Assembly: GCA_016748015.1 (NCBI GenBank)
Contig: JAAOMT010000648.1
Coordinates: 277,160 to 341,159 of the forward strand
Origin: Geosiphon pyriformis uo1
Lineage: Eukaryota > Fungi > Glomeromycota
Direction of reading: 5' to 3'
DNA length: 64,000 nucleotides
Positions 1 through 64,000 of this stretch are shown here, piece after piece. A program made the position numbers and the translations under genes. The stretch's first letter is position 1; every line of letters starts with the position of its first letter. The notes under the pieces were generated by a model. It did no database searches, was not told the DNA's origin, and saw nothing but the letters and a program-made list of their open reading frames with translations.

Positions 1-1131
1 CAAATTCAGCGAAATATCGGTTCCCTAGACGAGGTTGGCCAAACGTTACTGCTACCGCATGAACGCTATTAGGGTTACGGGTTCCCAAAGGGGATATTGT
101 ATGGTATTTTAGTTTAAATGCCAGCCCTGCAAGAACAGCATATGCTAATTTACAATTTGTAATTTATAAAAAGATTAATCATATTATTCTCAAAATTAAT
201 TATAATTTCTGAAATTAAATTTTTTTAATTGCTTACCCCCACCAATTCCATGTCCCACAAAGTGTAATCTTTCAGCAGAATACGGTGTTATACGATTAGC
301 GAATTTAACCATTTTCCAAATCTTTTCAAAAAGTCTTGGTTTCATTGTTTCGACGTCTTGAAGCCAACGTTCATCAACTAAATTCTTTGGATCCCACTTC
401 CACATTTTAGCGTTTTGTGGCTCAGGATATTGTGTCAGACATATCGTCCTCGTCTTCCATTGGTCCAGATTATAAATTGCACCTTTGAAAAATACAATTA
501 TATTTTTGGTTTTTTGGTCACGGAAAACGTCAGCTTTAGAAATATTTTTAGAAATATTAACTTTTTAGTCAATTTTTCATTATATTTTATTTTTTTTAAA
601 AAAAAAGGATAAAAGTTTAATATTATTCGAACCTTTGACTTCAGACCGTTTGAGGAGGGCTCCAATTTCATTATGAGAAGTACAATAAGCGTAACTGGTA
701 TCAATAGCAAATCTTGCTATCCTTTTGAAAGAAACACTATTTCGTGGTAAAAAATATTTTTTTGCAGGATCTGGATTTTCATGAAATATCTTTTGAAATA
801 GGTTTACATTCCGAATCCAAGGAAATAAGGTGGCATTGTTGATTCTTGGTATCCTTTTAGATAATTGATGAGAGGTATAACTCGTTGAAGATGGTTTAGA
901 ATGGGTAGGAAGGAAATTTAGAGTTGAAAATTTTGAGGGCTGTGATGCAGTATGGCTAAAAAATTTTTCTCCATAGGCCCTTTTTAAATTAACTATAAAA
1001 TTTTTATTGCTTTTAACTAAATTATTTTTTAAAAGTTGACCAATTGTAAAAGAAAGCGACAAAAAAATTGCAAGAAAAAACAATCTGGGTATTAATTTTG
1101 AGTTGAAAAGTGAGTGTGTTTTTGATGACAT
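1..1131 (-). CDS. L1: class 3 lipase-fold protein, Ser->Gly (GHGIGG); 3' end runs off the window start
   Basis: Exons 1131-633, 533-237 and 144-<1 with GT-AG introns. Motifs SYAYC, IIVFFKG, HFVGHGIGG|AYAVLA and VTFGQPRLGN. N-terminal hydrophobic segment. Confidence 0.88.
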
Positions 1132-3460
1132 TTTAAATTTGTTCGTAAAAATAAAAAAATTGGTTTTAATTTTTTTTGATGAACACTTTAATGATCCCCC
1201 CACCCTTTTTATTTATTTTTGAAAACGGAAAATGTATACTAGAATCTTTAAATGTTAAAAACAAATGAAAAATTTGATAAATTTAATCAGCGTAAATCTT
1301 GAGCAAATTTGTTAGCCGAATCATACCGGCCCCCTGAAGCTCCCAATTCATTATAAACAATGATATATGATTACTAAAAAAAGAGATGAAAGATTAATTA
1401 AAAACAAAAAAACATTGGTCATAAAATATTCCTGTAATTTTTTAAAATTTAGCAAAAGTTTTCTCCAATAAGCTAAATTTTTATTGGCATGTGTAAACTT
1501 TAAATTCCCAATTCTAAGTGTGTCCAATTTAGCATCATTCACTAACAGATGAGATTAATTGGTGTACAATTTTTACATTACTCATATTCGATAATATCAA
1601 AAAATTTTATTATTGTCTGACCGAACAAAACTTTTTTTAAGTGGTGGATCTCATTCTTAAATCAAATATATATTGCAAAGTTCAAATTTAGTAATTCTCA
1701 AATAATATAAAACTTAAATTTGTTTATTTAGATCTCCTTGGACAAAAAAACACGTGTAATAGTAAAATAGGATCATCTTCATTCACGAAATTATATAGTC
1801 ATCCCAAAAATTTTGTCATTCGGAAAGCTTATTCAGAGTTTACGTTTAGTTTACGGATTATCAAATTCCCAATCATATGAGTTTCCATTGAAATGTGAAA
1901 AGACAATTGGTTCTGAAATGAACTTTTATTTTGATCGAAATATTACTATATTTTAATGTTTTCTTCTGTGACTTTTTAATCAAGGAAAAATACTTGCCGT
2001 TTTAATTCGAGATTCTTTGAAAGTGGAAGAGTAATAGAAATTTGCAGATCATACAAATATTTTTTCAACTCAATGGTTGATTGAAATAGTGACAGATTTT
2101 ATTATTTTAGTTTGACGTCATGATTTATTGACATATTTTCATGAATCTATGTTTTAACCAGATCCATTTTCCCAAGATTTCTTGTATTAAATTTTAAAGG
2201 AACAAATCAAACTTAAAACTATTCATCAATCTCTTTTTAAGATTGTGTGAACTTTTTCGTTCATTCTTTAAATGATCTTCTAGATGACACGAAAAAACGT
2301 GTTGAAATTCATAAATTTATAAATCCTTTTTTTGATTGAAAAACAGTAATTAAGAAAACAAAGGTTCTTCAACAATAGTAAAAAACTGGGGAAAATGTTT
2401 TCAAAAATGAGATTTAGATTATCAGTGAAACTCGATGGTGGTCAATAATTTTATCCGTAATAAAAATTATTTCCGGAACTATGATCTCTAAAAATAATGA
2501 GTTTTACACATTGGGTTCTGATTTCATGACAAATAAAATCTATATTTTTTTTCATGAGCTTTGATATTAGACAACAAATTAGGTTTGGTCTAATATAATT
2601 TTGATACCTTTTTATTAATCTTCTTAGATTTTAACAAATTAAAAGCAAAATAATGTTTTTAAAATTATCTACATAAGCTTTGTTGAACTTTTTCAATTTT
2701 CTCTTTGGATTAATGAATATCAAATATATAAATTATATATATATTTAATTTTTATTTTTTAATTTATTCAAAAAATTTTTAAAAGAATTTTTAAATAAAA
2801 GAATTATTAATGAAAAATTATTTAATAATGAGAAAATATTTTTTTTTATTACTGTTTTGAAAATAACAATTTTTAAAATAAATTTGAATCAAAATAATTA
2901 TTATATTTTTTAAAATAAAATAAATTTTTATTTAAATTTAATTAAAACTTAAATAAAGGTTTTAAATTTTAATTTTAATTTAATCAAAAATTTTTTTAAA
3001 AAAATTAAATTTCAAATTTTTATTATGTAAATGTTTTTTTTTCTTTTAAAAAAATTGTTTTAATTAAGTGAAAATATTTCACTATCAACTTTAATGTTTT
3101 TATCAATTTTTAAATTTCAAATTAATTTAAATATGCAAATTAAGCATTAAAAATATTCAAATTAAACTCTTGAGTGATTACTGAACTGAATCGAATTGTG
3201 ATACATGAGAAAAATCTCTTATATTATTGGTCAGAAAATTTTTATAAATATTTTCCCAAACATGAATCTAAAGCAAAAAAATTGTTAGCATCAAAGCTCA
3301 TTACCAGATTAGCCTTAGGGAAAATTTTTAGAAAAATCTATTTTTTGCCATATATATACTTTTCTTGGAAATTGGGTTTGCTCTTGTTAAAAATTTATTT
3401 AAGCTTTACCTTTTTTTGAGGGGTACCAATAACCAGAAACAGAATCTTTTAAATTGAAAC

Positions 3461-4990
3461 TTAAAAAAATATCTTATATGGAGATCCTCTTTCCAAACTG
3501 CATTCCCCTATATTGATTCCAAAATAAGGCCCTTTGTGTGCTTTTAATTCTTCTTCGAGGGTACCCTTTTGACCTAAATTACATTGCTATTTTTAAAGGA
3601 TAAAAAACTTTAAATTAGACACCCAAAAATTCTGAATATTCTAAACCTAATCCAATACTAACCGGATTTTCAAAAAAGCCAGCAGGTTGAGGATATTCTC
3701 CATTGCAAAAATAAATCTGAAAATCTTCAGCGGACTCGACTGTTTTAATTTGACTTTTATATGAACAATCACAAGATTGATTTGGTATCCAAAACTCATT
3801 CCCACTATGTCCAAATATATCTTGATTCATGAAAAGCCTTGGAATAAAATCATTGCTATGAGTGATTCGGTGTAAATTCTGTTCAAATTTTGCGCTTGCA
3901 AGTTTTGCAAAGTCTTTGTTGCCCGTCCGTGGTTGTCCAAAAGTGAACACTGTGACAAGTATATCCACATCTAAATCATGAAATGTTGGGCCTTGTTGAT
4001 CATACTCCTCTTGCAAGGCTAAAGCGGCAATTACTGCATATGCTGGAAAAATGAGAAATAATGTTATTGAGGAAAAATGGAATTTGGAAATTTTAGCAAA
4101 GAAACATACCTCCACCGACACCATGACCGACAAATCTTACGTTTACATATGGAATGAAATCGTCCCATAAATGAGCAATACTATCACTCCAAGTTTTAAG
4201 TAGAGATCGAATCCTGTTGAAGAGTCTTGGTTTCATTTTTTTCACATCAGAACTCCAACTTTTATCAACTTTGGCTTTGGTTCCGATTTTATAATTTTTA
4301 AGGGAAATATTTCTTGCTTTCCATTTTTGTAATGTTAATTCTTGTCCTCGAAAGTATGCAACTATCTCTTTGTTTCGACTATCAAGAAACACATCGGCTG
4401 AAAGTTCAAAAAAATACATTTGAAAAAATAGAAATTTTTACAACTTTTTTTAATTTTCAAAATTTACACCTACCGACTACACCTTTTTGCTTAATTCCCA
4501 CTCGATTTTCATTGAAGCAATAAGCAAAATTAGCAGCCCTAGCCATTCTTGGAAATGGTTCCAAAACATATTGATTAATCACCAGGTATTTTTCTGGATA
4601 TCCATCTTTTAATGGTTTTGTAAATGTTGTTGATGATTTAGTTTGCCGTTTGAGCTTTGTTTTTGAGCCATGAAACTGATGAAAAGGTTCACTATTATTT
4701 AAATTTTGTGATTTACTTGACTTTGAGGTTGTGAATGAATAATTAAGTTGGCTAAAATTTTTATTTTCGTAGCTAACTCTATAATACATTAAGACTGAAT
4801 CATTAATAATAAACTTTGGTTCAACCTTTGCCATTAGAATCCCAAATTTGTTCAAGTAGATTGTGTAAAACACTAAGAATACCAAAAATAAGTAGATCAA
4901 AATTTCCAGAATATATTTGAGTAAATATCTACTTTCATACTTTCGCTGAGATGCAAGTAAATTTCTCTCTGATCTTGGCTCGTATCTCAT
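3461..4990 (-). CDS. L2: class 3 lipase-fold protein, Ser->Gly (GHGVGG), signal-anchored
   Basis: Exons 4990-4474, 4397-4110, 4042-3663 and 3586-3461. Motifs ANFAYC, VAYFRG, GHGVGG, FTFGQPRTGN, HSNDFIP, SCDC and AHKGPYFG...C. Confidence 0.9.
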
Positions 4991-5726
4991 CAGTTAAAAT
5001 TTTATTTATTTTACTTTGGGGTTTTCAAAAAATTGGTTCAATAAAACTTTTCAGACTCTATTTAAACACACATGAGATCCAATAAAATAAATATAAACAG
5101 ATTAATATTTTTTTTTGACGAACAAAAATTTAATAAAATTTATTTATACGGAGAAACCAAATTTTCTTTTCCTTAAAGTTATCCTATGTAGAAAGACTTT
5201 TTACTGTATATATCAGATTATTTTGAAATTAGTCGGGATTAATTATGATAACACGAAAAAATTTTAATATTTTATTAAAAAAATCAATAATTTAAGTTCA
5301 ATTTCCTTTTCATTTGAATTTTTTTGCGAGTTCCGAGTTTCCTCGCAAATCCAAAAGATCGATGTTTGCTTTTTTTTGAGAAAATTGTTTTCTAAAGTAC
5401 GAATTTGATGGCAAAACTTCTGGATTAGGGATTTGCAGGCAAAGATTTTATTGATATTGGGATATAATTTAGATTTTTATGATAAATATTAACTTGAATA
5501 GGAAAAGGAAGGTAAATAAAACAAAATTCCTTTGAAATTCAGAGTAATGAACTAGTATAGCAATCACCATAATTCTTACGAGTCATTACTATAATTAATA
5601 TATATATTCAATAAATCTTGTCCCACGGAAACTTTTAAATCGATATGTATTTTGAACATCTAGAGGAATCAATCTATTAGACTATTTCAAAGCAAACTAT
5701 ATCAACCATGAATGGATTAAATATTC

Positions 5727-5795
5727 TCCCCTTCTCCTTCTCCTTCCCCTTCCCCTTCCCCTTCCCCTTCCCCTTCCCCTTCCCCTTCCCCCCTT
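5727..5795. repeat. (CCCCTT)n / (CTCCTT)n pyrimidine hexamer tract
   Basis: Directly visible tandem hexamers. They generate the spurious GR-repeat ORF 5697-5906. Confidence 0.9.
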
Positions 5796-5996
5796 AAAAG
5801 CTTTAATAGATGCAAAATGTAAACTTTGATTTTTAATTTTTTTCGATTCATTATTTGAGCCAATAAATTTCATAGAGAAGCCTGAGCTGGTACTTCTTAC
5901 ACGCAATGGGATATATTAAATAGCCAGAATAGTTGTAACGTTTTTCAATCCATATCATTATAAAATAAAAATTTAAAGCTTAAATTATTCAGAATT

Positions 5997-7567
5997 CTAT
6001 AGATGAGGGCAAATCATCATATAACTAAAGTACGGCCCATAATGGTTTAATTTAGAGTCACCTTTCAAGTTGGGTACAGAATTATTGCAAAGCTTAGAAT
6101 AAAAAATTATTTGGAGAGTTAATTTAAGTTGTAACTTTAAAAGTGTTAAAAATTATAAAAAAGTTAATTACCGTGGATTCGTTTACACCAGAATTCAAGC
6201 TAATGTCTTTACACTCAAATACTTGATAAATCTCTGGACAGTCACATGAAAAAGAAATCCAGAACTCTGTTTCATAATGCACGTAACCTGCTCTTCCTTT
6301 CTTTTCAGGGAACTGAGATACGTAATCATCGGTATGCGTGACTCGATAAATTGTTCCAAGTTTATTCTTTACATGTTGAGCAAAAAAACTATTTCCAATT
6401 CGAGGGCTTCCAAATGTATACACCTTCACCTCAAATTCATGTGTAAAGCGAGGGATATATTGAAGTTCTAAAGCAGTAAATGTAGCATAAACTAGAAGAA
6501 TGACAGAGTAAAAATAAGCAGAATTTTTAGGGAAAATTTTTCAAAAAATTTTACAAATCAGAACTCAATATCAAATAGCTTTAAAAGAGGAGAAAACAAA
6601 ATTTATATATATATATTTATAATCCAAACCTCCAGCTATTCCATGCCCTATCAACGTAATCTTTTTGTGGCTGTACAATAAATCTTTAATTTTTTCTTTA
6701 ACTTTGTGTGATACATTTGAATAATCTTCCCAAAAATAGGCGTCAACTAATCCGAGTTCCAAATAAGGATAATTAACCATTTTTTGGGGTCTGCCTTCCC
6801 ATTGCATTTTGTTTAACTCCAATTCTTTAAAAAAAAATATAATTTCATCGGCAATCACCTCAGCTTTCCCTAGATAATTAATAAAACTTTTTTTTTTTAA
6901 TTTCATATTATTTGAAACTTTACAATAAAAACAATTTACCATATAATCCTTTCATCAACATGTCATCTGCACTTTCCAGGCAATAAGCTTTTTGTGCATA
7001 ACTGGCGTAAAATCGAAAATCCGCAATCAGTTTTTCATCAGTGACTAAATTTTTATACTGAGAATTTATATCTGTGATTCTATTATCCTTTAAATCATCT
7101 CCATAATCATATTTCGACCTTTTTTGCCACGAAATATTTTCAAAGGATCTTGTAATATTAGATGAAATGACTTTTTGGGAAAATCTTTGATGTTTATTTG
7201 TAAGTTCCTGAGGTTTTCTAAAGCTTTTGTTATCATTTTGCGATATGTTAAAATAAATTTTGAAAGGTTTTTTTTGAAATGTATTGGATATATTTTTTTT
7301 GAAATCCCTCAAAGGCTCTTGTTCTGCTTCAACATTTGAGGTGTCCCTTCTCGTATGAAAACCTGGTTTAAATTTTATTTCACCAGAATACCCAGAAGAA
7401 AACAGTATAAAGAGTAACCATCCTAAAATTAAACTTTTTAAGATAATAGGAAATTTTTTCCAAAATTGTTGCTTATACGAAAAAGATTCAAATATGAATT
7501 GCTTCCTATTTCGATTTGAAGCAGGGTGAGATTTTGTAAAATCCAAGCAAACAAAATGCTTATTCAT
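5997..7567 (-). CDS. L3: class 3 lipase-fold protein, Ser->Gly (GHGIAG), signal-anchored
   Basis: Exons 7567-6940, 6869-6630, 6491-6172 and 6092-5997. Motifs QKAYC, GHGIAG, YTFGSPRIGN, HTDDYV, SCDC and NHYGPYF. Confidence 0.9.
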
Positions 7568-8587
7568 TGAAAATGATTTGCATAGTTAGGAACTAAATTT
7601 TGTTTATGGGGGATTATTATATATATATATATGTACTTATACTTTTCTAAACTTCATTCAAGAAGGAGAAATGTTAGATTGATTATCTGAAGAGGTTTTT
7701 ATCGGGAAATTTAATGATTCGTTTTAGATGATCGACCATTTCGTGAGAAGGAAATTTTTACTTTTGAAACGAGTAGTTAAGTTTTCATGATTGTTGATAG
7801 CCTTCTCTAACAAGTTTTTTTAATTAAAAATAAGTGAAAAATTTTTTTTTTTTAAGTGAATAAAGATCTTAAAAAGTTTTAAGCAACTTTCTTTAAATAA
7901 TAAAAGGGATTAAATACATCAACGCGATTTTAAGAATCATTTCTTTTTGATTTTAAATTTTAATATTGATTGACCTCCAATGTCTTTTGGGAATAATTTC
8001 ATTTGATGAACGTGAATAAATTTAAGTGAGAAAAAAAAATATGATTCAATTAATAAAATATTAATATTAATTTGTGAATATATCGATTGAAATACCTAGA
8101 AAAAAGTTTCAAATTTTGAACTTTATTAATAAAAAATAAATTAATTCAAGAACCAAAGTAAAAATTAATTAACAATAAATAAAAAGTGTGTGAAAAAATT
8201 TTTGCCTAAAATTAAAAATTCAAATGAAAAGTTTTTAAGATTTTGTTTTCGGTCATTTCATAGACAAAATTTCATGTTAAATATTTTACTGGTTTTTTTT
8301 TTAAATATAAACAGATTGCTCGAATGTAATAGTACATTTTTTATCTGAAAAAAATTTTTATAAAAAAATATATATAATATATTATTATTATTTATATTTA
8401 TAATTTCTTTTTGAAATTCTTTTTTTTTTTTTTTTTCAGTAATTATTTTGATGATTTAATTTATTTTTTTATTTTAATCATCTTTTATTATTATCTTATT
8501 AATCTCATTACATATTTATTTCTTTATTTTGTTTACTAATATATTAAATATGTTTATGAAAAAACTGTAAAAAGGAATAAAATAAAG

Positions 8588-8618
<31 letters not shown>

Positions 8619-9090
8619 ATTAATTAATCCCCTAATTTATCAAATTTTCAATAAAAATTATACATTCTTATTTTATATCTCAAAAAAAAATTTTAATTTT
8701 TAATCTTTATATATTTATAATTCATTTTTTTACAAAATAATTTTATATAAAATAAATTTACTTATTAATTTCAAAATCTCATTTCAAAGACATTTTCTGA
8801 ACATTTTTAGAATCTTTTTCATAAAGTAGACTTCAAAAATGTATTCATTATTTTATGATGAATTCTAATGAATTATATATATATATATATATATATTTTT
8901 TAATATACATATATTAATCATTTATTCAATTCACATTACAAAAAATCTTAACCTAACTAAGTAAGTTATGTTTTAGTAAAAATGGGATAAATGATTATTA
9001 GAAAGTAAAAGAGATATTTATTCAACCGCTAATAATATAATGATAAATGAGTGTCTTATCGTATGAATAAAGGCCCGAATATAAATCTCG

Positions 9091-9180
9091 TAGTTTCACA
9101 TTTTATTTATTAGAGGATCAACAATAAATATTACCAATAAATCAAAAATTCCCAAATCAAAATCTTAAAATGTGAAACTA
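9091..9180. repeat. 15-bp perfect inverted repeat (TAGTTTCACATTTTA / TAAAATGTGAAACTA) with 60-bp spacer
   Basis: Arms at 9091-9105 and 9166-9180 are exact reverse complements. Confidence 0.7.
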
Positions 9181-9909
9181 AAGCCCATATTTCCAATAAA
9201 GGTTTATACGGTTCAATATTTTCGGCAGCATGACCATAAGATGGCTATAGTATTTGTACAAATACCTTTTGTTGTGTCAGATTTTTCACACAAACATAGT
9301 AAAACTATATTTTTATGATCAAATTTTAATTACGGGATTAGCTTGAAAAATAAAACATTTACTTGATAACAAGTAATAAGCCATATTTTTTACTTTAAAC
9401 ATTCTTGGGAAAGAAATTTTCTGTAATTTTATTTATTTTTCAATTCGGAAAAATAATTCCCTTATTTTAGTTTAAAAATTTTTTCTCATTCGTTTTCTGA
9501 AATGGAAACTTCTAACCACGTTAAATTATTGTATTTTGGAAATAATTTAATGAATTAGAAAAATAAAAAGGTCGAGAACTTTTGTCACATGGTTATATCA
9601 TCTATAATTTTTTTTTCTTCTCCACAATCCATCTATCATGCTAATTGAGACAGGATTTTCAAACCATTTGATTCAAAGAAAAAGTATTCATGAATAGCAT
9701 AGTTTTAATGAGAATGAAAAATATTCGTTTTATGGTAAAACCAAATTTTGACGTACTCAGTCGAAACATGAGGAGAAGATTTTTAGCCAGAAAGTAAAAT
9801 AATTTACATTTTAAGAACTTGTATTTCTTCTTCAATTCGAAAAAATTTCATTTGACTTATTTTGCTTAAGCGTTATAAATCTTCATAATTGGTTATTATT
9901 GATTTAGCT

Positions 9910-11493
9910 TTAAAGGCAGTCACCCATGGTAACCCCAAAGTAAGTTCCTCGATGTTCTAAAAGACTTTTCTCCTCAGTCCCTGCCACCTGTCCAGCATTG
10001 CATTCCTTTAGAAAATTTTTGAAAAAAGTTAAAGATTAATTTTTCCTCATAACTTCTTCAATTTCACAGCTTAAACTTCTCACCGGATGTTCGCTCTCAA
10101 AATTTCCTTGCGCTTCCAATTCGGGGCATTCCCAAAGAATATGACCATTTAAAATCTCTGGGACCGTCTCGTCATCGTTATATTGAGGACAATTACAGTC
10201 AAACTTGGCCAACCAATATTCTCTTTGATGATGTCTCCAATCAATAGGAGATGAAACTCGAGGAATTGGGTCATTGGCGTGAGTTACACGATATACATTG
10301 AGAATTTTATTTACAAACTTTGCAAAAATTAAGTTTCCCATCCGAGGTTGGCCAAAAGTGATTGCTTCGACGAAGAGATTTGAAGCAGGAAAACTAGTAT
10401 CTCGTTTACGGAGTTCTTTTTCAAATTTTATAGCGGCTAATACTGCATAGGCTGTGAAAGGTGACAAGAAAAGTAAACTTTTACATTAAATAGCAGATTA
10501 AATTTATAACACAAATTATCATGATAATATAATTGAAATAATATTTACATCCTCCTATTCCATGTCCAGTAAATCTAATTGGTAAGACTATATTTGATCT
10601 TTTAAATGACTTCAAAAGTCGTAGAACTTTTTCCAAAATTTTTGGCCACATTTTTTCCACTGCTCCATTAACATAATAATCCAGTATTCTGTCTACATCT
10701 TCAAAGCTTACAGTTAAAGGTATAGCTTTTTGATCCCTGTCTATACTAGTGAATGGAGCCCCCTTGAAATATACAACTATTTCTTTGTTGGATGAATCCA
10801 CAAAAGCGTCAGCTTTAAATGATAATGAAGGGAATAAAAAATGAAATTTCATCAGTTTTTGAATTTCTTCCATTGTATCCCAGAAAATTTAAAACAATCG
10901 AACTTACCAACTACATTTTTTCCAGGCACAAGTTTTCCTATTGCATTGTTTTTTCGACAATAGCCAAAATTTGCATACGTTGCGAATTTGGCCAACATCG
11001 TGATAATATTAATATCTCGTACAATGGTCTTACCAGGATATTGTGAGCCAGAAGTTTGTAATTCTGAGGGAAGAAATTGAAAGTTTCTTTTCTTTTCTTT
11101 TTTGGAGGGTTCAATACTGTTCATATTATAATTTTCATTATTTTTTAACAAGCTTTTCTCACCTCTTTGGCTTTCATCATTTTCTTTACTTTGATTTCTT
11201 GTCACACGTGAATTAATGTCTACATTTAATTGAAGTGGTTGCTTGCGTTGATTCCAACTCTTCTGTTGCAACATTTTATTTTTCTCGGCTTCTATTAAAT
11301 TCACACTGTATTGTGAGGAAAAGATTAACGAACACAACCATATCGAAAATATTACAATAAAACAAATTGTAGGAATTAAAGTATGTTTCGGTGGGTTATC
11401 GATGAATTTTCTAGGTCGAGGATGCAAAGAAATTGGTTTCTGAAAATGTTTAGAGGCGAAAGTGTAATAATCAGAACCACGATTTTTTTTCAT
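9910..11493 (-). CDS. L4: class 3 lipase-fold protein, Ser->Gly (GHGIGG), signal-anchored
   Basis: Exons 11493-10908, 10812-10549, 10451-10084 and 10005-9910. Motifs NFGYC, VVYFKG, FTGHGIGG, ITFGQPRMGN, HANDPIP, DCNC and EHRGTYFG. Confidence 0.9.
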
Positions 11494-12184
11494 GCTGACT
11501 CAAAATGAGAATTCAGTCTAAAATGGAGAAAATTGTAATAAAGGCTTGAAATTTACATTTACTATTTCGAAAGATGAAAACTTTTTAGGTTTGATCTGTT
11601 TATAAAAACCTTTTTGGTCAAAGCTGCTAACTTGAAATTTTTTATTAAAAGTTATCCATGGTTGAGAGTAACAACCAATAGAAAATCCGGCAACCGTATA
11701 GTAGTCAGGCTGATTGAAGCAATCACATGATTTGGTTAATTCCGAACCTCGCTTTAGATATAAAAATAAAAATAATGAAAGCCAAGGATGGCAAACGTAT
11801 TAAGGGACAAAATCAAGTAGACATTATATATTTCCAGAAGATATTTACTTTATAAAGATTTTTAAATCTTTCTTTCTCTCTCTTTCATTCATAAATCACC
11901 GGAATTATCAATTAGAATTTAATTACCGAAATTCAGTAATTTTCATGAGTTTCACGTAATGATAGATTTGCAATCTAAAATTTATAAAATTTATAATCAA
12001 TGAAACTAATGCCTTATCATGAAAACAAACATAAATCAAGTTCTTGAGATTATATAAATTTAATTGCGAAGAACTTTTGAATCCATTACTTTTAATCTTT
12101 CTTAGCTTTCAAATATTTCAAAAGTTTATTATAGTTTACTTTATTGAATTATAATAATTCAGAAAGAGTGATCACTTATCAAAA

Positions 12185-13891
12185 ATGTCTTGGTCTTGTA
12201 ATTTACACAAATCCTATAACTTTGTAAAGTTTATCGGATATGAAACTAGAAAAAAAATAATAGGAATTCACCTATTTCTTGCCCTTTCTTTCGTCTTTTT
12301 GATGTCTCACATTAAAGATGTAAACGCCATCTCATGGAAGCTAAAAAACTTCATTCAGAAACGACAAAATGAAATTCTCAGTGAAAACAATATTTCATTG
12401 GACTTTGAACCAATTCCTACTGTTAAATCATTTGAATCAAATTTCCTATATCCAATTTATAAAGAAGAAAATATCTCAAATAACAGGAAATATTACTCTT
12501 TGAATTCAAATGGTTGGTCAGATTCTATTTCTAGGCAAGAATCTGAAAAAAATTTTGATGACTTAAGCGATGAGTTTTTGGGTACTGAGACTGCAAGAAA
12601 ATTTGAAACCTCTGAGAATATTTTAACAAAAAGCCCATTTCCAATTGAAACTCAAAAATTTGACATCAATGGCAATTCATTGATTCAAAATGAAATATCT
12701 ACAAAAGAAGTTAACTCAATGAATCCATTCGTCGGTTCTAGTATGTTTAATTATGAAACGAATCAAGAAGGAAATTCGTGGTCAATTGCAGAGGATATTA
12801 TTGATAATCCAAGCATAGGAAATGAAAATTCTATAAACTCAATCAATCCGAATACCAAGATATTAGAGCGGTTTAAGTTGTTTGCCAGATATTCAAAGAT
12901 AACTTGGTGCAAAAATTCTGGCACAAAATATTTTAATAAAAATGTTTTAGGTAATTTTACCTCTAATCTTAAGTAATAATAATTCCCAAATAAAAGTTTA
13001 ATTTATATATTCTTTCTCATTTAAATTTTTATATTTAAGGAAATGTATTCTTTGAACCAAAAAATGACGAAATTGCAGTTATACTAGCTGGTAAGGATCA
13101 AAACGCCTCTCAGATGTTGGCAAATAATACTTATCTAGAATACCCGGGCAAAATCGGATTTCATGTGAACAGGGCTTTATACGAAACTTATGTGGGGGCT
13201 GAGAATAAAATAATTGAACAGTTGAGCCAATTATTGAATTCCGACCCTAAATCACCCATAAATCTGGCAGGCTGGAGTCTTGGTGGAGGTAATTTTTTTT
13301 AATGAATATTTTTCATTTTCGGGATTAATAAAATTACACAATTTTTACTTATAAAATTTATTATTAATGAAATGACAAATTAATTTAATAGCCTTTGCGG
13401 TTTTTGCTGCGATTTTTATCAACATAAAATTTCCAAACAATCAAGTGAACGTATACACCTATGGCCAACCACGTATTGGATTAAAAAATTTTAAAACGTA
13501 TCTGAGCTCTCGTAAAAACCTCCGAATTTACCGCATGACAACAAAAAATGACCCATTTGTAGATTTGCCCATGCGTTTTCCGTTAGGATATGTGCATACT
13601 GGTCAAGAGTATTTGACCAGCACCATTAACAAGATGGAAACATTCGAATGTCCTGATGGTCCTAATTCTGAAAATACGGTATTTGATGTGTTTTGGAACT
13701 TTTGATACAGTTCAACTGCAACATATAATAATACAAGAAAATCTTTTTAATCATTTTATTTCGCTTCATTTTAGCAATGTGCAAGTCAGTTAAACTTACC
13801 TGCTGCATTCAGACTTCGTAATAATGAATACAAATTATCACCACATAGTGGTCCATTTTTCGGGTATAATATGACCAATTGTAATTATTAA
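12185..13891 (+). CDS. L5: class 3 lipase with intact Ser-Asp-His triad (GWSLGG), acidic propeptide
   Basis: Exons 12185-12950, 13040-13288, 13392-13678 and 13775-13891. Ser codon AGT at 13276-13278. Motifs YTYGQPRIG, KNDPFV and PHSGPFFG. Confidence 0.88.
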
Positions 13892-14570
13892 TTACAAACT
13901 CTCATTCGGAACTTGCTCACGGGAGGGTTATTGTTAAAATAATTTCAGGCCTAGCGTAAAATATAAACCATTTTTAATTCAATAAATAATTTAATTCATT
14001 AATTTTTCGAAAAAATGCTGAAACTCAAAATCAAAATATTAAAATTTGAGGAATAGCGTTTAAAAAATAGTAAAATTTCAATGTAACCAAAGGGTTCCAA
14101 AATTTCGGAGCTTTTAGTGACGCAGGAGTTTTTATAGCGAAAATAAACTCGAAAATTTAAAGCAATTCATTGATACAAATAAATAAAAAGATTTCAGAAT
14201 TTTCAATTGTTTCATGTAATGATATCCATTCAGTTGCTGCTGAAATTTGAATCAAAGACGAAGAATAATATTGAAGTTAGAAAAAATCCTTTGATACTAA
14301 ATTTATTAACCTTAGCATTCACTACGAATTTTATAATACGAAGAAAACTAATGGAAAGAAATTTTCAAGAAAATTAAAGTTAATACCTAATCTCAACTAA
14401 ATTTATAAAAAGGTCATTTACTTTGGAGTAATTTCCACTTTTAGCAACGGGTTAGCCGAAAAAGAGACAAAAGAAGCGTCAAATACCTGAATTATGAGAT
14501 ATGTAAAAGCCCCGATTAAAGTCGTCACGTGATAATTGATTTCGCAAATGTTGATTAAATAAATCATAAA

Positions 14571-16146
14571 TCAGGGAATAAAAATACTGTTTGGCCAATA
14601 CTCGAAGTGACATTGTCCCATTTTAAAATTAAGGTATGGGCCAACATGTGGATGAACCGGATTTTCGTTTTCGGCATTTAGTCTAGAGCCAGATTGTGAT
14701 TGAACCGAATTGGCACAGCTCTATAAAAGTGATTGCGAGAAGCATATTATACAATCTTAATTAATATCATGTTATAATTATAAACAATTCTTAATCCGAA
14801 TAACTTTCCTCACTCTCAACTCCAGGACTAGTGTCACATTTGTACACCGTATTAGCTGAATCAGCAATCCAATATTCTAATTTATGATGTGTATACCTGG
14901 TCTCCGAATCGCTGGCCGGCATTTGTACAAATGGATCAATTGTATGTGTAAAGCGATATATTTTAAAGTTTTGAATATTATCAACGTATTCAGCAAATTC
15001 TTTGTTTCCAATCCTTGGCTCTCCAAATGTGGTGATTATTATTTGTTCGTCTTGAAATGTGGGAATATTTATCAGCGCTAGACCTGCAAGCACTGCATAG
15101 GCTATAAGGATAAAGATATTGAACTCATTTTGGAATTTAGAAGAAATCTCAATAAAACACTTTTTATGATGAGAGAAGTTTATTTATACCACCGCCGAGA
15201 CCATGTCCAGTCAAAACAAATTTCCATTCAGGTCTTATTTTTTTTATTCTCACAAGGTTTTTTAAAATCTTGACTTGAGCACCATTAAATCTTTGATACA
15301 AGCCAGCATGAACTTTTGCGAAAGAAGAAAATGCAGCAGTAGGAGGATAATCGATTTGGCGGGTATTTTTTTTAAATTCAATTGGATGTCTTTCAACACC
15401 GAGAAAATTGAAAATAATTCGTTTCTTTTGTGGTTCCAATTGAGCAGAACCTGGAATGGATTAAAAACGTTTAAGTTTTAGAATCAATTTCATTATTCCC
15501 AAAAATGCCAAATGACCCGAAATTTACCTAAGATATCATTTGAAAACTTGGAGGTTTGGTCATTTAATTTTAAGCAATATGCTAATGCAGCCCATCTAGC
15601 ATATTCTTCTAAACCTTTCAGTTCTTCTATTGGCACGAGTGTTTTCAAAGTGTCTGTTTCTTGTGTTGATTCTACGGCAAACAATGAATTTATTTTTCCT
15701 TGTATTTTATTTGAAGAGCCTGAGTTTTCAATCGAAAGATTTACTGGAAATGCAATATAGTTAGATTTGTTGTCATTTGTGTAATTTGAGCTTGTAAAAA
15801 TCTCATGAGGGTAGTAATTGTCAATCCTCGAGTTATCCAAATATGAAGGTTCTTCGTTGAACGAGGACATTAATGGGACCAAGGGATCTACTGCGGTCAT
15901 TTCTGTTTCGAGAGAACCAATAACAAAAATTAAAAAAAGCATTATTTTTTCAACTAAAAACGAGTTCTGTCCTTGCTCACCAACTAGAATATCTTGATCA
16001 TAATCATTATTCTCATTTGAAAACTGATCTAAAATTTGTCGCGTTAGCAATCGTTGAACAGGTTTAGCTTGAATCAGACATTCATTAAGTAGGCCAAGAA
16101 GCAATAAATAAAGGATGAAATGTTTCGAGCCCCGCTCTAGAATCAT
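14571..16146 (-). CDS. L6: secreted class 3 lipase-fold protein, Ser->Gly (GHGLGG)
   Basis: Signal peptide. Probable in-frame 78-nt intron at 15980-15903. Exons continue to 15528, then 15450-15190, 15101-~14809 and 14720-14571. Motifs ALAYC, KVHAGLY, TFGEPRIGN, TIDPFV and PHVGPYL. The last donor is ambiguous. Confidence 0.85.
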
Positions 16147-17296
16147 TTTTATGGGGTGGAAAAATATGAAGAGTAAAACGAAATTTTAGTAATGTCTATC
16201 TTATATCAGTAAATGGAAGGGGTTTATTTTCGAAACGCGCTGATTTTTGTTTGCTTTCCCAAAAATACAAGATTTTCAGTGGGACTTGATGTGCGAAATA
16301 TTGATAAAGAATGTTAATGAAAATAGATTTGATAAGTATCTAATTCTTTTAACATAAAACTCAATACCTTTTAGAATAAATTTTAGCTTATTTATTTTTG
16401 AATTATTCAGAAAAATTTAGCTGAAATTTAAAATTGATAAATATTATCTAGATCTAATTGACAAAATTTTCCAAGTTTTTAAACAAAATATTATTATTTA
16501 TTTTATATTTAAAAATTTAAATAATTTTTTACATAATTAATTTCAAATAAAAATTTCTCAGCTTTTAATTTATTGTAAATATATAAATATTAATGACAAA
16601 GTTAATTGAATTTTTTAATTTTAACATTTTTTATAATTATTGTTAAAGATGCTCACAAAATTTTTTTTACAAAAATAGGCTTAAATATTAGTTCAATTTC
16701 TAAAAAATTTTTAAACTTGAATTAGAAAATTCGAGTTTTCAATACAAAAAGATTACTAACTTATTAAATGGCCATATTAATAATATTTTTTGAGAGACTT
16801 ATATTAATTCTTAATGAAAGCATTTTGAAAAATTCTCATATCTCTAATTTTTTCTGCAGAAACAACTATAACATATAAAAAAATTTACTATTTATTTTCA
16901 ATATAATAAAATTAAAATAATTCTTTAATATTAGTGATAGATTATAAATTTTGCAAATGGGTTATTTTTCAAAATACATTGAAAAATTGAAACTTCAAAC
17001 AGATCAAATTGATGTTGCGAAAAAATACTGTAGATCAGTAAAGGTTTATTTTGGTTAATTGTAACACAATATTATTTAATTGTTGGTAAGGTTTCATCCT
17101 AGTTTCTTCTTGAATGATTTGTTATCGTTTCGAAGTTGGAATGTTTTTTGTTTTCTGTGATCAAATTAAAAAATGTGGTTTTAGCATCATAAAGAGAATT
17201 ATCAAGTAATGATTTTATTTGATAGATAAAATATAAATACATGTACTTTACCTTGATTCCTACATCACAAGTGGCAAAGGATTTTTAATTTTGAAA

Positions 17297-18984
17297 ATGC
17301 TCCATAATCTTTTGACAATCAAGGTGGCTTTATTATGCCCATTTATTGTAAAGCTTTTGCTCATTTTCCCATTACTAACAAGGGCAAGCCCAATTGCCGA
17401 AGAATATGCCGAGGAAACACAGAATTTACTTTCACAAAGTAATGGTTTCATGAATTCAGAATCGAATTTAATTTTACACGACATGAATCTCGATGAGTTG
17501 TCATCATTTGAAAAAAGCGAGAAAGATATCGTAGATTCAGATGAGATTGAAGCCTCTATTACATTACCAGAAGTTTCACAAGAGCAACAAAATTTAAACG
17601 AGAATCAAAACCTATTTGACGAGGTGGCTAAAAAATTCGATTCACTTAATCTAATTCCTGCTGAAGGAGGTTTAACTGATGAATTAAGGGAAGAAAGTGG
17701 CTCAAATATCGACGAGATAGTTTCATATTCAACGGAGGAACCAATATCAGGACCTTCCTTTGTTAATATAAAAAATGCTAAAACAAAAAAAGGGATGCTT
17801 GACCATGCGCGTGATTTCATTTTTGATGTGCTACATCATCGACAAGTTTTAAGCAAAAAAGATAAAAATATCAGCGATCTACAACTCTATGCAAAAGTTG
17901 CAAACGTTCCTTATTGCCAACCATATAACCGAATTTCAATAAGCTATTTCGGTTCGTTGAATCTAATCACTTTAAAAAGTTTACAAGTTCTAATTCTTTG
18001 AAAAATTTTTTCATTTCTAAGGAGCTGAGCAAACCAGACAATCAAATGTTAATGTCATCGTAGTGACCTTTGGAGCCCATAAAACAAGTTTACACGATTG
18101 GAAACGTGATAATGTCGTAATGAAAACTTTATATCCAGCTTACGTAACAGAAAAAGAATTTCATCGAAAAAATTTTTTCGACTGGAAAAACGAAATGGTT
18201 CATGGAGAAATGTATCGCGACTGGTGCCCCCATCAAAGAGATTTTTTAAACGAAATGAAGAAATTGGTTGAGAAATATCCTAACCATGGCATTCGGTTTG
18301 TTGGTCATGGATTAGGCGGAGGTTTGTCTCGTATTTTCTAACAAATTTATTGTCAAATTTAAGCTTTTTTAATCTTTTATTTTAAATTCTCTTCAAAGCA
18401 TACGCAATATTCGCGATGCTTGCGTTCATAATAAATTATCCAAAAAGTAGGGAAGTAGCGGCTTATACATTTGGCCAGCCACGTATTGGGAACCGAGCAT
18501 TTGCCCGATTTGTCAATGAAATGATATTTTTGAAAACAATAAAAGTTTATCGTGCCACTATATTAGGTGACCCAATTATTCTTTGGCCTGATACATCGAA
18601 TATGTCCGAAACTTCCCAAATAACGCCATTTCAACATCATGAAACGGAATTCTTTATCGATGAGGAAAACCAAGTGGTTCGTTGCCAGAGTGAAAATGAT
18701 GAGGGTACTGAAAACAAGGTAAATTTTCCAAACCATTAAATGAATTGTTTTAAAGCTATCAAGTTTTTAGCGAAAATTCAATATTGTAGAGTTGTTCTGC
18801 TGGTCATAATCAACAAAACACTGTAGATAAAAATACTGGTCCATATTTTAGCATTCCAATGGGAACTTGCATCGAGCCCCAGTCCATCATAATTCCGGAG
18901 ACTGGCCAAAATTTCATCAATCATTATTTTTATGTTGAATCTAGTGATTATAAACACAACATTTTACATAGAAGAAAGTATTAA
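17297..18984 (+). CDS. L7: secreted class 3 lipase-fold protein, Ser->Gly and His->Asn
   Basis: Exons 17297-17951, 18022-18321, 18399-18718 and 18790-18984. Signal peptide ending ...TRA-SP. Motifs GHGLGG, YTFGQPRIGN, LGDPII and KNTGPYF. Confidence 0.88.
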
Positions 18985-20520
18985 TTTTAGTAAAACAGGC
19001 ATGTTTTTTTTAGCTAGAAGGATATTTATCAAATTTAGAGAGTTCGATTTATGATAAAAACGCAATCATCAGACATGAAACCTTTTATCACTCAGAGAAA
19101 AAGTGCGGGAACTTTCTATATACCAAAGATTTTATAGGCTTAATTTTCGAAATTAATTCTGTTATTTAAAAGGCCAAAGTCATTAATTTTTTAATTCAAG
19201 CCTTCTTGTTGAATTTTTGCCAACAGGTCAGTTTTTGACTTCATATATTAATAATAAAAACACTATCTGGGATGTTGATAATTAATGTTTCACATTTAGA
19301 ATTTCTCGGAATATTCTACTTATTACCTGTGAAACATATTTCAATACAATACATGTAATTTGAATTTGTTTTATTATTATAATTTCCGTAAAATCATTTT
19401 GATATATTGCCAAAAAGAAAAATCTTTATCACACATATTTTTATAAAGTTGAGGATTAATGTTCAAATCTATAATCTTTCTGTGTAAAATAAGAGGCCAA
19501 TTTTTTATTCACAAAATTATCTAAAGGTGATTGATATTGATTCAAAAATAAAATACTTTGAAGCAAATTCCTTTCCTAATGAGAACTCTTTTTAAATGTT
19601 GGCTTGCTTTCTTCCATCTTTTTCTCTATTCATTGAAAAGTGTCATTTTTTACTTTTTAGCAAATTTCATTAGTTTCATTTGTCATCATTGAATCAATTG
19701 ATCTGTTGTTAAAAGCTCTCTAATTTAAAATCATAATTTTAAACTTTATTTTCACTTGTTAATTTTATGCTAACCTATATTTACATATGTTACTCATTGA
19801 GAGCTTTGTTTTAATATTATTAAAATTTATTAATTTTTATTTAACTCAATTTACTGGAAAAAAACAAGTTTTAATACTTTAGGTTTTAGGATAAAGTTAA
19901 ATATTAAAATCATTCAAATATTATCATTGAAATGATTTTATCCTTAAGAATTTGCTTTTTTGCATTTCAGTTTCTGAAGATAAAGGTTTTAAATTTTGTT
20001 TCTACTTGTACTCATATGAGCAGACTTGGAGTCTCTTATTTCTTGAAGAATTTTCTACAAATTTGGTAATATTATTATTAAAACATTTTTCCGTTGAGAA
20101 TTTTTATTTGAATGAAAATTTAAAGATAGACTTTCTTTCAAAGAAACGAAATCTTTTAAAAAGAACATTTTGCTCGTATTAAAGTTATGTCAATTTCCCA
20201 ACAGAAATTTGCAATATTCTTTTTTATATTATTATTATTATTATTATATATAAAAAGTCATCTAATTCAAATGATTTAATATTCATTATTTTCGGAAATT
20301 TATTTTAAAAGTTTCAAACAATTATAAGAGGGTGTTCATATTCTAATCCGAAATGAGTTTTTATAATTTTTCCGATTAAAATATTAGACCCTAAAAGCGA
20401 ACTTATCGAATCCCAACAAGTATAAAACCAAAAAAGCTTTAAGCTTTTGGAGGGAAAAACTTTTTAATTGAAATTTCCTTTTCATATAAATACCAGCTAG
20501 TCGAAAACTGAATTTTCCCC

Positions 20521-22291
20521 ATGAAGTGTTTAAATATTAATAATTTGCTAAATTTCCAAAAAAAGCCAAGAGTTTCAATAACAGAAACGTTTCATGCACT
20601 GACCTTAGTTTCTTTCATATTATTTACGTTTTCTTTGAGTTACCTTGTCACTTTCGCATATTCTTCACCTCTTTTAACAAATAACAACTATGATAATCAA
20701 AGACGACAAATAATGAACCTAAATTTTGATTCTGAATTTCAAGATCCACTTTTAGCTTCTTCAAGCGAAACAGAATTCAATGAAAATTCTCAACAGTTGG
20801 AAACAATAGATTCTTTAACTTCTCAGTCTGAATTATCGAATAATCAAATTAAGCCTCAGGAGTTTAGTTCGAATCTTTTAGGAACTGAACAGGGAGAGTC
20901 GATAGATATGCAAGTACCTGATTTATTCGCAACAGCTGATATAAATAATAACCCTGCAAGTGGCTTACGTGAGTTATGCTGTAATGTTTTTATAATTTAA
21001 AGTTAATTCTCTTGACCATTAATACCTTTCAACTTTCAATTGAAAGAAACATCAATCGATCAAGATGTGTTCGATAACGGAGGGTCTAATCCAACAAAAG
21101 TTTCTTTCGAATTCGGAAAATGGACTGAAGAGCACGTGAAAGATGTTAATTTCGTTTCAGGGAGCGATGCGGTTGAAGACAATTTAGCGTTATATGCTCG
21201 AATGGCAAATACGGCTTATTGTTTCAAAGAAAAAGTCTCTGCAAGATATTTTGGTAGGTCATGACTTTTCTTTACCATTTAGTTTTTGACATTTTTTTTT
21301 AACGCAGAAAATGGAATCAACTATTTCCATTAGATTTTGTTTTTTCTCAAGTTTGGACTAAATTTCCCCTATCTTCTTTCGTCCTTAGTCAATGAAAATT
21401 TTAACTTTCGGTCTCTCGTAACAGTTTTTAGCGGGCTCGAATCTGACTTGCATGAATACCAGAGTACAACCAAAATTGATATAACTACATATCCCGAGAA
21501 TAACTTGCTAAAAGAACTTGAATTTCGTTCAAATGTTTGGTCAGATGGATCAAAGAATCCACATGTTCACACTGAAATTTATCGTAATTGGTTGAATTAC
21601 CAACCAGAATTTTTGAACCAAATGAAAATAATGGTTTCAGATAATAAATATGCCGTATTTCGGTTTGCTGGGCATGGATTAGGTGGTGGTATGTTGTGTT
21701 TAATTGTGAGCTTGATCTTGGGATCTTTTGGTAAATGTATTTTAATAATTTAAACGTTTAAAATATTTGTCGCAGCATATGCAATCTTTGCTACACTCAC
21801 ATTTATGGCAAATTACCCAAATAATGACGTGAATACTTACACCTACGGAGAACCACGTATTGGTAATAGAGAATTCGCAAAATTTGTTAATACCCTAATA
21901 ACTAAGAAGATGTTATATGTATATCGGGCGACAAAAATCAATGACCCAGTTGTTCTCTGGCCCAATATTCCTCTATCATCAAGAGGGGATATTTTGCCCA
22001 ATCCACCATTTTCTCATCATTCTACCGAATATTTTCAGGATGAGAACAATCGTGTTATGAAATGTAACCGAGGGGAGCAAGTCTTGGAAAATAAGGTTTA
22101 ATTCATTTTACTAAAGGAATAACTTGAAATTTAGAGATTGTGAAAAATCTTTCGATAATTTTTATTCATGCAAATATTTTTTTCCTTCATAGAATTGTGC
22201 AGCAGGCAGGAGATCTGCTTTCAACGATCATAACGGGAAATATTTCGGTGTTAAGATGGGTGAATGTGTGGAGTTTAATATTGGTAACTAA
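20521..22291 (+). CDS. L8: class 3 lipase-fold protein, Ser->Gly (GHGLGG), acidic propeptide
   Basis: Exons 20521-20968, 21047-21253, 21389-21688, 21776-22095 and 22193-22291. Motifs ANTAYC, YTYGEPRIGN, INDPVV and DHNGKYFG. Confidence 0.87.
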
Positions 22292-22693
22292 TTTCAAATT
22301 CTCATAAACTATTTAATAAACGAGTTTCTGTAGAAATTAAATTTTTTTCCATATTCTTCACGTTTTAGGATCAGCTTCAGACCCGCTTACTTTCGTAAAA
22401 TGAAACTATTTCAACATAAGATTATTTGGAAAGTAAAATGAGATATTAGAAGAAAGTCAGGAAAATTTTTAGCATTGAAAAAAAAGAACCGGTGATTTTG
22501 TTTTTATTAAGAGAGATATCAATAAAAAGCGTGTTTATACAAAAATTAGTGGGGAATAAAACATGTTTCAATTTATAATTAAATTGGAATAGGAAATACA
22601 TGTGATTTTCCTTTAAATATGTAAATTTTTTACGTTTTCATGGGAGTTTAGAGATTTTGATTGATTTTTATATCTTGAACATTGAACTTGAAT

Positions 22694-24336
22694 ATGCATC
22701 TTTTTATTCTCGATTTTTCATCTTTCAGATTACCATCATTGAGCTGTAAGGCTTTGATGTTATTTTTTTGGTTATTTTACGTATCATTTCCAATAGCAGA
22801 TTCAAATCCGATTTTGTTTGGAAGCGAGCTTACATTTGAGAATGAAAAAAAAATGCCATATCAAATGTCAGCAGGATCTGACATTTCCCCTTCTAGGAAA
22901 GATTATATTCCGTTTGCTAAACCAACTATAAAATCATCGAATAGTATTCTCGGCAATATTATTATTTCCCCAGATCTTGAAAGACAATCGGAGGATGAGA
23001 ATACTTTGAACCCAAATATCGACATAGCTCAGTCCCAATTTAATGAAGCATCGGGAATTTTGGGAAGAACTCATTTAGCTCCAAATCTTGACAATACATT
23101 CCAAGAAATAAATCTTTACGCTGAAAATAATAAAATTCAAGAATTTGATATTGAAAGTGAACTTCTTGAAAATATTAAAGAATCTATGAATCTTCGTCGA
23201 CGAATTTCTTCCGAAAATTCTCTTATCGCAGATTTCAGGAAATATGCACGATTCGCAAAATTTGCATATTGTATTTCGGAAAATTCTGCGGCATATCTTG
23301 GTAGAATCAAAATACTTTTCCTTTCCCAACGTTGAAAAAATGTTTTTTTTCATATATAAAAAATTCCTGCGAGAATTTTTGCTAATCGTTTTTCTAACTT
23401 TGCATTTTCAAATAGTGTCAAAAAAAGCAGAAAAAAACTCAATAATCGTAACATTTCACGGTTTAGAACAGGATTTAAAAGATTACATGTCAAAAAACAT
23501 CACCAATTTTGAATCATATCATGTATACGATGACATAAAATTTCATGACAAGTTTTCATACTCATGGCAAGAGCAAAAAGTACACATGAAAATATATGCG
23601 ACTTGGAGAGGAATACAAGATCAATTTTTGACACAAATTAAGGAGATTATAAATCTATATCCCGATTACCCTATTAATTTGACCGGTCATAGTTTGGGTG
23701 GAGGCAAGATCTCTGAATATTTCTTGCATAACAATTTTTAATTCATTAAAAGTTGAAAGATTCCGATTTTATTATTATTATTATTATTATTATTAGCTTT
23801 CGCCATATTTGCATCCCTCGCTCTCGTTGAAAATTTTTCAAATCATCTTCAAGTTACAGTTTACACCTATGGTCAACCGCGATTAGGCAATGATGCTTTT
23901 GCAGCCTACGTCAATACTCTAATGACCAGACGTAAAATAGAAATATTTCGTATAACAAGAGCAGATGATCCAGTGGTTCAGTGGCCACAATTACCAAAAG
24001 CTACTGAAAAAGGAGCAAAAATATTTCAATTCAATAGGAATGAAAATGATAATTCAATTTTTAGGCATCACGGCAATGAATATTGGCTTACAGAGAGTGA
24101 AACAGTTTATGAATGTTGGATGAGTAATGGTGGGGATGAAAATCCGGTTTGTGTTTTTTGGATTTAGGCCTTATTTAAAAGTTAAAATGTTTTAAATTGG
24201 ATATTTTTCTTTTTAAACCTTCTAGAATTGTGCGAATGGTCAAATCCCAGGTCCTTTCTATAAACATCAGCTTCAATATTTCGAGATAAGGATAGATCAG
24301 TGTGAAAATTTCAAGAAACTTGAGTTGAACCAATGA
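22694..24336 (+). CDS. L9: secreted class 3 lipase with intact triad (GHSLGG)
   Basis: Exons 22694-23300, 23416-23703 (GC donor), 23797-24146 and 24226-24336. Ser codon AGT at 23691-23693. Motifs YTYGQPRLGN, ADDPVV and KHQLQYF. Confidence 0.88.
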
Positions 24337-24988
24337 CCTACGCATAAAACTTTTTATTTAAGTTTTTAAAAATCAAACTTATATAATGGTATTGTATATT
24401 ATATTTAACCCAATTTATAAGATAAAAGAAACTACGTCACGAAAATTTACTAATAAATTTTCCTAAACATTTTTTAAATTAGAATCCTTAATATCAATCA
24501 AAGACAGGATTCAAGAAAGTACCCAAGGCTTTTTTTTCCAGTTTGCGAATAAAAAAGTATCAATTGCTTCTTTTAGTTTCAGTTAATATCTAATTTGTTT
24601 TACAACATTTTTTAATAACATAAATAGGCTAAAAAATTTCAAAAATATTATAATTTTTTCCGATAAATATATGATATTTTTTCTTTTTTAAAAATTCTTT
24701 TCTCAATGCTCCAGAAATAAATGAAAGAATTTATTTGTCTGGTTAAAAATAATTCAAAGCTAATATTTAATAGCACATCTTGAATTGGGTCAGCGTTTTT
24801 TTAAATCAGATAAAAAATCTCTGCCTTCAAAAACCATTATTTTAAATTTATCATTACCTAGCATTGATGAGAGACTATTATTCAAGCAATCTATAGATAA
24901 TCAGAGCTGTGTCATTTTAAAATAATTGACATGTCATTACAAACTTTTGTATGTATGTCGGTTTAATGGTGGAAAATGAAAATCAATT

Positions 24989-26987
24989 CTAATGATAACC
25001 ATTATTTGGTACTTCCTTTGGTGGTTCTTTTTTACGAAAGATAGATGGTAATTTGATGTTTTGAACCGGCGCTACATCTAGTGGCAACTTAATTTCAACA
25101 CATTTTCCCATTTTTACTTTGAAATATGGTCCCGTATGGTTAGCAAAACTTTTAGCGTCTCGACCAGTTGCTGCGCAGCTCTAAAGGAACAAAGAATAAA
25201 ATTTAACCGATACGAGAGTGTCTCAAAACAATAAATCTTAGCAAAACTGTTTATTTGAAAAGGCTTTTTTAAAGGTCACGAACCTCATTTTCCAATCCAT
25301 TATCTTCCGGTCTACATTCAAATGTGTTGTTGCCATCCGACCAGAATTCACTTTTGTGATGGAGAAAGGGAGGCGCATCTACAATTCCTGTAAATCTATT
25401 AGGCTCTTCAGAATTCGAACTAAGAGGTGGCCAGTGTATCATGGGATCTTGAGCAACTGTAGCACGGAATATTGTAAATCGACCAATATCGATTACAGCC
25501 GAAATAAAGTTTCCAAAATCACCATTGCCAATACGTGGTTGACCATAGGTGAAGATACCAAAATCACGGCGTCCCGATGATCTAATCACAAATGCTATTG
25601 CGGCAAAAACTGCGTATGCTACAGACAAAGAAGAGATTTACCAAAAAAGAAATAGTTGATGATTTTCTAAGTAAACTTGTAAAATTTTTCACATACCCCC
25701 ACCAAGTCCATGTCCGACAAATCGGATAGGCGAATTTGGATTTTGATTAGCGAGTGGTTCAAATGTATTGAAGAATTTCTCTTGATAACCCATCCAGTTT
25801 GTATAAATTTGTTTATGAACCTTTTCTCTCTTCCATCCATTTGAATACCATCTTTTATGAAAAGTTTTCTCCTTATCAATAACAGGATAACTCATTTGAT
25901 CGACTATCCCCTTTTTCATGTAATCTTCTAGCTCAGTCTCTAATCCGGCAAACGCCACAACAACAATTTTTTTTTTATTTTTTCGTCCCAATGCATTCGC
26001 TGGAATTAAAAAGATTAATCAATAATGTCTTGAAAGGAAAAAGAATTAAAGGAAAAAAGAAAATTCTTCTTACTATAAAACCGAGTTGAAATTTTTTCTT
26101 TTTTGCAATAAGCGGCGTTGGCCATATGTGCATATAATTTGAGATTAATAATTTTTGGATCATTTGGAAGAAGATAGGTTCTTTTTAACATGAAGTTCTG
26201 TGAAGGGTCTGTTTCACCACCTTCCATTCCACCTTCTCCATCACCACCTGGGATTCCATCACCACCTGGGATTCCACCGCCGCCTGGAAATCCACCACCG
26301 CCTGGAAATCCACCGCCACCTGGAAATCCACCACCACCTGGAAATCCACCTGGGAATTGAGCGAGAATTTTTTCATCAGATTGGGTATTTTTAGCTGAAA
26401 TTGACGTTTGGGGGTATGCGTCCTCAAGATTTAAATTCAGTTGTGATTCTTCGTCATTTTCATTTATATCTATTTATCAAATGACCTGAAGTTATTTAGT
26501 TTTGAAATCAATGTTCGGCTATGAGCTCACAATGTTATCAAACAAAACTGAAAATGGTATTACCAAAATTTGTGTCGAGATTACTAGATGCTGTAAATTC
26601 GAATGGATTTGATGATGATGATGATGTTTCTTCGATAAATTTAGAATTAATGTATGGCTGCGAGTCCATCGAGCCTTGATCGTACAATTCTCCATGGTTA
26701 AAATCACCTGCTGCGGGGAGAGCACTTTGATATTCTATAGGTATGGATTCCAAATCATTGAAGTCAAGTTCATTTTCATTTAATTGGCGTTTTTCGGTTT
26801 TAAATCTGGCCATTTCGTTTGGCTCTTTTCCCCAAAATGAGTAATTTGCGAGAAAATAGCCAAAAAATGTGACTAAAATCAGAAAGGAAATCTTTTGTTT
26901 TAAAGACCATTTGGCCCGATTCCAGTGATTATTTAATGCTGGAGATGAGGAAAAAACTAATGAAAGGGGTATCGACTCAGTTGGCAT
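24989..26987 (-). CDS. L10: class 3 lipase-fold protein, Ser->Gly (GHGLGG), with FPGGGG-repeat propeptide
   Basis: Exons 26987-26564, 26469-26074, 25999-25697, 25618-25284 and 25180-24989. Motifs ANAAYC, KVHKQIY, FTYGQPRIGN, AQDPMI and NHTGPYF. Confidence 0.87.
26235..26357 (-). repeat. 18-bp coding tandem repeat encoding FPGG(FPGGGG)4(IPGGDG)2
   Basis: Repeated CCACCGCCTGGAAAT-type units on the + strand, in frame within L10 exon 2. Confidence 0.85.
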
Positions 26988-29900
26988 TTCGAAAATATTT
27001 TTCTCAGATAATTCGTGAAAAAATCAAAATCAATTCTTGTTAAATGGCATCGTGTGTTGGGATTTTTATTTGAATGATTAGCAGTTAAGAGAGATAGGAT
27101 AAAAAAAAACAAAGATCAAAGTTTTCTATATTTCGGGAAAACTATAATTGAGATATTTTGAAAAATCAATTTAATCAATATTTTGGCAATAGAATATCTA
27201 TCAGAACGTATCAAATATCATTTATGAAAAAGTAGAAGGCACTTTACATGTTCGTTAGTTTGTTGTCTTATTTTCTAATTTAGAAATTACTTTTAATTGT
27301 TATTGATTGAGTTTTTTAATATTGAGGGAAAAGTATTTAAATTTACAACATTTTGTAAATTGTTTAGTCCTAATTTAAAACTAGTACTCTTCTTTATGCT
27401 ACGCTTTTTTATTGAAAATATTTATTAAATGACTTGAGATTTCAAGTAAATGTAACCGATAACTATATTCTTTATCCTAATATTTTGTTGTATGAACATC
27501 ATTTTAGAATTTGAATAGGTAATTTTTAGCATTTGATATCTTTCAATAAATTTTGTAAACATTTAAAAAATCGGATAAATCGTGTGCCTGTTTGTACACT
27601 TGAAATATAAATATTGACTATTTTGTGAATTGTATGTGGTCAATAAGTTACCAAACAAAACTAATATAGTTCCGTAGAAATTTTTAAAGTTAAAGTTTTC
27701 TCGTGGAATTAGTTGATAATAGTTATTTAGTGTTTTGACTTGAATCAATACCTACAACATTGGAAAATTATTAATCCAAAGTGAATTATTTTGCTACTTT
27801 TTGAAATTAGGAATCTTTTAAATAAGAAATTTGCAAAATTTATTTCATCCCAAATAATATCTAGGAGTAATAATTTTAAATTTTTAAAAAAATATCAAAA
27901 TAAATTTGACAAATTACTTTATATGAATTTTATAAGCTTTTATTTAAGCAGTTTTTTGAATTATTATATTGTGCTTGGACGAGTTATAGAATGCAAAGAG
28001 AATTGTTTTAATTTTTCTATTTGTGTATTTTATTCAACATAATACGTATATGTGTAAAGAATAAAAAGTTTTTTTTTCAAATTGAATAATAAATTTTGTG
28101 AAGCTAAACCAGAATTTAAATTAATGTTACTTTTTTAAATTATATAAAAAAGCGTTTTTCATTGCAATTTCTTTAACAAATAATTTTTATTGAAATTAAA
28201 AATTAAGCATTTATATAAAATGAAATATTTTTTGACTGTTCTAAAGAATAAAATATATTTCTCAATCAAATATTTATCATTTGAAAGTTATAACCTTAAA
28301 TCTTTTTAAGAACATTCTTAATATCAATAAAAAATTTTACATGGCAATGAAGATGTTTATTACAAATTTCCCCATTTTACAAGTGCCACAATTCAGATAT
28401 TAAGTTTCTTGAGAAAAATTTATAAAAAGCTTACGTCTCCAAGAATCTCAAACTTGAACAAAGTAACGATCTGATATTTTTAATTCCTCTTTTAAACAAA
28501 TTATTTCTATCAATTACTTGCCTCAAAGTTACAATTACAAGATTATCTTGGAGTTCTTCAAAAAGCTTGTACTTGTGAATCGGAAATATTGCTTCATTGG
28601 GGTCATAATAATTGGTTTTCATATGCTTCAACAGTCACACTTGAGGGTTACATGATTGATTCACGTACACTTTTAACGGTTGTTCGTGTAGGATCAGGGT
28701 TATCTTTGAAAATATAAATAAATAAGGAATGATCAGGCTAACTATTACGTAAAATGTAATGACTGCTAATATTAATATATTGATAACATATGAATAAAGA
28801 ATTAAGAATTTTTTAAAAACATGTACAAAATGAAAAAAGTGACTAATGATAATTAAAAAATCATGTATAAAAATCAATTAAAAAAAAATAATCATATAAT
28901 TTATTGTGAATAATTTAGAATTTTACTTAAAGAAAATATAGTTTTTTTATAGTAAAAAATATAAGTTTCTCATTTACTTAAAATACTGTTTGTCAAATAT
29001 AATTTTTAAATAAATAAAATAAAAATAATTATTTCGTAAAAATTATTTTTTACTAATATATTAATTAATGTTTCATCCATAAAACTTTTTATTTAATTTA
29101 ACATTTTTAAAAACTTTCAAAATAATCTATCTAAAACATTTTTAAACTCTTTTCATGTATGAAAATTTGATTTTTAATTTTTTTATGTATGAAATAATGG
29201 TTTAATATTTATTTTTTTAACTTATTTGTAACTTACATAAATAAAACCTTCAAACAGTATTCTTTAATATCAAAATGTTTCAGAAGAAATATCTTCAAAA
29301 AAGTTTTTGATATTAAAATTAAATTTAATAATGAATCTTACAATGCACTTGACAAAAGCAAATGAAAATCAATTGGGTACATTGTTAAAATTATGTCTGG
29401 TGCCATTCAACTTCCAATTGATTATACACATCTGTCATGCAGTAAGCCAATAAAACTGGGAATTTTTTTTTTTATCAGGTTTGATATTTAAAATTTCAAC
29501 ATGAAAAAGCACAAAAAGTATATATAAACTTATTACACGTATATCATGTTGAAAAAATGAAGGGAAAAACAACCTGGGCGATCAAGTAGAATATGTAATG
29601 ATGTTACACATTAACTCATTAATTGGCTTCCACTTTTTAATTATAAGATAGTGTGTGTCGAAGTTTTAATCACCAAATGGAAAGATGTCATTAAAAAAAA
29701 TTATAATTTTCTGCTCGTACAATAAATCAATTAATATTTCTTACTTTTTGCGCAAATTATATTTTAATATTACATTAAAAGATGAGAAAAAAAAACGAAA
29801 ATAGATATTACACTCACCTATATTGAACTGTTTTCAAATGTGCTCAAAGCTTCTTCCTGGTTGTGACTAAAAATTGTTTCGAATATTGGAACTAAATACG

Positions 29901-30135
29901 TTTTCAAAATCATAAATAAGAAACTCATCATTTCTATATGAGTTATTTGTTTATTATTTATATTAGAATGAGACATTATCAAGTTCTTCAAAGGTCTCAT
30001 GATAAGTGAAAAGATATTCATATTCAGGTAACAGATCATATCTGAAATTCAAAAAGTTCATTTCCTAAAATCATAATTACCAAGACTATATTTGGTCCCC
30101 TTTCCTAAAACCAAAAAAAAAATTTTTTTTGTGAG

Positions 30136-30795
30136 ATGAAAATGATTGGTGGCAATAAAGCCTTCCTTTTATGGTTCAAAACCACTATTGTCACTCATTA
30201 TATGAAATTTTCGATGAAATATCACCTACACTTGAATCCTTTCAAAATATTATCACTTTCTTTTTTTCTTTTACCCTTGATTCTTCTTTACTTTAACATG
30301 TTAAGTTTCCATGAAATTGCTCCCATTTTTGAAACTCCAAATTTGATACGGAATCTCGAAGTCATACCCAAATCTTTTCAGAAACGGCAGACAAAATTAG
30401 TTTTTCCAGAGATAAGGTTTAAAGCTTTGAACCGAATTGAGAATTCATTCTATATTAAGGGTAATCCTACTTGGTCTAAACAAACAAATGCAGAGTCTTC
30501 TTCATCTGTACCAAAAGAAACTGAGAAACAAAACCCTGAACAAACAAATTCAGTGTCTTCTTCGTCTGTACCAAAAGAAACTGAGAAACAAAACCCTGAA
30601 CAAACAAATTCAGTGTCTTCTTCGTCTGTACCAAAAGAAACTGGGAAACAAAACCCTCCTAATGGACAGTCATTAAAAGACCCCTCAAATAACTATTCTC
30701 ATCCTCATTCTCATAAAACTCAAAACCCAGATAAAAATAACCTTGTAATTGATTGTGACTGCCAAAATAAGCTACAGCGAAGCTTAAAACTTTAA
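30136..30795 (+). CDS. Signal-anchored protein with 20-aa tandem repeat; possible truncated derivative of the lipase family
   Basis: 219-aa ORF with a hydrophobic segment, a KRQ site, SSSSVPKETEKQNPEQTNSV repeats and a terminal DCDC motif. No lipase core is visible. Confidence 0.55.
   Translation: MKMIGGNKAFLLWFKTTIVTHYMKFSMKYHLHLNPFKILSLSFFLLPLILLYFNMLSFHEIAPIFETPNLIRNLEVIPKSFQKRQTKLVFPEIRFKALNRIENSFYIKGNPTWSKQTNAESSSSVPKETEKQNPEQTNSVSSSSVPKETEKQNPEQTNSVSSSSVPKETGKQNPPNGQSLKDPSNNYSHPHSHKTQNPDKNNLVIDCDCQNKLQRSLKL
30481..30657 (+). repeat. 60-bp tandem repeat, about 3 copies
   Basis: The lines starting at 30481, 30541 and 30601 are near-identical. Confidence 0.95.
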
Positions 30796-31434
30796 ATTAT
30801 TCTAATTTTTTTGAAATGGAAATAATAACTAAATGGAAATGATTTCTCAGATGGCAAAGCTGGTGGTTTCTAAACTCAAACTTTATAAATTCTAGAGATT
30901 GTCCCGTCAATTTTAAAGCATAATATAGTTTATATTCAAAAAAATGGTTGCATAATTCAAAAATATTAATATTTTTTATGATATTAAAATATAATTTTCC
31001 AATTTCATATTTGACATATTCAGAATATGTAATAAAAAGACCTTATAACTTAAAGAAATCCCTTTCATTTAGAGCGTTACTATTTTTTAATATTTTTTAA
31101 TGAATAAGAAAAAATTCATTCATTTTTAAAATAAAGTTTCTTTGAAATAAAAATTTTAATTTTAATTCACTATGTCAAATAGTACAGTTTTCTATGAAAA
31201 AATTATTTCTAATTTATATATACATTTACATGTATTTTCAATTATGCTCAAAGATATATTTGAAATGGTTAAATGGGGATTGCAATCGTCGGGAAAACCT
31301 TTTTTTTATTTTTTTTGTTATTGATGTCTGAATTGATAAACACGTGAAATCTTTTTAAGACATTGAATTTTTTCAAAATGTCCCCACTGCAATAGCAGCC
31401 CTTTGGTCAAAAGAGAAAGCTATTCAAGTCACCC

Positions 31435-32918
31435 ATGAAAGTCTTGTTGAAATGCGAAAAATGTATCTGGATATTTATCTTAATTACCACGGTGTTCGAT
31501 AAATTTACAATATATTGCCAAAAAATTTCTTCCTCCTCCTTAATAAACCAAAAGACGCACTCTAAAAGGAATAATTCAAACTTGGAAATTCTACCAATAA
31601 ATTTTATTCCCGTTTTAAAAAGTGAACATTTAAAATATGAAAAGTTTCCTTTATACGTTCGTGAAAATAAATTATTGATCCTGGCAACTCAAGGATTTGG
31701 CAAATACACAAAATCATCACCGCCAAAAATCATAGTCAAAGATCCCGAAATTATAACTTTATTCACATCAATGGCACAAATGGCTAACATTCCATTTTGT
31801 AAAAACAGTGATACGATGACTATAAAGGAAAAGGGAATTATAGGTAATTAATTTTTGTTTTGATTAAATTAAATTTTTATCATTAATTGCGATGCTTATG
31901 TTTATGTTCAAAACACGATTTTCTTTTTTAAGGTAACATTATTTCAGTAGAAAAATCTGGAAAAATTTTTGGGTACTTTCGAGGTATAGCTTTTCTTTGA
32001 ATTTTTGATTCTTTCAAGATATAAAACTATCCTAAAACGAAATTTCTTTACCCAAGGTCCAGAAATGAATGCAAAGGAATGGGCTCGAAGAAAATCAGAT
32101 TTTATGAAATTTAATATCGCTCCGAAAGGCTGGTCAGTGGATAATACCTGGGCAAAACCATTTTTAGCATTAGACGGCCCATTTGCTACAATTTTATCAA
32201 AAATTATTCACTACTGTGAGCAGATGAAAAAAGTTGAACCAGAGATATATTTAACAGGTCATGGAATTGGAGGAGGTGAATTTTTATTGCAAATTGAATT
32301 TAAAATTTCGAATCTGGTAATATATATATATATATTACCTTTTCATTCAATTTTGTAGTCTATGCTCTTTATGTTGGAATACTATTGCACGGTTCAAGGT
32401 CAATATTTGAAAAAACGATCCCAGGTCAAACTCGGCACTTGACGATTGTTACCTTTGGACAACCAAGACCAGGAAATGAAAAGCTAGCGCAATTCATTCA
32501 ATTCAAAAAGAAAAATTTTAAAGTTTACAGAGTAACTAATAAGGACGATATGGTACCTCACTATCCCATAAAATCTTCTCAGGGAAAACGATACTCTCAT
32601 GTTGGGAGCGAGTATTGGATTAGTGATATTAGTTGCGATTGTTCAACAAAAAACCCAAAGACAAAGGATTCCTTGTCATTTGCTCTTTACGAGTGTCCAA
32701 GTGTCTTTTCAGAGGATTCAGATGGTGTTGGAGAAAATATGGTAATTTATAAAGAAACTTTCAAAAAGGGTTAATAAATTCTGATATCAAAATTTTTTTT
32801 AAATTTTTAGAATTGCAATCTAGGAACACTTGGGACAAGTACTTCCACACACTATGGTCCCTATTTTGGAACTACATTTGGAAGATGTGAAGATTATCAA
32901 CCAAAAATTGGTGAATAA
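31435..32918 (+). CDS. L11: class 3 lipase-fold protein, Ser->Gly (GHGIGG)
   Basis: Exons 31435-31843, 31933-31983, 32057-32275, 32359-32741 and 32811-32918. Motifs ANIPFC, GYFRG, VTFGQPRPGN, KDDMVP, SCDC and THYGPYFG. Confidence 0.88.
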
Positions 32919-34911
32919 ATGATCCTTTTTCCAAAAATCAAGAAAATTCTTAAAGGTAAAGCAAAGTTTTTGATGAAGAATTCAGGTAAATAATATTTCC
33001 TAATATTTTGCTGCATCTTAAGATTTTCAAAGCTTGTAATCAATTTTGATGCCTGGTTGTGATTTCTTTTATTTTATTCCATTTTAATTCTTTATTTTAA
33101 GAATTAGGACGGTAGGGGGAATTCACGGGATCATGGAGTTGAAATTTAGATTGAAAGGTTTATATAAAGATTCAGTTAATTGAAATTTGATATGGAAACA
33201 AAGTTTTCCGAAAATTTAAAGTATAGTTTTTTTGAAAATAAATATTATTTTATTCGTTTTGCCTTAAGTTTTTAGAAATGATTTGAACGTCAATATTTTT
33301 TTCATTAAGGTTACTAATGCTAAAAATCAAATTACCTTTAAATAATAAAATCAATGCTAAATTACAATTTGTAAATACAAATTGATCAAAACCAGTTATA
33401 AATAAAAATTTCCTTTAAACTCGGAAACATTTTTCTTTGAGTACGCTTTTATTTCAAAATATTTTTTTTAATTGGTGACTGAGACCATCTGCTACTTTAG
33501 TTTCTGGTCAAAAAATTTCTCTATCAACTGATCAAACGAGATATTACCAGTAATAAAGTCTTAAAATCGATCAAAGAAATCAATCTATTTTATTAATCAA
33601 TTTTGAAAATTTACATGGATTAGTAACCGGAAAATAATTAAGATAGAAATAAATAAATATCAATGATCTCTTAGAGATTATCCAAAAATTCCTCTCAAAA
33701 TGTCCGGCCGATCCGAATATAGTAGATAAAAAATAAAAAAAAATTTTAATTTTAACAAGTGATTGATTCCGAACATTATTTTCATTGCTACTTATCGTTC
33801 TGCGTCATTTATCCTTTTTGCACACCCACTTATTATAGCTTTAAAAGATTGTTGGAAAAAATAAGTTCTTTCGATGAAATTTTTATTCCGAGAATACTTT
33901 TTTAATGGTCTTCTTTGTCAGTGATTATATTAAAAACTTTTATTATCAATCATATAAATTAAATTTTTAGTGAATTATAAATCAAATGGCAAACTTCAAT
34001 AATTTCTCTGATATAACTTGGGATCACCCAAATGGTACATCAAAAACACAATTAAAAACCTGAATCGCAATGCGAAGGATAAAACTGCATTGAAGACAAA
34101 TATATTTTAGCATGAAAGCTTTGTTTATCAAGATTTCCCGTATTTTGGAGGCCATAGCTAAAAAAAAATTTGAGTGACTTCACTTTAATTAACCATTCAT
34201 TCAAAGCTAGAATAGCTAATAATAAAGTGAATTAAAAGATAGGCATTATCAGGAAGTATTATTTTAGGATATCAATTAAGCCTCTAAAATCAAGAATCAA
34301 TAATAAAATTCCATGCTTAATTTATTTAGATTATTTTAAGATTTGCTGGTCCAAGAATAGAATATTGCTTTAAATAACTTGATTTTTACACTTGACCATT
34401 ATTTTTTTTTTCTGATTATAAAAATATTTACACAAATTTTTGAGTAAAAATTTAACTGATTATTCAGAATTTTCAATAAAATTGGATTCAAATTTTATGC
34501 ATTTATGAATTCAAAAAAAGAATTGATTATATTATTGTATATATACAGTATAAAATTTACCATTATAAAAAAATTTAAATTTTATTTAAAAAAACAAAGC
34601 ATTATTAATTTGATAATTAATACATTTCTTTTTAAGTAAATATTCTTTTTTTTTTTTTGGAATTTTTTGAATATATTGCAAATATTAATCTTAGGTTTCT
34701 TTGTGGAAATTATAAATTTTTTATTCATAAAATAATTCAATCGACTGCATTTATAAATTGTATTAACCATAGTTGATAGTACAGGCATTGCTAAAATATT
34801 TTTCATAATAGGAATTACTAATATTTTATTTTTAAGCATTAATTACTCAACAAAATTTTCAGTAACTCAAAAAGCGATCTTAATAGTCTCCAATGACAGC
34901 AATCAGAAACT

Positions 34912-34955
34912 AAACGAACGAACGAACGAACGAACGAACGAATGAATGAATGAAT
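34912..34955. repeat. (AACG)n(AATG)n microsatellite
   Basis: Directly visible. Confidence 0.85.
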
Positions 34956-35757
34956 GGGTAAAGTTTAGCATCACTAATCTCTGTATTATTTCACAGAAAA
35001 TAAATTTCATAAAATGAAAATGAAAAAAAATTTCTAAATAATTTTTCATTTCTTTACTATATAAAATTTGACATAGAATAACCAGTTCACTAATAATCAA
35101 TAACTGTCATATGAAGATAAATATCTGTTGAAAAGACTTGACAATTTATGAAATTTTCATTAAAAATCTTAATTGATTACAATAATCAGGCTTTTAATTT
35201 AATAAATTTCAAAATCATCCCTTTTAGCTGCTGCTGCTGGTGCTGGTGCTGCATCAAAAACGTCGAGCAGTTTGAAAAATCTCTTAAAATCATAATATTT
35301 ATTTATTCTCACGAAAGTGATGTGAGGGCATTGCAATTACGTGTTTTTAATTTCGAGTGAAATTCTAAATAAATAAATAAATAAATTAATAGCATGAATG
35401 CACTTTTTGTACATTAATAAAATTTTATTCAAATCAAAACCTTTTAGAACATAGTATTATCAAGACTTGAGACAAAATGTTTATGATTTGTTAAGTTATT
35501 ATTATTAAAAAAGAAGATTTTCCCGTTCCATGGTATTTCCGCTGCCAAATTAAATTAATAACTTTATTCTTCTAAACTTCTTTGTTCACCGTATAAATCA
35601 ATTCAAGGTTTTGTCTTCGGATAAACTCAGAGTTTATCAAAAGTAATGTACATTGCGGGATATTATTTTTAATCTTTTTTCCAGAATTCATTAAGACCTA
35701 AAATGAGATACATGCTTTTCTGAATTTGCTAAAAAATTTCCAAAATAACAACCGTCG

Positions 35758-35780
35758 AAAATTTTGAAAAGATATAAATA
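35758..35780 (+). promoter_or_regulatory. Putative TATA-containing element shared with the paralog at 37772
   Basis: AAAATTTTGAAAAGATATAAATA here versus AAAATTTTCAAAAGATATAAATA at ~37609-37631, each upstream of a related ORF. Confidence 0.5.
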
Positions 35781-35959
35781 TGGGCTCTAAATTTTTTGGA
35801 TAGCTATTGAGATATATTTCTTGCGAAGCTTTTTATAAAAATAATTTCTTTTTCTATTTCTATTTCTTTGGGCTAAAGATTTTCAAATTTAGAAAAAAAA
35901 TTTACCACTACTTCACATTAAAGCTTTAATAATACACTGAAAATTTAATCACCCTCACG

Positions 35960-36307
35960 ATGAAGAATATCTTTCTGCTCACTTTATTAGTTGTGCTTAT
36001 CTTTACCAGCTGGTCTGTTAACGTCAACTCTGCACCCATTACAGATCTTGATTATTATGGGGAACCAAGCGATTATCCAGGCCAAATATTCCCAAATTCC
36101 GAAAATACTAGCATGCCAAAGGAAACATTACCAGCATCTGACTCTAGCTTTAACTATGACGATAAAAACCTCTCAAATGAAAACCTTCAGGCTTTTCCAG
36201 ACTTTCAAAATTCTTTCAATCAAAATCCTTTTGCTGGAAAATTACCTAACCTTGAAGAAACAACCAAAAGAGTTGATAATTGGTTGAGAAAAACCCTTAA
36301 TTATTGA
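35960..36307 (+). CDS. Small secreted protein (115 aa), acidic, Cys-free
   Basis: Signal peptide MKNIFLLTLLVVLIFTSWSVNVNS-API; single exon; paralogous leader at 37772. Confidence 0.75.
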   Translation: MKNIFLLTLLVVLIFTSWSVNVNSAPITDLDYYGEPSDYPGQIFPNSENTSMPKETLPASDSSFNYDDKNLSNENLQAFPDFQNSFNQNPFAGKLPNLEETTKRVDNWLRKTLNY

Positions 36308-37771
36308 AGAATTTAGTTCAATTCTTAATTCCTAAATACATAGTTACATATATAGAGATTGATTGCTAAGTCATAGTTTTGGATAAAAAATTGGCAAACT
36401 AATTTTCTCAGGAATATTAGTTTTAGATTAAATTTTTCTTAACTCTTTGTATTTTTTCATTTCCATGTTTTTTTTTATAAAGAAATATAATAAATTAAAA
36501 AATTCCAAATTTGGACTATATATTAACTCATTTATCTTTTGTTTTTTTTTCTGCAGAAATTGAAAAAGAGAAAAAAAAGCAAGATATCTTAAAACTTATT
36601 ATTATTATTATTAACACAAAATTTAAAATTGATTTCAAGAAATAAATTTTGTAAATTTTAACTTTAAAAATAATACCAGTTTAATTATTTATAAAAATAC
36701 TTTTGAAATTATCACTAATAAGAATTGCTATTATTATTATTTTTTTTTGCATATAAAAAGTTTTTTTTTCTTTTAAGCTATTTGTATGTAAAAAAAAAAC
36801 TCCCCATATTTTTATAAACAACAAAATTTCAACCTTAATTTTTGTTTATATTAATTTCAAAGATTTTTTTATTTTATTAATGAGATAGGAATTTAAAATT
36901 ATTTTTATACGATACATATTATCCCACGTACTTCATTAAAATTTAAATCGATATATATATATATTATAAAAAAAAGAATTATTATGAAAAGGTCAATAAA
37001 AAATTTCCCAAATAACCGATATTCATATGGAACAGTTTGTAATTTTTGACGAGCCGAAATATAGTATCTCCATAATATTGATAAGGTCAGCCAGAGTATT
37101 AATTATTAGGTTACAGAAATCTTGACGGTGACACAAGCCCGAGAGGTATAAGCCGGTAAATTTTGCTAAATTTTTTAAAAGATTATTATATTTTTTAAAT
37201 TTAAAATTAATAAGTAATAATAAAAATATTATTATTATTATTATTATTATTTACCCTTAAAAAACACTTTTTGAATTTTACAATTAACTATATTATAATT
37301 TGTAAGAATAGTTTCATTATTCATAATACTAAAAAGAGCTGATATCTTGCCACTATGAATTGAATTACTTATTACCTATCAGTAATTCTGAAACAAAAAT
37401 TTCGGTAATTTTATATCCGGAAATTTTAAAAAAATTAAAAAAAGATTCTCGGAGCGGAAAATTTTAATAAATAATATGCTGAATTTCCTTTTTTTAATTA
37501 AAATATCGTGATGTTTAAAAATTTTCCAAAAAAAATAATCATACATGAAATATGAAATCTTTTTACCTAATACCTTAGAATATATACTTAATTAGATATC
37601 ACTCGCCAAAAATTTTCAAAAGATATAAATACAAAAGCAAAAGTATTTGTCAAAAAAAAAAAAATTTTATAAAATCAATCATTTTTTGTATTAAATTTAA
37701 ATTGAAAAGTTTTTGAGTAAATTTTTGACAACATTAAAAACCTTAAAAATACTCTTTAAATTATTTCTAAA

Positions 37772-38263
37772 ATGAAAAACTACTTGCAATTTACTTTATT
37801 TGCAACTTTAACTGTTATCAGCTGGTCTGGTCTAATCTACTCAACTCCAATTCCCCTTGGCGAAGGAATCAATTTCCCTGACGACACTTTTGCACTCCCT
37901 TCTGGATTTGATTTCTCTGACGACGCTCCTGTTTCCCCCCCTATATTTCAAGAGAATAATTTAGCTTCAATACCATTTTTCTCAACGGCCGACAATGTTA
38001 GCCCTGTCCTTGAATCTATCCCTAACCTTATCCCTAATATGAAGAATTTTATTCAAAATCTTACTCCTTTTCCTACTTCCACTTCTAGTTATTATTCTAA
38101 CCCTAACTCTAGCCCTACTTTTAGTTCTTTTTTTATACCTACTTCTACTTCTACTTCTACTTCTACTTCTACTCCTACTCCTACTCCTAACACTCGTATT
38201 TCTATTCCTAAGGCTGCCTTCAATTTTTACCCTGACTCGGAGGAGGATTTGTTACTAAATTAG
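37772..38263 (+). CDS. Small secreted Ser/Thr/Pro-rich protein (163 aa)
   Basis: Signal peptide MKNYLQFTLFATLTVISWSGLIYS-TPI; (TS)n(TP)n tract; single exon. Confidence 0.75.
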   Translation: MKNYLQFTLFATLTVISWSGLIYSTPIPLGEGINFPDDTFALPSGFDFSDDAPVSPPIFQENNLASIPFFSTADNVSPVLESIPNLIPNMKNFIQNLTPFPTSTSSYYSNPNSSPTFSSFFIPTSTSTSTSTSTPTPTPNTRISIPKAAFNFYPDSEEDLLLN

Positions 38264-39248
38264 CTTAAAAGTTTAATAATAGCAATTTTTTACAAGTCGA
38301 CATTTCTGAATAAATTTATTTTTTATTTTTTCAATGATATTATTATTATTATTATTATTATTAACTTATTATTCAACTACTCGTTAAAAGATCACTTTAA
38401 AATCTGTATTCATACTAATATTCGCAGATAATTATAATGTGAAAAACCTCCGTTTAATTATTTGTACCTTGAAAATAAAGTCCCTTATCATATAAATTAA
38501 AACCCTCAAATTACTGGAATAATTTATACTAAAAATTTGTACGAATTTTTCGTTATATATATATATTTATTTATTTATTTAAAGAAAATTAATTGAAATC
38601 GAACATATAATTTTTTTTTTTCAAAAAACTTTAACTCGGGAAGGGTATTTTTATTTTATACGACTTTTTTTTTTGAAATTATACCTATTTATTTATATCT
38701 AGAAAAAAATATTTTAAATTTTCAAATTTCTTTCCTTATATTAAAATTTTTAAAATTATTTTGTTTATAAAGAAAAATTTTTTTTTTGTATAAATAAATT
38801 ACTAAAAAATTTTCTGAACATAATAATTTTTTCTATATTTTACCAATTTATAGATTAAAAACATGTATCAATTTTTTTATTTTTTTATTTATTTTTATTT
38901 TTATTTTTATTTTTATTTTTTTGTCAATACTAAGCTTTCAAGTCTAATTAATATATTTTTTTATCAAAATTAAATGACTTACCGCTCATTATTAATTATT
39001 CAAACAAACAAAAAAACTTATTGTATTATTTTAAAAATATATAAATTAATACTCTGTTATTTATATCATCAATAGATTCTCTGCATAAAACAAAAAAATC
39101 ATTTGACCTAATATTAAGATTTGTGTAAAACCCTCCTCCCCCAAGAAAATTTTATCAGGTGTAATGTTCAAACTTTCTGTTACTCAAAAAAGTCTTGATT
39201 CTCTTTTTAATGTACAAATTTTACAAATAGTTTATTTGATTTAATTTA

Positions 39249-39318
<70 letters not shown>
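39249..39318. repeat. (TTA)n microsatellite
   Basis: Directly visible. Confidence 0.9.
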
Positions 39319-39322
<4 letters not shown>

Positions 39323-39730
39323 AAAAATGAAAAACTTTTCTATGGAACCAACCTTTCAGAATTAAAAAACCGAAATTCACAAAAGAAAATTTGTGCAAAG
39401 GAAAAATCTTTTTACCGTCTATCATTTCCTTTGACTCATTACGGTAACCAAAATATTTTCATGGACAATCTTTTCATTTCCATTTTCATTGAAAACCCAA
39501 TATTGGTAAAATTCATTGTAGATTCCTTGATTGCCAAGTTTTCAAAGATGACAGAATAAAAATTTTGATTATTTAGAAAAACCTGGATTCCCATATGTAA
39601 TCATGCTCGCATTTTAGGATCAACATTTAGTTTAACCAAGCAAAGCTAGCCAAAACGAGAATCATCATTTAGTACTTGGGAAATCATTAAAAAACAGGTT
39701 ACTATGGTGGGGGGGGGGGGGGGGGGGGGG

Positions 39731-39750
39731 NNNNNNNNNNNNNNNNNNNN
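39731..39750. other. Assembly gap (20 N) preceded by a poly-G run
   Basis: N run. Contiguity across it is not guaranteed. Confidence 0.98.
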
Positions 39751-40467
39751 GGTTTTTTTTATAGAACAATGATAACTTATTTTCAAGGATTAAGCAGTGA
39801 ACTCCCCACGTTTAGCAGTCATCAGCATCGTCGTCGAAAGACCGAAATTTAGAATATTGACGTTACATCTTCTTATTATTTGGCTGTTGATTGATTGATT
39901 GATTGAATGAAAAAAAAAAATTTTTCATAAATCGGCGTATTGATTTTTGACAGTTTTAATTCAATTAAAAAATGTTTAAACTACTAACAACAAGTTACGA
40001 CTTTCTTCTTCACTCGAATAGATTTCGATCGAAAACTTCAATGATTAATATACATAAAAAAAGCATTATACGACATTTAGAATTTGTATTAAAGTTGCAG
40101 AACCAAAACAATATGAAAACATTATGATATTTAAAATTATGATCATTATAAAGTGGTTTTTTTACAAGTATTTGAATAAAATTTTTTATCCTTGATTGGC
40201 AAAAAAGAAAAGTATTCTTTTGAGAAATGAAACGTGAGGGAGGTTTTTAAATGAAATTGTTTTTGTGGAGTTTTCGATTCGATTAAGGAATTTCCAGGTA
40301 CTAAACTGGAAGTTAAAGGGGAGAAAAACATGGTATGAAAGAAGGACAACGATAAAGTTTCAAAGATTCTAGACCTGTTCACATGATATAAAGTGGCACG
40401 AATCTTTTAATATCCTTTCATCCATGAAATTTCCCGATTGGGGGTCCCTTTTAACTCACCCAAAAGT

Positions 40468-41724
40468 TCAGGAGCTGAACAAATCGGAATCTTCTCTGTC
40501 CTTAAATCCTTTATTGACCCCAATCCAAATCAAGATAAACACCAATGACAATATGTAACCGAAGCTATATGATTGTAGCACTAGTCGTCGTCCTTTGCTA
40601 AACAAATGCCCACTTCTCAACAAGTAAATGACCAATGGGGTACCAATCACCAATACATAGACCAAGCCAACAATTGTTCCCTTTGGGAAATTGATTGCAA
40701 CACCGGTTAAAAGAATCGCATAGGCAATCGATCCGAGAATAAAAGGGATGAGCGATAAAGTGTTTTCAATCGCATCATGACGTTGCCTTCTGAACGCTAG
40801 TAAATGTGACCATGTAATTAATACTGCTCCCCCTGCGTATAAGTAATGTCCAATCTTGGAGTGGCAAAAATTGAGAATTTTTATAGTATTGGCTTAAAAT
40901 TTACAAGTTACTGTGATAAATGTTTGTCCGAAAAGTGGATTAAATTTTTTCCATTTACTTACCACATGTTCTAAATCTGTTCGTAAAAAAGTGTAAGCGT
41001 CTTGAACCTCAGGATATTGAGATATGATCTCGGGATGTTTTATGATAATGTCCTTAATTTTGTGCTTTGCCAGTACGGCAGTTGAATGCATCCCAGCTCC
41101 TGAAATTCAGGAAAAAGTTGAAAATGTTTAAAAAGAGTTATTTCAAACCAAAAAATAAAAAAATTACGATTTCCCAGCATACCTTGACCATAAATTGCAG
41201 CTCCAATCATGAATAAAAATTTCGAAAATACTTGTTCAGGTATTAGACCAACTAAAAGGTTAAAAATCTTGTGATTAGCATATTAAGTAACTTTCAACAA
41301 ACTCACATGCATTGTTATTACATACAGTATTTTCGTGTATGCTCTAAACGATCAGAAAAAATTTCTGCAGACGATAGAATAAAGTACATTAACGTTAACC
41401 CGACAAGTGGTTCAGTAAAACCTAAAAAAAATCAAAATTTCAAATATGAGATTCTTAATATTTTTGCAGCTTTTCATGACGAATTATTTTGTTTAAAAAC
41501 TTACGATAAAGATCCGCCCAAATTCCTTGAAATTTTACTATCACTGGTATTGCAGTGAAAAGCAACGTCCAAATAGGGGCAATTAGTAAAAGCCAAATGG
41601 TTCTGTTATCGTAATTCTTATCCATTAAGCTTAATTTTCCCTCCATCATTGATCCAAGAAAAATCGATTGCTCCCCTTTACCCGTGAAACGACGTGGCGA
41701 GTATGGAAGTGGTGTTGTCGACAT
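40468..41724 (-). CDS. Multi-pass (~7 TM) membrane protein with CLN6-like motifs
   Basis: Exons 41724-41505, 41421-41326, 41251-41183, 41099-40963 and 40854-40468 join in frame with GT-AG introns. Core motif FMIGAAIYGQGAGMH...DLEHVIGHYLY. Confidence 0.75.
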
Positions 41725-42597
41725 TGATAATTATTATTTGGGGGGAGGGGGGGGTGGTGGATGAAATGTGGAAAGGGTAAAGTTGAAGCGAGAATTTCAA
41801 AAATCACTTTAAAAATTTTGCTTGCGCAGTTGTATTTATAATTTTTTTATGAGATTTATCCCAAGTACTTTTCTTGGCCTGTTTTTTTCCTTTTATCTTC
41901 TTTTTATTTATTATGTGTATTACTACTTGAATAGGGGACGGAAAATATGGGGCTGGGTGGTTAATCATTATATAAAGGTGTAATACAAGTATGATGGGTT
42001 TTTTTTTTGGCTATGTTCAAAGGGAATCTATCTTATTAGAGGCTAATAATCATTGTGTGGAATGATTTCTATGAAGAATGTGCTTTTGATTTATTATTTA
42101 TTTATTTATTTATTAACACTTGGACTATGATAGAATGATGCATATGACGATCATGATAGTTGTTCAATTGTAAACTATTAATAGTAGAGCCTATCCTAGT
42201 AAAGTTTGATTATTGATATGGCGCATAAATTTTAATTATAACATACTCACACAATCAAATTGACTAAAAATAGTGAATATTGTTTTGTACTAGTTAGAAT
42301 GTCCCTTTAAATATATAATTGTTATTTAAGATTTGAATCTTTTAATTTTAAATATAAAAATCCTTTTATTTACAACTTTTCTCATATAATAATTGTAGTA
42401 TAAATTCAAAAAAGATTAAAATGGAAAATTTTTTTTTAAGGTTTTAAAATTTCTAGGACCATATTGAATTCATGAAAAAAAAAAACCACCACAGAATTCT
42501 AAATTCTCATACTGTATTGCGATTCATGGATTATTGAAGCGAAATAGATAGTAAAAACAGTAAAAAAGGTTTCCAATTTTTTTCTATAAAATCCTTC

Positions 42598-42617
42598 TAT
42601 TATTATTATTATCATCA

Positions 42618-42678
<61 letters not shown>
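42598..42678. repeat. (ATT)n microsatellite with ATC interruptions
   Basis: Directly visible. Confidence 0.9.
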
Positions 42679-42679
<1 letters not shown>

Positions 42680-43837
42680 TTTCTTTAAACACTTTATTCA
42701 TGGAATTCAAAAATTAAAACAGTCAAATTAATTGATCGCAGTTTTGAAAGCCAGACGATTAAACGGTTTTCTTTTTTGAATTTCTACATCGAAAAATGTA
42801 ATGATTTATAAATTTTAATAAATACAAATAATTTTAATAAACACACATTATTTTAATAAATACACATAAATTTAAATAAATAATGCATTCATTTCCATTT
42901 TTAACTATTTAAATTATAAATCTTTTAAGTGTAAAGCTTTTTAAAATTGAATTAACATTAAAGTATTCGTCCTGTCATAATTTTTAAAGTTGGATTTGTT
43001 TGGATTTGGTTTATGATGATTTCTAAGGACGGGGCTGTTTTAGGCAATGAAAAGGATCTGAGGATCCGAATTGATAATCAGTTCAAGAATGTGTTCGAAA
43101 TTTTGTCCAGTCGATAAAAAGACCATTTTTAATGAAATTATTTTTGTTTTAAGAAATGGACAAATATTGAATATTCAATATTTAGATTTTAAATTTTTTA
43201 AAGCATATAACAGGTTTAGCCAGAAAACTTTTTAAATTAAAATTTTTCAAGATGTAGTAAAAAAGGCCTTTTTGTTAATTAATTATCAAAGATATTAAAA
43301 TCTTAATTTTGGATTATAATAGTCTAATTTTTATATTAGAAAAATAAAAAAAATAAAAAAAATAAAATATTTTTACAATTTTTATTTATTTTTCAATTTT
43401 ACTAAAATTATTTCATATAATAAAAAATATATTAAAAATGGAATTATACCTTATTTTTCTAATTTCAAATTAAAAGTTACGGATTAAAAAGGTGAATTCT
43501 TTAAAAAAAATCAAATAAGTCAAAGCAATATATTTTTTTGGTTAATGAATTTTTGAAATTCTAAATTAAGAAAAATTATTTGCTTTATTCTATTAAGTAA
43601 CTAAAGTAAATTAAAATTTTTGAATTAGATATAAAAAAAAAAGTAACTTATATACTTAATAGTTTTGGTCAATATCATTATGATTTTTTTTATTAGAGAT
43701 TATTGAATTAAAATTGCATTAATATCAAATTTATTTTTTATTCATTTCTCATCATTTTTTAAACCCAGTTCAACATTTAAACTTTCTTTTTCTTCTTCTT
43801 CTTCTTCTTCTTCTTCTTCTTCTTCTTTTACCTGATA

Positions 43838-44147
43838 TTATTCAAGTACAGGAATTTTAAACGAAACCTCCCCAAAAAACTGGTCAATAGGAGTTAAGCT
43901 TTTTAATGTTTCATTTTAAAAAACATTATTTTTTAAAATAAATGCCTTTTATATTTCTTACCGGAACAAAACCATCGTAAAGAATCTTTCCATCAGCTTC
44001 AATTATTTCAATTCTGGGAGATTTAGGACCCATTTCGGCAGCTAACTTTTTAGATTTTTCCTTATTCTTGACACCAAGTTTGTAAAACACCCTACTTAAT
44101 CTTTTTTTGATTCGTAATTTAGGTAGAAAAGAGTCCTGCGAACACAT
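43838..44147 (-). CDS. Possible small basic two-exon protein of unknown function
   Basis: ORF 44147-43962 ends at a GTAAG donor. A CAG acceptor at 43880 adds FFGEVSFKIPVLE*. No recognisable domain. Confidence 0.3.
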
Positions 44148-44739
44148 TATCTCTTTTGGCGTTATTGAACAAGATTTATAATCTTTTGTAATTTTCTAGA
44201 AATATTTGTAAAATACTTGATGACGTAATCCTGTACGCACATATGATATCGTTTCACTTTGGCGTGAGAAGATAATTCAGATGATTGATTGATGTACCAA
44301 AAATAATAAACAAAGTATTCAGAAAAAAAAGTTTTAGCTAGACAAATTCTATCAGCTCATTAAAGGACTAATTTAAAACCATACTTTTAAAACAACTTGT
44401 ACAAGTGAATTGGTAAACAAAAATATATATTCTTTTAAACAGATTTCAAACTTACAGAAAGTAAACCAAATCTTGTATCTTTATTATGTAACTCAAACAA
44501 TATAACACCTGCATGTAGAAGGTAATACTGTATTTAACTTTAGGAATTATTCTGATTGATTAAAATTTAAGCTAATCAAAATATGAAAATAGGTTGATCT
44601 ATTACTTAATAGGATATCAATTACTTTATTGACCAAAAAAATATAAAAACGCAGTGTGTGACTGAAAAAAAAATTTTCATGATACATCATCAAGCCAAAT
44701 TCTGTACTTTTTAAAAAACCCTTTTCTTCTGATCATAAA

Positions 44740-45471
44740 ATGTCGAAAAAATCAGAAATTCATTATTATCTTGATGGGGATATCATTCTCAACATTGATG
44801 ATACCCATTTTCGTGTTCACAAATCAATTCTCTCTATGGCTTCGCTTGTATTTAAGGATATGTTTATGAACGAAGCTGTTCAAGAAACAACAGAAGTCGA
44901 AACTGTTATTACTCTTTCAGGCGACTCGGCCAGCCATTTTTGCACACTTTTGTGTTACATCTACCCTCAACACTATATTCAATTCAATTTTGAAGATGCT
45001 GTGGATGTGATTAAATTAGCCGATAAATATCTCATGGATCCAGTTTTGAAATATTGTCAATCTGTTATAATGAATCTTTACTCTGAGCACCCTCTCAAAG
45101 CCTTAATTGTGGCCGATAAATTTAAATATCCCGATCTTTATATGGAGGCTTCAAAACTTGTTCTTGAAGAATTTTATCACTATAAGACACAGAAAGAGTT
45201 TACTCAGTTATCAATAGAGACCAAGTATAAACTTCTCAACTGTCACGTCAATTTCAAAATTGCTGTTACAAACTTACTAAAACTATACAAGCATTTGAAT
45301 ATTGCAAAATTGAATTTGCTTACTCCTTCAAAATTATATAGTGAATTGTTTAATATTAATTTTGATTCATATAAAACCTTTTTTGAAGATTATTTTGTTA
45401 AATTTGAACCAATAGGGTTATCTTCAAGTCATTATATTTACATCAAATTGAATGAAGATTTACTAGCTTAG
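44740..45471 (+). CDS. BTB/POZ domain protein
   Basis: DGDIILNIDDTHFRVHKSILSMASLVFKDMF...LLCYIYP...IKLADKYLM is a typical BTB signature. Intronless 243-aa ORF. Confidence 0.92.
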   Translation: MSKKSEIHYYLDGDIILNIDDTHFRVHKSILSMASLVFKDMFMNEAVQETTEVETVITLSGDSASHFCTLLCYIYPQHYIQFNFEDAVDVIKLADKYLMDPVLKYCQSVIMNLYSEHPLKALIVADKFKYPDLYMEASKLVLEEFYHYKTQKEFTQLSIETKYKLLNCHVNFKIAVTNLLKLYKHLNIAKLNLLTPSKLYSELFNINFDSYKTFFEDYFVKFEPIGLSSSHYIYIKLNEDLLA

Positions 45472-46269
45472 CATTAATTATTTTTCGAGAAATTAAAAAA
45501 AAAAAAAAAAAAGGGATCTCTTTAAAACTTTTATACCATTATAAAGTTACTCAGCACTTTATATTAACATCTTTACCATAATGTTATTATTTTTTAAAAT
45601 TTAAATATAAAGATAATATTGTTAATACAATTATTATTTGCTTTGCCAATTATATAAAAAAAGTTTTTAAAAATTATAAATCATTTAAAAAACAATCAAT
45701 TATAAAGTCTTTTTTTTTTAATAACATTAATTTGAAAATTAATAAAAACTACTTTATAATTTGTATTTAAGGACAGTTTTTAAATAATATTAAATTTTAG
45801 AATATATTGGCTACATTATTGTAAAATAATGAGCTTTTATTTATTTTTGTCTAAATTAAAAAATATTGACTTTTGTCTCAAATTCAAATAATGTTAATTA
45901 CAGTTTTTGTTCATTTATATCTAAATTAAAAGCATAAGTTTTATTCTGATTATTATTCTGATTATTATTATAGCTTACATTTCTTTCGCTTAAATTTATT
46001 TTATAATCTTTGAAACACATTGTGTTTTAAAAAAAGAGGGTAATAACGAAAAAGTACATGATAACTCCCTTTAATCCGAAGTTGATTGTTCTTCGGATTA
46101 ACTGAATCTGCATTATTATTCCACGTGATAATTAATACAACAATTAAAATTGGTAATCTTCGCGATTATCGTCCTGTTACATGTACTACTGTTTTATATA
46201 ATAAAAAATCATTAGAAAAAAAACTTAACCTTGGTTTTTATTTGAAAAAAAACTTTAATAAAAGAAAAT

Positions 46270-49200
46270 AATAAAAAATTAATTACATTTTAATAATAAT
46301 AATAATAATAATAATAACTGGAAAAAATTTAAAAAACAATAAATTTGGTTATAATGAAATATTTTTAAAATTATTTTAAATTAAGAATTAATTTCTTTAT
46401 CTCTTTTTCCAAATTATTTTCACTTTTGAAATTAGAAATTTTTTTACAATCTCCTCACAATTTTTCTGTTCAATATATTTATGTATAATATTTAAACTAT
46501 ATTTATAACAGTTTCAAAATAAATAAAGTTTCGTTAATTAAAAGTTAATTGATAATATTTTATATTGTTTATTTTAATGTGATTTAATGTATATATTTTT
46601 AATGTTTTTTAATTTTTTAAAATAACCAAAAACATATTGTTACAAATTAACAGATTTTAATTTAACAACAACAATTTCATCAATAATTTTAAACCATTTT
46701 TAATGTTGTTATAGAAAATATGTCAAAAAAATATATAAATTACAAAGTATAAATAAATAAAAGTTAATTTAAAAATTACAAAAAAATTTAAAAATTTAAT
46801 TATTATAATAAGAAAGTAATTAAGTAAATTCAATTTTAATAACAACATTTAAAAATTTTTTAAAATACAACTTTATATAAAAAAAACTTGATATTATTTT
46901 TAAAATTTAACTTAAAAGTCAAACGTCAATTGAAATAAAATTTTTATATATAACTCTATTTAAGTTTAAAATGGTACTAAAACGGAAGCCAATTATTTAA
47001 AAATTTTTTAATAACTGGTAATAAATTTAGTTTTACAAAAAAAAGAAAATATGTTAAAAAATAACTTATTTTGTTTCTTAATAAATAATTACATTATTAT
47101 AAATTAAAGTAATATATTAATAAATAGTAAAAAAAAACTGTAATTATATAGCAATAGAAATAATTAAGAAATTTTTTAAACAAAAAAGCAATTTAAATAA
47201 CTAAGTAATTTAATTAATCTAATAAATTTCATAAAATTACTGGGTTAAAAATTTTTGGCTTATCTTAAAAAAAAATTAATGGTTTGTCCAATAAACAAAT
47301 TATTGATTAGATTAATAATTAAATTAAAAACTAATTAAAAATAGAGTGGCTAAAATATTTAACATTAATGGTTAGTTAATACACGATTAAAATAATTAAA
47401 AATAAATTATATAAAAAAAAAAGATTGATTGAATCATAACAATATTAAATAATAAAACAAAATGTTAATTTTTATCAATTTTTAATAAATTTATTGTTGT
47501 TGCTGTTGTTGTTTAAATAATAATAATAAAAATATTGTTTTTTACAGCAGAATTAAAACTAATTATTATAGTTGAACTTAGTAAAAAAATAATATTAAAA
47601 AATTCAAAACTTTATTTTTTAAAGAAAAAAAGCTGGCTTTAAAACAGTATGAATAAATTTTAAGTTCTTAAAAAACTCAGATTTAATGCTTTGAATAATA
47701 ATAATAAAACTTTTTACTGAAATTCAAAAAATTTGCTGTTGTTAAGATTAATAATCATAGTATTAGTTGTTTTTTAGCTGCTTTAAACTTTTTGGCCATT
47801 TAAAAAATAGGAATGGTCGATAAAAAAATAGTAGTTTTAATATTAATTTGTTGTTAAAAATTCTAAAATTTTTGGCTGTAATTGTAACAACATTAAGGCA
47901 GTTTTAGTGTATTATTTCAAAAAAAAAAAAAACTTACGATTAAAGAAAAAGATGTTTCTAAAACAATTAAAGTTCTGCTTTAAATCTGTATTATTTAAAA
48001 GAAATGTTTTTACAATATTTATCAAAGTGTTTTTATTATTGAGAAAACTTATTTATTTATTGCTTTCTTAGCTATATTAAAAAAAATGATAAAAACTTTT
48101 TTTTTTGTTCTAATTATAAAAGAGACTTAATTTTTTATTTTTATTAAACTTACAATTTAGATGTAAAAGGTTAATTTCTAAATATAATTCTATTTTATAT
48201 ATTAGCATTTTATAAATTATAATATAATTTTTAAATTATTTTAAGCATGTTTTTAATTAAAGTTTTTTACAAATTATTAATATATTTTATTTAATATTTT
48301 TTTTGTTTATTAGAATTTTTAATTTTTTAATATTTTTTTAAATATCTTTTACTATATAGATTTTGTATAATTATGCAAAAAATACATTTTATTATTAACA
48401 TAATATCTTGATAAATTGTTATTAGTGTAATGTTTGATTATTAGTATAAAAAATTCATTTATATAGATAGAATTAGTTATATTTGATTTAATGCTTATTT
48501 TTACATATGCAATTCTATTTTATTTGTGATTAAATATAAAAATAAAAGTTAATATAATTTTAGTTATTAATATTTTCTAAACATTTTTTAATTGATTTGA
48601 TTTTTTTTTTAAAAATGTTTATAAACTATAAATTTGCCAACATTTTGTTTGGTTAAAAATTATAGGGTTTGTTATTATAGCATATACCGTTAATATATTA
48701 TATTTTTTGTGGTTTTGTATTTTTAAAAGATAAATGTGATTTATTATTCCAAATAATTCGTTCAAAATATTTTCTTGTTTAATCTAACAGATTAATTTAT
48801 TAATATTAATTTTATAATAGTGGTACGAAAAAAATCCTAATTATATGCAAATAGCTACATATAATATTAATTATTTAATAAAATTTTTCAACTTTTATTA
48901 TTATCAATATTATTTAATTTCTATTATTTAATTTAATTTATAATAATTTAATTTTTAAAAATTATAAAATAATTAAATTTAATAAAATTAAACTTTATTT
49001 ATATATTGACAAACAGATTTTATTTTTTTTATCAAAATAATTTTTCAAATATTTATTAAAAGCTTAAAAGTTTGTAATTATTTATAAAAAAACACATACA
49101 ACATACTTAAAAAAATATTTTTTATTATATTAAGATATAAAAATTGTTACAAATTCAATTCATATAATAATAAATAGCAAAGAATAAAGGAACTAAAAGC

Positions 49201-50260
49201 AATATAAATGTGGCTAAAAAAATTTAATAAAAAGATGATTATTTTTAAAATAAATGTTTAGTATAATTAAAGTCCAAAAAATTGTTGTATTTATAGTATA
49301 AACATTTATTTAAGCATTATATGTAAAAAAAAATTTTGCACATAATAATGTCAAAATATACATATTTACAAAAATAAATAAATTGCTACTTAGATTAAAA
49401 AATAATTCTTAAAATAATTTTTTATAACAGTGTTACTAGCATATATTGACATAAATAATAAATTTCAATAAAATAATAAGTTTAAACATATTTTAGTAGT
49501 CTTTAAATTGAGTTTAAATATAACTGTCAACATATTTTTTATTTTAATTTTTATATAATTTAAATGTTTAAACATTTTTTAAGCAGAATATAAAAAAGTT
49601 TAAAAAATAATAACTATAAAAAAAATACATTACAAAAATATTTGTTGCAATAATGAAAAGAAGTAAAAAGTTGTTTTTTTAAAAAAAAATAATACTTAGT
49701 ATATCAGATTACATTTAGACTAAAAATGGTTTTTCGATTAAATGAGATTTTTTAAAATAATTACAGTTTTAGAAGTAAATTTTTCTAAAATTGCAAAATT
49801 TTAAATTTTCAAATAAAAATTTTACCTATTAAGTATTAATTAAAGTGTGCATAATTATTGGATGACTTAAAAATTCTTGAAAATATGTTTAAAAATGTAA
49901 AATAACGTTTCTTATTAATAAAGTTGATAAATCTTTTAATTAATTAATTATGTAATTTCAATTAGAATTCAGTGAAATAATTAATTATTTTGATTAAATT
50001 TTTTAAAAATAATTTTTATTCAATAAAATTTTCAAATTGAAATACAACATATATTGTGGTTATAATTAAAAATTTAAACAATTATTGGTTTTTCTAATCA
50101 AATATTTTTAAGATTAATCTTCAAAAACTAAAAGTTTTAAATTAATTATAAACAATTGAAATAATTGTGAACAATTGCAATAATTGCAACAATTACAGTA
50201 ATTGTAAACAGTTGCAATAATTATAAACAATTGTGAAACTTTTTAAAAAATTTTAAATCC
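46270..50260. mobile_element. Extremely AT-rich, ORF-free block; probable decayed repeat or transposon relic
   Basis: About 4 kb with no ORF of 60 aa or more and visibly depleted C/G. No diagnostic TE motif was recognised. Confidence 0.3.
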
Positions 50261-51179
50261 CAACTTTTTGGTTATGATCCCATCTTTAATTCAGACGGCA
50301 TAAATGCAAAAAAGAACATACCAAAAAATTAATATTTTATAGCAGAAAGCTATTTGCATGTATTTTGCAAATAGAACCTTTATGTATAAATGTTTACCAT
50401 AAATTTTTTAAATTAAAATTAACTATAATAAAGATTTGCTAAAAACGTGATACTTTAAACCCTCAATGCAAACAAAATAATTGATAGATATTTAATAAAT
50501 TTTAAAAACTATTTTTTGTTTTCGAATTTAATGTAAATTTTTCATTGTATAAAAGCTTTTCATTTCCCAAAGTATAAGATGGAAAAGATTTTTAATAATT
50601 GGGCGTTTTAAAAATAAATGCTTATCAAACATGTCACACTTAAAATTATTTACAAGATCTTTCTATCTTTGGAAATAAAAAAACCTCGTATTAAACATAG
50701 AAATCGGCAAATCTCATTTGGACTTTTAATTAATTTCAGAAATGAGACCTCTAAGAAGGCACAAATTATTAAATAAGATATTTTTCAAGACTTAATTTTG
50801 GAAAGTTTGATTATAAAATCACTTTTTTAATCTTCTTTTGAATCTATGAGAAATCTTAAAAACATTTCTTAAAGTTACAAAAAGCACTGGAATTTATTTT
50901 TTATTAAACTTTTAGAGAGTAGGCACAGTCCCAAAATAAATCATGTGGTACAACAGTACGCCCATTGTACTTGAATCTTAAAAAATATTCTTGGTGCTAA
51001 ACCAATAAGACGTTTCCCGCTCTGTGTCACCTATTTTTTGTGTGTATCTACCTTTTCGGGAAGCATGAGGCCGCCAATAGTAATGTCTATCTTCAAATTC
51101 AAAAAATTATTTAAAGCCCAAAAAAACTTTCGAAAGTCATAATTTAATAATTATAACATTTATTACATTATACCTAGCT

Positions 51180-52080
51180 ATGTCAAACCAAAAGTCTAAT
51201 TATAATAATATCGTCGAAAACCAGGAACCTTTGAAAATAAATGATTATGCTTCTTATATAAATTTCTCTACAGAAAATAATGGATTTTCTAAACAAGCAC
51301 AGATTCCATTTTTTTTACGATCATGGCATAAATCTCAATAAAGATTTTAATCATAACGGCTTTAATGATGATGTTCTAGGATCGTTGAAAATTCAATCAA
51401 ACCAGCAATCCAATTCACAAAATTTAATGAAATCACCTTTCAACTCAGATTCTATTCAAAAACATTCAAATTTTGGAATTGTGAATCCTTTTCCTCAAAG
51501 GCTACAACGAAATAGCTCTCACGAACAAAATCAAAGACCGGTAAACTATGTAACTAGCTCTACGTCGACCCCATTAGGATCATTAGAAATTCAATCAAAC
51601 CATCAATCCAATTCACAAAATTTAATGGAATCACCTTTCAACTCAGATTCTATTCAACGACATTCAAGTTTTGAAATTATGAATCCTTTCGCTCAAAGAC
51701 TACAACAAATATCAATAAACAATCAACACGAATGTATCGCTGGCCTGCAACATACTATTAATAATAATCATCCTACTTCTTTTTCCGTGTATAACCAAAT
51801 TAACACTATCCGAAACAATTCTTCCCAATTTAATCCAATTATTTTACATCATTTTTGGAATTTAGAAAGAGATTCTTTCAATATGAAACAAGATTTAGCT
51901 CATTTAAAAGGTTTTCTTTTTGTTACGAACTCTCACGAACTCAATGAGCAAAGACCAATGAGCAATCACCAAGAATATATTGCTGGTCTACAACATCATT
52001 TTTTAAATTTAGAGAAAGATCTTTCCAATATAGAGCAAGATTTAGCTCATTTAAAAAGTTTTCTTTTTAACAGAAATTGA
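51180..52080 (+). CDS. N/Q/S-rich protein with internal duplications and C-terminal helical repeats; probable frameshift in a T8 run
   Basis: 266-aa ORF 51280-52080. The upstream ATG at 51180 joins it if one T is removed from 51309-51316. Confidence 0.6.
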
Positions 52081-52999
52081 ATATAATGTTGAATTAATTT
52101 AAAAGTGATCCTCAGTGAGTCTTAATTGGATTCCTCTTCCTTACAATTGAATTCTATCGAGTTTCGAATACATATTTTTTCAGTTTAGTAATTACATTTA
52201 TAATAAAAGATTGAAACCTATCAAGTTATAACTAGTTTCTATATATCATAATCTTGAAATAAAAAGTTAAAGCATCCCAACACTTTTCAATGAGTTTAGC
52301 GATACAAGGTGGAATTAAAGGCTATATTGCTAGCATTTAAAATTTTTTTTAAAATTTTTACTGCTGCTTTTGAACATTCTTTTGTAGAAATAGGACGAAA
52401 GATTTTTCATTGATTACGTTTTATCTGTGAAACTATCAGTTTCACTTTCACTTTTTTATGCAATTACCGTAGATTGTGTTACAACTTCATGAGAAGAAAC
52501 AACTTTTCAGGTAGAATATTTTACACGTTTTTCTATTTAAATGAGGGTCATAATAGGCTTTTTTTTTATGACAAAAAGATTGTTAATTCATTTCTGAGTA
52601 CTCTTCCAGGTTCTGTATATATTTTATTAAAGGAAAATTTCTTCTCTTGAATCAATTATATTAAGACAATCTGAAAGGTGTAATAAAATCACATAAGAAA
52701 CGCGATCTTGATTGTTGATTTTCTCAGTTGTTCATTTCTTTTAATAATCAATAAATTGTCTTATAATAGTTAATTACGAAATGTGTCATCTTTATGTGAT
52801 TGTTAAATTCAATCGTAAAAATCATAATTAAAGTTTCTCTGGGGATAGATGACTTTTGTAAGTTCTTTTAAAATGATTTCGATAAAGCAAAATAAAAGTT
52901 TTATGTTTTAAATTGAATCAATTAATCAATCAATCAATCAATCAGTCAATCAATCAATATACTTTAATTAATAAAACTGTTGAAAATCAACCATTTTGA

Positions 53000-53730
53000 G
53001 TAGTGAAAGATGACTTGTTTAGATTACTCCTGAATGAATTTATTGCCCTTGAAGCTTTTGCTTTTAAAAAATTTGTTGCAAAGGTTTTATTTTCGAGTCG
53101 CCTTTCATATTTTTTTTACCAAATCGAATATATTTTGATAAAGTCGTCGACTTCCACACTTTCTTTCATGCACTTCTCTGATCTTAAAAACTGTAGATTA
53201 ATTTTTGAATTAATTAATTTTTCCTAACTTCTTTTTGTTATTAATTCCCATAATAACATAGTAAAACTATAAATATCACCAGCTCAAGTAAACCTTTCTC
53301 CTCTTAAAACATCTGGGAAAATGTATAGAATTACTCCATATATATTTTTTTCTCCGACATTACTCTTCCTGGTGGTGTTGTTGTCGTTATTGTTGCTTCA
53401 TTGTTTGGTGTTGTTGTTTTTTTGAGCTTGACTCAATCCAAGGTCTCCAATATTTAGATAAATTTCACCATATTTTAAGATGTTGGCCAAGTGTAGGTTA
53501 CCATAAGCTAAATTAATAGAATGAATTGTCTCAAATCCAGAACCAGACTATATATCCCATATAATAGGACTTTGGCAAAACCCTGAAACATTCGAGTATG
53601 AAATTGTGATAAAGTTTGTCTTGTATGGAAATATTTATATACATATTTTTGGATTTTTTTTGTATCGTCGATTTTGTTGGCTCATAAAATTTTTGGCTGT
53701 TACCTAGAAGTGTAAAATCGCTTCGCATTG
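53000..53730 (-). pseudogene. Tyrosine-kinase-like protein kinase pseudogene (C-lobe fragment)
   Basis: Across frameshifts and stops it reads NLAYGNLHLANIL (HRDLHSGNIL-like), IGDLGLSQ, IYGVILYIFPDVLRGERFT*AGDIYSFTMLLWEL, and a tail HSGVI*TSHL. Confidence 0.82.
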
Positions 53731-55399
53731 TATTTTCAAATAAAGTTTGTCATTCCAAAGTTTTTTTATTATAAAATAAAAAAAGGTTAATTAGAAATAA
53801 TGGAACATTTAAACAAAAAAATACCCTCTAAAAACCTAAGCATAAAGTTTAAGAGTTATCTGTCAATTAATCTAACTTTGGAAGTCAAAATAGTTAAGGT
53901 ATATATAATAATTTATTACTTTTTTGAAAATTTAAAAACTCTTCCAAAAGCTCATTATTGTTAAAATATACATAAATATAAATTAATTACTGTAGGGTGA
54001 TGCTAATTCTTATTTTTACAAGGCTTTTTATGCGTACAAACTTTTTTCTAGCATTTATGCATAGCTTAGAGCCATGTCGTTTTTCATGCTATTACCTTAC
54101 ACTTTGATCATTACATTCATTATTATAGAAAATTTTTATATTTCACATAATTCTGTCCTTTATACCACACTCTTTATCATATTAAATACAATTTTAATCT
54201 TTTTAATAAAAAACTTAGCAGTTAAATATTCAATTTGAGCTTAAAAATTTGATGTTATTTCCCCTGGATTATATATTCATATTATTCTAAAATGGTTACA
54301 GCAAAATCGAAATAGAAATCGTCAAAGATAAGCAAAACTGTAAATTACAAAATTCTTATTGACATAAGAAATTCGAAATTTGCCATATGACTTGTAATAT
54401 TATTCTCGAAATATATCTAAATCATTTTTAGGGATGAGCATCGAGCCTTTATTATTCCGAGCTTAATGTCAAATCCAAGTATTACTTCTATAATTGTAAA
54501 GATGATGAAAGGAAAAAATCATGGGATAAATTTTAGATGAAAAAAAATATATGTTCATTAAGAAAAAAGTAAAAAATCTTGTTTCTATCAAAATTAAAAG
54601 TATAGAATAGCGTTAAAAGGGGAAACATTTCCATTCAAACTCAAAATTTGCTAGCAAATTTATATAGCGGCTCTTTTACTTTCAGACTTTTTGATGTTCT
54701 TATCGTTACATGCTTTTTAAAGAATTTTTTTTAAGAGGTTCAATTTTAAGAAAAAGGAGTTATTCAAGTGAAATATTGAATATTTCAGGGAACTTTTTGT
54801 ATTTATGTTTTTTTATAACGCTAAACCGTTATTAAAATTACATGTTTGGTAACAAAGGGATGAAAATTTCATGAATTTAGAAAATTATTATGTAAATATT
54901 GTGATTATTTAATATGATTTATTTGTTTGTATTTTATACTCAAGTTTGATTGTATTTAATATCATGATAATCAATCAAATTAGAAATGGTATTTATAAAA
55001 CTAAAATATAGTCTTAAAGTTCAAATGAAAGTGAAGAACAAAAAGACTCAACAGTCCTGTAATATTTTTTAATTCTTAATTATTAAGAATTTGTTATAAA
55101 TTTAAAATATTTTTGATACTTATAAAGTTTTTGTTAATTTATAGAAATTAACAATGAATGAATTTAAAATTTTATTATTTAATTAAAGGGGGCTACACAA
55201 TTCAGTAGAAAAGAGTAAAATTGTGTCACCTGAAAGATTTTATGTATAAAGATAGTTGTCTACTGCCCCAGTTCTATACCTTACCACTAGACTGTTAGTC
55301 ATTATTTACCCCTTCCATATTATTATTATTATAATTATTATTATTATTATTATTATCAAAAACTTTTTTTACGTGTCTCCATTATAAATTCAAAACTTT

Positions 55400-58260
55400 T
55401 TACATTATACAGCTTCAACAATTCTTTCAAAAAAAATTGAATTATTGAAAATAATTTTTTATAATTTTATTTTTAATATCTATCTGTGCCAAATATTTTT
55501 AATGTAAAAATATTCGTAAAGTTTCCAAAAACTCATTTATCTAAAATTTATTTTTAATTAAAAAAAATGTACTAATCACATTATTGACATAATTAACAAA
55601 TCAATTAATTTAAAATTTAAAATAAATAATTAAAATCAAAGAATAATTGGTTGATAAATAGATAATAAATTTGAAATAATAATTAAATAAAATATTTTCA
55701 AATTAATATAATAAAAATTCATTAAAATAAAAAAATTGCAAATTGAAGAATTTATAAAATTTTAATTTTGTCGCTTTTTGATTTGATTTTTTAAATGTAT
55801 GCTTAAAAATAACATTTTTTAAAGTTTAATTTAATTTAATATTTTTTTATTTTCAAAAAGTAGTGCATAATTGTTGATTTATCCAAATAAAATTTTCATA
55901 TTATTCATATTAAACTACGTTTAAAAATTGTTAGAATATAATAAATATTTTTTTTATCCAGAAAGTTTATATTAAGTTTGAATTTTCAAATTCTATTGAA
56001 ATTGTTAATTTCATTTATCAAGTCAAATTTAACGTTTCGACAATATTTTTAAATTTTCCCAAATTTAATATTGTAGCTTTTATCAATTATTTATAATTTT
56101 TCTTTAATTTAATTACAAATTTCGAATATTTTTTGTCAAGCTAAATGTATGATTGTTATTGATAACATTTCTAAAGTAAATTTAAATGAAAAAATATTTT
56201 CAGCAATTGTAAAATTAAATAATCATATTTTTTAAAAATTTTTGTTTGATTTATCTGGTATTTTGTTTTGATTAATTTCTTTATTTATTTATAATAATAT
56301 ATTAAAATATTTTATTATAATGTTACTAGATAATATTTAATTATAAGTAATATTTTGGTTAATATGAATAAATGAATTGTAATAATAACAATTATAAGCA
56401 ATTAAATAAACAAAGTTTAAAATTATAAAAAATAATATATTAAGGTGAAATAAAAAATTTATTATAAAAATAATAAACAAAAAAGTTTTTATTATATTAC
56501 TTTTATTATCAAAACAAAATTAATATTTATTAAGTTAAATTAATTTATAATTCTATTATTTAAATTAATTTTGTAATTGATATTTAAATATTTAACCACG
56601 CTAGAAAAGAATTTTATAACAATGAATTTTTTTAAAATAATATATTAATTAAACAATATTATTTTAAAAAATGGTACTATAATTTTTGTTATAATAAAAC
56701 AATTTTATTATAACAACCTAAAAACAATAAATTTATAAATCTAATTAAAATATTATTTTATAAAAATGTTGTAAAATACAAAACTCAAAATTTAAAATAT
56801 TCATTTCTTTTTAATTTTGTTTCTTAATCGAAAGAAATTTTAGTTAGCATTTATTTTTTATTAAAGTTTTTGGCTTTTGTAAACTTGTTTTTTAAAAATA
56901 ACATCATTTTTAAAAAGTTAATTAGCAAATGGAGCAAATAAAGAGTTAATATTAAATTTTAAAAATGAATATTAGGTTCGAAAAATTTAACCCTTATAAT
57001 TAATCAATTGATAATTGTAATTAATTAAATAAATTTAAGCTTATTGCAATGTAATAAAATTAAATACCCTTATTTTAATATAATAATAAAAAGTTGATTT
57101 CGTGCAAAAATAATTGTTTTTATTAACAAAAGTAAAAAAATTTGTAAGAAATTCTACAATAAGTAAATAAAATGTTTTCTATAATTGGATTATTAGTAAA
57201 TAATGTTTAAAAACATAGAAACAAATATTAGTAATTCTAAAAATTGGTAATAAGAAAATTTTTGTTTATTAGCCACATAATTTACCAATTTTATGGTCTT
57301 AGAATAATTTCAACTTTTTATTAATGATTAATTTTAATTATTCTTTTTTTTGAATAATCTTTTGCTTAAATTCAATAAAAGTTGGTAAGTTTAAAAATCT
57401 TTATATTAATTTTTATTCAAAATAATTTGGCAAACACTAACCAGTCTGGATCTATAAAAATATAACCTTGTTAACAAATTATAATAATGAAAAAATAAGA
57501 AAATTAAATTATAAAAAATATATAAAACAATAAATCTTAAATGATTACACATGATTTGAAACAAAAATAATTATCTGAAATAAATTATTAATTTAATCTA
57601 GAAAATTATATTGAATCTTATTCATTTTTTCAATTGTTCTCTTTCGTTTTCCTTATATTCAAATGAGAATAAAATTAAGTATTTTAATAGTTTGTAATAG
57701 AAAATAATTTATTAGTTTAAATTTTTCGATTTAGATAGACATCACAAAAGTTTTTTTGTTTAATATTTTTTTTGCTTGAATTTGATTAACAAAATAGATT
57801 CAACTTTTTTTATTATGAAAAATCTTGCTTGAATTAAGTTAGAAATAATGGTCATATTATTAATGCTATAATGTGTTTAGGTAAATATATTACACTTTTG
57901 GTTACTCAGTTTTGAATTAGTAGCCATTATAAAACTTATCTAAAACTTATTATTTTAATTTAATTTTACAAATAAGCAGTTTAAATGTATTTTTATTGGT
58001 TTATATCAACTTTTTTATTTTATTAATAATAAAAAAGAACTTGTTTTTTTTTAATTAATCTTACATGAAAAAAATTTATAATTTTATTTCATTTACTACT
58101 TGATTGTTAAAAATTAATTATTTTAATTATAATTATTTTATTTTTATATCTGACTTTAAAGTAATCTTTAATCAACTCAATTAATGGTTTAACATGCATT
58201 TTTTAAACATATTTGAAGCATATTACAAGATAAATATCAATATAATTGATTTAATATATA
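55400..58260. mobile_element. Second AT-rich, ORF-free block; probable decayed repeat
   Basis: Base composition and lack of ORFs only. Confidence 0.25.
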
Positions 58261-58647
58261 TAAAATTACTCCGCCAATCAATGATAATTCAGCTGATAGA
58301 AAGGGATTCCCATTATTCATTACTCAAATAGATTGAGCAATTTCAAGTAATTAAAGTTGACTTCGATTCTCCCCTTACAAATATTCTTACTAGCCATTTT
58401 TTATCAACAGAACATCCCAAAATTTGATAATCAGAGAACCAAAATCAATCTTTTAAGTTATTATTCAGAGCACAATTTTCAATCGTTTCTAGATAAAAAC
58501 TTAAAACTAACCAACCGACTAAAATTAAAATTACAAAATATGATACATCTCTATTGATAACAATAAAATTTACCAACTTTAGTTATTAAAAGCCTATAGT
58601 TACTAAAAAACGTGACCGACCTTCTCAAATATATTCTCACACTTTGG

Positions 58648-60008
58648 TCACGAATCTGGCTTCATCAATGCTTCAATTACAGTAGAGAGAGGTTGCATCT
58701 CTTGTTGGTCAATTAGCGCAAATTCTTGAACAAATAGTATGAAATGCTTTAAGCTGGTGTTCAGATGTGGAGTTTCTTCCAACGCTACAACGGCGGACAT
58801 GTGTGATAGGTATATGTGAGCATATACGCGAAATAGTCGTTTAAATATTGTTCGAACAATTTCGCGAAAATTCCGAGGAAAAGGATCTCCTGGATGCGGG
58901 ATTAAATTATATAATTAATTCTAAAATATTAAAAATCAAAAACAGTGTAAAAAATTACGCAATTTACCGATTTTGATCGGAAAAATTGATTCATCATCTA
59001 ACTGATTCTGTATCCATTGCATTAAACGATCTACATAGGCCGGAGCTGACAGCTTTACTGGTTTCTTGTGTGCTCCATCTGACCAATGATATTCATGACT
59101 GGAAATATAAATCGAGGTTTTAATAAAGGGTGTTCATAAAGAATTTTGACAAATCGAAAACAAAACACATAAGAACATCACCTAGATCCGGCTGACATTA
59201 TAGGACACTGTTGGGGGGTACAAAATTCAGTTATGGTGCTATACAACATATTAATTTGGTTGAAAAAATCATAGGCTACAAAAAAAATATTCGATTAAAA
59301 TCAAATAAAAAATATAAAAAATATTTTCCTTTTCTCCAAAAGATTCACCAAATCCCCAAAACAAAATACTTACTATTAACGGCAAGCCATTCGTTCAAAT
59401 CCTCACCATCTGGCAACACCACCGCCAGCCTCAAATTTCCAGAGCCAAGTGTTGCCTTCGCATACTGTTGCAGCTGGTATTGTTTCGTGCCTTCAATCAA
59501 TGGCTTCTTACCTTTGAAAGTTTTCTTGTTGGGGCTGATTTGATATTTGACGTTGTAATCGGGGTTATTGATACCATTTTGGTGAGTTTTCCCGAGTTTG
59601 GAGGATTTTTGATCAGACGATAAAGGAAAAATTTTGAGCCTTTGTTATAAGTGTGTGGAATATTCAAAGCATCGTAAAGTATATATTATAATCAATCGGG
59701 CCAAGAAATAAAGTTGCATAAGTTTCAGACCGAACAGGATTTTTTTTTTGGGACTTATTTTTGCTATTGTTCGTGAGGCTCTTTTCCTGGACACAAAAGT
59801 CTCCATCTTGTGAAATCTTTGTTTCCAAAACTTTCTTCTTTTGTTAAGAATAACACACAAACTTCAGTGCTTCGCTTATGGTACACTTTTTTTACCTTTC
59901 TCTTTATCTAACTTGGTAATATATTTTACTCTCTCTTTCAATCTAAAACGCCACTACCCTCTCACGAATAAAATACGTTTGTACTCACAGACCACCTAAA
60001 AAGTTCAT
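58648..60008 (-). CDS. MOB1: MOB kinase activator (Mob1 family)
   Basis: Exons 60008-59989, 59534-59374, 59275-59182, 59098-58968 and 58889-58648. Translation includes [44 protein letters not shown] and [11 protein letters not shown]...HLNTSLKHF. Confidence 0.95.
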
Positions 60009-61940
60009 ATTTCCGCCGAAGTTTTTTCCTCGTTAACTTGGCAGCAGTAGTATAATAGTAACGGAGCAATCGTCTATCTAAAACTCGCGAAACACGGGTT
60101 TCAGGCTTCTTGACAAGAGGAAATGAGAGAAAGGAAGTGAATCAAACCGAAGTTTCAAACTTAAAAAACGAGAATTTCGATAGCATAATTAAATTTGCTA
60201 ATCATTTTCTTTGGGTTTTATAATGCTTGGGTACCACATTAAGAATGAAGAAATTTTGTATCACCATAACGAGGAGGCGAAGGAGCTACTGCAGGAGAGG
60301 GGTGCCACACTGTGGTGCCACGGTGGCAAGTTTCTTGAAAATCAGGTACATCTTGTTCATTGTTGAGTGATTACGGTATATTGGTTACATCATCATCATC
60401 AGACCTCTAGTCTGTACAATGACGAAGCAGTTGTACACCATGGAAAAAAAACTTTCTTTGCGGCAATTTTGCTTCGGAATGGCGGTGAACTTTTTCAGGA
60501 ATCAGTATTCCCAATTTTGTCTCCCCCTGAGAATAATCATTGTGCCCAGAATCTCAAGATTATTGAATCAAATACAATGGCTTTAATTAACGATACGAAC
60601 TTGTTTGAATGAAAACTCCTGTTTTTTGAAACCGATATAAAAAAACTATTAATGTTTGCTTTTCTCAAAAAGAAACCTTTTTCGGCTGATAGAGTTCAAT
60701 TTCCAAGTTTGTTATAACCCATTGTATTCATTGTTCGGTTGAATATAGTATATAATAATAAATCAAGTTTTTCAACTTTGGATGTAATTTTGGAGACAAG
60801 TGGCATCGTATGATATCATAATATTAGTATACCGGGGTTGCTGATTGAAGGATGAGCAGGGTGCATTGCTGACAATGAGTGCAGCTTTCCCAAATGTTTG
60901 ATCGTCACCCTGCAAACTCCTGCATCATCCAGACTCATCCAAAAAAGAAAAAAAATTTTTAGGCCGCTTGCATTTAAGCTGAGTAGCATTCTCTTGCAAT
61001 CAAGTTGCATGATGATGCCTCTTTGCTTTTTTCAATTGTCATCTGTCACGTTATTCACGTCACAATGATCCCAAAGGCGCCTTTCAAAAGGTTATTAGTT
61101 TACGCGATCGCTATCATTTTCCCCAACATTTCTATCATCTGTTATAGGATTCATTTCGTACTCACAATTCTGATGATCCCCGATCTTTTAGTCTTTATTC
61201 ACAAATTCAGTTTAGAAGTGTTTCCCGATTCATGATTCTCAAATCTTAACTAAAAGTTTAGTGATTGATGCTACTTGATTACACCACTCACCCTCCACCA
61301 CTTTAAGATACATCATACTTTGCTAAAGATACAGATATGCCATGCCCGAAATAAACCACAAGAATTGAATACCACTATCTTTTTTTGCTATTTTCTCCTC
61401 TGATTTCTTCCCGACTTATTTGTATTGCTTAATTTATAAATAAAAAATAATCCGACCATTAGGCTTGTTTTCAAAACTTGATTAGGCTAATCAATTTTTG
61501 TCATATCCGAAATCAAAAGTCAAATGAAAAACAACCAAGATCTTAGCCAAATTCAGAATATAATAAAGAAATCCACCAACCAATCTAATCATAAATCAAA
61601 AAATATAATAAGTAAAAAAAAGGAGTTTAACCCATAAGAGAATGAAAATCCTAGGTTGAATATATTCCACACAAGTGTGGATTCCAGGAAAATCTAATAA
61701 GTCTAATTTCCCAAAAATAATAATAATTTTATAATGGAGAAATCTCCAAAGATAATCAAAAGGGTGGGAATAATGGAAAAAAATCTGTACATTTTATATT
61801 GTTCATGGTTTAGAAATAATAATATATTCAGTACTTTTGCGTTTTTGTAACGTGTATGGTTGTATGGTATAAAAATTCATAGGATAAAAGTTCTTGTTCG
61901 CAGATCATATCTATTACTTCAAAATGCAGAACCTGAAATT

Positions 61941-64000
61941 TCAAGATTCCCATTTTTTGAACATTCCAACGACATCATCCTTCATCTCGTTGACAACTTT
62001 TCGTCGAATAGCATCTTCTTGTTGACGAACAAGGCCCTCAAGCTGCTCGATTCGACGATAACTATCTTCAAGCATTCGAACCGCTTTAGCTAATCTCTCT
62101 TGTAAAATATTTGCGGCTTCTTTTGAATCACTAATAGCGACATTGATGGGTGGCAAGAGTAATTCAGCAAAAGAAGAAAACTTTTGATCCCCATAGGTTG
62201 TTGAAGGACTTAATGATGACCAAGATAAACTCCTAACAGGTGGCGGTGATCCTAGTCTACTATGTTCTGGATACTGTTGTTGTAAAGGGTGTGGATGAAC
62301 ACGGAACGTATCATAATGACCTGTCATTGGGGTATCACCACTCGGCTTTCGCTTTGAACTCTTTTGAGGGGAAGAGGGCGTTGGGCTAGAGTTAGTCTGT
62401 GACATTGATGGGCCGCCCCCTATAGAAATACTGCGCCATTTGATTTGGGTAGCAGAACTGGAATTACTATGACTAGATCGTGAATGACCATTTTGGCCAG
62501 AACCCTCCGCGGTCGGTAGATTATTGGGAAGATGACTATATCTCATTTCGGGCATAGTGGTAGGAGAAGGATTCGGGGTGGGTATATGGTCAAAAGATTT
62601 TCCATTGGCTTTTCCAAGGTATAATAAAATCTCACGAGCTGGTGACCCATAAGGTCCAGCATGTCGCACAGAAGTTTTAGGAGATTTGCCACTACTACTG
62701 CTACGCTTATTAATGTCTTTAGTTTCTTTGGATTTGGGTTTTTCGTTTCCATCTTCATACATATACTGTTCATCATCCTCAGGCTCTTTGACCCAGCGTG
62801 GTCCACCGCCAACCTGAACGAGGCTCCTACGCGCAATCCGTAAATCTACTGATGCAGAATCGTCAGGATCGATTTCCATATTCTCCTCCCATGCATCCTG
62901 TTCTTCGTCATCATTTCCAGCAGATATGTCACTGCTTGCCTCCGAAAAAGTGACTTTAAGTCTTTTTTCTGGATGCTCTTCATTTCTTGAAGTTTGCTGA
63001 TTGTCATGCTTTCCCAAATTTTCATTCTTATCCCCATCTTTGTCATTTGAAACATCATTATCGTTACCAGCATTTCGACGAGTATATTTCCTCTTCTTTC
63101 GTTTACTATTGGCACGTTTAATGAGTTTGAGTACCAAGTCATTATCATCAGCCTCATCATCGATATTAGTCGTATCTTCTGCACCAGTTGGATTTTTATG
63201 TGGTTCTTGATAATACTCATTCGGTTTGGATAATAAATAGTCGAAAAAAGCATCTAAATGAATGGTTCGCATCCATTTCTATCAATGGGAAAATGGAGGG
63301 TAAAAAAAAAAATTTTGGTCAGAGAATAGATCATATCATAAATTTTGCGCCGGGCAGTTTGATTGGTTTTTGGAACCATTATCAAATTAGTACTATTTCA
63401 AGTACAAATCGCGCTCGATCGATGATCCGCGACTTGCATTAATCACACACCACAATGAAACAGGCTATTGAAACAGTGTTACAGTGCTATAGCAAGCTGA
63501 GACAATGTCACAATGTCGATCAAGCAAAGAAGGAACAGTGTACTAATCATACATGATGCATCATTTTTGTTACATTCACTGACCATAATTGAAATAACAT
63601 TTGACAGTTTAATAACATATTTGAGAAAATACCAACCTTTAGCCTCACAGCATATTGTTGGATTTTTTGAGGGCTAGACTCGTCCGTTCGTTCAACACCC
63701 AATTGCTGGGCCAATTTTGTCCAAGTTCTAATTTCGCCCGATTCATGTTTACGCACAAGTTGAAACAATAGCCAAGGATCAAAAGTTTTTCCATCGGATT
63801 TTGGAACGGCGTGAAAAGCACGTTGCAAGGAACTGATATCAGTCTCGATTGGTGCTGCTGGATTACAGTAAAAGATGAATTCGATATACCGGTCTGCAAT
63901 ATTCGATTCATTGATATCTTTTGAAGGAAGATTACGTCGTTGAATTGAAGGTCCAACTTGCTGATATGATGCAAGAGGCCTAGCCGATTGTATTGGAGAA
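61941..64000 (-). CDS. abp2: ARS-binding protein 2 (Abp2) domain protein; 5' end outside the window
   Basis: Exons >64000-63637 and 63278-61941. Translation YIEFIFYCNP...PKSDGKTF...TWTKLAQQLGVE...QKIQQYAVRLK|KWMRTIHLDAFFDYL matches the fungal Abp2 domain as I recall it. Disordered tail with a C-terminal coiled coil. Confidence 0.85.

Follow-up and report, generated by a model that had tools for sequence, protein, structure and literature searches.

A tandem array of class 3 lipase-fold genes in Geosiphon pyriformis, most of which lack the catalytic serine

Genes of the array

The window analysed here is a 64-kb stretch at the end of a contig of Geosiphon pyriformis (C590:277160-341159) and contains 11 intact lipase-shaped genes, L1 to L11 (Table 1). 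The serine nucleophile of the G-x-S-x-G elbow, which an active class 3 triacylglycerol lipase requires, is missing from nine of them. An earlier note on this DNA had reported glycine at the elbows of L1-L4, L6-L8, L10 and L11, and each of these codons indeed reads GGA or GGT, such that serine is found only in L5 and L9. In L5 the serine is retained and the histidine that usually precedes it is replaced by tryptophan; L9, to judge from its intact triad, is likely the active lipase of the window. The catalytic aspartate is present in all ten complete genes and the catalytic histidine in nine, as had been claimed, and both align with the corresponding positions of Rhizopus lipase; the exception is L7, where the position of the histidine reads K-N-T-G-P-Y-F.

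The ten complete genes have open frames of about 400-550 codons each, in a composition where random stops occur at a rate of 0.084 per codon and a random 100-codon frame stays open with a probability of 1.6e-4. The proposed sharing of intron positions was also borne out, in that both of the positions checked are common to all ten. The elbow runs directly into a GT donor in 10 of the 11 copies (GC in L9); L3 lies outside the pattern used in the scan, and its best elbow junction is also in phase 1, one residue earlier, immediately after GHGIAG. The last exon, which begins xC[NAS], follows an intron in phase 0.

All 11 N-termini contain a hydrophobic 19-residue window (mean Kyte-Doolittle value 1.66-2.55), in keeping with the earlier claim of a signal peptide or signal anchor on every copy, although the assignment to either is one of hydropathy alone. 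This is followed by a variable and partly repetitive stalk of roughly 100-200 residues with a polar content of 53-71%; the stalk exon of L10 carries a Gly/Pro-rich repeat, and the stalk of L11 contains 20-residue repeats, three of them in tandem. Taken together with the disulfide-aligned cysteines described below, the hydrophobic N-termini point, if only indirectly, to an extracellular location.

The public annotation labels the genes of the array “hypothetical proteins” and fuses neighbours (L2 with L3 in P0007, and L7, L8 and L9 in P0006), so the family is easily overlooked. Further, the models of L4, L5 and L11 begin 3′ of the hydrophobic stretch, leaving P0041 (L4) with a shortened N-terminus; P0028 (L6) is without the last exon, which holds the histidine; and no public model for L10 was found among the 150 matches listed.

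Table 1. Lipase-fold genes of the window (positions are those of the window)
Gene	Position	Strand	Extent	Elbow	Gly codon	Other catalytic residues	Public model	Remarks
L1	1..1131	-	cut at window start	GHGIGG	247-249			putative hydrophobic N-terminal anchor
L2	3461..4990	-	complete	GHGVGG	4120-4122	Asp, His	P0007	
L3	5997..7567	-	complete	GHGIAG	6640-6642	Asp, His	P0007	
L4	9910..11493	-	complete	GHGIGG	10559-10561	Asp, His	P0041	
L5	12185..13891	+	complete	GWSLGG		Asp, His	P0025	
L6	14571..16146	-	complete	GHGLGG	15200-15202	Asp, His	P0028	
L7	17297..18984	+	complete	GHGLGG	18309-18311	Asp	within P0006	
L8	20521..22291	+	complete	GHGLGG	21676-21678	Asp, His	within P0006	
L9	22694..24336	+	complete	GHSLGG		Asp, His	within P0006	full Ser-Asp-His triad
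L10	24989..26987	-	complete	GHGLGG	25707-25709	Asp, His		
L11	30136..32918	+	complete	GHGIGG	32263-32265	Asp, His	P0030	

Fold and family membership

Both the sequence profile and the predicted structure place these genes on the class 3 lipase fold. Searched singly, exons score up to 52.7 bits against the Lipase_3 profile (PF01764; cut-off 22 bits), and the public protein models, on which the full-length work was done, reach 70.1 (L4), 57.4 (L11) and 216 (the fusion of L7-L9) once spliced. The AlphaFold2 model of L4 (pLDDT 80.4, pTM 0.81) has as its best Foldseek match the propeptide complex of Rhizomucor miehei lipase (E 3.6e-14), and its top matches (6QPP, 6A0W, 1USW and 3TGL) span E values of 1e-14 to 1e-11 with target TM scores of 0.6-0.72. 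Look-alikes of L4 in the ESM Atlas are generic Lipase_3 clusters only. In the alignment (profile E 1.5e-43) the elbow glycine falls on Ser146 of Thermomyces lipase and on the serine of Rhizopus lipase, the solved structures being 1DT3 and 6A0W. The cysteines noted earlier as conserved are near-invariant in the family alignment and align with the lipase disulfides. A Pfam search of L4 and L11 returned Lipase_3 alone, with no EP domain, the C-terminal neighbour of the lipase-like domain in EDS1, and both proteins end at most about 30 residues past the histidine.

The array is larger than the window. Nine extra copies lie upstream at C590:242-273 kb. The earlier count of 11 genes, nine of them serine-less, stands for the window, but the start that had been placed at the window edge was wrong. 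The elbow residue across the full array of 20 genes is glycine in 16, alanine in one and serine in three. Across the genome there are 329 matches to GHGxGG as against 30 to a reversed-pattern control; for GHAxGG the figures are 42 and 4, and for GHSxGG 63 and 11. The first of these contrasts, together with the open-frame odds, excludes chance. After correction by the controls, these motif counts correspond to about 300 serine-less copies and about 50 with serine in Geosiphon, which makes the serine-less copies a noticeable share of its genes. On these counts, the window genes are a local piece of a family of some 300 genes and not a special 11-gene system. The median exon-3 identity among array copies is 35%. 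Growth has been by tandem birth-and-death.

Across 151 family domains, the nucleophile position is occupied by G in 104, S in 29, A in 5, D in 5, R in 4, F in 2, N in 1 and C in 1. The aspartate is found in 148 of the 151, including 103 of the 104 glycine domains, and the histidine in 78 of the 85 glycine copies that possess the last exon. A second histidine, in the motif VHxGF, is present in 20 of 29 serine domains and in 15 of 122 others, although these are raw counts that come down to four independent pairs on the tree. In the glycine copies this position tends to aspartate, again as raw counts limited by kinship to the same four pairs.

Selection and distribution

Pairwise dS inside the window array is saturated, so that only the comparison of pN with pS is meaningful there; pS is 0.72 (saturated) and pN 0.45. 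For dN/dS, the codon alignments of exons 2 and 3 were joined. The closest array pairs give dN/dS of 0.2-0.4, and young paralogues on another contig, C378, give 0.38-1.06; among the latter, the core stands at about 0.3-0.5, whereas the lid and the helix that follows it reach about 1-1.4. The high divergence among copies, their intact frames and splice sites, and a pN below saturated pS uphold the earlier view that this is no recent decay. The loss of a catalytic residue under purifying selection, one mark of a pseudoenzyme, is found here, and the sequence data support the view that the glycine copies form an old, intact, nucleophile-less family on the class 3 lipase fold that is maintained by selection. 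A relaxation of constraint right after duplication could also account for the dN/dS near 1 seen in the youngest pairs.

All 22 of the serine-less relatives with a named source come from Geosiphon, and the seven named relatives outside Geosiphon all have serine; by these matches, the serine-less forms are confined to Geosiphon among relatives with a named source. Three further serine-type relatives came from metagenome contigs or an assembly and have no bearing on glomeromycetes. A metagenome search made with L4 alone returned no relative. A search of the literature other than the report of the genome (Malar et al. 2021) turned up no account of lipases lacking the serine, either in Geosiphon or elsewhere in the Glomeromycotina.

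Discussion

It is informative to consider this family in light of the biology of its host. Geosiphon pyriformis harbours Nostoc cyanobacteria and is, to our knowledge, the only fungus that takes cyanobacteria into its own cells; it is closely related to the mycorrhizal fungi that feed on host lipids. The arbuscular mycorrhizal lipid context invoked in the earlier note applies in part: the host is a glomeromycete, and a search of Geosiphon for domains of the fungal type I fatty acid synthase found none (acetyl-CoA carboxylase, the positive counterpart, was found with an E value of 9e-276), but Geosiphon is not arbuscular mycorrhizal in the strict sense.

On balance, we lean towards the reading that the array genes encode non-hydrolytic binding proteins built on the fungal class 3 lipase fold and either tethered to the surface or secreted. 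Specifically, each protein would consist of an N-terminal signal peptide or anchor, a variable polar stalk and a disulfide-bonded lipase domain in which glycine replaces the nucleophile and the aspartate and histidine are retained. Placed at the fungal surface or released from it, such a protein might use the former active-site cleft to hold, without cutting it, an acyl lipid or some other hydrophobic ligand, and the fast-evolving lid region may give the copies differing specificities. Since no type I fatty acid synthase could be detected in Geosiphon, the most natural use would be to capture or sense lipids where the fungus meets Nostoc. One feature sits less easily with simple binding, for which the near-invariant aspartate and histidine are unnecessary; residual chemistry could be read from their retention. 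The roles suggested in the earlier note, namely lipid carrier, sensor, decoy or effector, or non-hydrolytic chemistry by the His-Asp dyad, are candidate functions of the family.

A different use of the same build deserves attention, although we regard it as unlikely: the glycine copies might serve in recognition or adhesion at the cell surface, or act as partners or regulators of the few serine paralogues in their arrays, with the fold providing a framework for contacts with proteins or glycans and binding no lipid. An anchor, a stalk and a globular head are what one would expect of a surface-displayed protein, the tandem birth-and-death and the fast change of the lid and helix resemble those of recognition families, and in the 20-gene array three serine copies sit beside 17 serine-less ones. 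However, the most constant residues of the family (the elbow, aspartate, histidine and PRxGN) line the old active site and mark out no outer surface, and the partner that such a reading calls for is hypothetical.

Less probable again is that the glycine copies are still enzymes, in which the His-Asp pair activates water or a group on the substrate, or in which another residue is now the nucleophile. The retention of aspartate and histidine in nearly every glycine domain speaks for this, and cofactor-free dioxygenases of the alpha/beta-hydrolase fold do use a His-Asp dyad; in addition, some members outside the window have serine, aspartate or glutamate one position on (GHGSGG, GHGDGG, GHGEGG). 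In the nine window copies, however, the residue after the glycine is isoleucine, valine or leucine, which leaves no shifted nucleophile, and at a nucleophile elbow this position normally faces away from the cleft. Likewise, the arginine, phenylalanine and asparagine found at the nucleophile position elsewhere in the family fit a loss of catalysis and not a new mechanism.

A more speculative proposal, to which we give only slim credence, is that the family acts as a reversible store of lipase folds: hundreds of surface lipid receptors or carriers with diversified lids, a few of them turned back to lipases, would together help a fungus unable to make its own fatty acids to capture lipids, or to recognise its partner, at the Nostoc symbiosome. 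Glycine and serine would interconvert by one transition (GGT/AGT), and the aspartate and histidine would be retained because the nucleophile can toggle between the two. The serine copy P0061 (AGT) is nested in a serine-less clade of 39 members (AU p 0.0011), a placement in the tree that may be a first hint of such switching.

Finally, that the glycine copies are pseudogenes decaying after tandem duplication of a lipase is very improbable, for while the catalytic residue is gone, a search for RNA runs over positions 18400-24399 listed none and two young pairs on C378 have dN/dS near 1, the reading is contradicted by ten long genes kept open against the random stop rate, by intact splice sites, by a pN well under saturated pS and by structural and triad residues that are near-invariant across the 104 glycine domains.

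If the genes do encode non-hydrolytic binding proteins, a surface family with a lipase cleft is an obvious candidate for lipid uptake, lipid sensing or partner recognition in the Nostoc symbiosis, and the array supplies concrete, testable genes for the study of that partnership.

Comparison with known systems

The closest known relatives in form are the secreted class 3 lipases of Mucoromycota and Ascomycota, such as those of Rhizomucor miehei, Rhizopus and Thermomyces lanuginosus, which belong to the same PF01764 family and fold. Shared with them are an N-terminal helix ending in A-Y-C, the FRG strand, the G-H-x-L-G-G frame, the PRxGN motif, the positions of the aspartate and histidine, and the disulfide-aligned cysteines. 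There are also differences: apart from the exchange of serine for glycine in most window copies, the Geosiphon proteins have a hydrophobic N-terminus and a long polar stalk where those lipases have a short propeptide, they carry an extra CxC pair and about 20 fewer residues past A-Y-C, and their genes number in the hundreds as compared with a handful of class 3 lipases elsewhere.

The plant proteins EDS1, PAD4 and SAG101 are members of the same Pfam family and give weak but real matches in sequence and fold. They act without hydrolysis, but they reside in the cytosol or the nucleus and their lipase-like domain is followed by a C-terminal EP domain, whereas the Geosiphon proteins stop just past the lipase domain; moreover, EDS1 and PAD4 retain the serine. 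Neuroligins and cholinesterase-like adhesion molecules offer a parallel of another kind, in that they combine an alpha/beta-hydrolase fold, a change of serine to glycine and stalked display at the surface, and act by binding. They differ in being few, animal, anchored at the C-terminus and of the type B carboxylesterase family, and our analysis found no sequence relation between them and the array.

In the RALPHs of Blumeria graminis, catalysis has been lost. These RNase-like effector candidates (PMC6464244) form a very large lineage-specific secreted family on an enzyme fold. The Geosiphon array resembles them in evolutionary pattern only, as an expansion in an obligate symbiont or biotroph; the RALPHs are small proteins of another fold from a plant pathogen. 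The reuse of catalysis-free enzymes as binders is a known route, usually taken by one or a few genes, and here some 300 genes in a single fungus may have followed it.

Organization of the array

The earlier note placed an array of eleven class 3 lipase-fold genes at window positions 1-32918; the genes are there, but the limits do not stand, for the array continues upstream of the window, which is the end of a 341-kb contig (C590, 277160-341159) in a 128-Mb assembly. Because nine further copies (one GHA, seven GHG and one GHS) were found at 242-273 kb in the 60 kb read upstream, the array comprises 20 genes across ~68 kb, with 16 Gly, one Ala and three Ser at the nucleophile position of the elbow. 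Two of the upstream copies (GHGDGG and GHGSGG) carry Asp or Ser one position past the lost nucleophile.

Within the window, stop-to-stop frames give 11 genes on the minus (L1-L4, L6, L10) and plus (L5, L7-L9, L11) strands, with L1 truncated by the window start. All nine elbow codons previously read as Gly are GGA or GGT within G-H-G-x-G-G on each gene's strand, and the elbows of L5 and L9 are GWSLGG and GHSLGG. Two checked intron positions are shared, in line with the earlier claim: a GT donor directly follows the elbow in 10 of the 11 genes scanned by pattern (L9, counted among them, has GC instead); the best junction of L3, which the pattern missed, is also phase 1 and lies one residue earlier; and the last exon, which begins xC[NAS] and bears the His, follows a phase-0 intron. 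The reported retention of the other catalytic residues is borne out as well, with Asp in all ten complete genes and His in nine, the exception being L7 (K-N-T-G-P-Y-F).

The closest proteins to the window genes are named "hypothetical protein G9A89_*" (Geosiphon pyriformis). Some of these public models fuse neighboring genes; that of L6 is without the last (His) exon, those of L4, L5 and L11 begin downstream of the hydrophobic N-terminus, and for L10 there is no public model among the matches listed. All 11 N-termini contain a 19-residue hydrophobic window (Kyte-Doolittle mean 1.66-2.55), preceded in most by basic residues and followed by a stretch that is 53-71% polar; judged by hydropathy only, such a layout would be predicted for a stalked protein that is either secreted or anchored in type II orientation. 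Beyond the array, two short open frames that lack Pfam matches and are not followed by a lipase exon may encode small secreted proteins or be first exons orphaned from the lipase-like family.

Features of the window and related loci (C-numbers are contigs of the Geosiphon genome, G000; L001-L021 are search loci, distinct from genes L1-L11)
Feature	Position	Strand	Details
L2+L3	window 3461-7567		annotated as one 559-aa protein, P0007
L7+L8+L9	window 17297-24336		annotated as one 1286-aa protein, P0006
L10 stalk exon	window 26200-26400	-	tandem GGFPGG-type repeats
L11 stalk exon	window 30400-30680	+	three 20-residue tandem repeats (SSSSVPKETEKQNPEQTNSV)
Open frame, 115 aa	window 35960-36307	+	signal-peptide-like start (MKN..., hydrophobic, SWS); polar Ser/Pro/Thr-rich tail
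Open frame, 163 aa	window 37772-38263	+	similar start and tail type
BTB/POZ domain gene	window 44740-45471	+	intron-free; Pfam E 3.9e-16
Very AT-rich stretches	window 46000-50000, 56000-58000		GC 13-16% vs 28-32% over genes
Open frame, 443 aa	window 61941-63272	-	start matches end of ARS-binding protein 2 family (Pfam E 2.7e-7); remainder Ser/Pro-rich
Upstream family genes, L008-L011	C590:242000-273500		GHAVGG, GHGDGG, GHGSGG, GHGIGG (x3), GHGLGG, GHSLGG, GHGVAG
Second array, L014-L021	C378:4000-71000		seven young GHGVGG paralogues, one Ser copy GHSIGG (P0061)
Intron-poor Lipase_3 subfamily, L001, L002	C716:382300-384700, C551:44000-46200		GHSLGAA, acidic tails

The nucleophile across the family

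Genome-wide, the elbow motifs far outnumber a reversed-pattern control: 329 matches against 30 for GHGxGG, 42 against 4 for GHAxGG and 63 against 11 for GHSxGG. A Lipase_3 profile search of the genome gave 783 first-look candidates. In the separate GHSLGAA subfamily the other motifs of the serine-less family are absent from the one open frame read, and this subfamily clearly lies outside the serine-less expansion.

A profile built from ten exon-3 pieces and searched against 1.84 billion representatives returned 5824 matches at E <= 0.001. Among 151 usable domains, drawn from the best 150 of the 5824 proteins plus two cluster members, the nucleophile residue is G in 104, S in 29, A in 5, D in 5, R in 4, F in 2, N in 1 and C in 1. 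Across this set there is almost no variation in the cysteines that align with lipase disulfides, and the Geosiphon copies typically have an additional CxC pair. The 22 serine-less proteins for which a source was looked up all come from Geosiphon; all seven named proteins of other organisms (two from Panaeolus, and one each from Neoconidiobolus, Monosporascus, a chytrid, Planoprotostelium and a fly) have Ser. A second conserved His upstream of the elbow, in the VHxGF motif of lipases (alignment column 138), is usually Asp where the nucleophile position holds Gly and usually His where it holds Ser (window examples are Asp in L2, L3 and L11, and His in L6-L10), although only four independent pairs exist, so that this association is inseparable from shared ancestry.

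The tree built from the 151 domains requires, on its well-supported branches, no fewer than seven changes to or from Gly. One large serine-less clade contains L2, L4 and L11, and another clade contains L7 and L8, with the Ser copy L9 as sister; therefore, the window holds the products of at least two separate Ser losses. The Ser copy P0061 (codon AGT) of the second array is nested within a clade of 37 Gly and two Ala copies, and a tree uniting these 39 serine-less copies without it is rejected by an AU test (p 0.0011; the group was defined with the tree already in view). This nesting suggests a Gly-to-Ser return, gene conversion or several parallel losses.

Constraint and candidate functions

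Neither of two domains from the type I fatty acid synthase of fungi (PF08354 and PF18325) has a match in the genome, and acetyl-CoA carboxylase has one (E 9e-276), a combination that fits lipid dependence, as in mycorrhizal relatives. We lean toward the view, related to the lipid-binding role put forward in the earlier note, that the Gly copies are putative binding proteins that use a lipase scaffold without hydrolysis, surface-displayed or released, the old cleft of which would hold a lipid-like ligand.

The seven C378 paralogues are roughly 70-95% identical over exons 2-3, with pairwise dN/dS of 0.38-1.06; by region, the ratio is ~0.3-0.5 at the elbow and PRxGN core and ~1-1.4 at the lid and next helix, which would fit a constant scaffold with a quickly evolving surface. 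A putative role of the Gly copies in surface recognition, or in partnership with Ser paralogues, is distinctly less probable than ligand binding. Putative residual chemistry through the His-Asp pair seems somewhat less likely still. The catalytic Asp is retained in 148 of the 151 domains; among the 85 Gly domains with the last exon, 78 have the His. Decay of the Gly copies is very improbable, and the claim that the array does not reflect recent decay holds for the window, because ten genes of ~400-550 codons are open with intact splice sites, compared with one stop per 12 codons on average in random sequence of the same composition. The high divergence that had been noted is likewise evident (median exon-3 identity among array copies, 35%), with pS saturated at 0.72 against a pN of 0.45 and dN/dS of ~0.2-0.4 in the closest pairs.

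Comparison with known lipases

That these are class 3 lipase-fold proteins agrees with all profile comparisons: the exons match Pfam Lipase_3, and the spliced public models all exceed the cut-off of 22 (bits: L4, 70; L11, 57; L7-L9 fusion, 216). When 49 family members were combined into a profile, it matched Rhizopus lipase 6A0W over the whole domain (E 1.5e-43); the match begins at the A-Y-C helix, takes in the FRG strand, the elbow, the PRxGN motif and the Asp, and closes with the H-x-x-Y-F-G...C end. In an alignment of one family member to Thermomyces lanuginosus lipase, the Gly of the family member falls on Ser146 and its Asp on the lipase Asp in the T-H-T-N-D motif. An AlphaFold2 model of L4 (P0041; input, the 49-member alignment; pLDDT 80.4, pTM 0.81) has the Rhizomucor miehei lipase-propeptide complex as its top Foldseek match (E 3.6e-14), followed by Rhizopus lipase, feruloyl esterase A and Thermomyces lipase, with EDS1 and PAD4 far lower.
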